Of a DNA stretch of 42,260 nucleotides, positions 1-42,260 are shown one piece after another. Numbering within the stretch: the first letter of the stretch is position 1; each line of letters starts with the position of its first letter. The position numbers were made by a program, and so were the translations under genes. The notes beneath the pieces were generated by a model that ran no database searches, had not been told where the DNA came from, and worked only from the letters and a program-made list of their open reading frames with translations. The DNA lies in the NCBI GenBank assembly GCA_964372955.1, contig CAYJTC010000002.1, forward strand, positions 1 through 42,260, given 5' to 3'. This stretch comes from an uncultured Planctomycetia bacterium (GTDB lineage: Bacteria; Omnitrophota; Gorgyraeia; 1-14-0-20-64-10).

Positions 1-2373
1 CCCTCCGATAGCCGACCCGATCACCTCCTGCGCGGCCGCCACGGAAAGCCCGTAGCGGGCCAGCGCCTCTCGCTTGAGCTCGAAATCCAGAAAGTAGCCG
101 CCGGTCACCCGCTCCGCGTAGACCGAGCGGGTGCCGGGAATCGGCTGGAGAATCCTTTCCAGTTGAACGCCGATCTCCTCGATCCTCTTCAAATCGGACC
201 CCAGGATTTTGACGCCGACCGGCGTCCGAACACCGGTGGTCAGCATGTCGATCCGGTTTTTGATCGGCATCGTCCAGGCGTTGGTCGTCCCGGGAATCTT
301 GAGCGCCTCATCCATCCGACGGATCAGCTCCTCCCGGGAGACCCCTTTGCGCCATTCCTTCTGGGGCTTGAGCAGAACCACCGTCTCCATCATCGAAAAG
401 GGGGCCGGATCGGTGGCGCTTTCCATTCGGCCAGCTTTGCCGAAGACCCGCTCCACCTCCGGGAAGCTTTTTAAGATCCGATCCTGCGTCTGGAGCAGGC
501 GCTGGGCCTCGGTGACGGCCAGGCCCGGCAGGGTGGTCGGCATGTAGAGGAAGTTTCCTTCCCAAAGAGGAGGCATGAACTCGGAGCCCAGACTCAAGTA
601 AACCGGGATGGTCGTGGCAACCAGCAGGGCCGCCGCCAGGATCGTCCCCTTCCGATGACGCAGAACGAACCGGCAGGCCGGCTCGTACACCTTGAACAGG
701 CGCCGGCTGATCGGGTGTTTCTCTTCCGGATAATAGGTGCCGACCGCCACCGTGGTCGCCAGCTTCGAGGCCCATCCCTCGACTTTGCTCGGGATGAACG
801 GCAGGCGCAGTTTGATCGGCTCCATCCGGGTGAACATCATCCGCATCGCCGGATCCAGGGTGATGGCCAGCAGCGCTGCGATCGCCATCGCCAAGTTCTT
901 GGCCCAGGCCAGCGGCTTGAAGAGGCGCCCCTCCTGATCCACCAGGGTGAAGATCGGCAGGAAGGCCACCGCGATCACCAGCAGGGAGAAGAAAACGGAA
1001 GGCCCCACCTCTTTCAAGGCCTTCAGCCGCACCGCGTGGTAGTCCCCCTGCCTTCCCCCCTCCACCCATTGCTCCAGCCGCTTGTAGGCGTTCTCCACCT
1101 CCACGATCGCCCCGTCGACCAGCACGCCGATCGAGATGGCGATCCCCGAAAGGCTCATGATGTTGGAGGTCATCTTCAATCCGTAAAGAGGGATAAAGGA
1201 AAGCAGGACCGCGATGGGGATCGTGACGATGGGGATGATGGCCGATGGAAAATGCCAGAGGAAGAGCAGGATCACCAGGCTCACGATGATCATCTCCTCG
1301 ATCAGCTGGTGCTTGAGGGTGTCAATCGCCTCTAAGATCAGCTCCGACCGGTCGTAGAGGGTGACCACCCGGACCCCTTCCGGCAAAGAGGGCTCTATCT
1401 CCTTCAACCGGGCCTTGACCCGGCCGATCACCTTCAGGGCATTCTCGCCGGAGCGCATGATCACCGTACCGGTCACCACATCCCCTTCCCCATCCAGGTC
1501 GGCGATCCCCCGGCGGATCTCCGGCCCCAGGGAAACGGTTCCGATGTTCTTGACCCAGATCGGGGTCCCCGCCTTATCCACCCCGACGGCGATCTCCTCC
1601 AGATCCTGGACGGAACGGGCGTATCCTCTGCCTCGGACCATGTATTCGGCTCCGGAGAATTCCAGCAGGCGGCCTCCCGCCTCCTGGTTCCCCTGACGAA
1701 TCGCCTCAATCACGTCGGTCAGCGGAAGGCTGTATCCCAGAAGCCGGGTCGGATCGATCGTGATCTGGTACTGTTTGACGAATCCGCCCAGGGAGGCCAC
1801 CTCCGCCACGCCGGGCACGCTCTGAAGGTGATAGCGGAGATACCAGTCCTGAAAGGAGCGCAGCTGCTGAAGATCCTGCTTTCCGGAGGTGTCGACGAGG
1901 GCATATTGATACACCCAACCGACTCCGGTGGCGTCCGGCCCCAGCTCGGTCCGGACCCCCTCCGGCAGGCGGGGGATGATCTTGCTCAAGTACTCCAGAA
2001 CGCGGGAGCGGGCCCAGTAAAGATCGGTCCCGTCCTTGAAGATCACGTAGACGTAGGAGAAGCCGAAGTCGGAGAAGCCCCGGATCGCCTTGACCTGGGG
2101 AGCTCCCAGCAAGGCGGTGACGATCGGATAGGTGACCTGGTCTTCGATGAGGTCGGGGCTGCGGTCCCAGCGGGAGTAGAGGATGACCTGCGTGTCGGAG
2201 AGATCCGGGATGGCGTCCAGCGGAATATTTCTTGCCGACCAGACCGCGCCGAACATCGCGGCCAGCACAAGGATCAGAATCAGAAAGCGATTGCGGGCGG
2301 AGAACTCGATGATCCTTTCAATGGGGCCAGCACTTACGGAGCCGTCAGGCGACGTCAAGTGCCCTGGCCTCAT
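1..2373 (-). CDS. cusA: Heavy-metal efflux RND permease, CusA/CzcA family (3' end runs off the window; 791 codons present)
   Basis: Absent from the ORF track because no stop lies in the window. The reverse complement from ATG 2373..2371 reads MRPGHLTSPDGSVSAGPIERIIEFSARNRFLILILVLAAMFGAVWSARNIPLDAIPDLSDTQVILYSRWDRSPDLIEDQVTYPIVTALLGAPQVKAIRGFSDFGFSYVYVIFKDGTDLYWARSRVLEYLSKIIPRLPEGVRTELGPDATGVGW. This matches the CusA N-terminus nearly motif for motif. The same frame at nt 120..1 reads YAERVTGGYFLDFELKREALARYGLSVAAAQEVIGSAIGG. I translated both ends, not every codon in between. No other minus-strand ORF in the track uses this frame. It lies downstream of the adaptor and OMF genes. Confidence 0.93.
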   Translation of the reverse strand, partial: MRPGHLTSPDGSVSAGPIERIIEFSARNRFLILILVLAAMFGAVWSARNIPLDAIPDLSDTQVILYSRWDRSPDLIEDQVTYPIVTALLGAPQVKAIRGFSDFGFSYVYVIFKDGTDLYWARSRVLEYLSKIIPRLPEGVRTELGPDATGVGWVYQYALVDTSGKQDLQQLRSFQDWYLRYHLQSVPGVAEVASLGGFVKQYQITIDPTRLLGYSLPLTDVIEAIRQGNQEAGGRLLEFSGAEYMVRGRGYARSVQDLEEIAVGVDKAGTPIWVKNIGTVSLGPEIRRGIADLDGEGDVVTGTVIMRSGENALKVIGRVKARLKEIEPSLPEGVRVVTLYDRSELILEAIDTLKHQLIEEMIIVSLVILLFLWHFPSAIIPIVTIPIAVLLSFIPLYGLKMTSNIMSLSGIAISIGVLVDGAIVEVENAYKRLEQWVEGGRQGDYHAVRLKALKEVGPSVFFSLLVIAVAFLPIFTLVDQEGRLFKPLAWAKNLAMAIAALLAITLDPAMRMMFTRMEPIKLRLPFIPSKVEGWASKLATTVAVGTYYPEEKHPISRRLFKVYEPACRFVLRHRKGTILAAALLVATTIPVYLSLGSEFMPPLWEGNFLYMPTTLPGLAVTEAQRLLQTQDRILKSFPEVERVFGKAGRMESATDPAPFSMMETVVLLKPQKEWRKGVSREELIRRMDEALKIPGTTNAWTMPIKNRIDMLTTGVRTPVGVKILGSDLKRIEEIGVQLERILQPIPGTRSVYAERVTGGYFLDFELKREALARYGLSVAAAQEVIGSAIGG

Positions 2374-2416
2374 TGATCCCGCCCCGCCCGACAGGGGGGG
2401 ATCGGGATTCCGATTA

Positions 2417-3835
2417 TCAGGGACCATGGTGGTGTCCAGGTTCCAGGGCTGCCTTCAGACGGCTCTCGGAATCCACCAGGAAATTGCCGTTGACCACCAC
2501 CGGCTCTGCCTCTGAAACCCCGCTCTTGATCTCCACGAAGCCCTCCGCCCGGACGCCGGCGGAGATTTCTCTGGGCTCCAAAACCCCCTGCCCCCGATCC
2601 ACAAACAGGATCTGCCGGGCGCCGGTTTCCAGAACCGCCTCCGAAGGGACCGCCAGCCGCTGGCCGAGATCGACCCGGATCTGAGCCGCGGCAAACATCC
2701 CGGGCCGCAGGATCCCCTCCAGGTTAGGAAGCTCAAGCCGGGCGGTGGCGGTTCGGGTCTCTTCGTTGAGCGTGGGAGATAGAAAGACCACCTTGCCCTG
2801 AAGCGGCTCGTCGGGCTGCTGCGGCAAAGTCACCTGCGCCTCCTGCCCTTCCCGGACAAACGGCAGGTCCGCTTCATACACCTGGACATCCACCCAAACA
2901 GTGGAAAGATCGGCGACATGGTAGAAGTCGGCCCCCCGCTCCATGTATTCGCCCGGGAAGACATGCTTCCTAAGCACAAAGCCGTCCAGGGGGGAGGTCA
3001 AAACCAGGGTCTTGGCCGCGGCCCCGCGCTCCTCCAGGGCTTGGATCTGCTCCTCGGAGATGTCCCACCCGAGGAGCCGCTGGCGGGCCGATTCCAGGTT
3101 CTCCTGCGCCCTCTGACGGATCGCCGGATCGGCGCCCGCGGGGACCTCCTCAACCCAGCGGCGGGTCGACAGATACTCCTGCTGGGTGGTGACGAAATCT
3201 GGACTGTAAAAGGAAAAGAGCGGCTCCCCTTTTCGCACCCGGTCCCCTTCGTATCGGGCATAGATCTGGTCGATCCAGCCCTCCACCTTCGGGTGGACGT
3301 GAACGATCCGGGTCTCATCCACCCTCACCCGCCCGACGGCCCGGATCTGCTTGACCATCTGCCGCCTCTGGGCCGGGGCAGTCCTGACCCCAATGAGCTG
3401 CTGCCGGTGGGGAGAAAGCAGAACAGCCGCGTAACCGGCTGGGGTCGCTTCCGCCTGCGCCATCCCAGCCATCCCTTCGCCGCCGGAAACGTGCGTGCCG
3501 CAGACCGGACAGGAGACCTCTTCGCCCGCGCTGGAGATGACCAGCATCGGACAGAGCCGTCCCTCCTGGAGCATGGGGCAGTTGTGCAGGACGCAGATCT
3601 CCTTGGGCGAAGAGGCGGCCGTCTCCTTTTTCACCAGCCGCATGTTGCAGATGGGGCAGTCTCCTGGCCGATCTGCGGTGTAGGTCGGATGCATCGGGCA
3701 GTAGTAGAGATCCGCCCCCTTCTGCAAAGAGTGGGCCCGATGCCGGAGCGCCTGCGTGGCGACGATCCCCGTCAACAGAACCAGGACAACTCCCGCCCCA
3801 ACGGCCAGTCTGCGGCCTCCCGGAATCTTCATCAT
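2417..3835 (-). CDS. cusB: RND efflux periplasmic adaptor (membrane fusion protein, CusB/CzcB family) with N-terminal Cys/Met metal-binding motifs
   Basis: 472-aa ORF. N-terminal anchor RRLAVGAGVVLVLLTGIVA. Metal motifs YYCPMHPTYTADRPGDCPICNMRL, CPMLQEGRLCPML and CPVCGTH. MFP core follows (IRAVGRVRVDETRIVHVHPKVEGWIDQIY, LTSPLDGFVLRKHVFPGEY, ARLELPNLEGILRPGMFA). ATGA start/stop overlap with the upstream OMF gene at 3832..3835. Confidence 0.9.
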   Translation of the reverse strand: MMKIPGGRRLAVGAGVVLVLLTGIVATQALRHRAHSLQKGADLYYCPMHPTYTADRPGDCPICNMRLVKKETAASSPKEICVLHNCPMLQEGRLCPMLVISSAGEEVSCPVCGTHVSGGEGMAGMAQAEATPAGYAAVLLSPHRQQLIGVRTAPAQRRQMVKQIRAVGRVRVDETRIVHVHPKVEGWIDQIYARYEGDRVRKGEPLFSFYSPDFVTTQQEYLSTRRWVEEVPAGADPAIRQRAQENLESARQRLLGWDISEEQIQALEERGAAAKTLVLTSPLDGFVLRKHVFPGEYMERGADFYHVADLSTVWVDVQVYEADLPFVREGQEAQVTLPQQPDEPLQGKVVFLSPTLNEETRTATARLELPNLEGILRPGMFAAAQIRVDLGQRLAVPSEAVLETGARQILFVDRGQGVLEPREISAGVRAEGFVEIKSGVSEAEPVVVNGNFLVDSESRLKAALEPGHHHGP

Positions 3836-5193
3836 GGCTTTCGCCCCTCCTCCGAAAGTTCGTGCTGCTCCCGCAGGGGGATTCCCACCGCCTGCTCGAG
3901 CATGACCAGATGCTGTTCCAAAAGGGCCAGGTGCTGGTAGTAGGTCCGATGCCGTTGGGAAAGCTCCCGCTGCGCCTCCAGCAGATCACCCAGTGGAGCC
4001 GTCCCGGCTCGATAGGAAGCCAGCAGGGAGGAGACCCGTTGGCGGTCCAGCGGAATGAGCCCCTCCTGGCAAAGCTTCGCCGTGGCAAAAATCGCCTGGG
4101 CTTCCTGCCAATGTTCATGGATCCGGCGGGCGATCTGGTTGCGGGCCCCCTGGTAGGCGGCCTCGGTCGATTCCTTGTCGTACAGGGCGGCGCGGACCCC
4201 ATACTTCTGTTTGGTCCAGAACCAGAACGGCAGGACCAGCGCCAAGGTCAGATCCCACGGCCCCATCGGCCCCATCGCCGGATCCCGCAGCTCCACCATC
4301 GTCTCTAAGTCCGGCAGCAGCTCCCGCTTGGCCAGACGGTGGGCGGCCTGCGCCCGCTCCGCCGAATATCTAAAAGCCAGCAGCTCCGGCTGGTTCTCCT
4401 CCGCCTGGGTCAGAAGCTCCTCAGGCCCGGAAGGCACCTCCAGCAGGCTTAAAGGGCCTGGCGGGCCCATCGGGGCTCCGGCCGGCCGGTTCAGGAGGTG
4501 ATTCAGATGCGCCCAGGCCGCTTTGCGGCGGTGCTCCAGGACGGTCAGCTCGTTTTCGGCCTTCAGGCGTTCCGTCTGAACCTGCAGAAGCTCCGGTTGG
4601 CTGAGCGTTCCGGCCGCGTACCGGGCCCGCGCGGTGGCATCGGCCTGCTCAAACAAAAGGATCTGCTCCCGCTGAATCTCCATCTCCCGGTCCAACAAGA
4701 ACAGGTCGTAGTAGCCGGACTTCAGCTCGCTCAAAATCTCCCATTCCCTTTGCTTGAACATCGCCCCGGCCATCTGCGCCTCCTTGACCGCCACCTGCCC
4801 TTTGAGGGAAAGCTTGCCGGGGAAAGGCAGGGACTGAATCAGGGAGTAAAGGATCGTCGCCTGGTTGAGCTTCACGGTGCCCCGCGGGATCTCCTCGAAC
4901 TCCACCCCGATCCTGGGAGCCGGCAGCCCTTTGGCCTGCGGGATCCTCTCCTGCGCGGCCTCCCAGCGCTTCCGAGCGGCCCGCAGGTCCGGGTTGACTC
5001 GCCGGGCCTCTTCCAGCAGAGGAGCCAAGGAAAGGACCCCTGCCCCGTCGGCCGCAAGGGTGGGTGAAGGGTGAAGGGTGAAGGGTGAAAAAGAAAATGC
5101 CATGATGAGAAACCAGGAGACTCTCGAAAATTTCCCGTTCTTGGCCTTCACCTTACACCTTCGACCCTTCACCGTTTTTCCACTAGGGCACAT
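3832..5193 (-). CDS. Outer-membrane efflux factor, TolC/CzcC/CusC family
   Basis: 453-aa ORF with the two-repeat OMF pattern (LSLAPLLEEARRVNPDLRAARKRWEAAQERI and LTQAEENQPELLAFRYSAERAQAAHRLAKRELLPDL). First gene of the C-B-A order. The start is uncertain. ATG 5193 overlaps the upstream gene by 25 nt. In-frame GTG 5151 (MKAKNGKFSRVSWFLIMAFSFSPFTLHPSPTLAA|DG) and ATG 5103 are alternatives. Confidence 0.85.
   Translation of the reverse strand: MCPSGKTVKGRRCKVKAKNGKFSRVSWFLIMAFSFSPFTLHPSPTLAADGAGVLSLAPLLEEARRVNPDLRAARKRWEAAQERIPQAKGLPAPRIGVEFEEIPRGTVKLNQATILYSLIQSLPFPGKLSLKGQVAVKEAQMAGAMFKQREWEILSELKSGYYDLFLLDREMEIQREQILLFEQADATARARYAAGTLSQPELLQVQTERLKAENELTVLEHRRKAAWAHLNHLLNRPAGAPMGPPGPLSLLEVPSGPEELLTQAEENQPELLAFRYSAERAQAAHRLAKRELLPDLETMVELRDPAMGPMGPWDLTLALVLPFWFWTKQKYGVRAALYDKESTEAAYQGARNQIARRIHEHWQEAQAIFATAKLCQEGLIPLDRQRVSSLLASYRAGTAPLGDLLEAQRELSQRHRTYYQHLALLEQHLVMLEQAVGIPLREQHELSEEGRKP
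5056..5173. repeat. Inverted arrays of heptanucleotide repeats bracketing the OMF gene 5' end
   Basis: + strand 5056..5090 is AAGGGTG followed by (GGGTGAA)x4. + strand 5145..5173 is CCTTCACCTTACACCTTCGACCCTTCACC, degenerate complements of the same 7-mer. The two arms flank a spacer of about 54 nt that contains the ATG at 5103. Confidence 0.9.
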
Positions 5194-5642
5194 CCCTTTG
5201 TCATGCCGCAGGCGGTCATCCGGCAGGCGGCCCGAAGCTCCCCAGTTATCATTCCGTTGAGCTTATCCCGCTGGGAAACGTCCAAGATCTTCCGGACCTC
5301 CAACAGGTGTTCCAGGGTGGCCCTCTCCAGAGCCGCCTGCTCCCGCCCAATCTCTCCCACCAGTGAATCCAGCGCCATCCGGTCCGGCTGATCCTGCTTG
5401 ACCAGCTGGATCAACTGGGCCCGTTTCTCGCAGAGAAGCTGGCAGCTCTGCTGTTTCTGGGCCAGGAAGCTTTTTTCCAGAGAAGCCACCTGCTCCTTTT
5501 GAGCCGGCGTCAGATTCAGTCCACGAGCCAAGGAGATTTGTGCCCTTTTAGAGGCGATCAGCTGACAGCATCCCACCGTGGCCAGATAGGCAACCCCCGC
5601 TACGACTCCCAGAAGCGCAGCCCCAATCAAAAACCGCTTCAT
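5169..5642 (-). CDS. Periplasmic metal/stress sensor-like protein, LTXXQ (CpxP/Spy/ZraP) family, with Cys-rich C-terminal tail
   Basis: Chosen start is ATG 5642 (MKRFLIGAALLGVVAGVAYLA, signal/anchor), with GGAGGAGGAGAGG directly upstream. The ORF track start at 5675 adds 11 residues. LTXXQ motif NLTPAQKEQV. All-helical, Q/E/L-rich sequence. C-terminus AACRMTACGMTKGCALVEKR. Lies between the anti-sigma candidate and the efflux genes. Confidence 0.7.
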   Translation of the reverse strand: MKRFLIGAALLGVVAGVAYLATVGCCQLIASKRAQISLARGLNLTPAQKEQVASLEKSFLAQKQQSCQLLCEKRAQLIQLVKQDQPDRMALDSLVGEIGREQAALERATLEHLLEVRKILDVSQRDKLNGMITGELRAACRMTACGMTKGCALVEKR

Positions 5643-5658
5643 CCTCTCCTCCTCCGTA

Positions 5659-5714
5659 CAAAAGGGGTCAGGCACTTTTTGACGCTTTTTGACGAGACTC
5701 TCAGTCCTGACCCC
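5659..5714. repeat. REP-like hairpin, GGGGTCAG family
   Basis: CAAAAGGGGTCAGGCACTTTTTGAC (5659..5683) is identical to 38948..38972. Imperfect stem GGGGTCAGGCAC (5664..5675) / GTCCTGACCCC (5704..5714). The right arm encodes the last codons (GGQD*) of the upstream gene. Confidence 0.8.
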
Positions 5715-6024
5715 CGCTGGTTAACCTCAAATAATTCCCCGCGATCGAGTCGAACGGGGCGTTGCCGAACAGATCCAGCCGCTCCAGCCGCCGAACCTGG
5801 TCAATCTCCTGCCGTTGAGGAAAACCAAAGCCCCAGGTCCAGATGCCGGTCATGATCCCAGCGACGGCCGCCAGCCCCAGCGCCGGGACCGGCAACGCCC
5901 AGACCGGCCGCCCCGGCTGGATCAGCCGGCGCCAAAGCCGCAGGGTGAAATCGGGAGAAACCTCCTGGAGAGGATAAGCCCCCTTCAACAGCCGGTTCAG
6001 CTTGTCATCCGATGAATCTCCCAT
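5701..6024 (-). CDS. Small single-pass membrane protein, candidate anti-sigma factor (CnrY-like in size and position)
   Basis: Chosen start is ATG 6024 (MGDSSDDKLNRLLKGAYPLQEVSPDFTLRLWRRL), with AAAGGGGGGAAT upstream. One TM segment (VWALPVPALGLAAVAGIMTGIWTWGF). Located between the ECF sigma and the periplasmic sensor. No zf-HC2 motif is visible, so the function is inferred from context only. The track ORF extends to 6255 through a repeat element. Confidence 0.45.
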   Translation of the reverse strand: MGDSSDDKLNRLLKGAYPLQEVSPDFTLRLWRRLIQPGRPVWALPVPALGLAAVAGIMTGIWTWGFGFPQRQEIDQVRRLERLDLFGNAPFDSIAGNYLRLTSGGQD

Positions 6025-6160
6025 GGCATTCCCCCCTTTCACTCTATGAAACGCACGAATACAGTCCATCCCCCAAGAATCTTTCGTGTTAAGGGCCCGC
6101 CCAGGGGCGGAGCGATGCGCGAAGGGAACCCCCGGATCGGGGGGTGAAGGAGTTAGAGTA

Positions 6161-6274
6161 CGACTCATGCAAACTGACCCGTTCACCCTGAGCCTGTCGA
6201 AGGGTGAACGGCGATGTTCGTGCTTCGACCCTTCGACTTTGCTCAGGATCAGCACGAACGGTTTTGCATGACTC
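6161..6274. repeat. About 115-bp nested palindromic element (three-way structure) between the ECF sigma and anti-sigma genes
   Basis: Outer stem GACTCATGCAAA (6162..6173) / TTTGCATGACTC (6263..6274), one mismatch. Inner hairpin 1: GTTCACCC (6181..6188) / GGGTGAAC (6202..6209). Inner hairpin 2: GTTCGTGCT (6216..6224) / AGCACGAAC (6251..6259). Translations (PFTLSLSKGE.., ..FDRLRVNG..) resemble the pseudo-peptides I associate with widespread intergenic repeats in environmental genomes. Confidence 0.75.
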
Positions 6275-6278
6275 GTGG

Positions 6279-6848
6279 TTAGAGTAAAGCGGAGAGGCGC
6301 TGCTTGAGGAGGGAGCGGGCGCGGGAGAGGCGGTGCTCGACCGCTTTAGGGGTCATTCCCAGGATCCGGGCAACTTCCTCCTGGGGAAGCTCTTCGAAGG
6401 TAGCAAGAATCAGGGGAACGCGCAGAGGCGCTGGAAGAGCCGCCACCGCCTGCCGGGCCAGGCGGGAGGTCTCCGCTTGGGCCAGCCGTTCCCGGGGATT
6501 GATATCTGAGGGGTCCGGCAGTTTTTCGGCCAGCGGAACCCCTTCCGGGTCCTCTTCCTGCAGGGAGATCGTCTCGAAGGCGGCCGGCTTGCGGCGCAGA
6601 AGATCCAGGCAGTGGTTGACGGTCACCCGGTAAAGCCAGGTGGACAGCTTCGTTTCAGGATTCAAAGTGGGAGGATGCCGGTACAGCTTGAAGAAGACCT
6701 CCTGGGCGGCGTCCTCGGCGTCGGCGGTCGTGCCCAGAAAACGGTAGGCCAGGTTGATGACCCGGGAGGCGTGCCGTTCCATGAGGGCCCGGAACGCCTC
6801 CGGATCGCGGGAAGCGACGCCGCCTAAAAGCTCCCGCTCGTCATCCAC
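6279..6848 (-). CDS. RNA polymerase ECF-type sigma-70 factor
   Basis: 189 aa. Region 2: RHASRVINLAYRFLGTTADAEDAAQEVFFKLYRH and STWLYRVTVNHCLDLLRRK. Region 4 HTH: LPQEEVARILGMTPKAVEHRLSRARSLLKQRL. GTG start at 6848, 3 nt after the upstream stop, with GAGTAGAGG upstream. Confidence 0.92.
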   Translation of the reverse strand: MDDERELLGGVASRDPEAFRALMERHASRVINLAYRFLGTTADAEDAAQEVFFKLYRHPPTLNPETKLSTWLYRVTVNHCLDLLRRKPAAFETISLQEEDPEGVPLAEKLPDPSDINPRERLAQAETSRLARQAVAALPAPLRVPLILATFEELPQEEVARILGMTPKAVEHRLSRARSLLKQRLSALL

Positions 6849-6851
6849 CCT

Positions 6852-7091
6852 CTACTCGATGACGTCGCCGACGATCGGCTCAACCTTGATCCCCTGGCGG
6901 GTCAAATAGCGGACTCCCTTCTCCAGGTTCTCCCGGGTCCCCTCCAACTCCAGCACCATCTCCCCGACCGACTCGGTCACCTTGGCCCGCCGGACGTTGG
7001 GGACCACCCGGCATTTGACCGCCATGGTGTAGATCACCGGCTTCTTGATCAGCCGCTGGGGAAAGATTAGGTGGACGATTTTTTTGGACAT
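6852..7091 (-). CDS. NIL-domain protein (stand-alone, about 79 aa)
   Basis: Chosen start is ATG 7091 (MSKKIVHLIFPQRLIKKPVIYTMAVKCRVVPNVRRAKVTESVGEMVLELEGTRENLEKGVRYLTRQGIKVEPIVGDVIE), which looks like a typical NIL fold sequence. It lies 4 nt after the MoaD-like stop. The 43-codon upstream extension in the ORF track is only the MoaD tail repeat read in another frame. Confidence 0.75.
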   Translation of the reverse strand: MSKKIVHLIFPQRLIKKPVIYTMAVKCRVVPNVRRAKVTESVGEMVLELEGTRENLEKGVRYLTRQGIKVEPIVGDVIE

Positions 7092-7095
7092 CGGA

Positions 7096-7458
7096 TCAGC
7101 CCCCACCTGCGATGGCCGGTGCGCAGAGGCGCCTGGCATCGCTTCCACCTGCGATGGCCGGTGCGCAGAGGCGCCTGGCATCGCTTCCTCCTGCGATGGC
7201 CGGGATGATCGACACCTCATCCCCGTCCTTCAGGGGAGTGGCCTCTGCCTTCAGGAACCGGATGTCTTCTTCATTCACGTAGATGTTGACGAACCGCCGC
7301 AGGCGCCCCTGCGGATCGCACAGACGATCCTTGAAGCCGGGGAACTGCTTTTCCAGGTCCTGGATCAGGTCCTGGACCGTCTGCCCGGAGGCGTCCACCT
7401 CCGGTTTATCTCCGGTCAACTTCTGCAGTGGAGTCGGTATTCTGACAACAATGGCCAT
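7096..7458 (-). CDS. MoaD/ThiS-family ubiquitin-like sulfur-carrier protein with a repeated C-terminal extension
   Basis: 120 aa. Beta-grasp pattern MAIVVRIPTPLQKLTGDKPEVDASGQTVQDLIQDL...FVNIYVNEEDIRFLKAEATPLKDGDEVSIIPAIAGG. Instead of stopping after GG it continues SDARRLCAPAIAGGSDARRLCAPAIAGGG*. Confidence 0.85.
   Translation of the reverse strand: MAIVVRIPTPLQKLTGDKPEVDASGQTVQDLIQDLEKQFPGFKDRLCDPQGRLRRFVNIYVNEEDIRFLKAEATPLKDGDEVSIIPAIAGGSDARRLCAPAIAGGSDARRLCAPAIAGGG
7104..7203. repeat. Perfect 42-bp tandem repeat (2 full copies plus a 16-nt third copy) inside the 3' end of the sulfur-carrier gene
   Basis: CACCTGCGATGGCCGGTGCGCAGAGGCGCCTGGCATCGCTTC occurs at 7104..7145 and identically at 7146..7187. 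7188..7203 repeats the first 16 nt with one mismatch. Confidence 0.95.
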
Positions 7459-7473
7459 AAAAAACTCCTTTCT

Positions 7474-7517
7474 GTCATCCCCGCGAAAGCGGGGATCCTC
7501 GCTTCCGCGAGGATGAC
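7474..7517. repeat. Compound hairpin element between the ThrC-like and MoaD-like genes
   Basis: GTCATCC (7474..7480) pairs with GGATGAC (7511..7517). These enclose two hairpins: CCCCGC-GAAA-GCGGGG (7479..7494) and ATCCTCGC-TTCC-GCGAGGAT (7495..7514). It translates as ..VIPAKAGI.. / ..SPRKRGS.., the pseudo-peptide signature of a common intergenic repeat. Confidence 0.8.
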
Positions 7518-8744
7518 CTATGATTTAACGTTCTCTTCAAACGACGCAAGCGTCGGCTTGATCTTGATCGGCTTGCCGATGGCCTCGACGACCGCCTCCT
7601 GGGTCTTCAACCCGTGGCCGGTGACGCAGACCACGATCGATTCGTCGCGGGGGATCTTCTTCTCCTCGATCAGCCGCCGGGTGGCGGCCAGCGTCACCCC
7701 GCCGGCGGTCTCGGTGAAAACCCCTTCGGTCTGGCCCAGCAGCTTGATCGCCTCGATGATCTCCTCGTCGCTGACCGCCGCGCCCCAGCCGCCGGTTTCC
7801 CGGATGGCGTCGGCCGCGTAGTAACCGTCGGCCGGATTGCCGATCGCCAAGGACTTGGCGATCGTTTTGGGCTTAACCGGCTTGATGATATCGGAGCCCT
7901 CCAAGATGGCGGTCACGATCGGAGCGCATCCGGCGGCCTGGGCGGCGTACAGTTTGGTCTGCGGCTTCTCAATCAGACCCAGCTTGCGGAACTCCTTGAA
8001 CCCCTTCCAGATCTTGACCAGCAGAGACCCGCTGGCGGCCGGCACCACGATATGCCGCGGCGTCTTCCAGCCCATCTGCTCGGCCACCTCGAAACCGTAG
8101 GTCTTAGATCCCTCCGCGTAATAAGGGCGAATGTTAATGTTGACGAAGCCCCACCGGTGCCGGGTGGCGATCTCCGCGCAGAGCCGGTTGACCTCGTCGT
8201 AATTGCCCTCTACCGCCACCAGGCGGGGCTTGTAGATGAGGGACCCTACTACCTTGCTTGACTCCAGATCAGCCGGGATGAAGACAAAGCGTTCGAACCC
8301 GGCCTGGGCCGAAAGAGCCGAAACAGCGTTGGCCAGATTTCCGGTAGAGGCGCAGGCAACGGTGTCGAAGCCCAGCTCCCGGGCCCGGGAGAGGGCCACG
8401 GAGACGACCCGATCTTTAAAGGAAAGAGTAGGGTGGCAGACGCTGTCATCCTTGATGTACAGCTCCTTCACACCCAAGACCTTGCCCAGCCGCTCGGCCC
8501 GGAAGAAAGGGGTCATCCCGGTGTGAAGGCCGACCGTCGGATCCCCGTCGATGGGCAGCAGCTCCCGGTAGCGCCAGATGCTGCGCGGCCGGGATTCGAT
8601 CCGCTCCCGGGTGAGCTTCCCCTGGATGGCGGCGTAGTCGTAGTCCACCTCCAGGGAGCCGAAACAGTACTCGCAGACGAACAGGGCCTTGGGCGGAAAC
8701 TCCCGCCCGCATTCGCGGCAGCGCAGTCCTTTGATCAACGACAT
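7518..8744 (-). CDS. Threonine-synthase-family PLP enzyme with N-terminal zinc ribbon
   Basis: 408 aa. CRECGREFPPKALFVCEYC ribbon. PLP-lysine motif HPTLSFKDRVVSVALSRA. Also ACASTGNLANAVSA and VVPAASGSLLVKIWKGF. The start overlaps the upstream stop (TAATG at 8742..8746). Confidence 0.9.
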   Translation of the reverse strand: MSLIKGLRCRECGREFPPKALFVCEYCFGSLEVDYDYAAIQGKLTRERIESRPRSIWRYRELLPIDGDPTVGLHTGMTPFFRAERLGKVLGVKELYIKDDSVCHPTLSFKDRVVSVALSRARELGFDTVACASTGNLANAVSALSAQAGFERFVFIPADLESSKVVGSLIYKPRLVAVEGNYDEVNRLCAEIATRHRWGFVNINIRPYYAEGSKTYGFEVAEQMGWKTPRHIVVPAASGSLLVKIWKGFKEFRKLGLIEKPQTKLYAAQAAGCAPIVTAILEGSDIIKPVKPKTIAKSLAIGNPADGYYAADAIRETGGWGAAVSDEEIIEAIKLLGQTEGVFTETAGGVTLAATRRLIEEKKIPRDESIVVCVTGHGLKTQEAVVEAIGKPIKIKPTLASFEENVKS

Positions 8745-9535
8745 TAAGACGGTGAATAGTGAATCGTGGATAGTGAATCGATCGGCTTCTCTTTTTTGAG
8801 AGCCTTGGGCAGGATCACCACTTCCACGCGGCGGTTTTGGCGGCGGCCCTCCGGGGTATCGTTGGAGGCCACCGGATGGAACTCCCCGACCCCAACCGCC
8901 CTCAGGCGGGCCGGCTCAACCGCTTGCTGATCGATAAAATGGTGAACCACCGCCAGCGCCCGGGCAGTGGAGAGCTCCCAGTTGGACCTCCATCCGGAAT
9001 ACCGGATCGGCTCGTTATCGGTGTGCCCCTCCACCGCCACCGGGGAGTCCGGAACCGTTTCTTTGAGAACCGCGGCCACCTTTTCCAGAGTTTGGGCCCC
9101 CTCCTCTTTAACCAGCGCCTTGCCGGAATCGAAGAAGATCTCATCCAGGAAGGTCAGCACCAGCCCCCGCTCCGTCATCTCCAGCTTGGCCCGGGCCTCC
9201 CCCAACTCCTTCTTCAAGCTTTCGGCCAACTCCTCCTGGGCGTCAAGCAGCTCCTGGTTCTCCCGGGATTTCTGCTCGACCACCTGCGCGACCTGTCGGG
9301 TTTGCTCCTCCTGGAGCCGGCCGATCTGCGTCAGCAGATCCCGGCGGGATTGCTCGGCCTGGCTCAGCCGGCCTTTGAGCCGCTCCACCTCGGTCTCCAG
9401 GCCCTGCATTCGGGCCGACTTCCAGCCCCAGGAACAGCCGGTGAGAAGCAGGGAAAAGAGGGGAAACAGGGAGAACAGGGGAAACAGGGAAAACAGGTTT
9501 CCCCTGATTCCCCTGCCTCCCCTATTCACCCTCAT
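8744..9535 (-). CDS. OmpA/MotB-family lipoprotein with coiled-coil linker
   Basis: 263 aa. Lipobox LLLTGC. Coiled coil (LETEVERLKGRLSQAEQSRRDLLTQIGRLQEEQ). OmpA-C domain (VEGHTDNEPIRYSGWRSNWELSTARALAVVHHF, RRQNRRVEVVIL). ATGA overlap with the upstream MBL gene at 9532..9535. Confidence 0.9.
   Translation of the reverse strand: MRVNRGGRGIRGNLFSLFPLFSLFPLFSLLLTGCSWGWKSARMQGLETEVERLKGRLSQAEQSRRDLLTQIGRLQEEQTRQVAQVVEQKSRENQELLDAQEELAESLKKELGEARAKLEMTERGLVLTFLDEIFFDSGKALVKEEGAQTLEKVAAVLKETVPDSPVAVEGHTDNEPIRYSGWRSNWELSTARALAVVHHFIDQQAVEPARLRAVGVGEFHPVASNDTPEGRRQNRRVEVVILPKALKKEKPIDSLSTIHYSPS
8751..8780. repeat. Heptanucleotide tract in the last codons of the OmpA-like gene
   Basis: GGTGAAT AGTGAAT CGTGGAT AGTGAAT CG. 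Period 7. Immediately upstream, in mRNA sense, of the ThrC-like start codon. Confidence 0.8.
9448..9535. repeat. Inverted arrays of 9-bp repeats encoding the OmpA-like signal peptide
   Basis: + strand 9448..9497: GCAGGGAAAAGAGGGGAAACAGGGAGAACAGGGGAAACAGGGAAAACAGG. + strand 9498..9535 is the complementary type: TTTCCCCTGATTCCCCTGCCTCCCCTATTCACCCTCAT. In mRNA sense the G-rich arm gives MRVNRGGRGIRGN and the C-rich arm gives LFSLFPLFSLFPLFSLLL. Confidence 0.9.
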
Positions 9536-10239
9536 TCCCCTCTTGCCCCTTCCTTGCGCAGGATCTCGACCATCTTTCCCTTGGCCAGGCTCTCGAACCG
9601 CTTGGCGTCGGCCACCGTTCCCACGACAGAGCCGTAATGCATCGGCACATACACCTTAGCCGCAATGGCCCCCGCGGCTTTCGCCGCTTCCTCGGCGGTC
9701 ATCACGTAGGTGCCGCTGACCGGCAGAAGGGCCACATCCACTTTGATCTGTTTCATCTCCGGGATGAAATCGGTGTCGCCGGCATGGTAAAAACGAGTTC
9801 CGTCAACCTCCAGGATGAAGCCGACCCAGCCGTTTTCCTTGAGATGGAACATCTTGTTGGCGTTGTAGGCCGGCACCGCCTCGATTTGAACCTTCTTCAA
9901 GGTCAAGACATCCCCCGGCTTGACCGGATGAATCTTCCCCGGAACTCGGGCCTGCTCCAGCTTCGCCACAGCTCCTGTGACGGTGACGATCACCGTGTCG
10001 GCCTTGGCCACCTTGATCACGTCCGGCGGGGAGAGGTGGTCGAAGTGAGGATGGGTGATCAAAATCAGGTCCGCGTCGTGCGGCTCCCCCTCGATCTGCC
10101 AAGGGTCGAAATAGATCGTCACCTCCGCTCCGACTAGCTTGAAGGCGGCGTGCCCCAGCCAGGTTAAACCCCGGGTATAAGAGGAAGCCGGCATCTCCAC
10201 AGCGCTAAAAGCGGTCGTGAGTCGTGAGTCATGGGTCAT
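9532..10239 (-). CDS. MBL-fold metallo-hydrolase (UPF0173-like)
   Basis: Core LTWLGHAAFKLVGAEVTIYFDPWQIEGEPHDADLILITHPHFDHLSPPDV, and later YHAGDTDFIPEM and LLPVSGTYVMTAEEAAKAA. The start is uncertain. ATG 10239 is conservative. ATG 10371 would add a hydrophobic signal-like stretch (RRGLFFLGFLLLL) but would translate a REP hairpin. The track start 10482 overlaps the giant ORF end. Confidence 0.85.
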   Translation of the reverse strand: MTHDSRLTTAFSAVEMPASSYTRGLTWLGHAAFKLVGAEVTIYFDPWQIEGEPHDADLILITHPHFDHLSPPDVIKVAKADTVIVTVTGAVAKLEQARVPGKIHPVKPGDVLTLKKVQIEAVPAYNANKMFHLKENGWVGFILEVDGTRFYHAGDTDFIPEMKQIKVDVALLPVSGTYVMTAEEAAKAAGAIAAKVYVPMHYGSVVGTVADAKRFESLAKGKMVEILRKEGARGE

Positions 10240-10243
10240 GAGT
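10214..10243. repeat. Heptanucleotide tract at the MBL gene 5' end
   Basis: GTCGTGA GTCGTGA GTCATGG GTCATGA GT. Period 7. No inverted partner seen. Confidence 0.8.
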
Positions 10244-10294
10244 AAAAGCAAAAATCCAAGGAAAAACAGGCCTCTTCGATGGAAAGGCAGATCT

Positions 10295-10351
10295 AAAGGG
10301 GTCAGACCCCTGTGAAACTCCGTTTTACCTGTAAGGGGTCTGACCCCTTTT
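10295..10351. repeat. REP-like hairpin, GGGGTCAG family
   Basis: AAAGGGGTCAGACCCCT (10295..10311) and AGGGGTCTGACCCCTTT (10334..10350) form a perfect 17-bp stem with a 22-nt loop, 52 nt downstream of the giant ORF-B stop. Confidence 0.85.
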
Positions 10352-10402
10352 GAGATGGGGTGCCGATCCATGGAGGCCAGTATAGCAAAAGAAGGGTGGG
10401 GT

Positions 10403-13400
10403 TTACAGGTAGAGTTCGGGCTGGCGCTCGAGCCGCTTCTGCCAGGTCCGGAAGGAGACGTCCTCGATCTCCAGGAAATCACCCAGCCCGCTCAGGCCCG
10501 AAGGGGTCCAGATGGTCAGGACATCCAGGCCGCGGCCGATGGCGTCCACTTGCATCTTGGTGATCACATCCGACGGGTCTTTATCGGCATAGGGAGGGCT
10601 TTTCAGATTGATGATTTTCGCCGCCAGGCCGGTGTCCTTTAGCCAGCCCTCAATCTGCCCGGCGTGGTGGACATGCTCGGCGAAGATCACCAGGTTGATC
10701 TGCTCGCCGGGGACCGGCTTCAGCTGAGCCAGGCCCTGAAGCACCTCCTCGGTGGCCACCTCCGGCCCCAGGAAGATCACCTTCCCCGCCGTCACGCCGG
10801 GCTTCAGCCGGATTTGAAGCTCCTCAAGCCCGGCCGTAGCAGGTTGGGCTTTAACCCGGGCCTGAGCGAGAGCTTTCGGATACCATTCCTCGTCAACCAG
10901 CTTGCGAAGGGCTTCCGCCACTTGTTTGGCGCGCGCTCCTTGGCCTTCGGTGGCAATGCGCAACATCCCCTCTGTCAAAGAACCTCTGAGCCAGACGAAC
11001 GCCTTCCCGCCGTCCAGCTCCAACTCCATAATCCATCCTCCCATACCGAAGGGAGTCCCATTCTCGCTGGGCAAGGTCAAACCGGCTCCCGCCGGATCGG
11101 CCGGACCATAAGCGGGAGAGAGACCGGTTTCCGAGTCGTAAACAATCCGGTAATCGGCCGTAGGATGCACCGATGTCCCGTCCGCCAGGATGAGTCCCTC
11201 TTTCTGGAGTCGATCCCGCAGGTTTTCCTTCCACAGGGTTTCCCAAGCCCGTTTGAAAGGGATCATGAGCGCCTCCGGAACCTCTCCCTGTGCTCCCTGA
11301 TCGCGGATCGGGGTGGAGAAACGCCAGCTTCCCTCGCTCCGGTCTCCCGGCAGGCTCCCGAGAATATCCAACAGAGTGGGCACGGCAGGCACTTCTACTG
11401 GAGGAACGCCGTTGGGTACCGCGGCGTTTCTGGCTTGGAGCCAACTTCGCGCCCATTCCGGATCGGTGGCCACCATCCCTAGAAATAGAGCGGTCATCGC
11501 CCCGTTGCGGCTGGTATCCCCCAAAAACTGAGCGCTCTCTCCCCGGAATACCGTGCCGCCGTTGGCTCCTTCGATTCCAAGAACCACCCGATAAGTAGGG
11601 CGGCCTCCGGCGTCCTTCTGTGCCTCCAGCTTCCTCATCTTCTCCAAGACGTTGACCTCTCCCACCTCCACTGGGAACACCTCAGCCCCAAAGGCCTTGG
11701 CGATTTCCAAAACCCGTTTGGAGGTGGCGCTGTGAGCGACGACGGCCAATTTTGAAGCATCCCCCGCCGGTCGAGCGCGGGCGGCTCTGGCTAAGCCCAA
11801 AGCCATGTTCATCGCGGCCACCTCTTGGGGATTGGGCTCAACGGCCTGACCGGTCTTGGGATCCAGAAGGAGCGTGTTCGCCCGGTCGGCGTCGTAATCG
11901 GTGATGATGGCGAAATGGGCTTGGGCTTCTTTCAGCACCCTCTCAGCATCGGCCAACGCGTTCCCCTTCTCTGGATCGTTCACCGGCTCCAGGATATGCT
12001 GGGGCTGTCCTACAACATGGTTGATCTCGATCAGATCAAACCCCATCCTTTCTAGGAATTCCGCGTAATACCCGGTTGCCGCCCCTCCATTAGGATCAAC
12101 CACAATCCGGACCCGTTTGGCTTTCTCTCGAAATCCCTGGAACTCCTCCTCCTGTTCCAAACCCCACATCTGCCGAGCCTCTTTGACAACCTGCCCCAGA
12201 ATCTTCTCCCGAGAGACCGTTTCAAGTCTGCCGACGGGCACGGCGTTCAAGCGCTGGACAAATTCCTGTGCCTGCTCAGGAGACGCCCCCGCCTGCGCGG
12301 CCCACCGGCGGAATTGGTCGACGACACTCTTCATCTGGCGCGAGGGAAGCAGGATCCCTCCTTCCACCAGACTTCCCGCGGGTTCGGTGGCGGCTGTTGG
12401 GTATTTTACGCCGTTCCATCTTAAAGGATTGTGGCTGGCAGTGATGATGCCCCCTCCATGCGCTTCCACCAAGCGCACTAGACTCTCAGAGAGGGGGGTG
12501 GGAAGGATTCCCCCCTCGACTTCAACGAACCGGACCTTGACGTTGAACTCCTGGGCTGCGACCGAAATCCCCCGCATGTGGGCCTCCTGGATGGCCCTGC
12601 CGGTTGGACGGGGATCCCGCCCAAAGATGAAGGTAAACTCCGAACGGCCGGAAAATTTCTCAATCTGGAGTTTGGCGAAAAGGTACCCGTATCGCGCGAA
12701 GATCAGCTTCTGCGCGGGGGAAAGCTTCACATCCGCCAGCGGAGCCAAAATGGGAGGGTCGACGTTCGGGCCCAAATCGGCCCGCACACCGGAGAAGGAC
12801 TGGATCAGTGTCCTGTCCGGATCAGTCACCTCGGCCCACTTGGACCAATCGATGGGGCCTAGCCATTCCTCCGGGCCGGCCACAACCTCGCTTTGCGGAT
12901 GGACGAAGACGGCGAACTCCCCTTCGAAACCCATCTTTGAACGAACGACGGTGACATTCCCTCCGAGGGACTGTTGGATCGCCTCCAGGAAGATATCCGG
13001 CTTTCCACTTTCCTCAGGAGGCAGTCCCCAGAGCTGGCCAATCGATCCGGCCAAGACAATCGGCCCCTGCGTGAAGGGCTGCCCGGCGTAGGCGTCCAGG
13101 TAAACCCGCAGGACCTGGCCCAGCTCGGTTCCAACCTGCTCCAGGAACTGGCGGGCCAGTCTGCCGTGGATCGTTGAATCGTTCAAAGCTCTCTGGGTTA
13201 TCCCCTGGAGAACGATCAGCTGCAGCTTCTCGTCCGCCAAGATCGGCCGGTGGGCGCCGGGAAGATCATCCTCAGTCAGATTTTGGGTCACCGGACCACC
13301 GAATAATCGGTCAATCTCTGCATCGGACAGACGGTACAAATCATTGTTTCTCAGGAATTCAATGGTGCGGGCCGCAAGCCACGGCCCTCCAAACTCCTTC

Positions 13401-16400
13401 TCGGCCGGCTCTTCCTCCGGCTGAGGATCCGGCAGTCTCCCTTCCTTGGGAAAATGATAGACCCACGGGCCGTCCGCCTGCCTCATGACACTCCATCCAA
13501 ATTCCCCCAACAGGCCGCCCACTTCTTGTCCGGGGAGTGAGTCGATCGGCTTTCCGCCTTGAAGAACACCGATGCTGGTACCAGTCCCTAAGGTCAGAAC
13601 CATCCCCTGTTGAAGCCCCTTGAGAGCCCCTTCTTCCCAAAGAAACTCTCCCCATACCCGGGCCTCATCCTCGGAGACGATTCGGATGGGCAGTTCCCTC
13701 CCGAAGAGGGAATAGAGCTCCTCTCCCAGAAGCTGTTTGAAGGGGGTGGGCTTCCGAAACCCGACGATCTTGGCGTTCTGGACGGTCAGGGGGCCAACCA
13801 CCCCGCCGAATGAGATCCCCACTTCTTTCAGATTCTCTGGCTGAGCGTCAAGGTCCTCCCGGAGCGTTTTCTGAATCAGTGCGGCGATCACCTGAGCCGC
13901 CCAACGCTCATCCGTATCTTGCCCAAAATCGGGATACATATTCTTCAGTTTTTCCCAAGTGAAGTATTCCGTGGCGATCTCAGAGGCCGCCCGGGCGCCG
14001 TCCTTCTCCCCTACCCCGACCCCCACCTTGAACGCCCCCATGCTTAGATAAACACCGACATCCGGCGCCTGAGCTTCCCTGGTCCCCGGGGCGCTCACCG
14101 TCTCGCGCCCAGCGCCAGACTCGGCCTCCTTATTCGTCGGCCGGCGCTCCTCCAGGCCGGCCGCCGCGCCTGCCAAGTCAGATAGAGCCTGGATGACCGA
14201 CCGATTCGAAGTTTGAGGCAGTCGGTTGACCAACTGGTCCAGCACCGCCTCCCAACCGCCTAAGAGGGCCGCCGCCCTGCGCTTGGCAATTTCGATCTTG
14301 AGGATCTCACAGACTCCCGCGGGCCCCAGAGTTGGGCAGCGGATGACTGAGCCGGGCAGCTCTTCCTGAGGCTCTCCCACCAGCACTGTGGTGATCCCCT
14401 CCTGGCTCATGGAAAGCCCTGCAGCATCCGCGTCATCGAGGAAAACGACTTTCCCCTTCCGATGTCGGAGGAAATCATCCTTCCCGAAAGCGTACAGGTC
14501 GATGGAGGTGTCGAGGAAGGGGCCCACCAAGGTTTCCCCAAAAGCCTTTACCAAACGGGACCGAACCTCTCTACCTGCCGATTCCAATGCGTTTTCCGCC
14601 AGACCGTTAGGGCGAAGCTGCACGATGCCATACAGCTTGGGGCCCTGACCTTCCTGCATCACATAGAGGTTCAGATCCCCCAGCCGGTAAAGATCCATGT
14701 CCGGATTGGCCGGTGGAATCACCGGATCCTCCAGCTCTCCCCCGATGTTCAAACCTGGGATAGGCCCCCACTCCGCCGACTGGATGGCCGCCACAATCCG
14801 GTCGATCGTGAACTCTCCGGATCCCATGCGCTGGGTCACCAACTCCGGAAACTCCTCTTTCAACCAGCGGGTCCCATTGCGGCCCATGTGCTGCAATGGG
14901 CCGGTCCCTTCTTGGGCCCGCTGGCGAAGATTCTGATCCGCTCGGTTGGAAAGAAAGCCCCCTTTCCCCCCCAAGGCCAGATATTCCCCGCACAGCCGCA
15001 GCACCTCCGGATCGGCCTGGGCCTTGCCGTCCGGAGCGCCGGCACGGTCCAGGTCGATCCAGATTTCATCGGCAGGAGGATCCCACGCCAGCCGTTCCAT
15101 TCCCTTGAGAGCCGGCGGCAGCAGAGCTTCCCACCTCTGCGCCAACTGCTCGGGCCGATAAGCAGGCTGAAGGACGCGGATCCCTTTGACCTCGCGCGGG
15201 ACCGCCTCCGTTAAAGGCAGACGAACCACCTGGATTCCGGGAAACGTCTTCTCCGCATCCTTCAGTTTCACCGGACCTCGGGGATGCAGGTGGAAAACCC
15301 TCTGATACGCTCCCGGATTTTGTCGGGCAAGCCAGTCGAAGGTCTTTCCTTCCATCACCTCAGGCGAGGGCCCTTTCGGATGACGCTGGCCAAGCATCAC
15401 GATGCTGACCACCTGACTCAAAGTCGCTGTCGGCACCTGACTTTGGATGATCCCCTCCATCGCCTTCCGATAGTCCACGATGTTGTAACGGATGGTAAAG
15501 AGCAGGTTGTCCGGGTTGACCATCCAGATAATCGTGGCTCCCCGTTTCTTGGCGTCGATGAGCGCCTGAATCACCCCGGGGATGGAGAGGATGCTGGCGA
15601 CACTCTCATGGAAATTTCCGGGCGCGATGACGACCAGCTCCGCCCGCCGGATCTGCCGCAGAAAGAGCGGATTGGCGGCAAAGGGCGGCTGCCCCTTGCC
15701 CGAGACAAACCGGTAGGCGCCGGGTCCTAAGAGAACCGAGGCCCGATCCTTCGGGCTCCGTAGCATCTGCTCCAGAAGCTGCTGCGCCTTCTGCGCAGAG
15801 ACCGGTTCCCCGTTGGGGCCGGCCACCAGATCCGAGAGGATCTCCAGACTCTTGGGATCCCCCACGGGAGGAACGACTAATCCTACCGTGCCCAGCCCCC
15901 GCCGCACCGTCGCGTGCGCTCGGCCAGTCCTCAGATCACCATGCACCGTCACGATCTGAGGAGACTCAAAGGTGGTCGGCAGAACCCAGGGCCCTCCGAC
16001 GGCTTCCCGGAGCAGATATTCGGCAACCAGATACTTTTCTGTGTCGATGGGCCCTCCCCTCGGATAGGCCCCGACCATGACCTTCGCCCCGACATCCAAC
16101 AAATTCTGCAAGGTCTGGCCGCTGACGGCGATATAATCCTTCTGAATCAGCTCTGCATCGACAACCTCAAAGACCTGCTGGAGGAACGCCAGGAACCGAA
16201 CCAGCGCGGCCCGCCCTTGAGAACCCAAAGGCCCCTGCTCCTCCTCCCAGCGGGCGATCATGCTGGGGATCCCTGTGACCAGCTCCTCCATCTTTCCCTG
16301 CCGATACTCCTTCTGGGCCGCCCGTGAAACCGCCAGTTCCCACAGGGACCCCGGAGGAATTTCGGAAGGCAGCTCCAGCTTCAGCAGCTCCCGGATCAGG

Positions 16401-18781
16401 CCCTCGCCCCGCAAGTTCATCGGGTCGGCCATGTCGACCGGATTGACTCCTCGCTGGGCCAGGACCTCGGCGCGGAAACGGCCCGCCCTTCCCCAGGTGT
16501 CCAAGACATTGGCCCAAAGCACGGCGTCCACGCCTACCCTCTTCAAAGATTCAGCCACAAGATCTGTCCCGTGGCCGCCCCCCAAAACGACAACTGGCGG
16601 AGCCCCATTCAGGAAATGAAGCACCCGCTCTGGAGTGGGCCAATGTTCCGGCATGGCCCAGCCCAAAACCTGCTCCTCGGACGCCGGCACGTCGGACTGC
16701 AGGGACCGGCGCGACAGGAGGCCAACGCCAGCTTTCACCCACTCCTCCGCTTCATTCTCCGATCCAATGGCCAGCGTCAACTCCTGAACCGTCGGCGCCT
16801 GCACCTGGATCTCCTCCAGCCCCGCCTGAGTCTGCTGAGCCTGGGCTGCCAGGGTGGCCTCTACCTGTTCCAAATCCGCCTGAGTGGTCAGGTCCGGCGC
16901 CTTCGCCGGGTCAATCAGCACCGTCTCCACCCGACCGTCCTGATCCAGCACCATCCTTACAATGTCGGTCAGGTAAAACTGGCTTTGGGCGTTGTTGTTC
17001 GTGGTCGCGGCCAATTCATCAAAGAGATGCTTGGCTTTCATGGCATAGATCGAGACGTTGCATTCATGGATAGCCAGCAGCTGCTCCATGGTGTAACCGC
17101 CCAACGTGGTCCCCGCCTTGATGTCTTCCTCTTCCAGGATGCCTAATACCTGTCCTTTCGCATCCCGAACGATCCTGCCTTTCCCTTTCGGATCAGCAAA
17201 AATCGCCGTGGCGATCACCAGGTCGGCTCCGCTATCCCGATAAGCTTTTTCCACCGATTCCAGAACCTGCCGGTCATACAACGGCTGATCCCCCATCGTG
17301 GCGATGACCAGCGCGTTGCTGTCTCTTAGACCTTTCACCGCCGCCCCATGGTAGATGGCGTAGCCGGTTCCACCGGTCGGGTTCTCCACCTCGACAAAGA
17401 TAATTTCCGGCATGTGGGCCCGATACGCATCCATCACTTTCCCCTTCTCATACCCAACCACCGAAATCACCGGCCAGCCCAAATCCCTGGCGAAAAGTTT
17501 GGTGCGAACTCCACTGGGGAGGGTTCCCCTCACAGGGTCTTTTAAGAGGGCAATCATCTTCAGCTGCTGCCCCGTCGAGTCAAACCGGGTCCCTCTACCG
17601 GCATCCGCGGTCACCAGCACCGTCTTTGCATCAGACAGATCTTGCCCCATTTCCGCTGGATAACTCACCGGTACCGATTTCAGATCGACCGCCTGCTCCA
17701 GAAGCTGGCCCTCCTCCAGCCCGGCCTGCGGAGTCGCGGCGATCTGGTCATAGAGTGCAAAAAGGGTCAGGATGGCATTTCCGGAGGGCTGGGTTAATGT
17801 GGGACCCAGCTCTTCCAGCCGGGTCCAGTCCGAAAGAGAAAGCGGGGACACCATCCGGTCTCCAAACTGAGACTCGGGGGCGGTCAGGCTGCGAAAGAGC
17901 CGGTGCCGCAATGTCTGGGTCGTGTGCCGGTAATGGAGATTTTGAAAGGGCCGCGGGAGGGTGTCGCCGGCATTCTCATCGTATTCGCCCTCGATGGCAT
18001 GAAGGACGATCTTCTGCCTCAGCAGGAGGGGGTCGATCCCTTGATCTCCGGCCAGCTCCTCCAATAGATCCAGGAAGAGCCGGTAAGTGTCTCCTGAAAA
18101 AACACTGTCCAAGAGAACCGTGACACCTCTTCTTCGCACCAGAGAAACCGGATCCAAGACCTTCTCCAGGTATTTCTTGTAAGCCGCCTTCTGTTCCGGG
18201 CTCGGCTCTTTGCGCACTCTGGAGATAACCACCGAAGAATACGCATATCCCCTGGCGAAAGCTCCCTTCTGCCCCACCCGATCCATCGCTTCCAGCGCTC
18301 GGACCAAAAGGGCAGCGCTGTCTCCCAAAGCGACCAACTGTAACTGAGGCTCATCCCGGTATTCCCGCTCCAGAATCTCCCGGGTCCGCTGGGCGGTGGC
18401 CAGCAGATCACGGATCCGATCTTCCACGGAGTAGTCCCTTTTGTTGTAAGCGAAATCGGGGTATTGGAGCGCCGGCATCGGCTGGAAAGTGGCTGCGACC
18501 TGGCCCCTCAAGGAACCTTTTGAAGCATCCGTCAATCGCCGGTAATTTTCATAGGTGGGCTCTTCTCGAAAGGTCTTCAAGTCCGCCGTCTCTTCCAGCC
18601 CGGCCCGCTGGGGGGCCCGGAGGTTGGATTCCAGCCCGGTTTTGGCGCCGCTCTGATGGGCCGCCTCACCCCGGAGGGAGTCGGCCTCAGCGAAAGCAAA
18701 AGGGCAAGGAATCCCGGAAAAGGCGAGCGCCTGGATCAGGGTCCAGGCGCTTAAGCCGCGAATGCGAATCGGAAATTTCAT
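10403..18781 (-). CDS. Giant multidomain protein B (about 2792 aa): signal peptide, unknown domain, sugar-phosphate nucleotidyltransferase-like, YvcK/CofD-family, unknown/HAD-like, ROK/PPGK-like kinase, phosphohexomutase, shared C-terminal domain
   Basis: Uninterrupted 8.4-kb ORF. ATG at 18781 (in-frame TTG at 18784), 27-30 nt after ORF-A. Residue numbers follow the ORF track.
- aa 1-33: signal peptide (MMKFPIRIRGLSAWTLIQALAFSGIPCPFAFA|EA).
- aa ~385-625: GT-A nucleotidyltransferase like the GlmU N-half (VLVTADAGRGTRF, GGTGYAIYHG, ATMGDQPL, FYLTDIV).
- aa ~728-1100: UPF0052/YvcK/CofD type (VVVLGGGHGTDLVAESLK, AELVVIAPGNFHESVASILSIPGVIQALIDAKKRGATIIWMVNP).
- aa ~1235-1460: weak HAD-like motifs (IWIDLDRAG, VVFLDDADAAG).
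- aa ~1575-1950: ASKHA/ROK-like (MVLTLGTGTSIGV, IVLAGSIGQ), with a degenerate N-terminal phosphate loop.
- aa ~2045-2625: alpha-D-phosphohexomutase with all four loops (GGIITASHNP, AIITDYDADR, GIEGANGG, RGSLTEGMLRIATE).
- aa 2656-2793: C-terminal domain. Confidence 0.93.
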   Translation of the reverse strand: MKFPIRIRGLSAWTLIQALAFSGIPCPFAFAEADSLRGEAAHQSGAKTGLESNLRAPQRAGLEETADLKTFREEPTYENYRRLTDASKGSLRGQVAATFQPMPALQYPDFAYNKRDYSVEDRIRDLLATAQRTREILEREYRDEPQLQLVALGDSAALLVRALEAMDRVGQKGAFARGYAYSSVVISRVRKEPSPEQKAAYKKYLEKVLDPVSLVRRRGVTVLLDSVFSGDTYRLFLDLLEELAGDQGIDPLLLRQKIVLHAIEGEYDENAGDTLPRPFQNLHYRHTTQTLRHRLFRSLTAPESQFGDRMVSPLSLSDWTRLEELGPTLTQPSGNAILTLFALYDQIAATPQAGLEEGQLLEQAVDLKSVPVSYPAEMGQDLSDAKTVLVTADAGRGTRFDSTGQQLKMIALLKDPVRGTLPSGVRTKLFARDLGWPVISVVGYEKGKVMDAYRAHMPEIIFVEVENPTGGTGYAIYHGAAVKGLRDSNALVIATMGDQPLYDRQVLESVEKAYRDSGADLVIATAIFADPKGKGRIVRDAKGQVLGILEEEDIKAGTTLGGYTMEQLLAIHECNVSIYAMKAKHLFDELAATTNNNAQSQFYLTDIVRMVLDQDGRVETVLIDPAKAPDLTTQADLEQVEATLAAQAQQTQAGLEEIQVQAPTVQELTLAIGSENEAEEWVKAGVGLLSRRSLQSDVPASEEQVLGWAMPEHWPTPERVLHFLNGAPPVVVLGGGHGTDLVAESLKRVGVDAVLWANVLDTWGRAGRFRAEVLAQRGVNPVDMADPMNLRGEGLIRELLKLELPSEIPPGSLWELAVSRAAQKEYRQGKMEELVTGIPSMIARWEEEQGPLGSQGRAALVRFLAFLQQVFEVVDAELIQKDYIAVSGQTLQNLLDVGAKVMVGAYPRGGPIDTEKYLVAEYLLREAVGGPWVLPTTFESPQIVTVHGDLRTGRAHATVRRGLGTVGLVVPPVGDPKSLEILSDLVAGPNGEPVSAQKAQQLLEQMLRSPKDRASVLLGPGAYRFVSGKGQPPFAANPLFLRQIRRAELVVIAPGNFHESVASILSIPGVIQALIDAKKRGATIIWMVNPDNLLFTIRYNIVDYRKAMEGIIQSQVPTATLSQVVSIVMLGQRHPKGPSPEVMEGKTFDWLARQNPGAYQRVFHLHPRGPVKLKDAEKTFPGIQVVRLPLTEAVPREVKGIRVLQPAYRPEQLAQRWEALLPPALKGMERLAWDPPADEIWIDLDRAGAPDGKAQADPEVLRLCGEYLALGGKGGFLSNRADQNLRQRAQEGTGPLQHMGRNGTRWLKEEFPELVTQRMGSGEFTIDRIVAAIQSAEWGPIPGLNIGGELEDPVIPPANPDMDLYRLGDLNLYVMQEGQGPKLYGIVQLRPNGLAENALESAGREVRSRLVKAFGETLVGPFLDTSIDLYAFGKDDFLRHRKGKVVFLDDADAAGLSMSQEGITTVLVGEPQEELPGSVIRCPTLGPAGVCEILKIEIAKRRAAALLGGWEAVLDQLVNRLPQTSNRSVIQALSDLAGAAAGLEERRPTNKEAESGAGRETVSAPGTREAQAPDVGVYLSMGAFKVGVGVGEKDGARAASEIATEYFTWEKLKNMYPDFGQDTDERWAAQVIAALIQKTLREDLDAQPENLKEVGISFGGVVGPLTVQNAKIVGFRKPTPFKQLLGEELYSLFGRELPIRIVSEDEARVWGEFLWEEGALKGLQQGMVLTLGTGTSIGVLQGGKPIDSLPGQEVGGLLGEFGWSVMRQADGPWVYHFPKEGRLPDPQPEEEPAEKEFGGPWLAARTIEFLRNNDLYRLSDAEIDRLFGGPVTQNLTEDDLPGAHRPILADEKLQLIVLQGITQRALNDSTIHGRLARQFLEQVGTELGQVLRVYLDAYAGQPFTQGPIVLAGSIGQLWGLPPEESGKPDIFLEAIQQSLGGNVTVVRSKMGFEGEFAVFVHPQSEVVAGPEEWLGPIDWSKWAEVTDPDRTLIQSFSGVRADLGPNVDPPILAPLADVKLSPAQKLIFARYGYLFAKLQIEKFSGRSEFTFIFGRDPRPTGRAIQEAHMRGISVAAQEFNVKVRFVEVEGGILPTPLSESLVRLVEAHGGGIITASHNPLRWNGVKYPTAATEPAGSLVEGGILLPSRQMKSVVDQFRRWAAQAGASPEQAQEFVQRLNAVPVGRLETVSREKILGQVVKEARQMWGLEQEEEFQGFREKAKRVRIVVDPNGGAATGYYAEFLERMGFDLIEINHVVGQPQHILEPVNDPEKGNALADAERVLKEAQAHFAIITDYDADRANTLLLDPKTGQAVEPNPQEVAAMNMALGLARAARARPAGDASKLAVVAHSATSKRVLEIAKAFGAEVFPVEVGEVNVLEKMRKLEAQKDAGGRPTYRVVLGIEGANGGTVFRGESAQFLGDTSRNGAMTALFLGMVATDPEWARSWLQARNAAVPNGVPPVEVPAVPTLLDILGSLPGDRSEGSWRFSTPIRDQGAQGEVPEALMIPFKRAWETLWKENLRDRLQKEGLILADGTSVHPTADYRIVYDSETGLSPAYGPADPAGAGLTLPSENGTPFGMGGWIMELELDGGKAFVWLRGSLTEGMLRIATEGQGARAKQVAEALRKLVDEEWYPKALAQARVKAQPATAGLEELQIRLKPGVTAGKVIFLGPEVATEEVLQGLAQLKPVPGEQINLVIFAEHVHHAGQIEGWLKDTGLAAKIINLKSPPYADKDPSDVITKMQVDAIGRGLDVLTIWTPSGLSGLGDFLEIEDVSFRTWQKRLERQPELYL

Positions 18782-18811
18782 CAAAAAAGAGTCGCTAAGG
18801 CAACGTGAATT

Positions 18812-21800
18812 TTACAGGTACTGAGATACCTGCTCTTTGAGTACCCCTTCGGCCGCCTGAATGAAGGACTCCGGAATGGGAACCCCCAGGAACTTTACCA
18901 CCTCCATTAGATCCGATAGGAACAGGGCGAGCTGATAACTGAATCCCTCCGCGCTGAGCCTTTTCTTGGTTTCCCGAGCCGCCAGCATGACATTCCCCCC
19001 GTAACTGACGGAAGCATCGATGAGAGTAATCTGCAGACCCAGCTGCTCGGCACGAGCCTTTACCTTTCTTAAGTGATCTCCATTCTCCACGATGGCCACG
19101 ATCGGAACTTGCTGTCCATCGACCGGCTCAATAGAGGGGACCATCTCCAGAAAAGCCAGCGCTTCGTGAGCCAAGATGAGCCCCTTGTGGGCATCCACCG
19201 CGGAAGGAACGCGGACCAAGGGAATTCCCGAAGTTCTGGAAACTCCGATCGTTCTGGTAACAGGGTTCAAGACGGTGGTCGCCGTCACTAGCGGTGTGGT
19301 CCCCAACGTCCGGACCGGCGGCACCGCCGTCGGCGCTGCCCCCTCCGTCCGTTCCTCCAACCCGGCGGCCGCCGCTTGGCGCGCCTGATCGAAATTCTGT
19401 TTGAACGGCAGGAACTCCGGCTCAAGAGTCAGGTCCGCCACCGACTTCTTAATAACCGGACTGGGCTTGTTGGTCAAATAATTGTCCACGGCAGTCTCCA
19501 GCGCCTGATCCGGATTGTTTTCCCCTTCAAAGAGAGGAGCGAAGAGGGCCTTGGCCGCGGACTTCGCGTCCTGCCGGGCATCCACCTCGATCAGCCGGGC
19601 CAAAACCTCCAGCTCCCGGCCCCAGAGGTTCGTATCCCCCATAAACTGTTGCTTCACCCTATCCAGCCATGCCTCATCATCATCCTTGATCTCCATCCCC
19701 CAATCGCCAGTTTCCGTGTGCCGGGCAAACGCGGTCTGCCGGAGTTCGCTCAGTTTCCAACCCTGCCCGCTCCATTCCGACTGATAGATCCCCAGCCGGG
19801 TCAGGAGTTCTTTCTCCCCATCGTTGACTTCGTAGAATCGGCGGAACTCGTCGCCGATGCTGGAATCGATCAGCTCCTGAATCAACTCCGGCTCAACCTC
19901 CTGGAAAACGCCATCAAGAACGGCGGGATTCTTCTCAATCGCCTGAATGTGGGCGTCAAACTGCGTCTGGGTCACCCCGTTGGGGACATCCGGCTGATCG
20001 CCTTCCTCCACGCCACGCGCGGCGATCGGGAAGAATCCGATCCGGATGTTCCTGCCCGAAGTCTGGAAGAAATGGCTCATGGTGTCGTCCGGCACGGTTA
20101 AACGGGTGGAGGCCAGGAGCTGACCGGTCTCCTCCGGAGTCACCCCGTTGGAGGCCAGTCTAGTCCGCAAGGCGTTTAAGATTCGCTCCGTCTGCTGAAT
20201 GATGGCAGCCCCTGCCCTGCGAACCGCCTTGTCGGAGGAGAGTCTGAAGCTAACGTAAGCTGCAGCTTCCCGCAACACGAGATTGTCCATCAGGCCGTTG
20301 GAGTCCGGGTTCTTCAAGGCCCCTTCCTTGATCTCTTTTTCGAGCTTGGCGAGCAACTCCGCGGCCTTCGGGTCCTGATCCTCGCGGGCCTGAAGCGCCC
20401 TCCGGACCCGATCGATCGCCACCCAACGCAACGCCGCCTCCACCCGGCCAGCCATCTGGGTGATGTAAGCGGCATGGATCGGGATTTTTTGAGTTCGGGC
20501 CTTCATGTTGGCCGTCACCTGGGCCATAAAACCGGCCACCGCCCCAGCCACCGACCCTTGGCCCGTGATGTTGGTGAAGAGCCCCTGGGTATGGACATCC
20601 TCGATGATGCTCTCGGTGTTGATCTGGGTCGGGTCCACCTGGTCGAGGTCGTCCCCCGCCTGCGTTAACGCTTCGTTCCAAGCTTCCAGAACCCGGCCAT
20701 AGACGCCGGCGAGCGTCCCGTCCACCTTAAAGACCGGATGGACCTTGGAATAGCCGTTCCCCAGGGGATTCTCCAGGAAGGCGTCCAACTGCTGCTTCGG
20801 GAAGATCTCCGTCACACCAAGCTCCTTCATCATCGCCTGGGTCTCGGCTGCGAACCGGTCTCCCAGGAGAAAGATGTCGGCTACGACTTCATGACGTTTG
20901 CTTAACCGGGAGTTCACCTGAAAGCTGACCTGCCCCCGCATTCCCTTCTCATGGATGAAAATGGGCAGCAACGCCCGCCGTGCCGGCTCCCCGGCCACCA
21001 TGGTGGCCTCCCGCAGGAGCGCCCACTTGCGCTGCTTCGGATCGTACCCCGGGTTGCTTCTGACGAAATTAAAGACCGCCTCCTTGACCTTCAGCTGGAG
21101 AGACCTGCGCTCCCGGACATTCCGCCGGGAGAGAGTCGGATTGAGCATGACGAAGGTGTAGTAATCGGTGAGCATGTCGATCCCGGCTCCATAGTCGTTC
21201 CCGAGTACCTGGCCAGTCAGCCGCACCGTCCTGCGAAGCCGTGCCTTCTGGATCTTCTCATTGAAGTAGGTCACAAACTCGCTCAAGGAGCCCGTGGGAG
21301 CTTTCTCCGCCCAGTAAGCCAGGAAGGACTGCCCTTTGTTGGTCTTGGCATCGAAATCCTTCTCCACATTGGCCAGCTGGATCTGAAGCAGGTCTTGCCG
21401 CCAGTCGGCCAGTACCTGTTGGGCCAACGGCTTGGCCAAAGCTTCCAGCCGGTTGAGCAGCGCATGCCACTCCTGCACTTCGGCCTGGATAACTTCCGGC
21501 GTCAACACATCCGCTCCAAACAGTTCTTTATTTCTCAGGGTCCGTTCCTGAATCCCTTCGGAAGCCATAAGAAAAGTGGCGTCGGCGAGAAACCGCAAGG
21601 CGCTTCTCTTCTCCGCTTCACCCAATTGGCCGAACTCTTTCTCAAGAGATTCCCGGATAAACCGATTCCGTTCCCGGGAGTTTTGGGGGTGGGTGAAGAA
21701 GGAAAGTTTCTGGGCTCCAAACTCTGCCCGGTCCCAGTCCTTCGCCTGCTGAAGGATCCGACCCCTGACCTGCTCTTCTGTCTCTGCTTGACCAATCTCC

Positions 21801-24800
21801 TCCAGCCCCGCGCGGGCCGGCTCGACGATGATTCTGGTCGGGGTGAATGTGGCTTTGACCCGACCACCGACATTGCCAGGCACACTCCCCGCGCCACCCA
21901 ACAAATCCCTCACCTTCCAGGGACGGTCGCGCACCTCCTCAGGGGAAACATACCAGGGCGAGGGGACACCCTGCGTAGTGACCTCAGCCCGCGGATTCCG
22001 TGCCGCGAATTCCAGGATCTTCTCGTAGACCTCTCCCTGCTCGCCCTCCGTCGTCTCCAACCCCGCCGCGGTCAACGGGAGGTCGGCTCCGGAGCTTGTC
22101 AGCGCCGCCGTCAGCTGAGAAACTCGCGTCTCGATAAATTGCGTTTTCGGCCCCAGGATCTCGACCACAAACTTGTTGCGAGCTGAGTCGTCCAGGAGCT
22201 CTTTCCCCTCTAGCCCCAGAGTGGCGACGACCTTCGCCACACGCTCATCGATTCTCGTCTTGATCAACTCCCTCGTCGCCCGGCTCTGATCCCGATAAGC
22301 GGCGAGGATCTCCGACACTCTTTTGCCTTCATGATTCTCAAAGAGGGTCTGCCGTTCGTGTTCCCATCGCCTGTTTTGGGCCGGGCCTTTCAGGAGGGCC
22401 TGAACCGATTCGGCGTTCAGGCTTCCGGCCTTTTCCAGACGGTCCAATTCCCGGAAAAGCCCCTGCGCGGAATACTGCCTGAGGAACTGCCGATAGGCCT
22501 CGATCCCTCTGATCCGGTTATCCTTGTGCAGGTAGTTGTTGCCCAGCCCCGTGACTCCCTGAGGGCTTGGCCTTTTACCGCCGTCCTTTTCTCCCATATA
22601 AAGGGTTCGTTCCGGATCCACGATATCTTCCAAGTGCGTAAGCGCCTCTTTGACATGGATCGCCGTTTCCGGAGCGTAAATCTCCCCCCGGTATGTGGAG
22701 CGCAACGATTTCTTTCTAGCCGACCATTTCCACTCGTTTCGCAGAAGCATATAGGGCAGATACGTCAGAACCCAACCGGGAGCCACCTCGTTGTAAAGCC
22801 TCTGCTTGGCGCCTAATTTGGTCATGCTGTCCGGATCCGGAACCCCCATGAGCATGAAGGGAAATGTGACCGTCTGCCCGCTGGAGACCAGGATTCCTGT
22901 CTGGAAGAGCGCGTGATCGGACCCGCTGAAATCCGCGGGGAGCTGGAAGACCACGCCGGATCCCCCAAACCCGCCTTTGGGAAGCTTCAGCTCCAGCTCC
23001 GCTCCCGACCCGTCATGATTCGCCGTGATGATCCCAGCCCCGACATTGAATCCGTAAGGAAGGTGGCCTCCCAACACCAGGGAGGTCTTGTGATGGCTGG
23101 TGACAAAATCTTCTCCCAGGTCACCCCCGAACTCCCCTTTCGCCACAAGGCCATCGGGCCCAAGATACATTCCGGTCACGTTGACTCCCTGTTCGGCCGT
23201 GGCGGCTTCGTCAAGGAACATCTGCGTCAACTGAGACGCAGTCGCCGCGTGAGCCTGGGGTTTCATGACCACAAAATTGAGCTGGGCGGCGTTATCAACC
23301 ACCACTTTCTGCTTGCGAACGTGCTGGCGGACGGCCTCTTCGCCGCCTTGGCGAAGCTGAGCCAGTTTGGCTCCAGTCAACTCGACCAGCAGCCGCGGCG
23401 TCTCTTGTTCACTCCTGGCCAAACGGAGCAGCTCTTCCATTTCCGCGGAGGTAAACCCTCCGATCAGCACTGCTTCCTTGACATGCTGGGCATGATCAAG
23501 GAAAGTGTTCTTGCCAACGTAAACGTTGATGACCTGCGAGGTGGTGTCGATGACGGACCCTTCCTCCACAATCCCCCATTTCGATCGGGCCAGCTTGACG
23601 TACTCGGCGTGCTCCGCCCGGTATTGATCCGCGAATCTCTTGTCGGTGAGGAGCCGGCTGGACAGGTGCAACGCTCCTTTCAGGATCAGCTCCGGATGAA
23701 CCGGCAGTTTCCGAACGCCGGCCTCATTTCGGATCTCATGATACTGGGAGAGCCCAAAAGTGGTCTCCGGGTCAGCGGCCATCCTAGCTTTCACCACGAT
23801 GTTATCGCCCTTCAGAACGTAGTTGGTGATCTCGGAAGAATCGATGGCCATGTTCTTTCCCAGACGCGAGTTGCGGATCTCGGAACTAAAGATCCCCCTG
23901 AGCTTCCGGGTGATCCCGTCGGGCAAGGTGATCTCTCTGGGCTCGATCCGCCCGATCTCAACCCGCTCGAAGAAGCGGTTCCCCAAGATCCGGGAAAGAA
24001 ACGCCTTCACCTGATCCGAGGACATGGCGGCGTCAATGAAAACGTCATCCCAGCTTCCGATTTTTCCGGAACTGTTCACGGCGAAATTTCCTTGTCTCTC
24101 CAGAAGAGCTTGTTCCTCTTCGCTGAGCCCTCTGAGCGACTCCGCCGCCTTCCACGCGCCGGCCTGATCAGGCGCCAGGTTGACAGCCCGCACCGACGCC
24201 AGGAACTCGGAGGTTTCCCGGTCTTGGCGAATGGCGGCGATCGGATCGAAGGCCTCCACCTCCTTCGCCCACGTCAAGAACTGCTCCTCCAGCCCGGCCT
24301 GGGAAGGCGGTGGGGACTGGACAGAGGTGGCGGGGGAAACAAAGAAGTAACTTGCGCTGGTGGTGGGTCTGTCTTCTTCCAGGCCGGCCAGGTTGGTGAC
24401 GATCTTGGTGACCCCCTGCTGCTGGTAGGTGAGCACCCGGATCAGCTGATCCGGGTCATGGGCGAAGCCGAAAACCATCGGCAGGTTGATGCGATAGATT
24501 TCCAGCGCTTCCTGCAACAGTTGGTAGACCTCTCCGATTCTCAATCTGGCCTCTTTGGGCGTCGCCTCGGGAGAGTATTTGGATTCCAACGCGCTAATGG
24601 CCCCCGTGATCTGCTGCTTCAAGATTCTGTCCTTTTCAGACAGGCCGTCATCATCCTTCTTGTTCAGAGCCGCGTAGGCGCGGATGATGACCACCTCGTC
24701 CAAAAACTGCGGGTCCTGTGGATCATCGAACTGTCCGAATACACCGCGGGTTCCTGCAGGGTCTTCCAGCTCTTTCCAGATCGCTCTGGCCACCTTGGCC

Positions 24801-27800
24801 GCCCACTCCGCCAGCGGCTGGAAACGTTTCTTGGCCAGGAAAGAGGTGAAACCATGGATGGCCGCGATGGCCTCGACCGGGTCCCCCGTTGGAAGCGCGA
24901 TCACGTGGTCGGGCACATCCCCGCCCATCTGGTACAAAGACTCCGCCTCTTTCTTCGAGATCAACACCATGACCGTGGTTTCCCAACGGGGAAACCGTTT
25001 CCTAAGCTCTTTGTAGAAGACCGCCCGATCCGGCCCTTCGGCCCCGGAATCGTAGACGACGACCAGCTCTCCTCTGCGCGCCCGCCGGACCTGGCCCATT
25101 TCCTGGCGGTCGACATCCCACGGTATCCCCGCCCTCTTCAACAGCTCCACCCGTCGGCCAACCAGCTGGTTCACCACCAGCCGGTTGAGCACCAGCAGCT
25201 CCAGAAGATCCCCGTTTGGAGTCGCGATCACTGCGTCCGAATGGGTCACCCCTATGGTCTTGTGCAATGTCAGCGGGATGTTCTCCAGGGACTGTTTTCG
25301 CCCGTGGCGAAACGCCTGGAAATGACCATCCGGAATCGAGAGGTCCTTGAGGTCCCCCTCAGTTCCGACATAGAGGAAGAACCCGGGTTCCCGGTCGGTC
25401 GGGAAGGGAGGGTTGACCGCCCGCGGAATCATCTCGGTGGTCCGTTTCTTCATGTCGGGATCGTAAGCGGCCTTTTCCGAGGGGCCCACATTGCCGTACC
25501 AGACCACCAGCTCGCCGCCGGGCTGCTGCGCCGCAAAACCGCCGTGCCCGAAGTTGCTGGGCTCCTCCGGATAGGAAACCATTCCCAGGTATTCCCGGAT
25601 CCACCGCGCAAAATCCCGGGCCAGCCATTCCCGCGCTCCATATCCTCCCGGCCATATATTGAATCCTTCCCATCCGCGGTCCTGACTGCGCTTCTCGGCG
25701 AACCCGGCAATCCGGTTGATCGCTTCTGAGTTGTATCCGGAATCGGAAGTTTCATCAATTGTTCTTTGAATTCCCGTGGATGCCGCCGCCTCCCGGGAGG
25801 TTTGCTCCTGCTTAATATGGGAACGGGCCTCCTCCTTCCATGTTTCTGTGAGATTGGTGCCTTCGTCGATGGAGCGGAGCGCCAGTTGAGCCACCAGCCG
25901 ATCCAAGGCGGAAAAGACAGCGAATCCCTGATCGTACGGCCTGCCCTGAAGCTCCAAGAGGTTGGAGAGTCTGGGCCGGATTTCCTGGACAAGCGGGGTG
26001 GTCTCTGAAGAATGAAGGCAGATCTGCTGATCCGGGGCGATATTCCATCGAGCGATCAGGTCGGCGGCCTTGCGCTGTTCCGTTTCATGGCCTTTGTCAT
26101 TGGGATCTCGCCCGTAAATCATCGCCTCGCCGGGACGGACGAAGACAACCAGGGTCCCCCGCGGAAGCGAGTATCGGCCGCCCCTCCTGGCCAACGCCTC
26201 CTCGTACGTCATCACTTCGATGGACGCTGGACAGAGGTGCTGATAGGAGTTCCTGACCAGCTGCATGGCGTACGTGTCCGTTCCGTTGCCCACCAAAAGG
26301 ATTTTCTGAATTGGTTCTCGAGTCAACCGGGCGTGATTCAGAGCGTCCGCAAAATGCCTGCGATTGGCGCGAACGGTCTCCGTCACCGTGGATGGATCCC
26401 ATAGTTCCTTTTGGCTCTGATACTGCTCGTTGGTCCTACCATTGCTCGCGGCAATGTCCCTCTCCAAGAATTCAGAAGAAGAGCGAAGCACGGTGGCCGT
26501 CACCCCCACCACCTCCGCGAACTTAAGACCCAGTTCGCTGACTGTCTTGCCCTTACCTCTTTCGATAAAGGTGACGTTCACGGGCCGGAAATCGACCCCA
26601 TAGCCGGCGTGGTGGGAGGTCCATGACCGCCTGGAGTTGTCCCTCCAGTAGCTTTCCACATCCGAGAATCTGTCCCTGTAACTCTTGAGTTTTGCTCCAC
26701 CCTTCTCCGAAACAGGTTTCTCCCAGGGCAGAACCTTTCCTTGGAAGGAACTGTCCAGGACAGCCGCCAGTGTCCCCGCTTGGAGACTGCCATCCTCCAT
26801 CCGGCTCCCATGGGCGCGGAGTTTTTCCAGTCGCTGGTGAGCCTCTAGATTAATCCTCGGCGCATCCAACGAGCTCTGCGCCGCGGCAAGAGCCTGCCGA
26901 CGCCATCGTTCAATCCCGAGAATTCGCAGCAGGAGGATGGCATGGTTGGCCGTCCCTGTGGCGGGAACGGAGCTCTCCGGAGTGGACCGGGTCCTCAAGG
27001 TGCCTCCGCTGACGCGCGCGAACCGATCCACAGCGCTCCCCGCCGTGTTGGTCACTCCGATCACTTTGGCTCCGCTGGGAAGGGCCGTCGCGATCAGATT
27101 GAGGGCAGAGCCAGTTTCTCCCGACTGCGAAACCACCAGAAGGATGGTCTTCTCCCCAAAGGTCAGGTTCGGAGTCAAGCGCAGTCTCAAGCTGTCCGAC
27201 TGGCGGATGGTGTCAAAAAGGGGCTCCTCAGCGTCAGCAATCTCCAAGATGAAGGTGGAGGTCCCGGATCCGGCACCCACGACCACGATCTGCGCCTCCG
27301 GGTCGCTCAGAAGCTTCAGCATTCCGGGGGTTAGACCGGTCCCGTCCTCCCCAACTTCCAAGTGCGGCTCCAGCAGATCATACTCGTCTCTCCGGACGTA
27401 CCGGTCAAAGGTCCTCAGGTAAGTGGCGTGCTGAACCAAAGTCTCCAGCTCGTAGGGGGAGAGCTTCCGGTAGGTCTCTTCCCCCTCCTTCAAAACCTCG
27501 ATCCAGGCGGCATCCAGCGTGCTTACCTCCTGAGCCAAGTTCACTGTTTCCGAACCGTTCTCCCAGGTCTTGTAGCGATTCACCTGGGTCCCATCCACCG
27601 TATAGATGGTCCAGGGCTCCACAAATTTCCCTTCCGCGGTTCCATAGACCACATTGATCCCTGGAAGAGACGTCGGATATCTTTCTTTGACCCTCCCCAT
27701 CTGAGGAGCCGCCCCGCGAAGCTCAGAAACAGCCACCACCCGGGCGATCTCACCCTGAGAATCCCGCTCCACCACGAGATTGACCTGAGTGGTCTGTGTC

Positions 27801-30274
27801 TGGGAATGGGCTCTGGCCACCACTCCGCCGTACGGGTCGTTGAGGCTAGAGACCTGGATCGTAATGTTTAAGCCTTTCCAGAAAACGTCTCGGAAATCCA
27901 GCGGAGACGCCTTGGAGAGGAATGCTCCGAAACCGGTCGGCTGAGGCTGTTTCGTCTCCGGATGAGGGTCGATGGGCTCTCCATTGTGGAGGTCAAAGGT
28001 CAGATACCCGTGCCACTTATTCTCTTCCGTTCCCCGCTGGTCGTAATAACTCGGATCCGAGATGGCCCTCTCAAGAACCTGCACAAACGCCTCGGAAACC
28101 ATCTCCTGGAACTTCTTGCCTCCCATCTGCTTCGAAGCCAGCAGCTCGTCTGCCGTGAAGAGAAACCCGTGCTTGGCTAGGAGCAACCGCATTTGTCTGA
28201 TTTCATTCCTATAATCGTAGATCTTTCGCTCTATTTTTGCTTTCTGATCAGCAGTAGCTTTTAAGAGGGCCTGCCTCAGGCTATGGACCCTCTCGTTGAC
28301 CTCCCCCAGCTGTTTCCCCAGCGCTTTGAAGACCTCCAGGACGTCGATTAAGCGGAACAGGCGCCGAAGCGCGACCTCCGACGGCTCTACGGAGAAATGG
28401 CCTCCATCGTTTTGGGTCAAAGACATCAGGACCAGAAGCATGAGAAGCACTTCCGAATCGGTGGTCCCCTGGATCTTCACCCCTTTGGAGTCCAAGTAGG
28501 CCCGCACCCAGTCATAAGTCTCCCAATCCCCGTTGTGCGAAAGGCTGAAGACCCCGTTCTCCCACCCTTCCTCCAAGAGCTGATCGATCTGACGGCCATC
28601 GTCTATCCCCAGCAAAGAAGCCAAGACGGGCAGAATATCCTCCAGATCGACTTCCCAATGATGGGCGTTGGCCAGCTGGAATCCGCCTTTTGTCGCGAAA
28701 CGGGTGTGAAAATAGACGCCGCGCGCGGAAATGCGGGCCAACGGGTGGTCCCGCCGTCCTTTTTGGGTCGTGACGATCCAGTCGGAACTGACGGGGGATT
28801 CCTGCTTCGCTTCAGCCTGCAGCTCTCCTCGCCCAATGGCTTGAAAGAAGCCGGAAACCACATCCTTCACCCGGCTGGCGTCCTCTCTTTTCATTCCCTG
28901 CTGATTCGCGGTGACTCCTCCGACGACCCGGGAAACAGCGAAGAAGCGGATCGACTTTAAATGGCCCTCTGGGCTCTCCACCAGCTTAACCCGTTTGGCG
29001 CGGGCCCATCGCCGCAGCTCCAGAGTTACCGAGAGGGGTAGGATTTCCCTAACCAGATCGGCCAGCGGCATCTCATACTTGATCAGAAGGGCCGCGGCGT
29101 CGAAACCGCGGGGCTCCAGCAGCTCAATGGCCCGGTAAGCGGCCTCATAAGGCGAAGAGTCCGGCCGGATCCCGAAAAAGGCTCCTTTCTCGAGCTCCGA
29201 AGACGCCAACGAAGAAGGCACGCTCACCACGCCGCAGCAGCCGATCACGCCAGCCAGATGGGATGCGGAGAGAACCCGGACCCCTCTGGGAAGAGCCCCA
29301 TCCGTCCGAACTCCCACCAGCCCCCGCCCTCCGATCCACCGGCTCATGAACTCCCTGCGGGAAACGGTGACCTCGGCGGTCCCGAGGACCCCCTCTTCTC
29401 CAAAGGCCGGCTCCGTAAAGGTGACCGCTTCCGGCGTTGCCTCTTTAACGACAACAAAATGACTCTCATCCAAGTGGGCGATGAAATGTCCGGCCTGTGT
29501 CAGAGATCCTAAATCCTCTTCTCTGGCAGCCACCCCTTCCCAGCGAATCCGGGAGCCTGCCGACGCTCCTTTTTGGACCGTTTCCAGACGAGTCTGAATG
29601 TCCAAAAGAGAATCCGCCAGCATCCGATGAGTCATTCCACCATGCTGACGCTCCACGTAAGAGAATCCTCCCGTGCGGACCAGCTGATGCAGGATGAGAA
29701 TCGCCGTCTGCCGCTCCCGGCTGTTGAATTCATCGCTTTGCTCCTCTTCCGGGCGCCGGAATTGGGGATCCGAAGTCAGATTGGCGATCGCATCCGCACC
29801 GCAGGTGACGCAAGCCACGGGAGATGCCCCGATGACTGCTTCTAGCTGCGCTTCAACTTCCTGTTTGGAAGGGAGCCGCCGGGCCAACTCTTTGGAGCGG
29901 TCCTTAAGGAATTTCATTCCCGCAAGAACCTGATCCTGGAGATTCGCCTGCCGTTCAGGCAGTGAGGCCAGGAACTGATCCAACTCTCCCAGGAGCGTCC
30001 GATCCTGAGCAGTGAGGGTCCGATTGGAAATGTCCTTTTTCCGTTTCGGCTCCACCAGAACGGAGGTGTGGCCAATAATCGCAGCAACCGGAGTCGTCGC
30101 GCCGCCGCCCAGCTGTTCCTCCAGGCCGGCTTGGGACTTGCCCTCGATGCCGGGCCGCAGGGTCCTTCGACCCAGCTCAGGACTGGCTCCGGCGGGAAAA
30201 GCTTGTGACAAGGTAAGGGAAAGGATGAGTAAATACGCGAAGAACCGCCGAAACAGAAAACCCTTCGTCGTCAT
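18812..30274 (-). CDS. Giant multidomain protein A (3820 aa): signal peptide, C39-like Cys peptidase, GlmS-like Ntn amidotransferase with SIS modules, GlmU-C-like beta-helix, transaldolase-like barrel, shared C-terminal domain
   Basis: Uninterrupted 11,463-nt ORF. ATG 30274 with GAGAGGGGA 7 nt upstream.
- aa 1-30: signal peptide (MTTKGFLFRRFFAYLLILSLTLSQAFPAGA|S).
- aa ~150-345: papain/C39-like peptidase (PVACVTCGADAIANL; AGHFIAHLDESHFVVVKE).
- aa 347-~620: class-II amidotransferase as in GlmS (CGVVS, AYRAIELLEPRGFDAAAL, YFHTRFATKGGFQLANAHH, SLSHNGDWETY, GTTDSEVLL).
- aa ~995-1125: SIS (IVVVGAGSGTS, LLVVSQSGETGSAL, VIGVTNTAGSAV).
- aa ~1320-1470: SIS-like (ILLVGNGTDTYA).
- aa ~2240-2450: hexapeptide beta-helix (VGKNTF LDHAQH VKEAVL IGGFTS; GAGIITANHDGSGAELELKLPKGGFGGSGVVFQLP, compare the GlmU NYDG region).
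- aa ~3020-3290: transaldolase/FSA-like (VMLNPTL, GQVSFQVNSRLS, VFKVDGT, FTNITGQGS, ITQMAGRV).
- aa 3642-3820: C-terminal domain. Confidence 0.93.
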   Translation of the reverse strand: MTTKGFLFRRFFAYLLILSLTLSQAFPAGASPELGRRTLRPGIEGKSQAGLEEQLGGGATTPVAAIIGHTSVLVEPKRKKDISNRTLTAQDRTLLGELDQFLASLPERQANLQDQVLAGMKFLKDRSKELARRLPSKQEVEAQLEAVIGASPVACVTCGADAIANLTSDPQFRRPEEEQSDEFNSRERQTAILILHQLVRTGGFSYVERQHGGMTHRMLADSLLDIQTRLETVQKGASAGSRIRWEGVAAREEDLGSLTQAGHFIAHLDESHFVVVKEATPEAVTFTEPAFGEEGVLGTAEVTVSRREFMSRWIGGRGLVGVRTDGALPRGVRVLSASHLAGVIGCCGVVSVPSSLASSELEKGAFFGIRPDSSPYEAAYRAIELLEPRGFDAAALLIKYEMPLADLVREILPLSVTLELRRWARAKRVKLVESPEGHLKSIRFFAVSRVVGGVTANQQGMKREDASRVKDVVSGFFQAIGRGELQAEAKQESPVSSDWIVTTQKGRRDHPLARISARGVYFHTRFATKGGFQLANAHHWEVDLEDILPVLASLLGIDDGRQIDQLLEEGWENGVFSLSHNGDWETYDWVRAYLDSKGVKIQGTTDSEVLLMLLVLMSLTQNDGGHFSVEPSEVALRRLFRLIDVLEVFKALGKQLGEVNERVHSLRQALLKATADQKAKIERKIYDYRNEIRQMRLLLAKHGFLFTADELLASKQMGGKKFQEMVSEAFVQVLERAISDPSYYDQRGTEENKWHGYLTFDLHNGEPIDPHPETKQPQPTGFGAFLSKASPLDFRDVFWKGLNITIQVSSLNDPYGGVVARAHSQTQTTQVNLVVERDSQGEIARVVAVSELRGAAPQMGRVKERYPTSLPGINVVYGTAEGKFVEPWTIYTVDGTQVNRYKTWENGSETVNLAQEVSTLDAAWIEVLKEGEETYRKLSPYELETLVQHATYLRTFDRYVRRDEYDLLEPHLEVGEDGTGLTPGMLKLLSDPEAQIVVVGAGSGTSTFILEIADAEEPLFDTIRQSDSLRLRLTPNLTFGEKTILLVVSQSGETGSALNLIATALPSGAKVIGVTNTAGSAVDRFARVSGGTLRTRSTPESSVPATGTANHAILLLRILGIERWRRQALAAAQSSLDAPRINLEAHQRLEKLRAHGSRMEDGSLQAGTLAAVLDSSFQGKVLPWEKPVSEKGGAKLKSYRDRFSDVESYWRDNSRRSWTSHHAGYGVDFRPVNVTFIERGKGKTVSELGLKFAEVVGVTATVLRSSSEFLERDIAASNGRTNEQYQSQKELWDPSTVTETVRANRRHFADALNHARLTREPIQKILLVGNGTDTYAMQLVRNSYQHLCPASIEVMTYEEALARRGGRYSLPRGTLVVFVRPGEAMIYGRDPNDKGHETEQRKAADLIARWNIAPDQQICLHSSETTPLVQEIRPRLSNLLELQGRPYDQGFAVFSALDRLVAQLALRSIDEGTNLTETWKEEARSHIKQEQTSREAAASTGIQRTIDETSDSGYNSEAINRIAGFAEKRSQDRGWEGFNIWPGGYGAREWLARDFARWIREYLGMVSYPEEPSNFGHGGFAAQQPGGELVVWYGNVGPSEKAAYDPDMKKRTTEMIPRAVNPPFPTDREPGFFLYVGTEGDLKDLSIPDGHFQAFRHGRKQSLENIPLTLHKTIGVTHSDAVIATPNGDLLELLVLNRLVVNQLVGRRVELLKRAGIPWDVDRQEMGQVRRARRGELVVVYDSGAEGPDRAVFYKELRKRFPRWETTVMVLISKKEAESLYQMGGDVPDHVIALPTGDPVEAIAAIHGFTSFLAKKRFQPLAEWAAKVARAIWKELEDPAGTRGVFGQFDDPQDPQFLDEVVIIRAYAALNKKDDDGLSEKDRILKQQITGAISALESKYSPEATPKEARLRIGEVYQLLQEALEIYRINLPMVFGFAHDPDQLIRVLTYQQQGVTKIVTNLAGLEEDRPTTSASYFFVSPATSVQSPPPSQAGLEEQFLTWAKEVEAFDPIAAIRQDRETSEFLASVRAVNLAPDQAGAWKAAESLRGLSEEEQALLERQGNFAVNSSGKIGSWDDVFIDAAMSSDQVKAFLSRILGNRFFERVEIGRIEPREITLPDGITRKLRGIFSSEIRNSRLGKNMAIDSSEITNYVLKGDNIVVKARMAADPETTFGLSQYHEIRNEAGVRKLPVHPELILKGALHLSSRLLTDKRFADQYRAEHAEYVKLARSKWGIVEEGSVIDTTSQVINVYVGKNTFLDHAQHVKEAVLIGGFTSAEMEELLRLARSEQETPRLLVELTGAKLAQLRQGGEEAVRQHVRKQKVVVDNAAQLNFVVMKPQAHAATASQLTQMFLDEAATAEQGVNVTGMYLGPDGLVAKGEFGGDLGEDFVTSHHKTSLVLGGHLPYGFNVGAGIITANHDGSGAELELKLPKGGFGGSGVVFQLPADFSGSDHALFQTGILVSSGQTVTFPFMLMGVPDPDSMTKLGAKQRLYNEVAPGWVLTYLPYMLLRNEWKWSARKKSLRSTYRGEIYAPETAIHVKEALTHLEDIVDPERTLYMGEKDGGKRPSPQGVTGLGNNYLHKDNRIRGIEAYRQFLRQYSAQGLFRELDRLEKAGSLNAESVQALLKGPAQNRRWEHERQTLFENHEGKRVSEILAAYRDQSRATRELIKTRIDERVAKVVATLGLEGKELLDDSARNKFVVEILGPKTQFIETRVSQLTAALTSSGADLPLTAAGLETTEGEQGEVYEKILEFAARNPRAEVTTQGVPSPWYVSPEEVRDRPWKVRDLLGGAGSVPGNVGGRVKATFTPTRIIVEPARAGLEEIGQAETEEQVRGRILQQAKDWDRAEFGAQKLSFFTHPQNSRERNRFIRESLEKEFGQLGEAEKRSALRFLADATFLMASEGIQERTLRNKELFGADVLTPEVIQAEVQEWHALLNRLEALAKPLAQQVLADWRQDLLQIQLANVEKDFDAKTNKGQSFLAYWAEKAPTGSLSEFVTYFNEKIQKARLRRTVRLTGQVLGNDYGAGIDMLTDYYTFVMLNPTLSRRNVRERRSLQLKVKEAVFNFVRSNPGYDPKQRKWALLREATMVAGEPARRALLPIFIHEKGMRGQVSFQVNSRLSKRHEVVADIFLLGDRFAAETQAMMKELGVTEIFPKQQLDAFLENPLGNGYSKVHPVFKVDGTLAGVYGRVLEAWNEALTQAGDDLDQVDPTQINTESIIEDVHTQGLFTNITGQGSVAGAVAGFMAQVTANMKARTQKIPIHAAYITQMAGRVEAALRWVAIDRVRRALQAREDQDPKAAELLAKLEKEIKEGALKNPDSNGLMDNLVLREAAAYVSFRLSSDKAVRRAGAAIIQQTERILNALRTRLASNGVTPEETGQLLASTRLTVPDDTMSHFFQTSGRNIRIGFFPIAARGVEEGDQPDVPNGVTQTQFDAHIQAIEKNPAVLDGVFQEVEPELIQELIDSSIGDEFRRFYEVNDGEKELLTRLGIYQSEWSGQGWKLSELRQTAFARHTETGDWGMEIKDDDEAWLDRVKQQFMGDTNLWGRELEVLARLIEVDARQDAKSAAKALFAPLFEGENNPDQALETAVDNYLTNKPSPVIKKSVADLTLEPEFLPFKQNFDQARQAAAAGLEERTEGAAPTAVPPVRTLGTTPLVTATTVLNPVTRTIGVSRTSGIPLVRVPSAVDAHKGLILAHEALAFLEMVPSIEPVDGQQVPIVAIVENGDHLRKVKARAEQLGLQITLIDASVSYGGNVMLAARETKKRLSAEGFSYQLALFLSDLMEVVKFLGVPIPESFIQAAEGVLKEQVSQYL
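30197..30260. repeat. Direct repeat copy 1 (the 5' coding end of giant ORF-A)
   Basis: AAAAGCTTGTGACAAGGTAAGGGAAAGGATGAGTAAATACGCGAAGAACCGCCGAAACAGAAAA aligns with 30689..30751 at roughly 85 percent identity by eye. Confidence 0.85.
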
Positions 30275-30295
30275 GACGTTGTCCCCTCTCGGAAA

Positions 30296-30505
30296 GTGTG
30301 GTATTCTTGGGTCGTGAGGATCAGTAATTCCAAGCGGCGGTATTTGGCTGACGTTTGCGCAAAGATAACCGAATTTGCTGTCTCTATCTTGCTGATCGGA
30401 CAGCTTGTGACAGGGCGCCTAAGTATCCGGATACTGGTAGGGGCTTTACTGATGACAGCGGCTTTTGTCCTCATCGGAACCTGGCTGACACCAGACGAAC
30501 ACTGA
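30296..30505 (+). CDS. Possible small two-TM membrane protein (69 aa or shorter)
   Basis: Track ORF with two hydrophobic stretches (FAVSILLIGQLVTG, ILVGALLMTAAFVLIGTWL). It lies in a lower-GC segment of about 0.5 kb, divergent from the giant operon. No convincing RBS, and the start is unclear. Confidence 0.3.
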   Translation: MWYSWVVRISNSKRRYLADVCAKITEFAVSILLIGQLVTGRLSIRILVGALLMTAAFVLIGTWLTPDEH

Positions 30506-30523
30506 AAGAAAGGAGGCGGAACG

Positions 30524-30631
30524 GTGAGTGATTTAACTGCGTTGATTCCATTGGGCGGTGTGCTCTTGATCGCGCTAGGGGCGGCCTTTATCGTCTGGCG
30601 GCAAGAACATCCCAAAGCGAAACACCCATAA
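30524..30631 (+). CDS. Possible 35-aa single-TM peptide
   Basis: GTG 30524 is preceded by AGGAGG (30511..30516, 7-nt spacing). It reads VSDLTALIPLGGVLLIALGAAFIVWRQEHPKAKHP*. Too short for the ORF track. Confidence 0.35.
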   Translation: MSDLTALIPLGGVLLIALGAAFIVWRQEHPKAKHP

Positions 30632-30652
30632 TCCCAGCGTGTTTTCACCACG

Positions 30653-30769
30653 TTAGCCACCCACCTGTTTTCCTACAACACCCGACTCAAAAGCTTCGGC
30701 GAAGGTAAAGGAAAGGATGAGTAAAAACGCGAAGAACTGCCGAAAATAAAAAGCTCGATCAGATCTCAT
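30653..30769 (-). CDS. 38-codon mini-ORF, diverged paralogue of the giant ORF-A signal peptide
   Basis: ATG 30769 with AGGAGG (30780..30785) 10 nt upstream. It reads MRSDRAFYFRQFFAFLLILSFTFAEAFESGVVGKQVGG*. Compare the ORF-A N-terminus MTTKGFLFRRFFAYLLILSLTLSQAFPAGASP. Confidence 0.4.
   Translation of the reverse strand: MRSDRAFYFRQFFAFLLILSFTFAEAFESGVVGKQVGG
30689..30751. repeat. Direct repeat copy 2 (inside the mini-ORF)
   Basis: AAAAGCTTCGGCGAAGGTAAAGGAAAGGATGAGTAAAAACGCGAAGAACTGCCGAAAATAAAAA, the partner of 30197..30260, about 490 bp away. Confidence 0.85.
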
Positions 30770-30792
30770 GGAATCTATACCTCCTGCACGCC

Positions 30793-31095
30793 TTACGCGG
30801 CGTGCGCTTTGAGATGCTCCTCCACCATCTCCTTGAGTTTTGCCACTTCGTGCTGCAGAACTTGAGCGTCGTGCTGGAAGCGCCGAAGCTCGTTGGAATT
30901 CGCAATAATGGCGGTCTGGAATCCGTCGCAGAGCTGTTCAAGCCGGCCCACTCGAAATTCAACTCGTTCCATTCGCTCCTTGAGTTCGGCAATTCCCTCC
31001 AAAGTCAGTTTCTGCTGAGAATGCACCTCCTCTAAGAGAACCTCGAAGCGTTCCTTTTTGCCAATCTTACTGGGTCGTTTCGGTAACTTGGGCAT
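30793..31095 (-). CDS. Hypothetical 100-aa coiled-coil protein
   Basis: ATG 31095, 3 nt after the upstream stop, with a GAGGAT SD-like sequence. Lys-rich N-terminus (MPKLPKRPSKIGKKE), then heptad-like helices (LEGIAELKERMERVEFRVGRLEQL, HDAQVLQHEVAKLKEMVEEHL). No family recognised. Confidence 0.6.
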   Translation of the reverse strand: MPKLPKRPSKIGKKERFEVLLEEVHSQQKLTLEGIAELKERMERVEFRVGRLEQLCDGFQTAIIANSNELRRFQHDAQVLQHEVAKLKEMVEEHLKAHAA

Positions 31096-31098
31096 CGG

Positions 31099-32847
31099 TT
31101 AATCCTCAGCCGCCTCCGCGACCGAGACCGGACGAAACTCCGTGCTGGGAGATTCCGCAGTGACGCGAGAGGTTGCCTCCGGAACGGCCGGGATCCCCAG
31201 CTTGCGGCGGTACGGCTCGGACATCGGCACGTAGGTCTCTTTGAGCACCCGGTGGTACTTCTCGGTGTCGGCGGCGGTCACCTTGCCCACCTTGGGAGCC
31301 ACCACCGCGTAGGACACCTTGCGCTCCTTGAAGAGCCGCTCGAAGGCCGGCGTGTGGAACCCGCCGGCGATCAGGACTGCGTAGGGGACCTTGAATTCCT
31401 GAATCTGCTTGAGGGCGTTGTCCACCATCGCGATGTCCCGCTCTCTGGCTACCTCGTAGAAGCTGGACATCGCCGGCATCGCGGCGTTCAAGGGGCCGGG
31501 TCTTAAGGCAAAAGTAAGCGCTGGATTCTGCTTGGCTCCCAAACCCTGCAGGGAGTCGGCCCAACGGTCCGGTTTGAACTCCTTTTTGTGGGTGCTGTAG
31601 TAGTTGTAGCTCTCCGGGGTGAGCTTCAGCTCCAGCAGGTCTCCCAAGACCCCGATGTCCTTGGCCAGCAGGGCCAGCGTTTTCTGATCCGTGTTCTTGA
31701 AGGTGCTGGCCTTGAGGCGCTCGCTCAAATTCTCCACCTCCGTGAAGAGGGAGGCGTGGTCGATCCCCTCAAACAGGTCCAGGTACTCCATGTACCGGGT
31801 CAGAGAGGGATATTCGGCCGCCTGCTCCGGCCGGACGTACGACTTCAGGTGCCCGTAGAAGGTGGCCGGCGTCACCAGCCCCTGTTTGAGCTCCAGGCTC
31901 TGCTTCAACAGCTTGTCCATTTCCGGCTTAGGCAAGTTCTTGGTGAGGGCCTCCAGGAACTGGGTCCGCTCGGTCTCCACCGTCTTGAAGTTGAGCTCCC
32001 CCTCCAGCCGGCTGGCGTTCAAAAACTTCAGCAGGTTCGGGTATTCGGAATCCTGGACCGAGACTTTCTGTTTCTTGGCTTCTTCCGCGAGAGCCTGGTA
32101 ATGCTTGGCCAGCGGGATGCGCCCGGCCTGCACCTCCAGCTCCCGCAGCTCCAGGGTCTTGACCGGCTCCGGGTAGAGCCGTTCCTTCAGGGAAGCCGCC
32201 GCATCCTGGAACCCTTTCATGGCGGAGAGCGCCTCCGGCTGAACCTTCTCCACGTTGAAGAAGGATTCCATGTTCTGGTCGTACAGCTCCGGCTTCTCGA
32301 TTCCATAGACGGTGAAGGGATAGTCGGTGGTCAGGTCCAGGTAATTTTCCCCGGAGATCTTTCCGCTTTTCAGGAAATCCTCGGCCACCTGCCGGCGCTT
32401 TTCCAGCGGGGCGTAGGACCTCATGTAGGAAAGGGAGTCGTTGCGGGATCCCCCCTCGACTAAGACCAAAGACAGGTCATGGGCCTGGATGAGGTGCTCC
32501 AGGATGCCGGCCAGGTTCTTCTGGGCCTCGTAGTTGGCGTGGGCATCCTGGATGTGGACGACGATCGGCTCCCGGGCCGAATAGGTTTCCTTGAGAGAGC
32601 CGTGCTGGACCGGGATGCGCAGGTTCTGCAGGGTCAGCGGGGATTTTTCAATGGGGGCTTTGGGACCGGACTGGGCGGAAAGGGGGGGGGCTTTCGTCGG
32701 ATCCTCAACCTTGCCGTGCTGCTCCCAGAAGGTCTTCTTCTTGGGAGCCGCCGCCTCCTCCTGGGCAAAAAGGGAAAGAGGATTCGCGCCGCCAACGCAC
32801 AGCCACAAAGCGGCTAAAAGGGTTAGAAGACGTCCACCAATTCTCAT
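31099..32847 (-). CDS. Secreted 582-aa protein of unknown function
   Basis: Clear signal peptide (MRIGGRLLTLLAALWLCVGGANPLSLFA|QEE). Conserved-looking blocks VVHIQDAHANYEAQKNLAGILEHLIQAHDLSLVLVEGG and YAVLIAGGFHTPAFERLFKERKVSYAVVAPKV. I cannot place it in a family. Confidence 0.8.
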   Translation of the reverse strand: MRIGGRLLTLLAALWLCVGGANPLSLFAQEEAAAPKKKTFWEQHGKVEDPTKAPPLSAQSGPKAPIEKSPLTLQNLRIPVQHGSLKETYSAREPIVVHIQDAHANYEAQKNLAGILEHLIQAHDLSLVLVEGGSRNDSLSYMRSYAPLEKRRQVAEDFLKSGKISGENYLDLTTDYPFTVYGIEKPELYDQNMESFFNVEKVQPEALSAMKGFQDAAASLKERLYPEPVKTLELRELEVQAGRIPLAKHYQALAEEAKKQKVSVQDSEYPNLLKFLNASRLEGELNFKTVETERTQFLEALTKNLPKPEMDKLLKQSLELKQGLVTPATFYGHLKSYVRPEQAAEYPSLTRYMEYLDLFEGIDHASLFTEVENLSERLKASTFKNTDQKTLALLAKDIGVLGDLLELKLTPESYNYYSTHKKEFKPDRWADSLQGLGAKQNPALTFALRPGPLNAAMPAMSSFYEVARERDIAMVDNALKQIQEFKVPYAVLIAGGFHTPAFERLFKERKVSYAVVAPKVGKVTAADTEKYHRVLKETYVPMSEPYRRKLGIPAVPEATSRVTAESPSTEFRPVSVAEAAED

Positions 32848-32856
32848 CTTGCTTTA

Positions 32857-32885
32857 ATTATACCTTCTAAAGCAGACAAAATCAA
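32857..32885 (-). promoter_or_regulatory. Near-consensus sigma70-type promoter abutting the 582-aa gene start
   Basis: In minus sense: TTGATT (32885..32880), a 17-nt spacer, TATAAT (32862..32857), then 9 nt (TAAAGCAAG) before ATG 32847. It sits in an AT-rich 62-bp gap. No SD. Confidence 0.55.
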
Positions 32886-32909
32886 GGTAATATCTAAATT
32901 TAATAAACA

Positions 32910-35330
32910 CTAACGATTAACGTTACCACTAACCAGCCGGGACGGGTCCACCTTCGAACCCCCCTTCCCCAGCCAGACCTCGACGGCGTGGACCTTGCCG
33001 TCCCGGTGAGGCCGGATCACCGGGGAGTCCACCTGCCGGCCGTCCACGGTGACCCTCTGTACCCCGTGGGTGGCCCCTTGAGGGTTATGGATCGTGATCT
33101 CGTAGGTGGAGCCCCGGAAGTTCCTGCGGATAAAGGCCTTCTTCCAGTGCTTCGGGAAGCACGGATCGATCCTTAAGCCCTCGAAATCCCGGCGGGCCCC
33201 CAGGATCCACTCCGTGGCCGCCACGAACATCCAGGGGGTGGTGCCGGTGTTCCAGGTAAATGCCCCTTCCCCGAACCGGTCGGAGGAGCCGGGCCCAATC
33301 ACGTACTCGGCCCAGACGTACGGTTCCACCTTGTACCGGTCATGGTCCTGTTTGGCCCGGGCCATCGGCATCAGCTTGGAGAAGGTGGCGAAGGCCTCCT
33401 GCGCTCGCTTCAAGGTGCAGTCGGCCACCACCTTGAAGGCGCAGGCGTGCGAGAAGATAGAGGCGTTCTCCTTGGTGCCGGGGCAGAAAGCGGTAACCCG
33501 CCCGATGCCCGGATTGAAATGGGTGTAGCTGGGCAGGAATAGGGCCGGCCCGTAGGGGGTGTCCAGGTACCGGTCGATCTTTTCCAGGATGCTGGGGAGC
33601 CGCTCCGGCGGCACAACCCCGCTTAAAATCGCCCAGGTCTGGGAATTCAGCGGCACCTTCCCTTCCTTGTTCTCCTGAGAACCGATCTTGTACCCCTCGT
33701 CGTTGAAGGCGGCCAGGTACCAATTGCCGTCCCAGCCCTGCTCATTCACCGCCCGGGTCATCTCCTCGGCCATGGAGCGCATCTCCTCGGCCGTTTTTGG
33801 ATCCCCCAGGAATTCGGCCAGCTCCTCCACCTGGCGGCAGGCCCGCACGAAGGCCATCCCCAACCAGATGCTCTCTCCCTTGCCCTTCACTCCGACATGG
33901 TCGTAGGCGTCGTTCCAGTCGGCATGCCCGATCAACGGCAGGCCGTGCTGGCCCCGGGCGCTGTGCAGATACCGGACCGCCCTCAGGACATGCTCGTAGA
34001 CGGAGGCCGCGGTGCCGTCGTGGAAGGGGATCTCTTTCTTCAAGAATTCGGTGTCGCCGGTTTCCTTGACGTAGGAGATGACACTGTAGGGCAGCCACAC
34101 ACAGACGTCCGCCTTCTTGATCACCCCCTGGACTCCCTGGTTCTCCCAGGTCCCCTCCACCTCGGAGAATCCGGAGACGGCGTGCCCGTTCTTGTACTGA
34201 TAGAAGAGAAGCCGCTCCAGCTTGGCCCGGGCGGTGGCGATGTCCACGCTCAGGAGCCCTTCGACATCCTGGGCGGTGTCCCGATAACCCTGGCCCCCTT
34301 CGGCCCCGTGATAATGAGAAGTGCCCCGCCAATGGGTGATGGCGAACAGCTGATACTTGCCCCACAGGTTGGTCATCCGGTCGAAGTTCGGGTCCGGCGT
34401 CTGGACCCAGACTTTCTCTTCCAGGGCCTTCTGCCAATGGTCCCGCACCGCCTCCAGCTCCCGCTTGGCTCCTTCAACCGACCGGAACCGCTTCACCAGG
34501 GTCGGGACCTCCTCCCGTTTGTCGGTGATCCCGGAGACCACCACGAATTCGGCCGTTTGGCCCGGCTTCAGGGTGAATGTCCCCTGCAGAGCCCCCACCA
34601 TGTCCTCCCCGCGGCTGGCATGGTTGCCCAGTTTTTTGGCCTTCAGCCCCTCCGGGTCCGCCAGCTCCCCGTAAGGGCCGATGAAGCTCTCCCGCCGGGT
34701 TTCGAAGCTTTCAACCGGAAAGCTGGCGGCCAGGAACCCGTAGCCGGGTTTGTGCCAGGACTTGAACGGATGCTTCCAGGCGACGACCGCTTTGAGCTCT
34801 TTGTCGAAGATCGCCTCGTTGTACAGGCACAGGATGTTCCGGTAATGGGTCTCCAGCGCCACGTCCCCGCAGACGAGCTCCACGAACGGGATCGCCTGGA
34901 TCGTCCGGCGCTTGCGGCCGGTGTTCTTCAGGGAAACCAGCCACAGCTCCACCGGTCCCTCCCGGGCCACGAAATAAGTGATCGATCCCTGGATCCCGTT
35001 GCGGGTGGCCTTCAGCGTGGTGTATCCCAGCCCGTGGCGGCATTCCCATTCCTGGAGTTTTTCCCGCTTGGGCTGCCAGTTGAGGGTCCAGACATCGCCC
35101 TTCGCCGTATCCTTCAGGAACAGGTACCGGCCGGGGCGGTCGGAGCTTAGGTGGTCGTACCGGTGGAGCCGGTAATATTTCGGGTCCCGGTAGTAGGAGA
35201 ATCCGGCTCCAGTCTGGGAGAGAAGGCAATGATAGACGTCGTTGAACAGGTAGTTAAACCAGGGCCGCGGGGTGTCGGGCCGGGTGATGATGAATTCGCC
35301 TCCGTCAGAACTAAAATGACCGTACTGCAT
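32910..35330 (-). CDS. GH94 glycoside phosphorylase (cellobiose / chitobiose phosphorylase family)
   Basis: Chosen start is ATG 35330 (MQYGHFSSDGGEFIITRPDTPRPWFNYLFND), a typical GH94 N-terminus. The 42-codon upstream extension in the track is R/G/P-rich. Catalytic-region motif LPLIGHADWNDAYD. About 806 aa, as in characterised members. Confidence 0.9.
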   Translation of the reverse strand: MQYGHFSSDGGEFIITRPDTPRPWFNYLFNDVYHCLLSQTGAGFSYYRDPKYYRLHRYDHLSSDRPGRYLFLKDTAKGDVWTLNWQPKREKLQEWECRHGLGYTTLKATRNGIQGSITYFVAREGPVELWLVSLKNTGRKRRTIQAIPFVELVCGDVALETHYRNILCLYNEAIFDKELKAVVAWKHPFKSWHKPGYGFLAASFPVESFETRRESFIGPYGELADPEGLKAKKLGNHASRGEDMVGALQGTFTLKPGQTAEFVVVSGITDKREEVPTLVKRFRSVEGAKRELEAVRDHWQKALEEKVWVQTPDPNFDRMTNLWGKYQLFAITHWRGTSHYHGAEGGQGYRDTAQDVEGLLSVDIATARAKLERLLFYQYKNGHAVSGFSEVEGTWENQGVQGVIKKADVCVWLPYSVISYVKETGDTEFLKKEIPFHDGTAASVYEHVLRAVRYLHSARGQHGLPLIGHADWNDAYDHVGVKGKGESIWLGMAFVRACRQVEELAEFLGDPKTAEEMRSMAEEMTRAVNEQGWDGNWYLAAFNDEGYKIGSQENKEGKVPLNSQTWAILSGVVPPERLPSILEKIDRYLDTPYGPALFLPSYTHFNPGIGRVTAFCPGTKENASIFSHACAFKVVADCTLKRAQEAFATFSKLMPMARAKQDHDRYKVEPYVWAEYVIGPGSSDRFGEGAFTWNTGTTPWMFVAATEWILGARRDFEGLRIDPCFPKHWKKAFIRRNFRGSTYEITIHNPQGATHGVQRVTVDGRQVDSPVIRPHRDGKVHAVEVWLGKGGSKVDPSRLVSGNVNR

Positions 35331-35338
35331 AAAATTTA

Positions 35339-36547
35339 TTAAACGGCGGCGAAGACGTCGCGGATGACCAGGGAAGCGGCCCCCAGGGCGACACAGTCCT
35401 CGCCCAGCCGGGCCGGGACGATCTTGACCGCGCTGGCCATTTCCTCGAAGGCGCACATCCGAACCCTCTTCTTGATCGACTCGATCAAGGCCGGGCCGGC
35501 CGCTTCGATGCCCCCGCCGATCACCACCGCGCCGGGGTTGAGCAGGTTGATCAGGAAGGCGATCCGGACCCCAAGCCGCTCGCCGGCCTTCTGGACCACT
35601 TCGGCGGCCAGCTTGTCTCCTTGCTTGAGCGCCTCGAAGACGGTCTCCAGCGTAACCTGGTCCAGTTTTCCCTTGACCAGTTCTGAAATTTTTGAAACAG
35701 CCCCCTTCTTGACCGCCTCGCGGGCATCATCCGGAATGCCCAAGTGGGCCGCCCAGGGCTTGAGGGCCGCGATGTTGCCGATCCAAAGGTCCGAGTCTTC
35801 CGCCACGTGGTTGCGGATCGAAACCTCGCCGGCGGTTCCGCTGTGGCCGTGGTAGATTTCCCCGTTGATGATCATGCCGCAGCCCACCCCGGAATACATG
35901 AACAGCATGATGTCCACATCGGTGCCGGCCCCCAGGGACCATTCCCCGTAGGCGGCGGTGGTCACATCGTGCTCCAGCTTGACCGGCATCTTGAACTGCT
36001 CCTGAAGCAGGGTGGTGACCGGAACGTAGATGGAGGCCACCCCTTCCGTGCAGCGGACCGTCCCCACCTCCCGGTCGATCACGCCGGAGGCCCCAATATG
36101 GATCCCCCGGATTTTCTTGGATTCCAGCCCTGAGGCCTTGATCACCTGCTCCACCTGCTCGGTGAGCACCTTGACCACGTTGTCGGCGGTGTCTCGCGGA
36201 CGGTCCGCCTTGGCCCGGCCAATCACGGTGCCTTCCAGGTCGGTTAAGACCGCGGTGATGTAAAAAATCCCCAGGTCGATCCCCACCACGTAGGCGGCCT
36301 TGGGATTTAAGACCACGATCGTCGGGCGCCGCCCGCCGGAGGAGATATCCAGCCCCTTCTCGATGACGATCCCTTGCTCGATGAAGTTGTTGACGTAATT
36401 GGAAACGGTGACGATGTTGAGCTTAGTGAGTTTGGAGACGTCGGTGCGGGAGATCGGGCCGTAACGCTTGATCGCTTCCAGGATGGAGACGTTCTTGCGT
36501 TCCCGATCGGTTAGGGAATACTCTTCGACTTCTGTTCCTCTGATCAC
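35339..36547 (-). CDS. ROK-family transcriptional regulator (NagC/Mlc/XylR-like), apparently lacking the Zn motif
   Basis: GTG 36547 with TAAGGGGG upstream. wHTH ILEAIKRYGPISRTDVSKLTKLNIVTVSNYVNNFIEQGIV. ASKHA fold (YVVGIDLGIFYITAVLTDLEG, GVGCGMIINGEIYHGHSGTAGEV). No Cys residues follow AGEV where ROK proteins normally carry CxCGxxGC. Confidence 0.88.
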   Translation of the reverse strand: MIRGTEVEEYSLTDRERKNVSILEAIKRYGPISRTDVSKLTKLNIVTVSNYVNNFIEQGIVIEKGLDISSGGRRPTIVVLNPKAAYVVGIDLGIFYITAVLTDLEGTVIGRAKADRPRDTADNVVKVLTEQVEQVIKASGLESKKIRGIHIGASGVIDREVGTVRCTEGVASIYVPVTTLLQEQFKMPVKLEHDVTTAAYGEWSLGAGTDVDIMLFMYSGVGCGMIINGEIYHGHSGTAGEVSIRNHVAEDSDLWIGNIAALKPWAAHLGIPDDAREAVKKGAVSKISELVKGKLDQVTLETVFEALKQGDKLAAEVVQKAGERLGVRIAFLINLLNPGAVVIGGGIEAAGPALIESIKKRVRMCAFEEMASAVKIVPARLGEDCVALGAASLVIRDVFAAV

Positions 36548-36619
36548 GGGGACCCCCTTAGAATTGAGGTAAATCGGTTAGGTTAAACGTTTTAAAAATA
36601 CTCGATTGAAGATCGGTTG

Positions 36620-37624
36620 TCAACCTTTTTCTCTTCGAATCAGCTCCTGGTAAGCAGCGCTCAGGATTTTCCAAACAGCGGCCGGATCTTCCGCCTTGAG
36701 GCTCATCGGGGCAGCTCCGAAGTAACTCCAGGCGGCGAAATTCCGGATCCCTTTGGAATAGGCGGCCTCGATCGCCTCAACGATCTTGCCCTCCTCCCCT
36801 TTTGGGATCTGAAAGTTCAGGATCCAGATCATCGGTTCTTTTTTGAACTGGTCGGAGAGGGTTTTTACCCGGTCGGCGAACCGGCCCACGTAGGCGGCCA
36901 CGTCCGGCTGGCGCGGCCTCCAGTACGGGTCGGTTCCGAACACGCTCAAGGCCGGCAGGGAGGCGATCTTGCTCCAGTCGTTCACCGTCGAGGAATTCTC
37001 CACCGTCAGCAGGCAGACGCTGGACTTCATTCCCCGGGCCGCCGTGGCCTCGGTGAGAAATCGGGTGCAGTCGACGAGCGAATCCTCCTTGAAGGCCCGC
37101 ACCTCATCGGTCATCTCCTCCGGCATGGGACGGCTGAACTTCTTGCGAAAACCTTCCTGGCAGACCTCGCACCGGCAGGCCCAGACCTTGGGCGGGGCAT
37201 CCGGCCTCTCGGGCAGGATCATGAAGTGGGGCTCGTCCCAGAACAGGCAGTCGGCCTTCAGTCGGGCGGCGGCCTCGATCCATTTCAGCAGGTAGTCGCG
37301 GAAACCGGGCTGGTTCGGGCAGGCGATCGGCAGGGAGCTCCCGGTGGAGCTGACCTGCCGAACCGGGAGCTCCTTAGCGATCAGGCTGGAGTAGGTTTCC
37401 CCGCCGAAGGCCTGGCCCACCGCCCAGGGGTCCAGCCAGACCTCCATCCCCTGGTCGTGGGTGGTCCGGACGATCTCCTCCATCGCCGGCAGGTAAAACT
37501 CCAGGTCCTCTTCGCTAAAGGTATGCACCACGTAGGTGCAGCCGGCCTTCCGGATCTCCTGAAGATCCTCGGCCACCCGCCAGGGAATCCGGTTCCCGTA
37601 ATAGCTTACCCCTAACCTCAACAA
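36620..37624 (-). CDS. Hypothetical alpha/beta (TIM-barrel-like, possibly glycoside-hydrolase-like) protein
   Basis: 334-aa ORF with alternating beta-alpha pattern (LGVSYYGN, CTYVVHTFSEEDL, MEVWLDPW, CLFWDEPH, SVCLLTVE, SVFGTDPYW, IWILNFQIP, RNFAAWSY). TTG start. No family recognised with confidence. Confidence 0.7.
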   Translation of the reverse strand: MLRLGVSYYGNRIPWRVAEDLQEIRKAGCTYVVHTFSEEDLEFYLPAMEEIVRTTHDQGMEVWLDPWAVGQAFGGETYSSLIAKELPVRQVSSTGSSLPIACPNQPGFRDYLLKWIEAAARLKADCLFWDEPHFMILPERPDAPPKVWACRCEVCQEGFRKKFSRPMPEEMTDEVRAFKEDSLVDCTRFLTEATAARGMKSSVCLLTVENSSTVNDWSKIASLPALSVFGTDPYWRPRQPDVAAYVGRFADRVKTLSDQFKKEPMIWILNFQIPKGEEGKIVEAIEAAYSKGIRNFAAWSYFGAAPMSLKAEDPAAVWKILSAAYQELIRREKG

Positions 37625-37648
37625 AGGGGGCTGGCCCCTTTGGTCCCT

Positions 37649-38941
37649 TTAGCCGACGGTGGAGCCACGGGTCAGCCCCTCAATGATGTAGCGCTGGAAA
37701 CAGAGGAAGACGATGATGACTGGAAGCGCAGTGATCGCCGAGCCGGCCATCAGATGGACCCAATCGACCCCATGCAGGGATTTGTAGAGGGCCAACCCCA
37801 CCGGCAGGGTCCGCATCTCAACGGTATTGGTCAGCAGGAAGGGGTACAGGAAGGTATTCCAACCCCCCATGAAGGTGTTGATGCCGGCTACCGCCAGCGC
37901 CGGCTGGGAGAGTGGGATGATCACACGGGTGAAGATCTGGAATTCCGAAGCCCCGTCGATCCGGGCCGCCTCCTCCACCGACAGCGGCAGCTTGGAGATG
38001 TACTGCCGCATCAGGAAGATGTTGAAGGGAGCCACCAGGTTGGGAACGATCAAGGCCCAGTAGGTGTTGAGCCACCCCAAGTGCTTCATCAGGATGAAGA
38101 CCGGCACCATCAGCACCTGCGGGGGGATGGCGATGGAGCCGACGATCAGGAAGAACATCGTCTTCTTGAAGGGAAACTCCCGGCGGGCGAAGGCGTAGCC
38201 GACCATCGTCGAAAAAAGGAGGTTGCCGAAGGTGATCACCAGGGCGATGCTCAAAGAGTTGACGGCGTACCGGCCGAAGGGGCCGCTGATCAAAACGTCC
38301 CAGTAGTTGTTGAGGGTCCAATCCCGGAAAATCAGCTTCAGGTCGTCCAGGTAAACTGTTCCTTCCCCGGAATCGAAGTTCAAAGCCAGATACTCGGCCT
38401 GCCGCTCCGGCAATTCCGGGCTCAACAAGGAGAGGTTGAAGCCCTCCACCGGAATCCGGACCGTCTCCCAGGAGGTGGTCAGCCCTCCCCGCAGGAACTG
38501 GCCAATCGGAAGGGAGGTCTGGTGCCCTTTTAGATCCACCAGGTCCACCGTGAAGCTTTCCCCTCCCTTCTCCCCTTTGACCTTCATTTCCAGCAAGGCG
38601 AACTTGCGCATATCCTGGGCAATCCGGGTCACCCATTTCGCGGAACCGTCCTGGCGGCGGTATTGAACGGAGACGATCCGGTTTTCCCGGGGAACCGGCT
38701 GCTCCGGAACAAAAGAAAACGCGAGGGTAGCGCCGCCGGTCACCTCCGTTTCGATGGGGCCGCCGACGGAATTCAAGGCCCCGACCTCGAAGTCGGCCAC
38801 CCCCACCTCCCGGGTCCGCTGGAACAGGGTGCCGGTCGGCTTGACGGAGGTGTAGAACATCAGGACCAGCGGCATCAGGGTCAGCGCCAGCATGAGGGTC
38901 AGCAGCACCACCGCCGAGTAAACAATAAATTTCTCACGCAT
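37649..38941 (-). CDS. Carbohydrate ABC transporter permease (MalG/CUT1 type) with a periplasmic insertion of about 180 aa
   Basis: Chosen start is ATG 38941 (MREKFIVYSAVVLLTLMLAL). The track start TTG 38950 adds 3 codons. Permease core with EAA loop (LPLSVEEAARIDGASEFQIFTRVIIPLSQPAL). Between TM1 and TM2 lies a beta-rich segment (ETEVTGGATLAFSF, SFTVDLVDLKGHQ, SWETVRIPVEGF, GEGTVYLDDLKLIF). Confidence 0.9.
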   Translation of the reverse strand: MREKFIVYSAVVLLTLMLALTLMPLVLMFYTSVKPTGTLFQRTREVGVADFEVGALNSVGGPIETEVTGGATLAFSFVPEQPVPRENRIVSVQYRRQDGSAKWVTRIAQDMRKFALLEMKVKGEKGGESFTVDLVDLKGHQTSLPIGQFLRGGLTTSWETVRIPVEGFNLSLLSPELPERQAEYLALNFDSGEGTVYLDDLKLIFRDWTLNNYWDVLISGPFGRYAVNSLSIALVITFGNLLFSTMVGYAFARREFPFKKTMFFLIVGSIAIPPQVLMVPVFILMKHLGWLNTYWALIVPNLVAPFNIFLMRQYISKLPLSVEEAARIDGASEFQIFTRVIIPLSQPALAVAGINTFMGGWNTFLYPFLLTNTVEMRTLPVGLALYKSLHGVDWVHLMAGSAITALPVIIVFLCFQRYIIEGLTRGSTVG

Positions 38942-38947
38942 CCCCGT

Positions 38948-39009
38948 CAAAAGGGGTCAGGCACTTTTTGACAGCCTCTAACCGGGTTGTCATAAAGTGC
39001 CTGACCCCT
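38948..39009. repeat. REP-like hairpin, GGGGTCAG family
   Basis: AGGGGTCAGGCACTTT (38952..38967) pairs with AAAGTGCCTGACCCCT (38994..39009). The right arm encodes the last residues (GSGTL*) of the upstream gene. The first 25 nt are identical to 5659..5683. Confidence 0.85.
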
Positions 39010-41269
39010 CCTCCATTTTGAAGAGGCGCATCTGGATCCAGGAGAAGCACATGGTGATCAGGAACAGGATGTAGCCGACCGCCGCGGCCCGGCCCATGTC
39101 GAACCGGTGGAAGCCGGTCTCATAGAGGTACCAGACCACCGTCGTGGTGGCCCCCAGGGGCCCGCCCTGGGTCATGGCGAAGATCTCCGGAAAAACCTGG
39201 AAGGTGTGGATCGTGTTGATCACCGTGGCCAGCAGGATGATCGGCTTGAGCTGCGGCAGGGTGATGTGGCGGAATTTCTGCCACTCGTTGGCCCCGTCGA
39301 TGGAGGCCGCCTCGTAAAGCTCAATGGGGATCGTCTGCAGGCCGGCCAGGAACAGGACCATGTAGTAGCCGAAGCTGGCCCAGACGTTCATCATCATGAT
39401 CGCCGGCAGGGCCCACTTCGTGTTGAGCAGCCAGCTGGGAGTGGGAACCGGCAGGTGCAGCCACTCCAGGGCCCGGTTGACCAGCCCATCGGGCGCGTAG
39501 AGATAGGTGAAGATCGTGGCGATCACGATCACCGAGGTGGCCACCGGCAGGAACAGCCCCGCCTGGTAAAGCTGCTTGAAGGGAACCTTGATGTTGATCA
39601 GGACCGCCGCGAACAGGGCCAGCGCCATGGTCGGGGGGATCGTTCCGGCGGCGAAGAAGCAGGTGTGCCACAAAGCGCTGAGGAAATCGGGCTCCTGGAG
39701 CACCTCCACGAAATTGCGCAACCCCACGAAGGCCATCTCGGAGCTGAGCAGGTTGTACCTGGAAAAGCTTAAGATCAGGGAATGCAGGAGCGGGATCAGA
39801 CTGAATCCCAGGAAGGTGATCAGCCACGGGGCCAGAAAGGTCAGGCTGATCCCGATGCTGGAGACCGACAGCCGGGGGCCGGCGGCCGGCCCCTTGCGCC
39901 GCTTGAAAACCGAGGCGGCGATGATCCCGCCGGCTAGCAGAAGCAGGAATCCGGCGAAAACGATCGTGTCGGTCAGGCGGCCCCGGACCTCGGAGGTCTG
40001 GAGAACCGAATTGATCGCAGCGGTCGTCTCCTTGAGCTGGGCATCCGGGTCGGCGCCGTTTAAGATCACCTCCTCCACCATCCGGGTGATCCGCTCCTGC
40101 ATCCGGACCCAGCCCGGGTGGGCCGGCGGAGCCACCGCGTACTGGACCTGCTCGAAGACCAGCCGCTGTTCCGGGTGGCTCCTGTAGTAGGGGTGCTGGA
40201 TCGCCGACTTGGCCGTGGGGACGATGTTCCGCTGGGCCTCGACGATCGCCATCGCCTGCTCCTCGCCAACCAGGAACAGGATCAGCTTGAGGGCCTCTTC
40301 CGGGTGCTTGGAGTTCTTCAGAAGCACCAGGATCTCCCCGCCGGCGAAGGAGGCCGGAGTCCCCCTTCCTGCGGCCGGCCTGGGCAGGAGGCCCACGCCG
40401 TAGTTCAAGGTGGGGTTCATCCGTGGAATCAGGGAAAAGTTCCAGGATCCCGAAATCTGGATCCCCAGCCGGCCCTCGGCGAAAAGCTGATTCACCTGCG
40501 CCTGGCGTTCCACCAGGGCGAACGGTTTGAGCGAGCGGTAAAAGGCGAGGGCTTCTTGAACGGGGGGCTGGTCCAGCAGGCAGCGCTGCCAGGAATCGTC
40601 CAGAATCTGACCGCCGTTGCTCCACACGAAAGGAAGAAACTCCTGCCAGGGAGCGTAGGGCTCCGCCACATGCAGGCCGATCCCGTAGATGTCGGGGCCT
40701 AAGGCGTCCACGGCCTGGGCCGCCTGCCTGAGCTCTTCCCAGGTGGTCGGAGGCCGATCCGGGTTCAGGCCCGCCTGCGCGAAAAGGGCCCGGTTGTAGA
40801 ACAGGATCCGGGTTCCGGCCAGCCAAGGTACGCCGTAGACTCGGTCCCGGAAAGTGGCCGGATCCCAGAGCAGATACTGGTCCCGGATCGGAGCCACCGA
40901 TTCGGTCAGATCCCGCAGAACCCCGGTGGAGGAGAATTGGGGGACCCAATCGGTCCCCAGCTCGCAGACGTCCGGCGCGTTGTCGGCGGCGATTGAGATA
41001 ATCACCTTGTCCAGCCCGTAATCCCAGGAAAGCTGCTGGAACCGGACCTTGATTCCCGGGTTCTGCCGCTCGAATTTGTCCAGCAGGGAGCGCATCAGCT
41101 CCTCGCCGACCGACAGCTCCCAGAAATCCAGCGTCACCGTCTCCGTCGCAAAAACGGGTGGAGGGTGCAGGGTGCAGGGTGCAGACGAATAAAGAAGGGC
41201 GAGAGCGAGCATCCATCCCTTTAAGGTTCCCCACCCTCGACCCTTCACCCTACACCGACTGGTATTCAT
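38990..41269 (-). CDS. Fusion protein: family-1 extracellular solute-binding protein plus MalF-type ABC permease
   Basis: 759 aa. The N-terminal ~430 aa is SBP-like (TLDFWELSVGEELMRSLLDKFERQNPGIKVRFQQLSWDYGLDKVIISIAADNAPDV, VPWLAGTRILFYNRALF). A TM segment follows (IVFAGFLLLLAGGIIAASVF), then a 6-TM permease with EAA loop (LYEAASIDGANEWQKFRHITLPQLKP). The start ATG 41269 is supported by an abutting promoter. ATG 41215 (MLALALLYSS) is the alternative. Confidence 0.9.
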   Translation of the reverse strand: MNTSRCRVKGRGWGTLKGWMLALALLYSSAPCTLHPPPVFATETVTLDFWELSVGEELMRSLLDKFERQNPGIKVRFQQLSWDYGLDKVIISIAADNAPDVCELGTDWVPQFSSTGVLRDLTESVAPIRDQYLLWDPATFRDRVYGVPWLAGTRILFYNRALFAQAGLNPDRPPTTWEELRQAAQAVDALGPDIYGIGLHVAEPYAPWQEFLPFVWSNGGQILDDSWQRCLLDQPPVQEALAFYRSLKPFALVERQAQVNQLFAEGRLGIQISGSWNFSLIPRMNPTLNYGVGLLPRPAAGRGTPASFAGGEILVLLKNSKHPEEALKLILFLVGEEQAMAIVEAQRNIVPTAKSAIQHPYYRSHPEQRLVFEQVQYAVAPPAHPGWVRMQERITRMVEEVILNGADPDAQLKETTAAINSVLQTSEVRGRLTDTIVFAGFLLLLAGGIIAASVFKRRKGPAAGPRLSVSSIGISLTFLAPWLITFLGFSLIPLLHSLILSFSRYNLLSSEMAFVGLRNFVEVLQEPDFLSALWHTCFFAAGTIPPTMALALFAAVLINIKVPFKQLYQAGLFLPVATSVIVIATIFTYLYAPDGLVNRALEWLHLPVPTPSWLLNTKWALPAIMMMNVWASFGYYMVLFLAGLQTIPIELYEAASIDGANEWQKFRHITLPQLKPIILLATVINTIHTFQVFPEIFAMTQGGPLGATTTVVWYLYETGFHRFDMGRAAAVGYILFLITMCFSWIQMRLFKMEEGSGTL
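41156..41256. repeat. Inverted arrays of heptanucleotide repeats across the SBP-permease gene 5' end
   Basis: + strand 41156..41184: GGGTGGA GGGTGCA GGGTGCA GGGTGCA G. + strand 41229..41256: CCCCACCCTCGACCCTTCACCCTACACC, complements of GGGTGNA units. A 44-nt spacer contains ATG 41215. Shares the core GGTGAAGGGTCGA with the 5145..5173 arm. Confidence 0.9.
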
Positions 41270-41278
41270 AGACGCATT

Positions 41279-41307
41279 AGTCTACCGCGGGCCAAAAGGA
41301 TTGACAA
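41279..41307 (-). promoter_or_regulatory. Sigma70-type promoter abutting the SBP-permease start
   Basis: In minus sense: TTGTCA (41307..41302), a 17-nt spacer, TAGACT (41284..41279), then 9 nt before ATG 41269. Confidence 0.5.
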
Positions 41308-41330
41308 GGCGTCGCCGGCCCTCGGATAAT
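41301..41330 (+). promoter_or_regulatory. Near-consensus sigma70-type promoter for the HAD gene, with its -35 overlapping the divergent promoter
   Basis: TTGACA (41301..41306), an 18-nt spacer, GATAAT (41325..41330), then 6 nt before in-frame GTG 41337. The TTG that the ORF track uses as the start is the -35 box itself. Confidence 0.55.
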
Positions 41331-41336
41331 ACCTGC

Positions 41337-42260
<924 letters not shown>

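Follow-up and report, generated by a model that had tools for sequence, protein, structure and literature searches.

Two inverted arrays of a 7-nt repeat unit lie at the start of an outer-membrane factor (OMF) gene in an Omnitrophota genome, one of them a perfect tract within the coding sequence and the other spanning the junction with the preceding gene. Their position raises the question of whether they switch the gene on and off, control its translation through RNA structure, or belong to a repeat family that was taken up into the gene. The original prediction for this locus proposed a switch by slipped-strand mispairing. We conclude that the OMF gene has probably absorbed, within the sequence for its signal peptide, a MITE-like member of a family of hairpin elements, one that has no gene of its own and of which the arrays are the arms.

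Inverted arrays at the OMF start

All genes of the locus are on the minus strand and comprise an ECF sigma factor, a putative anti-sigma factor, a periplasmic metal-resistance protein, the OMF, a CusB-like adaptor and an RND pump (Table 1). Two GTG codons, at 5172 and 5151, are candidate OMF starts, and the longest ORF extends to an ATG at 5193. TRF called the array at 5062-5089 with a period of 7, 4.0 copies, 100% match and the unit GGGTGAA, and the array at 5145-5173 with the complementary unit, 4.3 copies and 76% match. Together they form an inverted repeat of 27 nt with 81% complementarity, its arms 57 nt apart. Allowing up to 3 mismatches, (GGGTGAA)x3 occurs 4 times in the window, compared with 0.00 times in 100 dinucleotide-preserving shuffles. 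The inverted arrays, a perfect (GGGTGAA)x4 and its degenerate complement, are therefore real, with a chance expectation of zero, although the perfect array had been placed at 5063..5090, one base from its true position.

On the mRNA, the 5' arm contains the stop codon of the CpxP/ZraP-like gene (TGA, 5171-5169) and both in-frame GTG starts (5172-5170 and 5151-5149), with an AAGG-type Shine-Dalgarno-like core ahead of each. The MAG carries no 16S rRNA gene against which an anti-Shine-Dalgarno sequence could be checked, so the Shine-Dalgarno role of AAGG is a putative one. The GTGA overlap of stop and start is identical in two OMF orthologues (L003 and L009). The candidate starts are bracketed by the arms, as had been noted, and the 5' arm does overlap the preceding gene, but it shares with that gene only the stop TGA and 2 nt of the final sense codon, not the last codons.

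Table 1. Features in the window (the whole stretch of DNA analysed, 42,260 nt); arms are named as on the mRNA.
Feature	Position	Strand	Basis or remark
AcrB-family RND pump	1-2427	-	efflux operon; window edge cuts gene
CusB-like adaptor	2417-3835	-	efflux operon
Outer-membrane factor (OMF) gene	3832..5172	-	Pfam OEP, TolC/CusC-like
Predicted signal-peptidase site TLA↓ADG	5050..5055	-	predicted cut 5053/5052; orthologues also have A↓ADG
3' arm, perfect (TTCACCC)x4	5062..5089	-	TRF, sequence, translation
Spacer between OMF arms, 55 nt	5090..5144	-	encodes ..KNGKFSRVSWFLIMAFSF, end of n-region and hydrophobic h-region
5' arm, degenerate GGTGAAG/GGTCGAA/GGTGTAA/GGTGAAG units	5145..5173	-	TRF, sequence
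Gene preceding OMF, periplasmic heavy-metal-resistance / LTXXQ (CpxP/ZraP-like) protein	5169..5675	-	
Nonamer analogue, CAGGGAAAA arrays and complement	9443..9550	-	TRF, sequence reading
Second GGGTGAA-family pair, (GGGTGCA)x4 and degenerate complement	41156..41257	-	

The arms as signal-peptide coding sequence

Read in the OMF frame, the arms translate just as had been predicted, the 5' arm as TVKGRRCKVKAK and the 3' arm as SPFTLHPSPTL. The 3' arm is certainly coding, because it encodes SPFTLHPSP shortly before the conserved cleavage site A↓ADG. By translation and by comparison with orthologues this stretch is the c-region of the signal peptide, with the hydrophobic core before it and the conserved N-terminus of the mature protein after it. 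A Sec-type signal peptide (signal peptidase I) has a basic n-region, a hydrophobic h-region of 7-15 residues, a c-region with small residues at -3 and -1, and the conserved mature domain next. The OMF leader has all of these, reading M(KGRRCKV)KAKNGKFSR, then VSWFLIMAFSF, then SPFTLHPSPTLA↓ADG at the predicted cleavage, and it aligns with orthologue leaders that end in A↓ADG before LSLPxLLxEL. The start GTG of the orthologues overlaps the upstream TGA, and their signal peptides are 20-30 aa long.

Starts that yield a signal peptide were found only in the 5' arm. A start at ATG 5103 was considered and rejected, as it would lack an n-region and leave the core too short. A start downstream of both arms had been set beforehand as evidence against the switch, and no usable start lies there. 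Other genes in the window have comparable leaders: the second GGGTGAA-family pair brackets the h-region in the signal peptide of a solute-binding protein (MNTSRCRVKGRGWGTLKGWMLALALLYSSAPCTLHPPPVFA↓TE), and the nonamer arrays encode MRVNRGGRGIRGNLFSLFPLFSLFPLFSLLLTGC, the lipoprotein-type signal peptide of an OmpA-like gene.

Tract length and phase variation

The opa genes of Neisseria are phase-variable through CTCTT coding repeats in the leader peptide. In a switch of this kind at the OMF, adding or dropping a single GGGTGAA unit within the signal-peptide region would toggle the OMF, and so the outer channel of the efflux pump, at high frequency. Since the 3' arm is coding and its unit is 7 nt, a change of one unit would indeed shift the OMF frame, and a tract placed in the signal-peptide coding region is positioned to alter expression. 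In perfection of the repeat, the 4-unit tract also ranks in the top 9 of the genome's 117 heptamer arrays, and the same repeat is found in the leaders of several exported proteins, resembling a multi-locus contingency set. Contig ends lie near arrays in 35 cases versus 7.4 expected, an excess that could come from population heterogeneity and that repeat-induced assembly breaks explain equally well.

De Bolle, in a 2000 study listed in PMC11868660, is said to have found that the switching rate increases with repeat number. The OMF tract has 4.0 perfect units and falls short of a hypermutable length, as judged by the phase-variable heptanucleotide tract (ATCTTTC) of Haemophilus hmwA, which has 13-24 units (PMC8262952). 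Perfect runs are short throughout the genome, with at most 2 perfect units in 96 of the 117 arrays and a maximum of 5.7 units; other perfect arrays lie at C3:16207-16282, C3:4112-4152 and C2:43110-43140. Frequent frameshifts would be costly in LexA, Lnt and an RsmD-like protein; equivalent arrays stand in frame in all three, and every translated array examined was in the ON frame. The inverted partner and the PF05635 cassettes described below also point to another origin. Given the 4 units, the in-frame housekeeping copies and a genome-wide family of hairpin elements, the slipped-strand switch found no positive support. Phase variation of the OMF is unsupported, none of the results obtained marks the arrays as an on/off switch, and we regard such a switch as improbable.

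Orthologues and relatives

None of 31 distinct OMF orthologues, found at the corresponding operon junction and mostly with plain signal peptides, had GGGTGAA arrays. Several of these orthologues contained other palindromic repeats at the position of the array, and at least four different palindromic repeats were observed at the OMF operon junction in related genera, where repeats have remodelled the junction independently. The DNA alignment with relatives breaks near 5020 and restarts near 5195, and exact (GGGTGAA)x3 was observed in this genome only, among 301 Omnitrophota genomes. A search for a same-genus genome found none, the nearest relative having 74% DNA identity; the closest metagenome relative had 71% protein identity, and an exact look-up of the neighbouring adaptor protein returned no match. 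The arrays are lineage-specific, with presence/absence polymorphism at orthologous sites, as for an insertion and not an ancestral feature.

A genome-wide repeat family

The 1.69-Mb genome contains 114 period-7 arrays of 2.8 copies or more, and the unit is GGGTGAA in 21 of these. Sixty-one of the 114 lie within -10 to +45 codons of a gene start versus 14% expected by length, an approximately fourfold enrichment. In at least six other exported proteins (SBP_bac_1, PCMT, OmpH, PDZ, TPR/Peptidase_MA and OMP-like), arms of the GGGTGAA type lie on either side of the hydrophobic core, as they do around one transmembrane helix of Lnt, and they occur in frame within the LexA linker and the RsmD-like protein. 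A specific enrichment of heptamer arrays at signal-peptide genes was considered and rejected, the enrichment being one of gene starts generally. By a crude hydropathy test, 16 of 47 genes with 5' arrays had hydrophobic N-termini compared with 29% of all genes, so that use in signal peptides is a subset of the family and not its rule.

The + strand at 5058-5085 carries five GGG runs with 1-4 nt between them, so that the G3N4 pattern recorded in the original prediction is present as written, and as a string of letters it fits the G-quadruplex motif definition (at least four G3 runs, 1-7 nt apart). A quadruplex formed by this tract on the + (template) strand could modulate transcription or replication through the OMF start. 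However, many units that lack G-runs (AATTCGC, ACGACTC, ACACTGG, TAGCTCA, AGTCGTG) form the same architecture of inverted tandem arms, both at gene starts and around PF05635 genes, and the strand of the perfect arm found in the mRNA is the C-rich one. We consider a role for a quadruplex here to be very improbable.

PF05635 cassettes and the origin of the arms

Arms of the GGGTGAA family enclose a PF05635 gene at C52 (G-arm 5685-5715, gene 5728-6042, C-arm 6073-6101), in a cassette inserted between leuC and leuD. Within this genome and its relatives, 24 of 25 PF05635 loci were flanked by at least one array, and 14 by arrays on both sides. The arm match averaged 15.5/18 within PF05635 cassettes versus 10.0/18 across cassettes. 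Neither a PF05635 gene nor a recognisable remnant was observed between the OMF arms, and the 55-nt spacer matched only itself in a blastn-short search of the whole genome. Because of this missing remnant and unique spacer, we infer the descent of the OMF copy from a full cassette by arm identity only.

Two further candidates were tried and rejected. A 53-aa ORF between GTGAATA and ACGATCC arms (C3:31909-32067), considered as a decaying four-helix-bundle gene, gave no Pfam match at E <= 1 and did not align by BLASTP with the C70 copy, one of the four four-helix-bundle proteins of the genome. A REP/RAYT link was rejected on the four Y1 transposase (PF01797) genes, which have no heptamer or nonamer arrays within 700 nt.

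Some copies extend beyond arms. The unrelated proteins of C92 and C98 have a common cassette that is approximately 90% identical over 91 nt, loop included, and a second cassette type (SWVMGxGSWVKK-core-LTTHDSRLTTVFA) precedes three genes here and the OMF orthologue of another genus. It is possible, if somewhat doubtful, that inverted-array hairpins are modular, mobile signal-peptide cassettes whose insertion before an ORF could create, replace or remodel an export signal. The G-rich arm would then provide a ribosome-binding site, a GTG start and a basic n-region, the T-rich loop would provide the hydrophobic core and the C-rich arm a Pro-rich c-region, with the signal-peptidase site perhaps arising from the terminal CACCGTTTTTGCG read as P-V-F-A. 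At the OMF itself, the element origin is limited to the arms only.

RNA structure and a model for the OMF copy

The two arms have the length expected of a hairpin cassette, whose inverted arms of about 25-30 nt can pair into a stem, and their duplex was computed at -36.7 kcal/mol. A fold of 5040-5200 gave z = -2.56 against shuffles. The arms had been suggested to pair and occlude the initiation region; the pairing is plausible, but it is energetically ordinary. Among 1331 gene starts, that of the OMF ranks only at the 33rd percentile in minimum free energy (MFE), so that occlusion of the OMF start would not be exceptional, and we rejected the idea of an exceptionally structured start region.

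A hairpin selected to gate the OMF would hide the Shine-Dalgarno sequence and GTG until the upstream cistron is translated, or would be cleaved by RNase III, uncoupling the upstream regulatory genes from the downstream pump genes. The duplex and fold energies are consistent with such a function, as are the position of the upstream stop and of the two GTG codons inside the 5' arm and the co-variation of arms within cassettes. However, the stem is missing in 31 of 31 orthologues, mostly with plain signal peptides, the complementarity of the arms is only 81%, the start-region MFE is ordinary for this GC-rich genome, and no terminator-like site was called. On the mRNA strand no intrinsic terminator was called and the 3' arm is not followed by a U-tract; only on the + strand does a T5 run come after the hairpin. 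We therefore regard a selected regulatory hairpin as unlikely.

Under the reading of the arrays as arms of an absorbed hairpin element, full-length family members carry a four-helix-bundle gene (PF05635, the '23S rRNA intervening-sequence protein' family) flanked by two inverted arrays with tandem units of 7-10 nt, and in this genome the arms accumulate at gene boundaries. At the OMF, the G-rich 5' arm would supply Shine-Dalgarno-like AAGG cores, the GTG starts and a Lys/Arg/Gly-rich n-region, the hydrophobic core would come from the gene's own unique spacer, and the C-rich 3' arm would give the Pro/Ser/Thr-rich c-region just before A↓ADG. The arms may pair in the mRNA and enclose the OMF start codons, so that OMF translation would depend on ribosomes finishing the upstream gene and opening the stem. 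By analogy with rRNA intervening sequences, the stem could also be a target of RNase III. The placement of the two arms on either side of a pre-existing hydrophobic core has no account in the hairpin-element explanation.

Comparison with known systems

The locus carries a caution, in that a non-triplet repeat in a leader resembles a contingency switch and here belongs to a hairpin element that is present throughout the genome. Copies of an IVS-like four-helix-bundle cassette that consist of arms alone are translated as parts of signal peptides, membrane-protein loops and a LexA linker, with the purine-rich arm corresponding to the basic part of an export signal and the pyrimidine-rich arm to its Pro-rich or hydrophobic part. 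Together with the independently remodelled OMF junction, these translated copies and this correspondence allow a test of the idea that secretion signals in Omnitrophota are shaped, and perhaps spread, by selfish hairpin elements.

Mazel et al. reportedly described, in 1990, heptanucleotide short tandemly repeated repetitive (STRR) sequences in heterocystous cyanobacteria. The arrays studied here are similar in forming several tandem-heptamer families with many copies per genome, mostly at gene boundaries, and differ in phylum and in their units. We know of no description of STRR sequences that includes an inverted-pair arrangement or coding use as signal peptides. With the opa CTCTT and hmwA tracts the OMF array has in common a non-triplet tandem unit in the signal-peptide coding region, and the hmwA unit is likewise 7 nt long, whereas the OMF array has an inverted complement and only 4 units compared with 13-24 in hmwA, and the same repeats occur in housekeeping genes.

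Rickettsia palindromic elements (RPE), along with other MITE- or REP-like palindromes, insert in frame into protein-coding genes (PMC10969869). The Omnitrophota family is likewise a multi-copy palindrome without its own transposase that is tolerated in frame, in the LexA linker, Lnt, the RsmD-like protein and signal peptides. Unlike RPE, with which they have no sequence relation, the Omnitrophota arms are short-unit tandem arrays with a unit that varies between copies, they are strongly biased to gene starts, and those of the OMF play complementary signal-peptide roles, one basic and the other Pro-rich.

The 23S rRNA intervening sequences (IVS) of Coxiella burnetii and Leptospira carry an S23p/PF05635 gene in the loop of a terminal stem of about 28 bp, and RNase III excises such ORF-bearing IVS, with stem cleavage known for the Coxiella IVS (PMC4990558). 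The OMF copy differs in being located in mRNA at an operon junction and within coding sequence, not in rRNA; its arms are tandem 7-nt arrays with no ORF between them, and RNase III cleavage is only a candidate. It is similar in its two inverted, stem-forming arms of about 28 nt, and elsewhere in the genome arms of the same GGGTGAA family enclose a PF05635 gene, through which this orphan protein family gains a concrete genomic partner.

Heptamer arrays in the leader of the outer-membrane factor gene

The gene set at the outer-membrane factor (OMF) is a Cus/Czc-type metal efflux operon carrying its own regulator, within a MAG of 1.69 Mb (145 contigs, G+C 61.5%) whose relatives are labelled Candidatus Omnitrophota. 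TRF reported a perfect period-7 array, (GGGTGAA)x4.0, at 5062-5089 and an array of complementary units (76% match) at 5145-5173, while an inverted-repeat search returned arms of 27 nt with 81% complementarity, separated by 57 nt. When up to three mismatches were allowed, (GGGTGAA)x3 had four matches in the window, two at the OMF and two at 41156-41183, and none in 100 shuffles. The inverted arrays are thus real, and the original prediction had described them accurately except for the coordinates of the first, which were off by one base.

Features of the operon, the OMF leader and other repeats in the window
Feature	Position	Strand
ECF sigma factor	6279-6848	minus
ORF, no Pfam match, probably anti-sigma factor	5701-6255	minus
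Metal_resist/LTXXQ protein	5169-5675	minus
OEP-family OMF, longest ORF	3832-5193	minus
CusB-like adaptor with heavy-metal-binding domain	2417-3835	minus
AcrB-family pump	1-2427	minus
In-frame GTG, overlapping upstream stop as GTGA	5172-5170	minus
Stop TGA of upstream gene	5171-5169	minus
Second in-frame GTG, last unit of 5' arm; AAGGTG four bases upstream	5151-5149	minus
55-nt spacer between arms	5144-5090	minus
Perfect arm, translated SPFTLHPSP	5089-5062	minus
15-nt direct repeat GTCATGCCGCAGGCG / GTCATCCGGCAGGCG	5200-5229	
42-nt tandem repeat (2.4 copies, 98% identity), within or adjoining NIL-domain gene (6852-7220, minus)	7103-7203	
Single-arm heptamer array GTGAATA/GTGAATC, at OmpA-like gene / PALP-enzyme gene junction	8752-8780	
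Single-arm heptamer array GTCGTGA/GTCATGA, within longest-start ORF 9535-10482	10214-10243	
GGGTGAA-type arms around hydrophobic core, solute-binding protein	41156-41257	
Palindromic nonamer array	41995-42260	

The 15-nt direct repeat falls at the C-terminal end of the Metal_resist protein, where it codes for a doubled Cys motif (ACRMT-ACGMT); orthologues keep a C-x-x-T-A-C-G motif, which is probably metal-binding.

A start at ATG 5103 would lack the basic n-region and reduce the hydrophobic core to a stub, so the OMF must begin at GTG 5151 or GTG 5172, giving leaders of 33 or 40 aa, respectively. By analogy we would favour GTG 5151; other cassette-bearing genes of the source genome use the final GTG within the G-rich arm as their start (MKARAW.., MKGRAW.., MKKSII..). 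With either start the perfect arm is coding, and its translation is followed by TLA|ADG, a predicted cleavage site, and then by LSLAPLLEEARRVNPDL. A start downstream of both arms, which the original prediction had named as evidence against its reading, was not found, both usable GTGs lying within the 5' arm. The same synteny was observed at 31 distinct orthologous loci, drawn from both genomes and metagenomes. Their leaders of 20-30 aa frequently end in A|ADG ahead of a conserved LSLPxLLxEL and often have a GTG start that overlaps the TGA of the upstream gene (L003, L009).

Phase variation and pairing of the arms

The arrays had been read as a slipped-strand switch of the OMF. Such phase variation by gain or loss of a heptamer is physically possible, because a one-unit change shifts the frame. 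However, the tract has 4 units compared to 13-24 in a documented heptanucleotide tract (hmwA; PMC8262952), most arrays of the source genome are degenerate, housekeeping genes tolerate equivalent arrays, and every translated array examined was in frame, leaving the switch unsupported. Across the whole genome, 35 contig ends lay within 150 nt of an array of 7-10-nt units, versus 7.4 expected. This excess is itself expected since repeats alone suffice to produce it, and with assembly breaking preferentially at arrays, copy numbers may be collapsed, chiefly in the long nonamer arrays.

The other proposal, that the arms pair and occlude the initiation region, is plausible in that the computed arm duplex (-36.7 kcal/mol) encloses both GTG starts, and the predicted fold is more stable than shuffles (z = -2.56). 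The folding energy of the OMF window is nevertheless ordinary for the source genome (33rd percentile) and the stem is not conserved, and we therefore regard neither coupling with the preceding cistron nor susceptibility to RNase III as a demonstrated function; either could plausibly follow from the insertion. A G-quadruplex motif is present at the OMF tract as predicted, although it is incidental to the array family because most units lack G-runs.

Array families in the source genome

With a minimum of 2.8 copies, 114 period-7 arrays were counted, in several unit families including GGGTGAA (21), AATTCGC, ACGACTC, ACCCTCC and ACACGGG, alongside more than 100 nonamer arrays. Using a crude gene model (1429 genes), 61 of the 114 were located at -10 to +45 codons from a gene start, against 14% expected. 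GGGTGAA-type arms surround the hydrophobic core of six exported proteins, namely a solute-binding protein, a PCMT, OmpH/Skp, a PDZ protein, a TPR/Peptidase_MA protein and an OMP-like protein, and bracket one transmembrane helix of Lnt. An in-frame copy was also observed in an RsmD-like methyltransferase, and LexA carries a complete heptamer hairpin (C5:10256-10327) in frame in the linker between its DNA-binding and S24 domains (..RVLVKGEGSRVKGDICDLTPSTLHPPPISIP..), which would lengthen the hinge beside the self-cleavage region. Other copies are plain intergenic hairpins.

In all 11 hand-listed pairs with a 30-75-nt spacer, the spacer encodes a hydrophobic segment in the downstream gene's frame. 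Genes with 5' arrays were not enriched as a class for hydrophobic N-termini (16/47 vs 29%), making signal-peptide use a frequent outcome and not a rule. The C-rich arm (coding strand) was better preserved than the G-rich arm in six of six pairs with both arms scored by TRF; in a seventh, that of the solute-binding protein, the G-rich arm was not called. A perfect G-rich arm places a TGA every 21 nt in each of three frames.

The nonamer array at the window's end, (GGGGAAACA)x18 and then 11.7 or more units of the complement, abuts the stop of a plus-strand gene, extends past the window on contig C2, and is open in one frame as (RGN/RGI)n-(LSS/LFS)n.

Repeats at the same junction in relatives

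Exact (GGGTGAA)x3 was confined to the source genome among 301 sampled Omnitrophota genomes, GGGTGAA arrays were absent from all 31 orthologous loci, and the operon's DNA alignment to relatives was interrupted at ~5020 to ~5195. Other repeats occupy this junction: GTCATGG / CTCACGA heptamers (L010), GTGAGCT-type heptamers (L018), GTCAGGA / CTCCTCC arrays (L034-036), and in L015, L020 and L032 a full palindrome, GTCATTGCGAGCG..GCAATC / GATTGC..CTCGCAATGAC, with the leader reading SLRAKKSN.. + ..DRFVALLLAMT. Six loci (L009, L029, L031, L037, L039, L040) carry half of this palindrome, read as (D)RFVALLLAMT, a conserved-looking hydrophobic core in OMF leaders of related genera. Since orthologues carry other palindromes in place of GGGTGAA, the arrays are not a conserved regulatory device of the operon. 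Hairpin repeats have landed or expanded recurrently in this leader region.

Two observations speak for a role of these hairpins as portable cassettes that supply signal peptides, a reading we consider interesting but rather unlikely. Leader-coding hairpins at C92:1008-1105 and C98:3685-3800 are ~90% identical across 91 nt including the loop, with a 6-nt indel, and the mature proteins behind them (TPR/Peptidase_MA; OMP-like) share no mutual similarity. A second leader type, with arms GTCATGG/GTCTTGG and CTCACGA, reads (K/R)SWVMxxGSWVKK, a hydrophobic core, then LTTHDSRLTT(V/A)FA|. These SWVM...LTTHDSRLTTVFA leaders precede three different source-genome genes (C2:43043-43140, just beyond the window end; C4:22759-22855; C3:7226-7337) and another genus's OMF orthologue (L010). 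No description of such cassettes was found in literature queries, which named neither signal peptides nor Omnitrophota.

Four-helix-bundle cassettes and likeness to intervening sequences

The source genome has four PF05635 (four-helix-bundle) genes. One (C52:5728-6042), located between leuC and leuD, lies between a GGGTGAA-type G-arm and C-arm, and the other three have nonamer or octamer arrays alongside; four Y1-transposase genes, examined as a control, had no such arrays. Across the source genome and 20 relatives, 24 of 25 PF05635 loci had arrays no more than 260 nt away, 14 of them on both sides and the others on one. The unit differs between cassettes while left and right arms within a cassette are complementary (mean 15.5/18 within versus 10.0/18 between), and only 1% of cross-cassette pairs reached the within-cassette median. 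A 53-aa ORF (MKVQSYKELEVWKK...) between GTGAATA and ACGATCC arrays (C3:31878-32095) was considered as an internally deleted four-helix-bundle gene and rejected, having no Pfam match at E <= 1 and no BLASTP alignment to the C70 copy, one of the four four-helix-bundle proteins of the source genome.

Unlike the PF05635 cassettes, the OMF copy consists of arms only, and its 55-nt spacer was found once in the source genome. The description that fits the OMF feature best is a hairpin-element copy without a gene, resembling a 23S rRNA intervening sequence (IVS) and co-opted into a signal peptide. ORF-bearing IVS, which have a 28-bp terminal stem cleaved by RNase III (PMC4990558), share the architecture of a PF05635 gene between complementary arms observed here.

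Follow-up and report, generated by a model that had tools for sequence, protein, structure and literature searches.

The gene at 7096..7458 on the minus strand of the DNA analysed here (the window, a stretch of 42,260 nucleotides) encodes a ubiquitin-like protein whose C-terminal tail is written three times. The predicted product is a ThiS/MoaD sulfur carrier of the CysO/MetO type. Our results support a model, which we regard as modestly probable when taken as a whole, of a carrier precursor whose end would be cleared by a JAMM peptidase, whose second tail is under selection and whose third tail was gained by slippage. Within this model, we infer both the cleavage of the carrier and the choice of the Gly-Gly that is finally used.

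The carrier, its repeat and its operon

The features of the locus are as follows.
7096..7458, minus strand: carrier gene, predicted CysO/MetO type, 120 aa plus stop.
7458..7186, minus strand: beta-grasp and first tail, residues 1-91 (Pfam ThiS, CysO match, AlphaFold2 model).
7186..7203, minus strand: tail 1, P86-A-I-A-G-G91 (CCGGCCATCGCAGGAGGA), the canonical activation end of the fold.
7191..7186, minus strand: tail 1 Gly-Gly codons GGAGGA, apparent relic Shine-Dalgarno of the NIL gene.
7144..7185, minus strand: tail module 1, residues 92-105 SDARRLCAPAIAGG, linker SDARRLC plus tail 2 APAIAGG.
7181..7179, minus strand: apparent relic NIL start ATG in module 1.
7102..7143, minus strand: tail module 2, residues 106-119 SDARRLCAPAIAGG, probably a recent extra copy.
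7139..7137, minus strand: second apparent relic ATG, in module 2.
7096..7101, minus strand: G120 codon (7101..7099) and TGA stop (7098..7096), encoded end ...AIAGG-G.
7103..7203, no strand: DNA tandem repeat, period 42, 2.4 copies.
7518..8744, minus strand: MetM-like PLP enzyme, 408 aa (Pfam PALP 225 bits; NCBIfam TIGR00260 thrC 301 bits).
6852..7091, minus strand: NIL-domain protein, 79 aa (Pfam NIL 57 bits).

Pfam ThiS (PF02597) matches the carrier at 73.8 bits across profile positions 1-76 of 76 and ends at residue 91, as do all NCBIfam carrier profiles. This agrees, together with the translation of the ORF, with the first-pass annotation, which had described a ubiquitin-like sulfur carrier with its tail in triplicate. 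Mycobacterium tuberculosis CysO (3DWG chain C) matches with E=1.9e-23, residues 2-91 reaching the CysO C-terminal AGG, and G90-G91 align with both the last profile positions and the C-terminal Gly-Gly of CysO. Tail 1 is invariant across 48 aligned homologues. The carrier core is 87-90% identical at the protein level to its closest relatives and keeps all 40 family-invariant residues. A single ThiS domain match is present in the 120-aa protein, and only the 14-residue module is repeated. The remaining 29 residues after G91 fall outside the carrier fold and the protein ends GGG, so that it carries no free C-terminal Gly-Gly as encoded, in line with the earlier description. The AlphaFold2 model places the beta-grasp at residues 1-88, with pLDDT below 50 and no secondary structure over residues 89-120, and the C-terminal extension is accordingly modelled as unstructured. 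A one-residue Gly tail after the Gly-Gly is also seen in L170. The exact 120-aa protein had no entry in the public protein collection searched, and the tail region alone (43 aa) as a protein query shared words with 16 candidates, none of them significant.

The ORF translates as ...DGDEVSIIPAIAGG-SDARRLCAPAIAGG-SDARRLCAPAIAGG-G*. Tandem Repeats Finder reports the underlying DNA repeat at 7103-7203 with 98% matches and a score of 195. A repeat search finds units 7103-7144 and 7145-7186 to be 100% identical, as first annotated, while the third partial copy at 7187-7203, previously given as 16 nt, measures 17 nt with one mismatch (GGA vs GGT). The DNA of module 2 matches that of module 1 save for the last base. 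Exact period-42 matching within the array, which spans 101 nt in all, extends for at most 44 nt. Apart from this array, exact repeats of at least 30 nt occur in the window only as 9-mer arrays at the far end, a scarcity which argues that the 42-nt array is not a chance feature.

The carrier sits within a conserved operon order of ThrC-like "MetM", carrier and NIL-domain protein, the partner genes being intact in the window by Pfam. The MetM-like ORF lies immediately upstream across a 59-nt gap and the NIL gene begins 4 nt past the carrier stop. Over the related loci, a ThrC-like enzyme directly upstream of the carrier accounts for 81 ORF hits, and NIL is kept directly downstream of the carrier, to which it is fused in frame in nine species. 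Wider synteny with the window is common to several relatives (L002, L004, L005 and L208). The MetM-like enzyme is a threonine-synthase homologue with an N-terminal CxxC...CxxC zinc-ribbon-like segment; among solved structures, threonine synthases come closest to it, with alignments that begin at residue ~55. Gene context and literature form the basis for its assignment as a predicted homocysteine synthase using the carrier thiocarboxylate. Hasebe et al. reportedly described a MetM/MetO homocysteine pathway in Streptomyces albulus in 2024. A thiocarboxylate route to homocysteine comprising MetM, MetO, Mec and MoeZ, in which the MetO carrier is matured by a Mec-type hydrolase and activated by the E1 MoeZ, is outlined in 10.1101/2024.10.14.618325 and PMC12172450. 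The NIL domain is recurrently tied to homocysteine synthesis (PMC5764234), which offers at most circumstantial support for the proposed formation of homocysteine from O-phosphohomoserine with the carrier thiocarboxylate. No riboswitch, including the SAM riboswitch, or other RNA family was found in an Rfam scan of the window.

Origin, age and copy number of the tail module

The duplication that gave rise to the module appears to have taken in not only the carrier tail but also the NIL ribosome-binding site and start codon that overlap it. In L208, a syntenic locus with a 94-aa orthologue, the Gly-Gly codons precede the NIL ATG by 4 nt, and the carrier 'SDA' tail overlaps the NIL start within the sequence GGA GGG AGC G-ATG-CC-TAA. 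In the window, no stop codon interrupts the NIL frame upstream across the two modules, and both ATGs (7139 and 7181) lie in it (ORF 6852..7220); L004 and L005 likewise keep the equivalent frame open. The relic ATG has changed to ATA in five SDT-type lineages (L002, L005, L007, L212 and L214), and lies in a frame different from that of NIL in L001. In L007 and L214, the start of the downstream gene is unlike that of NIL. A conserved N-terminally extended NIL protein was therefore rejected, as both frame and ATG vary among lineages. That the unit holds relics of the NIL ribosome-binding site and start had escaped the first-pass annotation.

Sequence comparison indicates that the tail module is old and conserved, with its second tail kept by purifying selection. 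Seven other diverged lineages (P0002, P0003, P0005, P0006, P0007, P0008 and P0009) carry a single module and hence two tails, with core DNA identity to the window of about 74-79% in the lineages measured. Across eight lineages, tail 2 (APAIAGG) has a pN/pS of 0.059 and a pS of 0.59, with at least 13 synonymous changes against 2 non-synonymous (binomial P=1.7e-5), in contrast to a linker pN/pS of 1.75 (Fisher P=0.003). The first 16 nt of the linker are nearly invariant at synonymous sites (pS 0.095), the conserved stretch reading GGA AGC GAT RCC AGG C, which points to a nucleotide-level constraint. Within a genome, tails 1 and 2 differ by 0-1 nt in the window, L001, L004 and L214, and by 3-5 nt, mostly synonymous, in L002, L005, L007 and L212. 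Given the differences in the latter four lineages, gene conversion was rejected as a sufficient account of why tail 2 is conserved. RNA structure was rejected as the basis of this conservation because inter-tail pairing is not kept across lineages; z-scores for the repeat region are near 0 in the window, L208 and L007, with only L002 at -3.45. The PAIAG codons are able to form a palindrome (CCGGCGATCGCCGG). A scan of metagenome DNA with the degenerate linker pattern GGNGGNWGCGATRCCAGGCRC yielded, among the matches listed, almost entirely chance matches and one true locus, L055, which is equivalent to L005.

Copy number ranges from two to four tails, with two-tail orthologues that are without module 2 and a four-tail relative with three modules (L001/P0001). 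Units are identical inside the window and near-identical inside L001, whereas window and L001 units are separated by three fixed differences, with core DNA 79% identical. Alleles of two, three and four tails are all in frame with like ends, the unit being 14 codons, and a 42-nt repeat change leaves the reading frame unaltered rather than switching the gene on and off by phase variation. With a complete tail closing each unit, unit-wise slippage preserves the C-terminal sequence and would not itself inactivate the carrier. The third tail, as assembled, is probably a recent, in-frame slippage copy that is presumed to be near-neutral.

These results support part of what the first-pass annotation had made of the repeat and revise the rest. 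Its proposal of a recent event holds for the last duplication, given the identical units, but not for the tail module, which is shared with the seven other lineages. By offering a choice between a trimming peptidase and a recent inactivating artefact, it overlooked an old and conserved module (tail-2 pN/pS 0.06), and its suggestion that the repeat may inactivate the carrier is at odds with whole-unit slippage leaving the same C-terminal sequence. The Cys that it saw added by each unit is present here within the linker SDARRLC, but orthologues have C, S or G at this position, and functional importance for this residue was rejected on that ground. Similar extensions in orthologues, which it had named as evidence against its reading should they be common, do prove to be so.

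Processing of the carrier end and alternative explanations

C-terminal extensions are the rule among carriers of this family. Residues beyond the Gly-Gly are found in 57/80 species loci and 91/120 closest homologues, their size running from 1 aa to a fused domain, either NIL or another carrier, and include nine carrier-NIL fusions and four two-domain carriers (P0004 and P0010-12). In the 80 related loci, phmmer (E<=1e-5) called 44 ORFs as JAMM homologues, almost all of them bearing the motif HSHx7SxxD, and ThiF-like ORFs were also found. A Pfam check in relatives gave 68-88 bits for Prok-JAB and 292 bits for ThiF. Prok-JAB (JAMM) and ThiF genes lie within the cluster in about half of the 80 related species, L210 having the full cluster JAB-TusA-CysM-TusA-MetM-carrier-ThiF-NIL; a CysM-like gene shares the cluster in both L141 and L210. 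The presence of a tail is associated with a nearby JAMM gene (28/9 vs 5/7, odds ratio 4.4, P=0.04, with phylogeny not corrected for), and a JAMM gene is present at 5/6 carrier-NIL fusion loci with adequate flanks. Within the 42-kb window, no JAMM peptidase gene was found by Pfam on all large ORFs and a motif scan, as previously noted, and no ThiF domain by Pfam on large ORFs. Neither JAMM nor ThiF was found on any contig of the module-bearing sub-lineage or of the syntenic SDA-type L208, so that for these genomes the peptidase is an assumption. JAMM hits compared by accession range with P0002 (MBI3318942) and P0054 (MDO8730765) were all in other assemblies.

In the model that we favour, a carrier of a thiocarboxylate-dependent homocysteine pathway would be made as a precursor with residues past its Gly-Gly, and a Mec-type JAMM/MPN+ metallopeptidase would be expected to clear its end. 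One Omnitrophota sub-lineage would have duplicated 42 nt encompassing the tail, the Gly-Gly codons that form the NIL ribosome-binding site, the NIL start and 15 nt of filler, so that APAIAGG recurs as a complete second tail 14 residues further on. Where the DNA of tails 1 and 2 is still near-identical, it would constitute a direct repeat prone to slippage or unequal exchange, by which the window may have gained its second module (three tails) and its relative three modules (four tails). With a 14-codon unit that has a full tail at its end, such copy-number change keeps frame and C-terminus and is probably near-neutral. Purifying selection on tail 2 suggests that it is recognised by at least one tail-binding enzyme, whether E1, MetM or JAMM. 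Tail 2 would be expected to drift if JAMM cut after tail 1, so its conservation renders the picture of a discarded pro-peptide incomplete.

Alternatively, the distal Gly-Gly may be the working end, with the linker or linkers kept, at most the last 0-2 residues trimmed and the thiocarboxylate formed on the last tail. Copy number would then determine how long a flexible tether joins the beta-grasp to the reactive end. Purifying selection as strong on tail 2 as on tail 1 is consistent with this arrangement, as is the lack of a JAMM gene near the operon in the module-bearing sub-lineage. P0007 and P0009 also end exactly at the second Gly-Gly and other module-bearing carriers at Gly-Gly plus 1-2 residues, endings which mirror tail lengths after the working Gly-Gly elsewhere in the family. 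However, duplication of the NIL start architecture also accounts for where the stop lies, tail 1 is still perfectly conserved, and carrier-NIL fusions tolerate long extensions after tail 1, presumably via cleavage. In the CysO-CysM complex (3DWG), the beta-grasp docks on the enzyme and about 5 tail residues enter the active site; with 14-42 further residues in the tail, docking and insertion would no longer be coupled. We consider a distal working end unlikely, if worth serious consideration. It is doubtful that the repeated tail represents a selected design in which the carrier has several serial activation sites. Such a design might operate by a JAMM cut that exposes a fresh tail ('reloadable'), by a distal tethered working end, or by released 14-residue ...APAIAGG peptides as substrates or regulators of E1, MetM or JAMM, versions that even jointly we rate as doubtful. 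If correct, copy number (2-4) would tune pathway capacity.

Selection might instead act on NIL, with the extra carrier tails a by-product, if the duplicated Shine-Dalgarno and ATG alter NIL expression or isoforms (79, 95 and 109 aa). The unit does hold GG(A/T)GGAAGCGATG, a sequence that serves L208 as its genuine NIL initiation region, and the in-frame window ATGs, the open frame shared with L004 and L005 and the near-invariant linker synonymous sites all fit such an effect. It is nevertheless improbable given the ATA changes in the five SDT-type lineages, the out-of-frame relic in L001 and the dissimilar downstream starts in L007 and L214. Moreover, the constraint on tail 2 falls on carrier-frame amino acids, with free synonymous changes that alter the +1-frame peptide. 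That the third tail is an assembly artefact, the true sequence having one module as in other relatives, might be argued from the identity of the two units and from the missing database entry for the 120-aa protein. Yet the 101-nt array and its 44-nt exact self-overlap are shorter than ordinary reads and large k-mers and would normally be resolved, and an independent assembly, L001 (a MEGAHIT k141 contig), has three modules with its own unit sequence, so expansion does occur in nature; we judge an artefact very improbable. A decaying gene or loss-of-function allele, in which the expansion disabled the carrier, is similarly far-fetched. The encoded GGG end, the two internal Gly-Gly sites and a window without a peptidase gene could be read in this way, but the ORF is intact with its conserved core and invariant residues, the operon partners are intact, and the end resembles that of two-tail orthologues, which show purifying selection.

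Comparison with known systems

Ubiquitin-fold sulfur carriers are prokaryotic relatives of ubiquitin for which exposure and recognition of the Gly-Gly are central. At this locus the tail alone appears to have been duplicated and then kept by selection, with a copy number that varies between close relatives. The resulting natural series of one, two, three and four tails may be used to probe the substrate needs of Mec-type JAMM, E1 and MetM, whether JAMM peptidases act as endopeptidases on long extensions, and how an overlapping gene start, in which Gly-Gly codons double as a ribosome-binding site, shapes a C-terminus. The locus also carries a warning for annotation, as odd-ended carriers and adjoining 'threonine synthases' would represent a homocysteine pathway rather than pseudogenes.

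The closest pathway is MetM/MetO of Streptomyces albulus, where a threonine-synthase homologue likewise adjoins a ThiS/MoaD-type carrier that needs a Mec-type hydrolase and an E1; relatives of the window locus have JAMM and ThiF genes in the cluster. The window differs in the repeated tail module with three Gly-Gly sites, in having no JAMM or E1 gene within it, and in its NIL-domain gene, NIL having no mention for Streptomyces in the passages of citing texts. The CysO-CysM-Mec+ system of M. tuberculosis (3DWG/3DWM) provides the closest solved structure by sequence and shares the ...PA(V/I)AGG tail. In contrast to the window carrier, however, CysO ends at Gly-Gly as encoded, and its partner is an O-phosphoserine sulfhydrylase rather than a ThrC-type enzyme. 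CysO chemistry proceeds through a carrier-GG-amino-acid amide that is hydrolysed each cycle by the JAMM peptidase, and in the CysO and HcyS systems alike, freeing the amino-acid product from the carrier is a further task of the JAMM-class enzyme in each round of catalysis.

In Wolinella HcyS/HcyD and Pseudomonas QbsE/QbsD, residues past the Gly-Gly are trimmed by JAMM before adenylation. Bacterial BilA is similarly processed by BilC (PMC11354881). The window carrier shares with HcyS, QbsE and BilA the presence of extra residues after the Gly-Gly. Whereas known cases extend by 1-2 residues whose sequence is arbitrary, the extension in the window is a repeated and, by its substitution pattern, selectively conserved copy of the tail in variable number. 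Eukaryotic polyubiquitin and ubiquitin-ribosomal-protein fusions are also ubiquitin-fold precursors cut after Gly-Gly, with a repeat number that varies between lineages. The window carrier, for which nothing points to conjugation to targets, differs in repeating the 14-residue tail module only and not the beta-grasp domain. Closer analogues occur among its relatives, where the two-domain carriers (P0004 and P0010-12) and the carrier-NIL fusions may be seen as prokaryotic counterparts of polyubiquitin and ubiquitin fusion genes, respectively.

Architecture of the carrier gene and its surroundings

The sulfur carrier, a CysO/MetO-type ThiS/MoaD protein of 120 residues, ends ...DGDEVSIIPAIAGG-SDARRLCAPAIAGG-SDARRLCAPAIAGG-G*, and translation of the ORF together with two repeat analyses confirms the first-pass annotation of three tandem AIAGG copies created by a 42-nt repeat. 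Tandem Repeats Finder reports period 42 at 7103-7203 (2.4 copies, 98% matches). A repeat search returns units 7103-7144 and 7145-7186, identical as originally described, and a partial third copy of 17 nt with one mismatch, where 16 nt had been given. Each module comprises a linker (SDARRLC) and a further tail (APAIAGG).

7096..7458, minus strand: carrier ORF
7203..7186, minus strand: tail 1 (P86-G91), codon register
7185..7144, minus strand: module 1 (residues 92-105), codon register
7143..7102, minus strand: module 2 (residues 106-119), codon register
7101..7099, minus strand: Gly120 codon, codon register
7098..7096, minus strand: carrier stop, codon register
7518..8744, upstream of the carrier: threonine-synthase homologue, 408 aa (TIGR00260 301 bits, PALP 225 bits)
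6852..7091, 4 nt downstream of the carrier stop: NIL-domain protein, 79 aa (Pfam)
10403..18784, minus strand: giant ORF, 2793 aa, scattered PGM/PMM, CofD, ROK and NTP_transf domains
18812..30274, minus strand: giant ORF, 3820 aa, scattered DUF4954, SIS and GATase domains

The Pfam ThiS match (73.8 bits) ends at residue 91, and so do the SAMP1, MoaD and Urm1-like profiles of NCBIfam. Among solved structures, the nearest in sequence is M. tuberculosis CysO from the complex with CysM (3DWG chain C, E=1.9e-23), with which residues 2-91 align through the C-terminal ...PAVAGG. An AlphaFold2 model built from an alignment of 48 homologues folds residues 1-88 as a beta-grasp and leaves residues 89-120 at pLDDT <50 and without secondary structure.

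Compared with solved threonine synthases, the upstream homologue has about 50 additional N-terminal residues with CxxC...CxxC. A ThrC homologue encoded beside a carrier of ThiS/MoaD type is the hallmark of the MetM/MetO pathway, which was reportedly described in Streptomyces albulus by Hasebe et al. in 2024. As summarised in the GapMind 2026 preprint (10.1101/2024.10.14.618325) and in PMC12172450, O-phosphohomoserine and the carrier thiocarboxylate yield homocysteine, the carrier being matured by a Mec-type hydrolase with MoeZ as E1. NIL domains have been linked independently with homocysteine synthesis in methanogens and Desulfovibrio, through their NIL/ferredoxin proteins (PMC5764234).

Elsewhere in the window, exact repeats of at least 30 nt are confined to its end, where there are unrelated arrays of 9-mers (41995-42260). 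Here some 18 copies of GGGGAAACA/GGGGAATCA/GGGGAAAGA are followed directly by at least 12 copies of the approximate reverse complement (CTGTTTTCC/CTGTCTTCC), running past the window end; together they are a large inverted array, predicted to be hairpin-capable. A smaller inverted 9-nt array of about 5 + 5 copies spans a Lactamase_B-like/OmpA-like ORF junction at 9443-9550. No Rfam family matched in the window. The domains scattered in the two giant ORFs are of sugar-metabolism type, and a syntenic giant gene (>3400 aa) also precedes the MetM-carrier-NIL operon of the related locus L208.

C-termini and trimming peptidases among relatives

The carrier search returned >8000 homologues.

C-termini of the best 120 of >8000 carrier homologues (P numbers, individual proteins)
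Ends exactly at AIAGG: 29
1-3 residues beyond AIAGG: 59
4-10 residues beyond AIAGG: 14
>10 residues beyond AIAGG, without second tail: 6
Tandem pair of full carrier domains (P0004, P0010-12): 4
Exactly one module, two tails (P0002, 3, 5, 6, 7, 8, 9): 7
Three modules, four tails (P0001): 1

One-module carriers share the consensus [SC]D[AT]R[RH]x[CSG]AP[AP]I[AV]GG. The Cys said to be added by each unit is present in the window linker and is not conserved, its position being C, S or G among orthologues. The MetM-carrier order is common to module-bearing genes; NIL also lies directly downstream of the carrier in loci L002 to L006 and L212, and in L002, L003, L005 and L006, as in the window, an ECF sigma factor gene comes next after the operon. 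The proposed comparison with orthologues drew on 80 genomes, each representing a species, that belong to Omnitrophota, Planctomycetia, Nitrospirota, Cyanobacteria and other phyla: 57 carriers extend past GG and 23 end there. Nine of the 80 show an in-frame carrier-NIL fusion (...AIAGG-linker-KKRVTLVFPQ...), both in Planctomycetia/Omnitrophota (L132, L134, L140, L149, L156, L165) and in Desulfuromonadales and other delta-proteobacteria (L192, L193, L202), which implies cleavage after the internal Gly-Gly; the L140 linker holds a second AGGSL motif. The tandem-domain proteins P0004, P0010, P0011 and P0012 (188-192 aa) contain two complete beta-grasp domains with GG ending each, and in L176 (Verrucomicrobiota) a tandem pair of separate carrier genes occupies 9662-10276.

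Pfam on all large ORFs and a motif scan detected neither a JAMM nor a ThiF domain in the whole 42-kb window, upholding the earlier statement that it encodes no trimming peptidase. Across the 80 loci, phmmer with a cluster JAMM protein as query identified homologues in 44 ORFs, nearly all with the HSHx7SxxD motif, and ThiF-like ORFs were likewise found (Pfam on cluster ORFs: Prok-JAB 68-88 bits, ThiF 292 bits). Nitrospirota typically show the order (ThiF)-MetM-carrier-NIL-ThiF-JAB, whereas JAB...MetM-carrier-ThiF-NIL is typical of other Omnitrophota. For the 49 loci flanked by 3 kb or more on each side, a JAMM gene is nearby (yes/no) for 28/9 extended versus 5/7 GG-ending carriers (Fisher P=0.04, phylogenetically uncorrected), and one is present at 5/6 of the adequately flanked fusion loci. 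Omnitrophota are rich in JAMM peptidases, and none of the hits compared was traced to a genome with the tail module. Some relatives encode JAMM-TusA fusion proteins (P0122, P0204, P0234). Clusters such as L210 (83-2000; JAB-TusA-CysM-TusA-MetM-carrier-ThiF-NIL) and L141 (4250-8735) join JAB, TusA, a CysM-like enzyme, MetM, carrier, ThiF and NIL, the latter with ATP sulfurylase and ABC transporter genes in addition; one carrier may accordingly serve both cysteine and homocysteine synthesis.

Age and origin of the tail module

Over the core, the window's DNA is 74-79% identical to that of the module-bearing or SDA-type orthologues that were compared.

Substitution by region, eight lineages compared (change counts are minima)
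Core: pN/pS 0.165, pS 0.70
Tail 1: pN/pS 0, pS 0.305
Tail 2 (APAIAGG): pN/pS 0.059, pS 0.59; at least 13 synonymous, 2 non-synonymous changes
Linker (SDARRLC): pN/pS 1.75, pS 0.095; at least 2 synonymous, 7 non-synonymous changes

The tail 2 pattern has a binomial probability of 1.7e-5 under neutrality and differs from the linker (Fisher P=0.003). Within L002, L005, L007 and L212, tails 1 and 2 are 3-5 nt apart, all differences being synonymous in L002, L007 and L212; gene conversion or recency is therefore ruled out as the source of tail 2 conservation. To judge by these ratios, the tail 2 amino-acid sequence is selected and the one-module state is old, so the suggestion that the whole repeat is very recent does not stand. 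The argument from unit identity does hold for the last duplication. Tails 1 and 2 are 0-1 nt apart in the window, L001, L004 and L214. Of these lineages two, namely the window and the four-tailed L001, have extra modules, which is consistent with direct repeats that are nearly perfect undergoing slippage or unequal exchange. Because the window's units are identical to one another and those of L001 nearly so, with three differences fixed between the two genomes, the expansions appear recent and probably independent.

The 94-aa carrier of L208, whose locus is syntenic with the window over >17 kb, ends AIAGG-SDA. Its terminal codons read GGA GGG AGC G[ATG CC]T AA, and this ATG is the NIL start (MPKK...). 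The Gly-Gly codons (GGAGGG in L208 10270-10290; GGAGGA at window 7186-7191) form the Shine-Dalgarno of the NIL gene. The L208 SDA tail is a by-product of the 8-nt carrier/NIL overlap. The 42-nt unit consists of this SDA/ATG segment, 15 nt of filler, and the tail and Shine-Dalgarno codons, with GG(A/T)GGAAGCGATG kept in each window unit. In Nitrospira the overlap is 13 nt and the carrier ends in a conserved [ST][SL]C[RQ]x tail. The first 16 linker nucleotides, GGA AGC GAT RCC AGG C (window 7171-7188 and orthologous positions in L001-L007, L212 and L214), are nearly invariant at synonymous sites (pS 0.095 versus 0.6-0.7 elsewhere in the gene), despite variable following amino acids and loss of the relic ATG in five lineages; RNA folding of the repeat region gave no consistent structure. 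In L135 (10274-10330) the frame past the carrier stop reads ...RGTIAGGR* just before the ThiF start, and this second IAGG derives from the following gene's Shine-Dalgarno region, which shows that tail-like motifs can arise beside coupled genes.

Proposed mechanism and known systems

In the CysO/Mec+ and HcyS/HcyD systems, a JAMM peptidase hydrolyses the carrier-GG-amino-acid amide in every cycle. The account we favour, with moderate confidence, is that the carrier acts as a precursor in a thiocarboxylate-dependent homocysteine pathway, and that extensions past Gly-Gly are tolerated family-wide, preferably explained by a Mec-type JAMM peptidase being part of the system. The tail module would go back to an old duplication, with at least one tail-binding enzyme recognising the second tail, and the third tail would be a recent in-frame slippage copy presenting the same kind of C-terminus and probably near-neutral. 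What we infer here is that cleavage takes place, which Gly-Gly is the working one, and that the window's genome has JAMM and E1 genes.

That the working end is instead the distal Gly-Gly on a long tether is unlikely. An effect of the repeat on NIL translation seems less probable still: both window relic ATGs (7181..7179 and 7139..7137) share the NIL frame, making isoforms of 95 and 109 aa conceivable, but the relic ATG or its frame is lost in most relatives. We give very little weight to an assembly artefact, since the array is 101 nt long and overlaps itself exactly over 44 nt, and since three modules occur in an independent assembly, and we consider it equally improbable that the three-tail allele is a loss of function.

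Compared with known systems, JAMM-trimmed C-terminal carrier extensions are established and the MetM/MetO pathway is published. As the searchable literature yielded no description of them, three features appear new: a tail duplicated, held under purifying selection and varying from 2 to 4 copies; a module derived from an overlapping gene start; and carrier-NIL fusions and two-domain carriers within one family. The fusions of these relatives are a prokaryotic analogue of ubiquitin-fusion genes, and the tandem two-domain carriers are polyubiquitin-like in arrangement.

Follow-up and report, generated by a model that had tools for sequence, protein, structure and literature searches.

A self-complementary 9-bp repeat array predicted to encode the n- and h-regions of a lipoprotein signal peptide in an Omnitrophota genome

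In the window, by which we mean the whole 42,260-nucleotide stretch analysed here, from an uncultured Planctomycetia bacterium (Omnitrophota in GTDB), the gene of an OmpA-family, peptidoglycan-associated-type lipoprotein begins with a 9-bp tandem array that is followed by its own complement (array 1). From sequence comparison, we propose with a probability of roughly 0.7 that array 1 is a lineage-specific translated palindromic cassette that provides the signal peptide with its entire n-region and h-region, and that it is one case of a recurrent phenomenon. Ribosome-binding G-runs, a start codon and the two regions of an export signal would then all lie in a single self-complementary array.

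Array 1 lies at 9449-9550 on the minus strand. The sequence reads exactly as the first-pass annotation had described it, and the hairpin of 9-mer repeats was confirmed. TRF detected 5.4 copies of CAGGGAAAA at 9449-9497 and 4.8-5.8 copies of its complement at 9499-9541/9550; the inverted repeat has arms of 48 nt with 79% complementarity and a spacing of 5 nt. After refinement of the coordinates, the purine arm extends upstream of the ATG to ~9550, so that the upstream MBL-fold gene, too, takes its GARGE tail and its TGA stop from this arm. A unit variant with a single C-to-G change (GGGGAATCA to GGGGAATGA) is the source of both this TGA and the OmpA ATG. The lipobox codons are outside the perfect repeat, although CTGCTTCTC is a degenerate unit. 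Folded as RNA, 9430-9560(-) reaches -81 kcal/mol as compared to -51.8 ± 4.1 for shuffled sequences (z = -7.1), a stability attained by none of 200 shuffles, so that the proposed folding check of the gene start bears out the hairpin. Moreover, 50 occurrences of the 9-mer (at most one mismatch) were counted in the window, where 19.9 ± 3.8 are expected; 0 of 100 shuffles reach 50, and the surplus falls in array 1 and in a second array at 41995-42260 (array 2).

Table 1. Genes, repeat arms and signal-peptide elements in the window, and related cassettes elsewhere
Feature	Coordinates	Strand	Details
TolC-like OEP gene	3832..5193	-	PF02321, E 1.8e-40
Heptamer pyrimidine arm, OEP gene	5062..5089	-	TTCACCC x4, 100% matches
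Heptamer purine arm, OEP gene	5145..5173	-	GGTGAAG GGTCGAA GGTGTAA GGTGAAG G
OmpA-family, peptidoglycan-associated-type lipoprotein gene	8744..9535	-	263 aa, coiled-coil segment
Lipobox codons L30-L31-T32-G33-C34	9434..9448	-	Cys34 codon 9436-9434
Array 1, pyrimidine-rich 3' arm	9449..9497	-	h-region LFSLFPLFSLFPLFSL, codons 14-29; units CTGTTTTCC, CTGTTTCCC, CTGTTCTCC, CTGTTTCCC, CTCTTTTCC, CTG
Array 1, purine-rich 5' arm of mRNA	9499..9550	-	units (A/G)GGGGA(A/G)(A/T/G)C; last MBL codons ..KEGARGE, TGA 9532-9534, SD-like GGAAGGGG / GAGGGG, ATG 9535-9533; codons 1-13 = MRVNRGGRGIRGN, n-region, net charge +4
MBL-fold (Lactamase_B_3) gene	9532..10371	-	upstream of OmpA gene; C-terminal tail GARGE from array
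Solute-binding-protein (SBP)/permease gene	38990..41269	-	heptamer cassette at 5' end
Heptamer pyrimidine arm, SBP gene	41156..41184	-	TGCACCC x4.1
Heptamer purine arm, SBP gene	41226..41256	-	GGTGTAGGGTGAAGGGTCGAGGGTGGGGAAC, encodes RCRVKGRGWG
Array 2, purine arm	41995..42154	+	GGGGAAWCA, 17.8 copies
Array 2, pyrimidine arm	42156..42260	+	CTGTYTTCC, at least 11.7 copies, read (LSS/LFS)n
Other-lineage cassettes, OmpA orthologues L043 and L044/L127			z -7.1 and -6.6
Other-lineage cassettes, BatD-like gene L046 and 603-aa ORF L049			

The ORF starting at ATG 9535 begins MRVNRGGRGIRGN-LFSLFPLFSLFPLFSL-LLTGC, with array 1 spanning codons 1-29, and its OmpA_C domain (PF00691, residues 134-235, E 2.9e-19) covers the full profile. 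An alignment of 45 Omnitrophota orthologues shows no variation at G33 or C34, and from this Cys on the mature sequence (...C-SWGWKSAR...) can be aligned. All of the 120 homologues listed have at the N-terminus a signal of the lipoprotein type, which ends in ..[GAS]C with conserved mature sequence behind it, and 113 of them have a recognisable lipobox. From the upstream in-frame stop to C34, ATG1 and GTG3 are the only start codons; therefore, the array encodes the n- and h-regions. Rules of the PROSITE PS51257 type ask for [LVI][ASTVI][GAS]C after uncharged residues, with the Cys at residues 15-35. Here, the protein reads FPLFSLLLTGC with the Cys at 34, and R2 and R5 are found within the first 7 residues. 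These findings support the view that array 1 is the translated n- and h-region of a predicted SPase II signal, with Cys34 as the mature start, and the idea that one palindromic cassette yields both regions of a lipoprotein signal holds up on the invariant G33/C34, the two available starts and the lipobox. A Tat signal was rejected, as MRVNRGGRGIRGN has no RR pair (motif (S/T)RRxFLK).

Like an ordinary SPase II signal, the predicted peptide combines a basic n-region, a hydrophobic h-region and L-T-G-C, with a Cys conserved in the orthologues. It differs in its length (Cys at 34 instead of ~20, the orthologue median being 20), in an h-region made of 3-residue repeats with Pro and Ser, and in self-complementary coding DNA. 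The uncharged stretch is 22 residues long with a mean Kyte-Doolittle hydropathy of 1.54, whereas the orthologue medians are 15 and 2.06. The suggested comparison with orthologues lacking the array agrees with this picture: their signal peptides are ordinary and encoded by DNA that does not fold, and this is the case for most orthologues (z ~0).

It would be conceivable that an intergenic repeat was wrongly taken into the ORF, the true start being downstream and no signal being encoded by the array. Indeed, ORF prediction reaches back to the earliest start codon available, and the REP-like elements of many orthologue N-termini may be over-extensions. However, an OmpA_C peptidoglycan-binding protein requires export, and the overlap of the upstream stop with ATG 9535 leaves no intergenic space, which makes this alternative very improbable. 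A true start at M43 was rejected, since this next ATG lies 3' of the invariant Cys34 and of conserved mature residues. That assembly or amplification created the palindromic arrays as artefacts is hardly credible: even if the window ends inside array 2, and contig-end inverted repeats can be chimeric, array 1 is internal, its reading frame is intact throughout, its flanks are syntenic in five independent assemblies (MBL-(BatD)-OmpA-ThrC-ThiS), and analogous hairpins were observed in ENA, JGI, NCBI and Logan assemblies.

The reading of array 1 as a translated cassette would be explained by the genetic code in the frame used, by which a basic n-region and a hydrophobic core arise from one palindrome. 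The purine arm, AGG GGA AWC, gives Arg/Gly/Asn/Ile and hence a positively charged n-region, while its complement, CTG TTT YCC, gives Leu/Phe/Ser/Pro as an uncharged hydrophobic core. The array also provides SD-like G-runs, and its 9-bp unit keeps the frame through changes of copy number. The equivalent frame of the antisense strand is acidic and Pro-rich. Across the eight cassettes considered, the frame used is the best of the three in 8/8 and the sole open frame in 7/8.

The window contains four purine/pyrimidine inverted repeat cassettes of two families (9-mer and heptamer), all located at the 5' ends of ORFs, and both copies within each family are read in the same frame. Genes for exported proteins begin with three of these four. 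In the OEP gene, the purine arm encodes VKGRRCKVK inside the n-region MCPSGKTVKGRRCKVKAKNGKFSR and the pyrimidine arm encodes SPFTLHPSP at the end of the predicted signal peptide ..VSWFLIMAFSFSPFTLHPSPTLAA|DGAG. In the SBP gene, the pyrimidine arm encodes APCTLHPPP in the predicted signal peptide MNTSRCRVKGRGWGTLKGWMLALALLYSSAPCTLHPPPVFA|TE. The frame GTG AAG GGT CGA (VKGR) is common to both heptamer cassettes. Translation of these two genes could also begin at an internal Met, which would leave the purine arm in the 5' UTR. The onset of array 2 is 5 nt past the stop of a HAD-like gene, with GAGGGG 4 nt before ATG 42012, and its purine arm, in the codon phase of array 1, reads ...(RG[NIK])n. 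As the window ends within the pyrimidine arm, the gene downstream is unseen; the peptide would comprise 47 basic residues and at least 36 hydrophobic ones, far beyond the normal length of a signal peptide.

To assess placement, ORF starts of every kind close to a hairpin were counted first. In GC-rich DNA this criterion was too permissive: roughly half of ordinary hairpins passed, and purine/pyrimidine hairpins were not separated from other hairpins by it. It was replaced by called genes and a start-zone permutation, which located the 3 of 3 evaluable cassettes in the start zones of exported genes (chance P ~5e-5). Short-unit tandem arrays fall in such start zones in 6 of 10 cases, and 2 more are array 2. 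In the related loci, 42 of the 46 called genes have 5' z-scores of ~-2.5 to +1.6, many of them with ordinary signal peptides; thus, a hairpin is no automatic by-product of coding for a signal peptide. The three strong 5' outliers (-8.6, -6.3 and -5.2) are all repeat-bearing signal-peptide regions.

Four more cassettes, each with a different unit, were found at gene starts in other Omnitrophota lineages (Table 1). L043 and L044 were picked for their odd-looking N-termini and are therefore not unbiased; the unbiased additional cases are L046, L049 and the heptamer cassettes of the window. In L127, 32 of 40 positions agree between the purine arm and the reverse complement of the pyrimidine arm in the same cassette. 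A metagenome scan with the orthologue alignment gave ~10 Omnitrophota-like loci among the matches listed; the remaining matches listed (distant OmpA/MotB proteins) served as outgroup control. With three of the four window cassettes and the four of other lineages starting genes for predicted exported proteins, the suggestion of the first-pass annotation that such cassettes may be a way to create export signals stands as an association. The same solution appears at least 8 times, with at least 6 different repeat units, across several Omnitrophota lineages and gene families. This recurrence suggests that there is a general route by which export signals arise in this phylum of very small cells, about which little is known.

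The 9-mer and heptamer families are each represented by two copies within 42 kb, and further copies were not found in public protein and genome collections. A 24-mer of the array gave 42 matches among 185,579 species-representative genomes, which were set aside as plain non-palindromic tandem repeats of unrelated taxa. The array 2 peptide retrieved only collagen-like low-complexity noise from 5.8 billion proteins, and neither the OmpA-family nor the HAD-like protein of the window was on record in an exact look-up.

The structure of the nucleic acid itself might be what is selected, the peptide being merely tolerated, with the hairpin or a competing G-quadruplex enforcing coupling, setting stoichiometry, stabilising the mRNA or targeting it to the membrane. 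The sense strand is indeed very stable and shows a G.U bias: array 1 folds at -79.8 in sense and -60.2 in antisense, with 6 versus 0 G.U pairs, and array 2 at -157.1 and -123.0, with 13 versus 3. Nevertheless, this bias is explained equally well if Ser is selected over Pro in the h-region. The cassettes also harbor 7 of the 12 G4 motifs of the window. At the OmpA gene, a stem of ~-80 kcal/mol encloses the SD and AUG and the MBL-fold stop overlaps the ATG as ATGA, and every hairpin-bearing gene is coupled to its upstream gene (ATGA/GTGA or 1-nt overlaps in the window OmpA gene, L043, L044/L127, L046 and L049). However, no cassettes are present at coupled junctions of cytoplasmic proteins, such as OmpA-ThrC and ThiS-NIL, and the offset of the hairpin from the start codon ranges between -15 and +27 nt, with a loop of 5-57 nt, which gives no conserved RNA geometry. 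Nor does the array belong to an Rfam family (Rfam 15 returned only generic miRNA-hairpin models at 20-43 bits, the gathering scores being 60-137) or bear a terminator signature: a scan for terminator-like sites found none at array 1, and an intrinsic (Rho-independent) terminator, which has a GC-rich stem followed by a U-tract, was rejected; the 3' arm is followed by CUGCUUCUCACC. Overall, we regard a function at the nucleic-acid level alone as unlikely. The promoter scan gave nothing meaningful, and a CRISPR reading of the arrays was rejected as there are no spacers.

That the pairing arms couple translation initiation to RNA structure, as had been suggested, is plausible at the OmpA gene from its sequence (SD and AUG in the stem, ATGA overlap). 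It does not extend to the cassettes as a common feature, because the other hairpins start 1-27 nt after the start codon. The stem over the SD and AUG could block expression if coupling fails; such a strong mRNA hairpin would be tolerated because of this coupling (stop/start overlaps of 1-4 nt), the terminating ribosome presumably melting the 5' arm.

The cassettes could also be contingency loci, in which slipped-strand mispairing provides an on/off switch for exported or surface proteins (7-nt units) or a signal peptide of altered length (9-nt units). The leader-coding repeats are short and perfect (TTCACCC x4 at 100%, TGCACCC x4.1, and in array 2 17.8 copies in one arm and at least 11.7 in the other), copy number differs ~threefold between 9-mer arrays 1 and 2, and the Opa genes offer a precedent (PMC3960869). 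Against this, about four heptamer copies are few for high-rate switching, and the 9-nt unit of array 1 makes slippage unable to shift the frame; a unit that is not a multiple of three is found in the OEP and SBP heptamer cassettes, whereas arrays 1 and 2 have units of 9 nt. We thus consider contingency loci distinctly unlikely.

If array 1 is a translated cassette, it may have originated by slippage and inverted duplication, or template switching, of pyrimidine-rich h-region DNA. Cassettes might then be copied between genes and would persist only where the peptide is useful or tolerated, that is, in signal peptides. A further possibility, which we hold to be doubtful, is that the cassettes are portable modules comprising SD, start codon, n-region and h-region, copied between genes, resized by slippage or hairpin-templated repair, and used in Omnitrophota to create, replace or retune export signals, with 7-nt units phase-switching exported proteins. 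If so, there would be a dedicated mechanism for generating signal peptides, as opposed to passive tolerance of junk repeats.

The kinds of element behind the cassettes are known, namely leader-peptide repeats and in-frame palindromic elements. REP/BIME-type palindromes and cyanobacterial STRR heptamers are, like those described here, short repeats or hairpins that are specific to a lineage and occur at the borders of genes, but they are non-coding and not known to be tied to export signals. Rickettsia palindromic elements, conserved and of 75-150 nt, are inserted in frame in mature regions, are readable on either strand and are not known to provide signal peptides. PARCELs (PMC2996958) likewise illustrate palindromic DNA that is tolerated in ORFs, adds peptide segments and can be read on either strand; unlike the present arrays, they measure 75-150 nt, are conserved in sequence, lie in mature regions, and contain neither purine/pyrimidine-asymmetric arrays nor signal peptides. 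As mature-domain repeats, they were dismissed as a precedent, as were the Borrelia IS605 stem-loops, which occur at the 3' ends of genes.

The 'coding repeats' of Neisseria Opa (CTCTT; PMC3960869) resemble array 1 in that a pyrimidine-rich, slippage-prone repeat is translated as a hydrophobic part of the signal peptide of a surface protein. Their unit is 5 nt, they act as a frame-shifting on/off switch and they have no complementary purine arm, whereas in array 1 the unit is 9 nt and in frame, the complementary arm is the n-region and the whole signal is one palindrome. Sense/antisense hydropathic complementarity (Mekler/Blalock; PMC8431130) similarly holds that the complement of DNA coding for hydrophobic residues encodes polar or charged ones. 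The work on this concept deals with recognition between peptides and with two distinct strands, while both halves of array 1 are on one mRNA, one codon phase apart, as two regions of one signal. A prior description of a palindromic repeat cassette encoding a signal peptide was not found in our literature searches, in line with the earlier impression that it had not been described.

Signal peptides contain little sequence information and the birth of new ones is rarely visible; here, it would be legible in the DNA. For metagenome annotation, such N-termini resemble low-complexity junk or over-extended ORFs, and the repeats break assemblies. Two testable hypotheses follow: one concerns an exported proteome that is tuned or switched through repeats, the other the tolerance of strong 5' hairpins at translationally coupled junctions.

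Further repeats were observed in and around these signal-peptide regions. L130 and L131 are without the purine arm and keep the h-region of the pyrimidine arm; either a gain or a loss of the purine arm may account for the P0029 clade. The N-termini of many Omnitrophota orthologues include REP-like elements that have invaded their n-regions. An element of the SLRAPKGRSNL/CFVAALLAMT type is found in P0008 and P0026, its palindrome being confirmed only in the unrelated locus L111. Finally, the signal-peptide region of the MBL-fold gene itself contains a REP-like palindrome (10292-10353) and a heptamer repeat (10214-10243).

The OmpA-family lipoprotein gene opens at ATG 9535 with the N-terminus MRVNRGGRGIRGN LFSLFPLFSLFPLFSL LLTGC, as described in the first-pass annotation, in which a 9-mer repeat and its complement encoded the n-region and the h-region of a signal peptide followed by a lipobox. 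This cassette (array 1), a purine arm and then a pyrimidine arm on the mRNA, spans codons 1-29 and forms an inverted repeat with arms of 48 nt, 79% complementarity and a spacing of 5 nt. Its purine arm reaches ~9550, upstream of the ATG, which refines the coordinates first assigned. Allowing at most one mismatch, the 9-mer occurs 50 times in the window vs 19.9 +/- 3.8 expected, an excess due to array 1 and a larger array at the right end (array 2).

An OmpA C-terminal domain is found in the 263-aa protein (PF00691, E 3e-19), which shows 55-71% identity to its relatives, OmpA-family proteins of Candidatus Omnitrophota. Nearly all of these begin with a signal of lipoprotein type whose last residues are ..[GAS]-C, then S[FW][AG]WKSAR..LE..QLKG. 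The query aligns to them from ..TGC-SWGWKSARMQGLETEVERLKG, and G33 and C34 are invariant in a 45-sequence alignment. Upstream of C34, as far as the preceding in-frame stop, ATG1 and GTG3 are the only start codons, and the next ATG (M43) lies past the conserved Cys. Thus, a start codon downstream of the array, named in the first-pass annotation as one case against its reading, is not supported, and the predicted export signal needed by this peptidoglycan-binding protein must be encoded by array 1. The peptide fits a PROSITE-type lipobox rule (applied as a regular expression), with 2 Arg among its first 7 residues and 22 uncharged residues (mean hydropathy 1.54) before Cys at position 34. It is unusually long as compared to orthologues (n=113), in which the medians are position 20 (IQR 19-23) for the Cys and 15 residues for the length of the uncharged stretch.

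The upstream metallo-beta-lactamase-fold (MBL) gene ends in ..VEILRKEGARGE-TGA, this stop overlapping the OmpA ATG as ATGA. Given that the purine arm reaches back beyond the ATG, the C-terminal tail and TGA stop of this gene are also array-encoded; MBL orthologues terminate at ..VE[IV]L.K[EQ].., indicating that the GARGE tail is array-derived. One C-to-G unit variant, GGGGAATCA to GGGGAATGA, makes both the MBL stop and the OmpA start, and SD-like G-runs are also array-supplied (GGAAGGGG, 10 nt upstream of the ATG). The order giant protein, MBL, (BatD), OmpA, ThrC, ThiS is kept across independent assemblies, including a related locus, L128, which lacks BatD as the window does, and a 4-nt stop/start overlap is found at the OmpA start in every assembly compared. 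Array 1 as an assembly artefact was therefore rejected.

Whichever gene precedes OmpA, its stop is overlapped by the OmpA start (L046, L127-L131, window); a BatD-like gene separates MBL and OmpA in L046, L127 and L129 and is absent from the window, L128, L130 and L131. The MBL gene (likely start ATG 10371) has repeats in its own signal-peptide region, and the OmpA TAA stop and ThrC ATG overlap (TAATG). With array 1 and a 3' heptamer array, the OmpA-family gene has repeats at both ends.

The folding calculation proposed earlier gave a single long hairpin for the RNA of 9430-9560 (minus strand), at -81 kcal/mol vs -51.8 +/- 4.1 for shuffles (z = -7.1; 0/200 equally stable). Scans of the array found no fitting Rfam family, terminator or promoter signature. 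The suggestion that pairing couples initiation to RNA structure is plausible for array 1, where the SD and AUG lie inside the stem; independent initiation would thus be very inefficient, and expression of the OmpA-family gene would be expected to require MBL translation. In the other cassettes, however, the hairpin begins 1-27 nt after the start codon with loops of 5-57 nt, and since they do not share the array-1 geometry, an RNA-level regulatory function ranks as a rival below the main explanation, the supply of export signals. All of the cassette-bearing genes are translationally coupled to the gene before them, so that the hairpin would be tolerated, the terminating ribosome opening the 5' arm. 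At the start codon, the purine arm, (GGGG-N5)n, could also fold into an RNA G-quadruplex as a competitor of the hairpin. Inside cassettes lie 7 of the 12 canonical G-quadruplex motifs of the window (both strands).

Most OmpA orthologues have ordinary signal peptides (e.g., MKKNLSLLLFVLGIALLSGC). In four related loci, 5'-end z-scores were ~-2.5 to +1.6 in 42/46 called genes, and the 3 strong outliers (z -8.6, -6.3, -5.2) were all repeat-containing signal-peptide regions. Orthologues lacking the array, a comparison also proposed earlier, thus combine ordinary signals with coding DNA devoid of unusual folds, indicating that a hairpin is no automatic result of basic-then-hydrophobic coding. A minority of orthologues has non-homologous hairpins of their own at this position; the two tabulated (L043, L044) were selected for odd-looking peptides and are not unbiased cases.

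Both REP-like elements and heptamer repeats have precedents in non-coding DNA between genes. The Cys lies at position >=30 in ~12% of OmpA orthologues, and judging from their peptides (RAEPVEAR/FDKLRANG; SLRAPKGRSNL + CFVAALLAMT; VIPAKAGI; RGLTPL) these long N-termini look as if they were translated REP-type palindromes; the CFVASLLAMT/SLRAKRSNL element is a perfect palindrome in L111 DNA. Absorption of palindromic DNA into the signal peptide appears to have a hot spot at the MBL/BatD-OmpA junction. Such long N-termini occur in P0005, P0008, P0011, P0022, P0026, P0030, P0032, P0037, P0065 and P0077, and REP-like elements also at L046 3001-3135 and L111.

Array 2 begins 5 nt past the stop of a HAD-like gene, with GAGGGG 4 nt before ATG 42012; it is readable in the array-1 codon phase, and its ORF runs off the window end. 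Heptamer arrays (Tandem Repeats Finder list; units GGGTGAA / GGGTGCA and complement) form a second family of the same purine-then-pyrimidine architecture, at the TolC-like (OEP) and solute-binding-protein (SBP) genes, where both copies use one frame for the shared GTG AAG GGT CGA (VKGR) and P[FC]TLHP. It should be noted that both genes have internal Met codons, possible alternative starts. Slippage of a 7-nt unit would shift the frame, so that phase variation is possible at both. The OEP orthologues of L127-L129 have ordinary, non-folding signal regions. An unbiased hairpin scan of fetched DNA yielded the L046 and L049 cassettes, the latter ORF having an ATGA overlap with the upstream stop.

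Repeat cassettes and other repeats in the window and in related loci (L, other assemblies; slash, arm boundary)
Feature	Position	Strand	Repeat or peptide	Folding (kcal/mol)
Array 1, OmpA-family gene 8744..9535	9449-9497; 9499-9541/9550	-	5.4 copies of CAGGGAAAA; directly adjoining, 4.8-5.8 copies of complementary unit (Tandem Repeats Finder)	sense -79.8, antisense -60.2; G.U pairs 6 vs 0
Array 2	41995-42260	+	17.8 copies of GGGGAAWCA, then at least 11.7 copies of CTGTYTTCC	sense -157.1, antisense -123.0; G.U pairs 13 vs 3
OEP gene 3832..5193 (TolC-like, PF02321, E 2e-40)	5145-5173; 5062-5089	-	GGTGAAG GGTCGAA GGTGTAA GGTGAAG; TTCACCC x4; 57 nt between; peptide MCPSGKTVKGRRCKVKAKNGKFSR..VSWFLIMAFSFSPFTLHPSPTLAA, then DGAG	
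SBP gene 38990..41269	41226-41256; 41156-41184	-	GGTGTAGGGTGAAGGGTCGAGGGTGGGG; TGCACCC x4; peptide MNTSRCRVKGRGWGTLKG..WMLALALLYSSAPCTLHPPPVFA, then TE	
L043, OmpA orthologue			VREVRGQRKENRGEKIEGRGQKTS / VLYLLLSVLYLLALAGC	MFE -79, z -7.1; sense -61.9, antisense -49.0; G.U pairs 4 vs 3
L044 = L127, OmpA orthologue			MRTESSRQKAVGSKRDYRR / FYCLLLTAFCLLSFPGC	MFE -83, z -6.6
L046, BatD-like gene start			VKRQGLAGARRGWQGLAG / VLLPLLTLTYPFSPLLTPAFS, then AEEL	
L049, 603-aa ORF start			MMGKVKRQKSKGKTTIQNLK / FLSFSFVFCILSFTLVCYA, then EE	
MBL n-region	10292-10353		REP-like palindrome GGGGTCAGACCCC ... GGGGTCTGACCCC; peptide KGVRPLTG..HRGLTPL	
MBL signal-peptide region	10214-10243		heptamer GTCATGA x4.3; 6-residue insertion THDSRL vs orthologues	
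OmpA C-terminal tail	8747-8778		GATTCAC/TATTCAC x4 on mRNA; ..IDSLSTIHYSPS-stop	
Between permease and SBP genes	38952-39009		AGGGGTCAGGCAC...; arms 25-26 nt, 92% complementary	strong non-purine/pyrimidine hairpin
Intergenic, downstream of ThrC	7103-7203		42-nt tandem repeat x2.4, 98% matches	
Intergenic, downstream of ThrC	~7480-7520		VIPAKAGI-type REP-like	hairpin
L027 (Clostridium sp. MAG), unrelated lipoprotein	~4190-4320	-	MKKSVKGIKGIRGIRGIRGITGIKGITGIFTGILMMGLLSGC; n-region from non-palindromic GGGGAATCA-type tandem repeat	

The GGGGTCAGACCCC REP-like motif near 10300 has a relative in the hairpin between the permease and SBP genes.

The cassettes show a strong, fixed-frame association with the 5' ends of genes for exported proteins, and the proposal that they are a source of export signals gains support as an association. 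All three evaluable cassette centres fall in exported-gene start zones (first 180 nt of exported-protein genes, 3.8% of the window; chance P ~5e-5, or ~4.5e-4 for any gene start). Ten tandem arrays were counted in the window (unit <=9 nt, >=3.9 copies): six lie in these zones, two make up array 2, and the others are the OmpA 3' tail and a hexamer array, in frame, within a giant gene. The frame used scores highest for n-arm charge and h-arm hydropathy combined in 8/8 cassettes and is the sole open frame in 7/8. The density of purine/pyrimidine hairpins per 100 kb is 4.1 for Omnitrophota-like DNA vs 0.8 for other phyla, where none of the five found (608 kb) is a tandem array or stands at an ORF start. 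A lax 'ORF start' criterion failed to separate the types of hairpin and was rejected as an enrichment test.

In array 1, array 2 and L043, the mRNA-sense strand folds more stably than the antisense strand; its G.U pairs stem from TCC (Ser) codons of the pyrimidine arm, in place of CCC (Pro), the perfect complement. In the equivalent frame, the peptide of the opposite strand is (REN/RED)n(FPL/IPL)n, acidic and Pro-rich. This asymmetry is selection on the expressed strand, for which Pro avoidance in the h-region, a protein-level effect, would be explanation enough without an RNA function.

Purine-rich codons (A/G at the second position) specify charged or polar residues and their complements (U/C) hydrophobic or small ones (PMC8431130). 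In the clade of orthologue P0029, a pyrimidine-arm h-region is common to L127, L131 and L130, and a 29-nt purine arm is present in L127 only, 32/40 positions matching the reverse complement of its own pyrimidine arm. This suggests that inverted duplication of h-region DNA may have given the purine arm; its loss together with BatD is a possible alternative for this clade. Copying between loci would account for spread, since two copies of each family (9-mer, heptamer) are in the same frame. Active use of the cassettes for creating, moving or tuning export signals, as opposed to mere tolerance of them, we consider doubtful, at roughly one chance in four.

The cassettes combine two known things, in-frame palindromic elements and leader-peptide coding repeats. 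Among tandem repeats that are translated as leader peptide, the nearest parallel is CTCTT of Neisseria opa genes (PMC3960869), whose frame-shifting unit is 5 nt long and lacks a complementary arm, whereas array 1 has a 9-nt unit and such an arm. RPEs and PARCELs are in-frame palindromic elements adding peptide segments to mature proteins (PMC2996958), whereas the window cassettes encode predicted signal peptides. In full-text literature of incomplete journal coverage, no palindromic purine/pyrimidine repeat encoding both signal-peptide regions is described, in Omnitrophota or elsewhere, consistent with the novelty first claimed. Overall, the first observation is confirmed and its central interpretation supported and extended.

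Repeat-encoded n-regions are not confined to Omnitrophota, as indicated by L027. Two adjacent giant genes (10403..18784 and 18812..30274, minus strand; 2793 and 3820 aa), syntenic with those of L046 and L127-L129, each have an N-terminal signal-like sequence and a recurrent 'AGLEE' motif between apparent fused enzyme modules; their orthologues give weak Pfam matches to PGM/PMM, SIS and GHMP-kinase.

Follow-up and report, generated by a model that had tools for sequence, protein, structure and literature searches.

What is a five-residue peptide doing at eleven places in two giant bacterial proteins? The window, a 42,260-nucleotide stretch of DNA analysed here as a whole, encodes two proteins, ORF-A and ORF-B, in which AGLE(E/T) recurs. 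Comparison with relatives suggests that [A/S/T/G]-G-L-E-E may be a short linear recognition motif marking the start of every module in exported Omnitrophota multi-enzyme proteins, a reading that we hold at even chances. Cutting by a neighbouring secreted protease would probably split such exported sugar-nucleotide multi-enzyme chains into separate enzymes.

The motif in the two giant proteins

The features of the two proteins, including their C-terminal domain (CTD), and of the gene beside them are as follows.

18812..30274, minus strand: ORF-A, 3820 aa, identical in sequence to family protein P0006
30131..30274, minus strand: ORF-A leader, MTTKGFLFRRFFAYLLILSLTLSQAFPAGASPELGRRTLRPGIEGKSQ, resembling a Sec-type signal peptide, with 'LR' nine residues before the first motif
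30116..30130, minus strand: AGLEE at aa 49 of ORF-A, the first motif, 48 residues from the start and after the signal-peptide-like leader
26933..28555, minus strand: GlmS-like part of ORF-A (GATase_6 aa 574-614, SIS aa 1038-1114)
24374..24388, minus strand: AGLEE at aa 1963 of ORF-A
24284..24298, minus strand: AGLEE at aa 1993 of ORF-A; the homologous DUF4954 module of locus L001 likewise begins at GLEE
23474..23995, minus strand: DUF4954 match in ORF-A, aa 2094-2267
22052..22066, minus strand: AGLET at aa 2737 of ORF-A, a variant with T as last residue
21797..21811, minus strand: AGLEE at aa 2822 of ORF-A
19352..19366, minus strand: AGLEE at aa 3637 of ORF-A, the last motif, ahead of the CTD
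18815..19216, minus strand: ORF-A CTD, aa 3687-3820
10403..18784, minus strand: ORF-B, 2793 aa counted from TTG, identical in sequence to family protein P0007
18605..18784, minus strand: ORF-B leader, of the (R)(L/F)SAW..IQAL type common to about ten family members
18590..18604, minus strand: AGLEE at aa 61 of ORF-B, the first motif after the leader
17711..17725, minus strand: AGLEE at aa 354 of ORF-B, N-terminal border of the GlmU-like module; kept in P0001-P0005
16826..17710, minus strand: GlmU-like nucleotidyltransferase module of ORF-B, aa 359-653, with AGLEE at both borders
16811..16825, minus strand: AGLEE at aa 654 of ORF-B, C-terminal border of the GlmU-like module; kept in P0001 and P0003-P0005
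15530..15676, minus strand: CofD/YvcK-like match in ORF-B, aa 1037-1085
14147..14161, minus strand: AGLEE at aa 1542 of ORF-B
13490..13897, minus strand: ROK-family match in ORF-B, aa 1630-1765
12866..12880, minus strand: AGPEE at aa 1969 of ORF-B, a degenerate twelfth site at the ROK/PGM junction
11480..12640, minus strand: phosphoglucosamine/phosphoglucomutase domains I-III of ORF-B, aa 2049-2435
10820..10834, minus strand: AGLEE at aa 2651 of ORF-B, the last motif, directly before the CTD
10406..10819, minus strand: ORF-B CTD, aa 2656-2793
9532..10482, minus strand: exported MBL-fold hydrolase (Lactamase_B_3 / PRK00685-like), directly downstream of ORF-B

All eleven AGLE[ET] sites (ten AGLEE, one AGLET) lie at the amino acid and nucleotide positions given in the original prediction, on the minus strand and in frame with ORF-A or ORF-B. 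A six-frame scan of the whole window for AGLE[ET] returned one further match, an AGLET (19752..19766) out of frame inside ORF-A, in agreement with the claim that no protein but the two giants carries the motif. From the composition of both proteins, 0.039 AGLEE and 0.065 AGLE[ET] are expected in 6613 residues, and the Poisson probability of at least 10 AGLEE copies is ~1e-21, bearing out the view that the motif is far commoner than chance. AGLE (11 copies) and GLEE (10) are also the commonest 4-mers of the two proteins, the next best reaching 5. The sites are encoded by nine different 15-nt strings, where at least seven had been claimed, and DNA likeness between them ends within the 15-18 nt of the motif. 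Conservation thus lies at the peptide level and is not a DNA repeat, as originally proposed; self-BLAST detected no internal protein repeats in ORF-A or ORF-B.

ORF-A runs from its leader, AGLEE and a GlmS-like module through AGLEE, a 25-aa spacer, AGLEE and a DUF4954 (left-handed beta-helix) module to AGLET, an 80-aa spacer, AGLEE, an 810-aa module without a match, AGLEE and the CTD. ORF-B, which likely starts at the ATG at 18781 to give 2792 aa, is composed of a leader, AGLEE, a 288-aa module without a match, AGLEE, a GlmU-like uridylyltransferase, AGLEE and a YvcK/CofD-like module, followed by AGLEE, a ROK kinase-like module, AGPEE, a GlmM/PGM-like module, AGLEE and the CTD. The active-site motifs TASHNP and DYDADR are both present in its phosphoglucosamine/phosphoglucomutase domains. 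The motifs had been described as lying in linkers between recognisable domains. Where it could be tested, the linker position stands, and no Pfam, PDB or NCBIfam match overlaps a motif site; 'recognisable' was an overstatement, since several flanking segments (aa 66-353 of ORF-B, aa 2827-3636 of ORF-A, and the 25-aa and 80-aa spacers) contain no recognisable domain. A hydropathy scan gave no convincing internal transmembrane segment in either protein.

A family with a common leader, motif and C-terminal domain

Both ORFs end in an alpha/beta domain of ~135 aa, previously unnamed, at the extreme C-terminus. A profile search with this CTD retrieved 75 proteins at E<1e-3, of which three were spurious repeat-type matches and 72, each <50% identical to the others, were credible. 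All 72 CTDs end within 6 residues of the C-terminus, and each protein has one conserved copy, whatever its number of modules. In an AlphaFold model (mean pLDDT 90.5) the ORF-B CTD folds as an alpha/beta domain containing four strands of parallel type, for which no fold in the PDB was a significant match. ORF-A and ORF-B both match the profile and fit the GLEE/CTD family defined here, having its CTD, its motif before modules and its leader. The family appears to follow a fixed plan of a Sec-type leader, [ASTG]GLEE before each module, and the CTD.

The leader c-region is conserved across the family as P-x-x-A-[FYWL]-A-L-R, and the first motif follows the hydrophobic leader and 'LR' at residue 49 in ORF-A, residue 61 in ORF-B and a median of residue 46 in the family (about 40-60). 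By this pattern, the leaders of ORF-A and ORF-B are predicted signal peptides. Cysteine makes up 0.12-0.18% of ORF-A/ORF-B-type proteins, compared with 1.0-2.2% of the window's cytoplasmic proteins, and the leader pattern and this depletion together make export plausible. Enzymes needing ATP, UTP, glutamine and acetyl-CoA fit poorly outside the cytoplasm, which casts doubt either on the export premise or on the role of the enzymes.

GLEE occurs 214 times in 104,323 residues of 78 family proteins, and 15 times in a background of 442,713 residues of six-frame ORFs from unrelated Omnitrophota sequence. With the small residue included, the family has 206 [ASTG]GLEE where 1.5 are expected, and the background has one, so that the motif is not found at similar density in unrelated sequence. 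Homologues keep it at equivalent junctions, and AGPEE at aa 1969 of ORF-B aligns with AGLEE of the L002 orthologue and AGLEG of L007. An exception is P0002, which is without a motif at the junction matching aa 654 of ORF-B. A logo of 212 sites is sharp and five residues wide, with A, S, T or G before the Gly in 96% of sites and the Gly and the two glutamates as the most invariant positions. The flanks are unconserved save for a slight enrichment of Pro, Ala, Ser and Thr at -2 to -4, as is typical of linker sites recognised by a protease or another enzyme.

The position of the motif relative to the modules is equally regular. When family members are aligned by BLAST, 45% of the alignments open no more than 15 residues past a motif, compared with 8.7% at random, and all Pfam matches checked in the family fall between motifs. 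For P0003, the minimal homologue, the AlphaFold model drops below pLDDT 50 solely at residues 1-47 and 341-360, both of which bear the motif. Nearly all members have the motif or a one-residue variant ahead of the CTD. GlmS-, GlmM-, GlmU-, ROK- and YvcK-like modules are found in different proteins with different partners; modules are shuffled between family proteins and behave as independent units. The non-Leu variants AGMEE, AGAEE, AGVEE and AGTEQ concentrate in particular proteins (permutation p ~1e-4), suggesting a trans-acting recognition factor, as would be expected if the reader had drifted in some lineages.

Candidate processing and the alternative readings

Among the peptide-level options originally offered, namely processing, docking or sorting, and modification, the evidence favours processing without proving it, through the linker position of the motif, the co-variation of its variants and the adjacency of an S8 subtilase in relatives. 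[ASTG]GLEE is accordingly treated here as a candidate polyprotein processing site, a proposal for which our confidence is evenly divided. The multi-enzyme protein would be made as a single chain with an N-terminal Sec-type leader and would pass the inner membrane unfolded, after which a dedicated secreted endoprotease would cut at or beside the motif in the flexible linkers. Cleavage would free separate GlmS-, GlmU-, GlmM-, ROK- and YvcK-like enzymes and the CTD. Three scissile bonds are conceivable: one after EE, which would place all recognition on the non-primed side; one after Leu, which would then be P1; and the Gly-Leu bond. Many subtilases prefer Leu at P1.

The best candidate for the protease is a secreted S8 subtilase of related genomes. 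Its gene directly follows that of the GLEE protein in all nine related loci with upstream DNA; it lies on the same strand and begins 10-101 nt past the stop, save for one locus with overlapping ORFs. The CTD profile matches eight of these nine upstream ORFs, and the ninth (L090) has the motif and a divergent C-terminal domain. Members of the S8 orthologous group are ~600 aa long, each with a signal peptide and a fervidolysin-type prodomain, and all 27 have an intact D/H/S triad and oxyanion Asn. The S8 loci have the synteny block of the window, comprising OmpA, ThrC, NIL, sigma factor and metal-resistance genes. The MBL-fold hydrolase gene is a recurrent neighbour of GLEE proteins, and in relatives the S8 gene lies in between.

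A tblastn search of the window with the S8 protein found no S8 gene, and there is none at the syntenic place in L001, L002 or L007. Motifs are intact where the gene is missing from the locus, so either the protease is encoded elsewhere in those genomes or S8 is not the reader. The S8-adjacent loci are all orthologous and belong to one synteny block, and their adjacency could therefore partly be inherited gene order. No GLEE-like sequence is present at the S8 prodomain junction, and alignment of the S1 pocket gave no hint of matching specificity.

A rather unlikely alternative is that the motif is an uncleaved docking or sorting element, bound by the family CTD or by a partner such as a receptor, chaperone or secretion component. 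The proteins would then stay intact and be retained, sorted or cross-linked as parts of a multi-enzyme assembly, with multivalency arising from many motifs and one CTD. A short, sharp motif in disordered linkers is just as typical of binding motifs, the single CTD per protein fits such an arrangement, and the co-variation of variants within proteins suits any trans-acting reader. Near the N-termini of family proteins, motifs often come in tandem with a spacing of 10-40 residues. Moreover, 20 of the 72 CTDs contain extra [ASTG]GLEE copies within the fold, in most cases where a predicted helix ends; these structured positions are barred to a protease and could not be cut, so that a role in binding or avidity fits them at least as well. 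Against docking, when AlphaFold modelled the CTD together with the motif that precedes it, the motif stayed undocked and at low confidence, and the CTD has no detectable likeness to a known peptide-binding fold. The conserved adjacent gene encodes a protease and no obvious receptor, and within the linker the motif keeps to the N-terminal edge of modules, which suits trimming to a defined N-terminus. Less probable still is structural punctuation, in which the motif has no dedicated reader, forms the helix N-cap or first turn that opens each module, and was inherited with duplicated, shuffled modules, perhaps through recombination at a short common DNA string. A short helix does begin at the Leu of the first motif in the P0003 model, CTD-internal copies lie at the ends or starts of helices, and module homology begins right after the motif, which could thus travel with its clearly shuffled module. 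However, a helix cap would allow Ser, Thr, Asp or Asn for Gly and Ile for Leu; among AxLEE strings Gly occupies x in 115 of 121, and Ile never takes the Leu position. The constrained small residue before Gly plays no capping role, and the same five residues stand on modules of unrelated fold and in leader-proximal copies that precede no module. Freely varying synonymous positions and DNA similarity of at most 15-18 nt make recombination scars unlikely, and the clustering of variants by protein is unexpected without a common reader.

Modification of a Glu or of the backbone, for example by glycosylation, methylation, amidation or cross-linking to the envelope or to some other molecule by an ester or isopeptide bond, would suit a pentapeptide that is sharply defined, accessible and placed in linkers of proteins that appear to be exported. 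The glutamates and Gly are its most invariant positions, and an exported MBL-fold hydrolase is a recurrent neighbour. We nevertheless regard modification as improbable: no transferase, ligase or ATP-grasp gene adjoins family members in the loci examined, and the recurrent enzyme neighbour with matching logic is the protease. To our knowledge no modification system uses a G-L-E-E sequon, and a literature search found none. Lowest in our estimation, and highly improbable, is the RNA-level option, in which GGAGGAG or GGAGGAA in the motif would be an internal Shine-Dalgarno-like element that causes pausing at domain borders or separate initiation of modules. The in-frame TTG or GTG noted 6 nt past the sites at aa 1993 of ORF-A and aa 654 of ORF-B is present in both cases. 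Among 29 sites with DNA, GGAGG occurs in 18, where about 12 are expected from codon usage, and Leu is CTG or TTG in 26, compared with 60% in the same genes; the 29 include orthologous copies, so this mild enrichment is not independent evidence. The other 11 sites, including 4 of the 11 in the window, lack GGAGG and still keep the peptide. An in-frame start falls within 4 codons after the motif at about 9 of the 29 sites, close to the chance rate (~28% by a rough estimate). The conserved residue at -1 (A/S/T/G) and the conserved Gly both lie outside the Shine-Dalgarno-like string, and separately initiated modules would have no leader for export. This part of the original prediction thus found no support.

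Processing therefore remains the preferred reading at the peptide level. A broader proposal, more tentative than the processing site itself and rather less probable, is that some Omnitrophota export whole pathways as Sec-translocated polyproteins, here a complete route to UDP-N-acetylglucosamine released by a subtilase. Under such a code a dedicated leader would start the chain, an xGLEE 'cut here' tag would precede each enzyme and a private CTD would end the chain; the co-encoded secreted subtilase would read this tag and set the enzymes free in active form beyond the cytoplasm, perhaps inside a host or prey cell or on its surface. If true, this would be a bacterial polyprotein system, neither viral nor toxin, with a universal junction code that makes modules freely swappable between proteins.

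Comparison with known systems

Two preprints on Omnitrophota giants leave open whether these are cleaved; the authors suspected post-translational cleavage, and one of the preprints, which records S8 and C39 peptidase domains, gives the cleavage points as not known (West-Roberts et al. 2023, bioRxiv 10.1101/2023.11.21.568195; bioRxiv 10.64898/2026.06.07.730766). Most of these giants carry a signal peptide or transmembrane helices, and they tile PGM/PMM, ROK and other sugar-metabolism domains (10.1101/2023.11.21.568195; 10.64898/2026.06.07.730766). The giant 'multi-enzyme metabolic cluster' proteins and Archaeovorins come from the same phylum as the window (Candidatus Omnitrophota); the window's threonine synthase (ThrC) is 82-86% identical to those of Omnitrophota MAGs, and ORF-A and ORF-B likewise tile many sugar-metabolism Pfam domains, PGM/PMM and ROK among them. 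Those giants reach at least 10 kaa, whereas the GLEE family spans 0.5-5 kaa (3820 and 2793 aa for the two ORFs); ORF-A and ORF-B lack convincing internal transmembrane helices, and the S8 protease of GLEE loci is a separate adjacent gene, not a domain of the giant. A text search of the two preprints found no description of a junction motif, common leader or common CTD, and a literature search found no published description of this junction motif.

C39 domains have been reported in other Omnitrophota giants, and a small residue and Gly just before a possible scissile bond recall double-glycine leaders. The suggested link to a C39 peptidase finds no support in the window: Peptidase_C39 has no match in ORF-A, ORF-B or 20 neighbouring ORFs, and the motif flanks show no double-glycine leader pattern. 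The upstream hydrophobic pattern of such leaders is missing (the 212-site logo is unconserved upstream of -1), and the invariant L-E-E on the primed side is no C39 feature. For docking, the closest analogue is the cellulosome scaffoldin-dockerin system, with many exported enzymes and one small conserved C-terminal module per chain. Unlike a dockerin, the CTD is an alpha/beta domain with no significant structural match, any binding to it or to the motif is hypothetical, and no dockerin is among the Pfam matches listed for the family members scanned.

MARTX and large clostridial toxins cut themselves, by a cysteine protease domain (CPD), at Leu in the linkers between effectors. They too are giant secreted chains of unrelated enzyme modules with a short conserved linker site, and release is the step proposed here. 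Pfam and NCBIfam gave no match to a CPD, to RTX repeats or to a type I secretion signal in ORF-A or ORF-B, and none is among the matches listed for the family members scanned; in contrast to toxin effectors, the modules are housekeeping-type sugar-nucleotide enzymes, and the five-residue motif is much stricter. The P97/P102 adhesins of Mycoplasma hyopneumoniae are processed at S/T-X-F|X-D/E in disordered regions, as shown by proteomics. Like the GLEE proteins, they are large surface or secreted proteins with a short motif in disordered segments that recurs across a paralogous family; motif, phylum and protein content differ, and cleavage, proteomically shown there, is proposed here from sequence.

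The cyanobactin precursor PatE is cut by the subtilisin-like PatA at G(L/V)E(A/P)S, repeated before each cassette. PatE is a short ribosomal-peptide precursor with cassettes of 6-8 residues, whereas the units here are entire enzymes, 300-1900 residues in length; GLEE stands in place of GLEAS, with no AYDG-type second site, no heterocyclase or macrocyclase genes occur in any locus examined, and the S8 protease combines a Sec signal peptide with a prodomain of fervidolysin type. The likeness lies in a five-residue string beginning G-(L/V)-E before each cassette, with GLEE, GVEE and GMEE overlapping the PatE pattern at the first three positions. PatA is an S8-family protease encoded in the same locus as PatE; here an S8 gene stands beside that of the putative substrate in the nine related loci and not in the window.

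A recurrent pentapeptide in two giant proteins

In the window, the motif AGLE(E/T) is carried by two adjacent giant proteins encoded on the minus strand, ORF-A and ORF-B, which open with leaders and close with C-terminal domains (CTDs) of one type.

18812..30274, minus strand: ORF-A, 3820 aa
10403..18784, minus strand: ORF-B, 2793 aa, adjacent to ORF-A; the ATG at 18781 is the likely start
aa 49, 1963, 1993, 2822 and 3637 of ORF-A, minus strand: AGLEE, from translation
aa 2737 of ORF-A, minus strand: AGLET, from translation
aa 61, 354, 654, 1542 and 2651 of ORF-B, minus strand: AGLEE, from translation
12866..12880, minus strand: degenerate AGPEE at the ROK/PGM junction of ORF-B, aligned with AGLEE of the related Omnitrophota locus L002 and AGLEG of locus L007
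30131..30274 (ORF-A) and 18605..18784 (ORF-B): family-type leaders
18815..19216 (ORF-A) and 10406..10819 (ORF-B): CTDs, with L..LGRFLGIP as the most conserved string

Translation of both ORFs confirmed the nucleotide coordinates originally predicted for all eleven sites, and a six-frame scan added one further AGLE[ET] in the window, out of frame inside ORF-A. The amino-acid composition of the two proteins predicts only 0.039 AGLEE, which, together with the near-absence of the motif from other Omnitrophota ORFs, rules out a compositional quirk. Nine codon strings encode the eleven sites and the DNA repeats end at the motif itself, in agreement with the original prediction that this is not a DNA repeat; self-BLAST detected no protein repeats in ORF-A or ORF-B, excluding that explanation also. 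The AGLEE observation is real and lies far above chance.

Domain searches gave weak but consistent matches to a GlmS-like glutaminase with its SIS part and a DUF4954 beta-helix in ORF-A, and to GlmU-like uridylyltransferase, YvcK/CofD-like, ROK kinase-like and GlmM/PGM-like mutase modules in ORF-B, with no match in either protein overlapping a motif. The mutase active-site strings TASHNP and DYDADR are present, as is the nucleotidyltransferase string GxGTRF. Taken jointly, the modules of both proteins represent the steps of UDP-N-acetylglucosamine synthesis, which poses the puzzle of apparently active enzymes of this pathway bearing putative export signals in an organism suspected to live on other cells. 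A protein search with the DUF4954 module region of ORF-A (aa 1960-2830) returned no match at E<=1e-5. In ORF-A, the part that resembles a class II glutaminase (GlmS-like) apparently starts at an internal Cys-Gly-Val-Val (Cys346-Cys347, ~29234..29239, ...HLAGVIGCCGVVSVPS...). Class II glutaminases require that Cys as a free N-terminal residue, and since no xGLEE ([A/S/T/G]-G-L-E-E) lies near it, either a separate and possibly autocatalytic cut would be needed, or the glutaminase would be inactive.

A family with a common leader, motif and C-terminal domain

A conserved domain of ~135 aa closes ORF-A, ORF-B and the GLEE proteins compared with them. Searching its profile against 1.84 billion representative proteins gave 75 matches at E<1e-3, of which three are spurious repeat-type matches and 72 are credible. 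The domain lies at the extreme C-terminus of all 72 proteins, whose lengths range from 90 to 5062 aa, and the motif or a one-residue variant stands directly ahead of it in almost every member. A metagenome scan with a narrower CTD alignment found only two loci. AlphaFold modelled the CTD as an alpha/beta domain with a mean pLDDT of 90.5, the upstream motif being of low confidence; comparison of the model with the PDB gave no significant fold match (best E 0.011, TM-score <=0.4), and neither Pfam nor NCBIfam has a model for the leader or the CTD. One to three extra [ASTG]GLEE copies occur within the fold in 20 of the 72 CTDs, mostly where the long helix ahead of strand 3 ends. One protein with such copies is P0012; the equivalent ORF-B CTD residues are ~68-72 and 117.

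The motif was compared in 78 family proteins, comprising the CTD profile matches and P0002-P0004. These hold 214 GLEE in 104,323 residues, and 206 [ASTG]GLEE were observed where 1.5 would be expected. As for the original proposal that unrelated proteins should rarely contain the motif, the 442,713 residues of the other ORFs of at least 150 aa in 81 Omnitrophota loci contain just one [ASTG]GLEE, and GLEE 15 times. The sequence logo reads A (.54), S (.16), T (.13) or G (.13), then G-L-E-E, with flanks essentially without information; the Leu position is occasionally Met, Val, Ala, Gln or Phe, and never Ile or a charged residue. Between two and five GLEE each were found in the thrC-adjacent giant ORFs of the closest MAGs (L002, L005, L007) and in both giants of locus L001. 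P0001-P0005, which are homologous to ORF-B over its first 900 residues, have AGLEE, TGLEE, SGLEE, VGLEE or SGMEE ahead of a common GlmU-like module, and all except P0002 have the motif after it as well. The modules beyond differ, being a GHMP kinase, an inositol monophosphatase, a PGM or, in the case of P0004, a segment that matches nothing in Pfam. Homologues thus keep the motif at equivalent junctions, as anticipated. A scan of GTDB genomes with patterns from the GlmU-like module yielded no relatives. The xGLEE finding is specific and conserved across the family.

Of the BLAST alignments between family members, 45% start no more than 15 residues past a motif (random 8.7%) and 18% end near one (random 8%). 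This clustering of alignment starts makes the motif the N-terminal edge of each conserved module, behind a variable tail. L001 has a module, also beginning at GLEE, that is matched by the DUF4954 module of ORF-A, and the PGM and ROK modules of ORF-B match modules of L002 and L007, respectively, that begin at AGLEE; modules are shuffled between family proteins. ORF-B itself has AGPEE ahead of its PGM module, and under a cleavage model its ROK and PGM modules may remain fused in the window organism. The minimal member, P0003, consists of a leader, AGLEE, a GlmU-like module, AGLEE and the CTD, and its AlphaFold model is confident save in the two segments with the motif (residues 1-47 and 341-360). 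The motif offers rational division points for splitting giant proteins for structure prediction or expression.

Full-length members open with a hydrophobic leader with the signal-peptide c-region P-x-x-A-[FYWL]-A-L-R, replaced in ~10 members, many above 1,600 aa, by an (R)(L/F)SAW..IQAL leader. A conserved 'LR' lies 1-15 residues ahead of the first motif, which stands at median residue 46 in the family, the second often following 10-40 residues on. This shared leader may signify an export or maturation step peculiar to the family. The pattern is absent from the other exported proteins of the window. Cysteine makes up 0.16-0.18% of ORF-A and ORF-B and 0.12% of the family, compared with 1.0-2.2% in cytoplasmic and 0.2-0.4% in exported proteins of the window, and a hydropathy scan found no convincing internal transmembrane segment in ORF-A or ORF-B; we infer export by the Sec pathway. 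The Cys-depleted modules are homologues of cytoplasmic enzymes. Leader, motif and CTD together define the family, and leader, xGLEE density and CTD provide a signature for finding members in metagenomes.

A subtilase gene behind GLEE proteins

At locus L005, a gene for a 630-aa S8 subtilase with a fervidolysin-type prodomain starts 21 nt downstream of the GLEE giant. The orthologues of this subtilase are closely grouped, ~600 aa long, 43-80% identical and named Omnitrophica/Omnitrophota at NCBI, each with a signal peptide and prodomain; the catalytic triad and oxyanion Asn are kept in 27 of 27. At all nine loci with upstream DNA (L004, L005, L086, L087, L089-L093) the S8 gene lies directly behind a GLEE protein on the same strand, with gaps of 10-101 nt and overlapping ORFs in one locus. 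Eight of the nine upstream ORFs match the CTD profile, and that of L090 has the motif but a divergent C-terminal domain. Since all these loci are orthologous, inherited gene order contributes to the adjacency. In the window, tblastn found no trace of this subtilase, which is absent at 9500..10500, and there, as in L001, L002 and L007, the giant is followed directly by an MBL-fold gene without S8 between. The MBL-fold neighbour was rejected as a universal partner, being absent in L005, L085, L086 and L092.

The genes around the S8 loci are those of the window: MBL, OmpA, ThrC, NIL, sigma factor, metal resistance, OEP and membrane-fusion protein. The genes neighbouring ORF-A and ORF-B are unremarkable; they encode OmpA, an MBL-fold hydrolase, a threonine synthase, a NIL-domain protein and an ECF sigma factor, and further ABC sugar transport, a ROK regulator, a GH94 phosphorylase and a metal-efflux system. 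The threonine synthase shares 82-86% identity with its counterparts in Candidatus Omnitrophota MAGs, which places the window in that phylum.

31099..32847: exported 582-aa protein upstream of ORF-A, with no Pfam or NCBIfam match

Several side observations concern these regions. A PIN/MazE-type toxin-antitoxin pair separates A-like and B-like giant genes in L001 (9222..9898) and L091 (3749..4422), and a HEPN/nucleotidyltransferase pair lies behind the subtilase of L090. Directly upstream of the NIL-domain gene, a 42-nt tandem repeat (7103..7203, 2.4 copies, 98% match) is the source of repeated MPGASAHRPSQVEA when ORF 6852..7220 is read in its long form; the gene probably starts after the repeat. 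The ABC sugar-uptake genes at 38990..41269 and 37649..38950 are unusual fusions, one of a solute-binding protein and a permease, the other a permease whose N-terminal part weakly resembles CBM30.

Possible processing and alternative readings

The reading we favour, although we hold it as evenly balanced between right and wrong, takes xGLEE as a processing site. After export of the chain, its linkers would be cleaved, probably by the S8 subtilase, to give separate enzymes. A cut after EE would confine recognition entirely to the non-primed side, and the resulting N-termini would be variable; a cut after Leu would fit the P1 preference of subtilases, whose usual taste suits Leu, as well as the range of residues at that position (L>>M,V,A,Q,F). 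Non-Leu variants cluster by protein (AGVEE/AGTEE/AGAEE in P0036, AGAEE/AGTEQ in P0037; permutation p ~1e-4), as expected if a trans-acting reader of the motif had drifted in some lineages. Confidence is held down by the missing S8 gene in the window, by the orthology of the S8-adjacent loci and by the protease itself, in which neither the junction of the prodomain nor the residues of the pocket yield a signal that matches: no GLEE-like autoprocessing site was found at that junction, and alignment with subtilisin BPN' showed an intact triad and a shortened S1 loop from which specificity is not readable. The motif copies inside CTD folds weigh the same way, cleavage being unlikely at a helix end.

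That the motif is a docking element in an uncleaved chain appears unlikely. A purely structural cap inherited with the modules is quite improbable, as the Gly is nearly invariant, Ile is absent at the Leu position and the -1 residue is constrained, and we consider a modification site very doubtful. The RNA-level signal of the original prediction is the remotest of the alternatives. GGAGG occurs at 18 of 29 sites where ~12 would be expected, and the motif Leu is CTG or TTG at 26 of 29 compared with 60% in the same genes, both mild biases among sites that are not independent; GGAGG is lacking at 11 of the 29 sites, and the conserved -1 residue and Gly fall outside the SD-like string. Start codons downstream of the motif occur at chance rate, and internal initiation was accordingly rejected.

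Two preprints describe giant Omnitrophota proteins, among them 'multi-enzyme metabolic clusters' that have PGM and ROK domains and signal peptides (bioRxiv 10.1101/2023.11.21.568195; bioRxiv 10.64898/2026.06.07.730766). One of them proposes cleavage, noting S8 and C39 domains and stating the cleavage points to be unknown, and both leave open whether the giants act as one chain or as cut pieces. The Omnitrophota papers searched make no mention of the xGLEE motif, leader or CTD, and a full-text search for AGLEE gave nothing relevant. The present finding matters because it turns that open question into a direct experiment by naming the sites and providing a minimal substrate along with a candidate protease. 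If cleavage is confirmed, it would represent a rare cellular polyprotein strategy for metabolic enzymes, and the junction tag, being short, portable and protease-readable, could find use in protein engineering.

Functional analogues of the GLEE family are the Mycoplasma hyopneumoniae adhesins, which are processed at S/T-X-F|X-D/E, MARTX toxins, and cyanobactin precursors, in which the S8 protease PatA cleaves at G(L/V)E(A/P)S. An S8 gene accompanies the GLEE proteins of the nine related loci, though not those of the window; the other features that define these systems, and those of C39/double-glycine systems, were not found. No C39 domain was detected in ORF-A, ORF-B or 20 neighbouring ORFs, and the involvement of C39 proposed originally was set aside. 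We regard the family as a putative bacterial one akin to polyproteins, in which a universal tag marks the junctions.

Follow-up and report, generated by a model that had tools for sequence, protein, structure and literature searches.

Probable activation by cleavage of a GlmS-like enzyme with an internal nucleophile

The locus raises the question of how a glutamine amidotransferase could work when its nucleophilic cysteine lies inside a giant protein. Ntn amidotransferase chemistry dictates that this cysteine must be exposed (PMC9140057), and because that chemistry is established, we infer that the 346 residues upstream of Cys347 in ORF-A must be removed, with cleavage predicted at the Cys346-Cys347 bond. 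ORF-A is encoded in the analyzed window (42,260 nt from an uncultured Planctomycetia bacterium) and is arranged as a signal-like peptide, an AGLEE motif, a C39-like domain, a leader-like linker and a GlmS-like module (aa 347-1961; Table 1). An identical protein is on record (P0001, from an NCBI contig). The positions given in a preliminary description of this DNA were correct: ACVTCGADA carries Cys155 and Cys158 at 29798..29812, while Cys346 and Cys347 are the codons TGC TGC at 29239..29234. Read from the sequence, aa 1-30 appear to comprise a basic n-region, a hydrophobic stretch (FFAYLLILSLTL) and an AGA/S site; the relatives have a common signal region (..FTQ..PAWA/LRP).

Table 1. Features of ORF-A in the window; the codon of residue n begins at 30274-3(n-1).
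Feature	Position	Strand	Basis or remarks
ORF-A, 3820-aa giant protein	18812..30274	(-)	holds all parts below
Sec-type signal-peptide-like N-terminus, aa 1-30	30185..30274	(-)	sequence reading
First AGLEE motif, aa 49-53	30116..30130	(-)	
Divergent C39/papain-like cysteine peptidase domain, aa 132-334	29273..29881	(-)	Pfam, PDB profile matches, Foldseek
CVTCG (Cys155-x-x-Cys158-Gly); Cys158 is the candidate nucleophile	29798..29812	(-)	conservation
His272, candidate catalytic histidine, in SHFVVV	29459..29461	(-)	conservation and PCAT1 alignment
Glu288, candidate third triad residue, His+16	29411..29413	(-)	spacing as in LahT
Double-glycine-leader-like motif LSASHLAGVIGC, aa 335-346 (-12 to -1)	29237..29272	(-)	family pattern
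Cys347, Ntn nucleophile of GlmS-like glutaminase	29234..29236	(-)	invariant; pairs with GlmS Cys after Met1
Expanded class-II (Ntn) glutaminase domain, aa 347-921	27512..29236	(-)	LEPRGFD, HTRFATKGG, NAHH, SHNGD, TTDSEV
GlmS-like isomerase part (SIS domains, SQSGET, FGHGG)	24392..27511	(-)	hhalign, Pfam SIS

Profile-profile comparison bore out the proposed equivalence of Cys347 to the GlmS nucleophile, pairing CGVVS with CGIVG and LEPRGFD with LEYRGYD. Against 35 canonical GlmS sequences, hhalign aligned a core block with 98% probability, and a collinear N-terminal block paired Cys347 with the nucleophilic cysteine. The equivalents of the other GlmS residues are conserved (ORF-A/GlmS: Arg389/Arg26, Arg525/Arg73, Thr528/Thr76, Asn581/Asn98, Gly582/Gly99 and Asp606/Asp123). 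Across 13 relatives with 21-39% identity, R389, G390, D392, H523, R525, T528, N536-H538, N581, G582, D583, D606 and E608 are invariant or nearly so, and Cys347 is invariant among 13-18 distant relatives. The predicted fold agreed: the best PDB matches of the AF2 model (pLDDT 77.7) are the E. coli GlmS glutaminase domain (1xff; Foldseek target TM-score 0.65-0.69) and human GFAT1. The isomerase part aligns with the GlmS isomerase domain (hhalign probabilities 99.6% and 95.7%), Pfam detects SIS within it, and its closing VTKIVTN, which we read as the counterpart of the GlmS C-terminal tail, is immediately followed by the second AGLEE. The module as a whole lies far under the NCBIfam and Pfam cutoffs and has several insertions of at least ~100 residues.

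A divergent C39-like peptidase domain precedes the amidotransferase

The domain upstream of Cys347 was said to be C39-like, and we found a weak but specific likeness in both sequence and predicted fold. ORF-A scores just under the Pfam Peptidase_C39 cutoff (E=2.9e-4; 21.1 bits compared to 22), while 7 of 18 relatives match the family (best E=8e-6). Searching the PDB with a profile of the domain gave the C39 domains of PCAT1 and ComA as top matches. Foldseek, run with the domain model (pLDDT 82), returned the LahT150 chains of 6mpz as the sole confident matches, with target TM-scores of just 0.43-0.57.

Candidates for all three catalytic residues are present. Cys158, the second cysteine of the CxxC, is near-invariant in the family and sits in a loop modeled with pLDDT <50; Cys155 occurs in most relatives. 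The segment proposed to bear the histidine, GHFIAHLDESHFVVV, was correctly located and contains His263, His267 and His272, but the family-invariant residue is His272 (18/18 sequences) rather than either of the other two, and it pairs with the PCAT1 catalytic histidine in the profile alignment. Glu288 is spaced from His272 as Asp117 is from His101 in LahT, and in relatives its position is mostly Asp, with Gln or Ser in a few. A conserved Pro occupies the place of the proposed oxyanion Gln (Cys-6 in ComA/LahT-type domains).

The junction resembles a double-glycine leader

According to the preliminary description, the peptidase domain ends exactly at the cysteine. The adjacency held, but the folded core stops near aa 320-334, and aa 335-346 are a leader-like linker outside the peptidase fold. 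In the model, aa 341-346 form a low-confidence stretch between both domains and are probably flexible.

We found that the 12 residues preceding Cys347 reproduce the motif of the double-glycine leaders that C39 proteases cut. The family pattern is L-S/T-D-x-E-L-A-x-V/I-x-G-C/S/A/G, with L/V at -12, S/T at -11, E/D at -8, L/M at -7, V/I at -4 (17/18 junctions) and G at -2 (16/18). Residue 346 (-1) varies between C, S, A and G, while Cys347 does not vary. We scored the junctions with the literature-defined motif (L-12, E/D-8, L-7, V/I-4, G-2 and a small residue at -1; PMC6363468). At least five of the six positions are matched at 14/18 junctions; taken over every position in these proteins, the rate is 0.14%. 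The full motif is present at 6/18 junctions and just once outside them in 55,168 residues, although the 18 sequences are homologous and such counts overstate independence. The four upstream positions, which had no part in locating the junctions, give the same picture when scored alone (at least 3/4 at 15/18 junctions, compared to a 3.0% background). ORF-A itself deviates in having His at -8, rather than Glu or Asp, and Cys at -1; the last residue of characterized leaders is Gly, Ala or Ser (PMC6363468). The peptidase-junction arrangement goes beyond chance, given the single junction in each relative described below, the invariance of Cys347 next to a variable position 346, and the profile-profile match to GlmS.

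Some 25 giant proteins share this architecture; those that are named belong to genomes of uncultured Planctomycetia, Auribacterota and UBP3, and no description of it was found in the searchable literature. An exhaustive search found exactly one peptidase-Cys junction in each of 17 complete relatives (P0002-P0019 minus the fragment P0014). The same junction pattern occurs at five of the six related genomic loci; L006, the remaining one, carries a variant (LSDEEMLQIECA followed by CG). The adjacency persists whichever of the two glutaminase subtypes is present, and also where relatives carry extra fusions at the N-terminus.

What could expose Cys347

The preliminary description had left open whether the Ntn domain or the adjacent peptidase does the cutting. 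The adjacent peptidase is favored by the double-glycine-leader pattern, which is conserved from -12 to -1. Alternatively, the glutaminase itself could remove everything upstream of Cys347, and the C39-like domain would then have some other function, such as cutting at different sites, binding substrate as a C39-like domain, or acting as a prodomain or inhibitor. The short propeptides of this enzyme class are said to come off autocatalytically (PMC9140057), which would make a separate protease dispensable. Moreover, all Ntn catalytic residues are intact, and the upstream domain resembles C39 peptidases only weakly and lacks the oxyanion Gln. We nevertheless consider self-removal unlikely. It leaves unexplained both the leader pattern (-12, -8, -7, -4, -2 and -1) in relatives of 24-37% identity and the Cys/His-bearing C39-like domain that is always immediately upstream. 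The B. subtilis PurF propeptide has ~11 residues; known propeptides are short, and their final residue is Glu rather than a small residue preceded by Gly.

It is also conceivable that the bond is never cut, and that the module is a pseudo-enzyme or a user of free ammonia with its N-terminal domain still attached. Its extreme divergence from GlmS, far below the cutoffs and with large insertions, would fit this reading, and an export signal fits poorly with an enzyme needing cytoplasmic substrates. However, the residues needed for glutamine hydrolysis are invariant or nearly so over a deep divergence, which argues for selection on glutaminase chemistry and its requirement for a free Cys1 amino group; we regard an uncut protein as quite improbable. 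Equally doubtful is that the C39-like domain is a general polyprotein protease for the AGLEE linkers, with its adjacency to Cys347 incidental. Eleven AG-L-E-E/T motifs are confined to ORF-A and ORF-B, none of that form occurring in other reading frames, and at least two border modules (one directly after VTKIVTN, one ahead of the C-terminal domain). Yet the leader pattern is missing from all 49 G[LM]EE sites, both when the cut is placed after the Gly and when it is placed ahead of it, and their upstream scores reach at most 3/4, the same as background. In addition, GLEE motifs are lacking in a clade that retains both peptidase and junction. P0007, P0012 and P0015 retain both and have no GLEE; loci L004 and L006 also have none, and L003 and L005 have one each. 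The suggested polyprotein maturation is thus supported for the Cys347 junction and not for the AGLEE linkers, which lack the C39 recognition pattern.

Comparison with known systems

The C39 domains of PCAT/AMS exporters (ComA, PCAT1 and LahT150), ABC transporters of bacteriocins and quorum peptides, are the best sequence and fold matches of the ORF-A domain. Both are papain-like, with the Cys in a C-G motif, the His on a strand reading HFVV and an acidic residue at His+16, and they share the substrate motif (hydrophobic -12, -7 and -4; Glu -8; Gly -2; small -1). Unlike those exporters, the ORF-A domain has no ABC transporter fusion, sits behind a Sec-type signal-peptide-like N-terminus, has Pro for the proposed oxyanion Gln and a CxxC at its active site, and separates Cys from His by 114 residues, compared to 74 in LahT. 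Protease and leader-like motif belong to a single chain, in which the motif follows the protease on its C-terminal side; the -1 residue is usually Cys; and the cargo is a ~1600-aa enzyme rather than a peptide.

In class-II (Ntn) amidotransferases with propeptides (MEROPS C44; B. subtilis PurF, glutamate synthase), as proposed for ORF-A, the cysteine is exposed by proteolysis and is not translated as residue 1. Those propeptides range from a few residues to a few tens and are said to cleave themselves off, whereas the ORF-A "propeptide" has 346 and brings along both a candidate protease and a recognition motif for it. In canonical GlmS, loss of the initiator Met is enough to expose Cys1. GlmS/GFAT, glutamine--fructose-6-phosphate aminotransferase, and ORF-A share the order of glutaminase, SIS domains and C-terminal tail motif, with conserved catalytic motifs, but the ORF-A module is larger (~1615 aa with large insertions, compared to ~608 aa), is embedded in a 3820-aa protein and scores far below equivalog cutoffs.

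Several viral papain-like leader proteases cut at their own C-terminus (potyvirus HC-Pro at Gly/Gly, aphthovirus Lpro and arterivirus nsp1). By analogy, ORF-A may follow the same logic, in which the papain-like protease leads a polyprotein and releases what comes after it by cutting at its own C-terminal boundary. In ORF-A, a bacterial protein, the cut would serve to unmask an Ntn nucleophile. A search of a viral structure library gave nothing specific, and no sequence or fold relationship to viral leader proteases was found.

A proposed self-contained activation module

The GlmS-like enzyme must probably be freed by the neighboring protease before it can work. In the mechanism that we propose, a divergent C39-type peptidase (candidates Cys158, His272 and Glu288) comes after the Sec-type signal-like N-terminus and the first AGLEE, and its C-terminal extension would imitate the final 12 residues of a double-glycine leader. 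This tail would be bound as C39 domains bind leaders, with the hydrophobic residues at -12, -7 and -4 in a groove and Gly(-2) and the small -1 residue occupying the active site, and the scissile bond would be cut either in cis or between two precursor molecules. Computation shows which domains are present, that their catalytic residues and the leader-like motif are conserved, and that the two domains are strictly adjacent; from this we infer cleavage, the C39-like domain as its agent, and catalytic activity of the GlmS-like module. We lean towards the view that these parts form a self-contained activation module, in which the peptidase cuts its own leader-like tail to expose Cys347. The free alpha-amino group on Cys347 would then allow glutamine hydrolysis and supply ammonia to the attached GlmS-like sugar isomerase.

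A predicted C39-like peptidase domain directly before the GlmS-like module

Profile comparison and modelling indicate that the domain upstream of the Cys346-Cys347 bond (the junction) in ORF-A is probably a divergent C39/papain-like peptidase with predicted activity. The preliminary description had placed the two junction codons, which read TGC TGC, exactly, and had read a papain/C39-like layout from a Cys in ACVTCGADA (Cys155, Cys158) and a His in GHFIAHLDESHFVVV (aa 262-276). Cys158-Gly159 is near-invariant in an alignment of 18 relatives, in agreement with the first assignment. The second segment does contain a His that is invariant in the same alignment, His272, but its His263 and His267 are not conserved and were rejected as the catalytic residue. 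In the comparison of the family profile with the PDB, His272 matches the catalytic His region of PCAT1, the SHFVVV strand coincides with the catalytic His strand, and the acid 16 residues further on falls on the catalytic Asp. This residue is Glu288 in ORF-A, Asp in most relatives, Gln in P0003 and P0004 and Ser in P0019; the His-to-Asp spacing of LahT is also 16 (PMC6363468). The Gln proposed as the oxyanion residue, about six residues before the Cys, is absent from the 18-sequence alignment, where a conserved Pro (Pro152 in ORF-A) takes its place; the oxyanion role of that Gln has itself been questioned (PMC6363468).

Scores against peptidase family C39, which belongs to MEROPS clan CA, are borderline. 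Pfam Peptidase_C39 matches the whole of ORF-A with 15.9 bits (aa 247-313, E=0.012), and the domain alone reaches 21.1 bits against the PF03412 gathering threshold of 22. The C39 profile match anticipated in the preliminary description is found in 7 of the 18 members (best E=8e-6) and falls just short in ORF-A itself. In the PDB, the domain profile matches the C39 domains of PCAT1 and ComA best (E=0.08-0.7). The only confident Foldseek matches of the domain model (aa 132-354, pLDDT 82.2) are three chains of 6mpz, the double-glycine protease LahT150 in complex with a leader peptide. Their probability is 1.0, with E=4.5e-3 and a target TM-score of 0.43, and 6mpz is again the second-domain match of a larger model spanning aa 125-921 (target TM-score 0.57). 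A helix follows Cys158 in the model, with pLDDT below 50. Against clean C39 membership stand the borderline scores, this poorly modelled Cys158 loop, the Pro in place of Gln and the non-acidic third triad position of some relatives. A further point against it is the lack of an ABC transporter: Pfam and NCBIfam scans of ORF-A detected neither a transmembrane nor an ATPase domain of this kind.

Unlike characterised C39 domains, the ORF-A family carries a CxxC at the nucleophile. A structural metal site formed by the CxxC and the His is a less likely explanation, as P0012, P0019 and L005 lack the first Cys yet retain the second Cys and the His.

A double-glycine-leader-like motif at the junction

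Substrates of C39 peptidases end in Gly-Gly, Gly-Ala or Gly-Ser and follow the consensus Leu(-12)-x3-Glu(-8)-Leu(-7) (PMC6363468). Across the junction, ORF-A reads VRVLSASHLAGVIGC-CGVVSVPS, and by its sequence the linker aa 335-346 (positions -12 to -1) is a double-glycine leader motif, located in cis to the C39-like domain and conserved in the family. Examples of family junctions are LSDSELAGVVGC|CG and LSDADLAKVQGS|CG, compared to LSASHLAGVIGC|CG in ORF-A.

Residue preferences at 18 family junctions, numbered back from the predicted scissile bond
Position	Residues	Junctions
-12	L/V	14/18
-11	S/T	10/18
-10	D	7/18
-8	E/D	12/18
-7	L/M/I	14/18
-4	V/I	17/18
-2	G	16/18
-1	C	12/18
-1	S, A, G	2/18 each

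We scored all positions with a six-position motif taken from the literature consensus (PMC6363468). At least five of the six motif positions are matched at 14 of the 18 junctions, compared to 0.14% of all positions in the same proteins, and the full motif is found at 6 of 18 junctions and only once elsewhere in 55,168 residues. The four upstream positions alone, which had no part in locating the junctions, give at least three matches in 15 of 18 cases against a background of 3.0%. The 18 junction sequences are related and these trials are not independent, although identity in this region is as low as 10-37%. The model of aa 125-921 has a short helix at aa 337-341, followed by a low-confidence stretch (aa 341-346) between the domains.

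The downstream module and its nucleophile

By sequence comparison the downstream module is GlmS-like without being a canonical GlmS ortholog. Among 13 aligned sequences, which are 21-39% identical to ORF-A, the invariant or nearly invariant positions are Cys347; Arg389, Gly390 and Asp392 (RGFD); His523, Arg525, Thr528, Lys529 and Gly530 (HTRFATKGG); Asn536, Ala537 and His538; Asn581, Gly582 and Asp583; and Asp606 and Glu608. GlmS residues Arg26, Arg73, Thr76, Asn98, Gly99 and Asp123 align with Arg389, Arg525, Thr528, Asn581, Gly582 and Asp606 of ORF-A, respectively.

A profile-profile comparison of the family with 35 canonical GlmS sequences yielded three collinear blocks: a core block (HTRW / HNG / TDSE) at 98% probability, an N-terminal block (32% alone) and a weak third block in the second half of the glutaminase domain. 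The N-terminal block pairs LEPRGFD with LEYRGYD and Cys347 with the Cys after Met1 of GlmS, bearing out the earlier pairing of CGVVS with the GlmS N-terminus. The AlphaFold2 model of aa 125-921 (mean pLDDT 77.7, pTM 0.70) also agrees: its top Foldseek matches are 1xff, the glutaminase domain of E. coli GlmS, with a target TM-score of 0.65-0.69, then full-length GlmS (3ooj) and human GFAT1, which points to an Ntn alpha-beta-beta-alpha fold. The isomerase region is related to the GlmS isomerase domain (hhalign probabilities of 99.6% and 95.7%) and contains SQSGET and FGHGG, and in a PDB sequence search both the HNG/TDSE block and, collinear with it, the SIS block matched human GFAT1. Single-sequence Pfam and NCBIfam matches are weak (GATase_6, aa 574-614; SIS, aa 1038-1114), and the equivalog level is not reached, with 45.5 bits against a cutoff of 418 for TIGR01135 and 51.9 against 381 for PRK00331.

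Position 346 is C, S, A or G across the relatives, while position 347 is always Cys; Cys347, and not Cys346, is consequently the nucleophile, and Cys346 was rejected for this role. As translated, the chain has its nucleophile at residue 347. A start inside the gene with subsequent Met removal cannot expose it, because codon 346 is TGC in ORF-A and no relative has a start codon there.

The module's last residues, VTKIVTN, lie outside the aligned blocks that could be read; from the sequence we equate them with the C-terminal tail of GlmS, NLAKSVTVE, which the family form LAKVVTN resembles. A cut at the second AGLEE motif of ORF-A would leave a near-native GlmS C-terminus; several relatives have no GLEE at this module end.

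Conservation of the front end in a rare family

When 1.84 billion representative proteins were searched exhaustively by HMMER with aa 100-1299, the matches were P0001, the ORF-A protein itself from an NCBI contig, and only about 19 relatives; below these come ordinary GlmS proteins, which match at the SIS block. The family is very rare, with about 19 clusters among these representatives, and the ten that were looked up are all singletons. Only the exhaustive search was productive: a word-indexed protein search returned no relatives with aa 1-1100 or with the peptidase alignment, and an exact look-up of ORF-A and its GH94 neighbour on contigs gave no match. A scan of species-representative genomes added members in two uncultured Planctomycetia MAGs, a Candidatus Auribacterota MAG, a UBP3 MAG and unclassified bacteria.

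Seventeen relatives are complete across the junction region, nearly all of them giant (1400-4900 aa), and P0014 and P0020 are fragments. Every junction-complete relative has the peptidase-like domain followed by exactly one junction of the form G/V-[C/S/A/G]-C-G/A-[V/I/L], with a slight variant in the related locus L006 (...LSDEEMLQIECA|CG). In P0007, P0012, P0015 and loci L003-L006 the N-terminus is extended by long additional regions, and here too the peptidase-like domain lies directly before the junction.

A second glutaminase subtype (P0013, P0016, P0017, P0018 and the more distant P0019) starts with CGINATFAH and has very large insertions; its isomerase region includes NLAKSVTVS, close to the GlmS C-terminal tail. 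As this subtype follows the same peptidase and leader-like junction, the activation module would predate the split of the enzyme subtypes.

A proposed mechanism for exposing the nucleophile

Class-II amidotransferases are Ntn enzymes whose nucleophile must be the free N-terminal residue (PMC9140057). In ORF-A 346 residues precede the nucleophile, and among them is a candidate protease of the very family that recognises the motif lying before the scissile bond. Domain identity and motif conservation are computed results, and what goes beyond them is inferred: in the reading with the best support, the C39-like domain probably cuts the Cys346-Cys347 bond, in cis or between precursor molecules, and the cut would then activate the GlmS-like module.

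The few residues that normally stand before an Ntn nucleophile are described as being removed by autocatalysis (PMC9140057), and the Ntn domain of ORF-A could likewise cleave itself, leaving the C39-like domain with another task. We consider this rather unlikely. It is improbable that no cleavage takes place and that the module is a pseudo-enzyme or ammonia-dependent. The peptidase's real targets could instead be the AGLEE linkers, an account that could coexist with cleavage at the junction and to which we give little credence: the leader pattern is found at 0 of 49 G[LM]EE sites, for which reason AGLEE was rejected as a C39-type cleavage site, and a clade without GLEE motifs keeps both the peptidase and the junction.

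AGLEE motifs, ORF-B and the gene neighbourhood

Eleven AG-L-E-E/T sites occur over ORF-A (aa 49, 1963, 1993, 2737 as AGLET, 2822 and 3637) and ORF-B (aa 61, 354, 654, 1542 and 2651), all on the minus strand, and the form appears in no other frame of the window. At least some sites lie at module borders. In the relatives the common form is [A/S/T/G]-G-[L/M]-E-E; Gln is enriched at -2, and the residues upstream show no hydrophobic periodicity. The motif could be cleaved by another protease, or it could act in docking or in sorting.

ORF-B has Pfam matches to MobA-like NTP transferase, CofD/YvcK-like, ROK kinase and PGM/PMM domains I-III, and ORF-A also has an LbH/DUF4954 module, probably a left-handed beta-helix. 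Together, the modules of both ORFs, all highly divergent, resemble a whole UDP-GlcNAc (UDP-N-acetylglucosamine) pathway, with counterparts of GlmS, GlmM, the GlmU halves, GlmR/YvcK and a NagK-like enzyme. ORF-A and ORF-B end in domains that resemble each other weakly (pairwise E=2e-4) and have no Pfam match; the relatives likewise end in a small domain after a final GLEE. N-termini of relatives read ..FTQ..PAWA|LRP. A Sec signal ahead of enzymes with cytoplasmic substrates (glutamine and fructose-6-P, and probably nucleotides for other modules) poses a topological puzzle.

Coordinates of features in and around ORF-A and ORF-B (forward-strand numbering)
Feature	Coordinates	Strand	Remarks
ORF-A, 3820 aa	30274..18812	-
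Sec-type signal-peptide-like N-terminus of ORF-A	30185..30274	-
First AGLEE of ORF-A	30116..30130	-
CxxC segment with candidate nucleophile Cys158	29798..29812	-	Cys158 is the second Cys of CxxC; family consensus C-P-x-C-G-A
Cys346 and Cys347	29239..29234	-	TGC TGC
GlmS-like module end VTKIVTN, aa 1955-1961	24392..24412	-	family LAKVVTN; second AGLEE directly after
C-terminal domain of ORF-A	18815..19351	-	about 140-180 aa; AGLEE before, ..YL at end
ORF-B, 2793 aa	10403..18784	-	starts 27 nt after ORF-A stop; signal-peptide-like N-terminus
C-terminal domain of ORF-B	10406..10816	-	about 140-180 aa; AGLEE before, ..YL at end
582-aa protein with signal peptide	31099..32847	-	gene just upstream of ORF-A; no Pfam match
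GH94 phosphorylase, cellobiose/chitobiose type	32910..35456	-
ROK-family regulator with HTH domain	35339..36547	-
Solute-binding protein / ABC permease fusion	38990..41269	-
938-aa open frame antisense inside ORF-A	22913..25729	+	probably a by-product of high G+C and opposite-strand coding; no sign of a gene

With the N-terminal part of P0007, the 582-aa protein encoded next to ORF-A shares 31% identity over 495 aa (E=2e-77), and similar N-terminal regions occur in P0012 and P0015. This fusion of its counterpart in P0007 suggests a functional link to the giant protein. The GH94 phosphorylase, ROK regulator and ABC fusion form a sugar-uptake context that may or may not relate to the giant ORFs.

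Discussion

The C39 peptidase, the double-glycine leader and the Ntn amidotransferase propeptide are of known kinds; the arrangement itself is not. Compared to known C39 systems, a single chain carries both protease and leader here, a 1600-aa enzyme is the cargo, and the cut would serve to unmask an Ntn nucleophile. Full-text literature searches yielded no description of the architecture and nothing relevant on AGLEE, on C39 combined with an amidotransferase or on giant polyproteins of Planctomycetota. The nearest working analogy known to us is the viral papain-like leader protease, which cuts its own C-terminal boundary; no homology to such proteases was detected when the peptidase model was compared with a viral structure library.

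To our knowledge, C39 double-glycine proteases have so far been peptide-export accessories. If the proposed cleavage takes place, ORF-A would be the first case in which such a protease carries its own recognition motif in cis, and its Ntn amidotransferase would be the first whose nucleophile is exposed by neither Met removal nor self-cleavage but by a neighbouring protease dedicated to the task. The activation module is compact, with about 220 residues and a 12-residue tag, and since the downstream protein would keep no residue of the recognition motif, it might serve as a traceless self-cleaving tag that exposes any N-terminal residue. It would also offer a concrete way into the question of whether giant multi-enzyme ORFs are processed as polyproteins. 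More tentatively, and with some doubt on our part, the C39 domain and its cis leader may act as a bacterial 'leader protease', a one-shot switch that exposes the Ntn nucleophile of the downstream GlmS-like enzyme as the first step in the maturation of Sec-targeted giant polyproteins (ORF-A and ORF-B). Were this so, metabolic enzymes in uncultured Planctomycetia, Auribacterota and UBP3 would undergo a virus-style polyprotein maturation.
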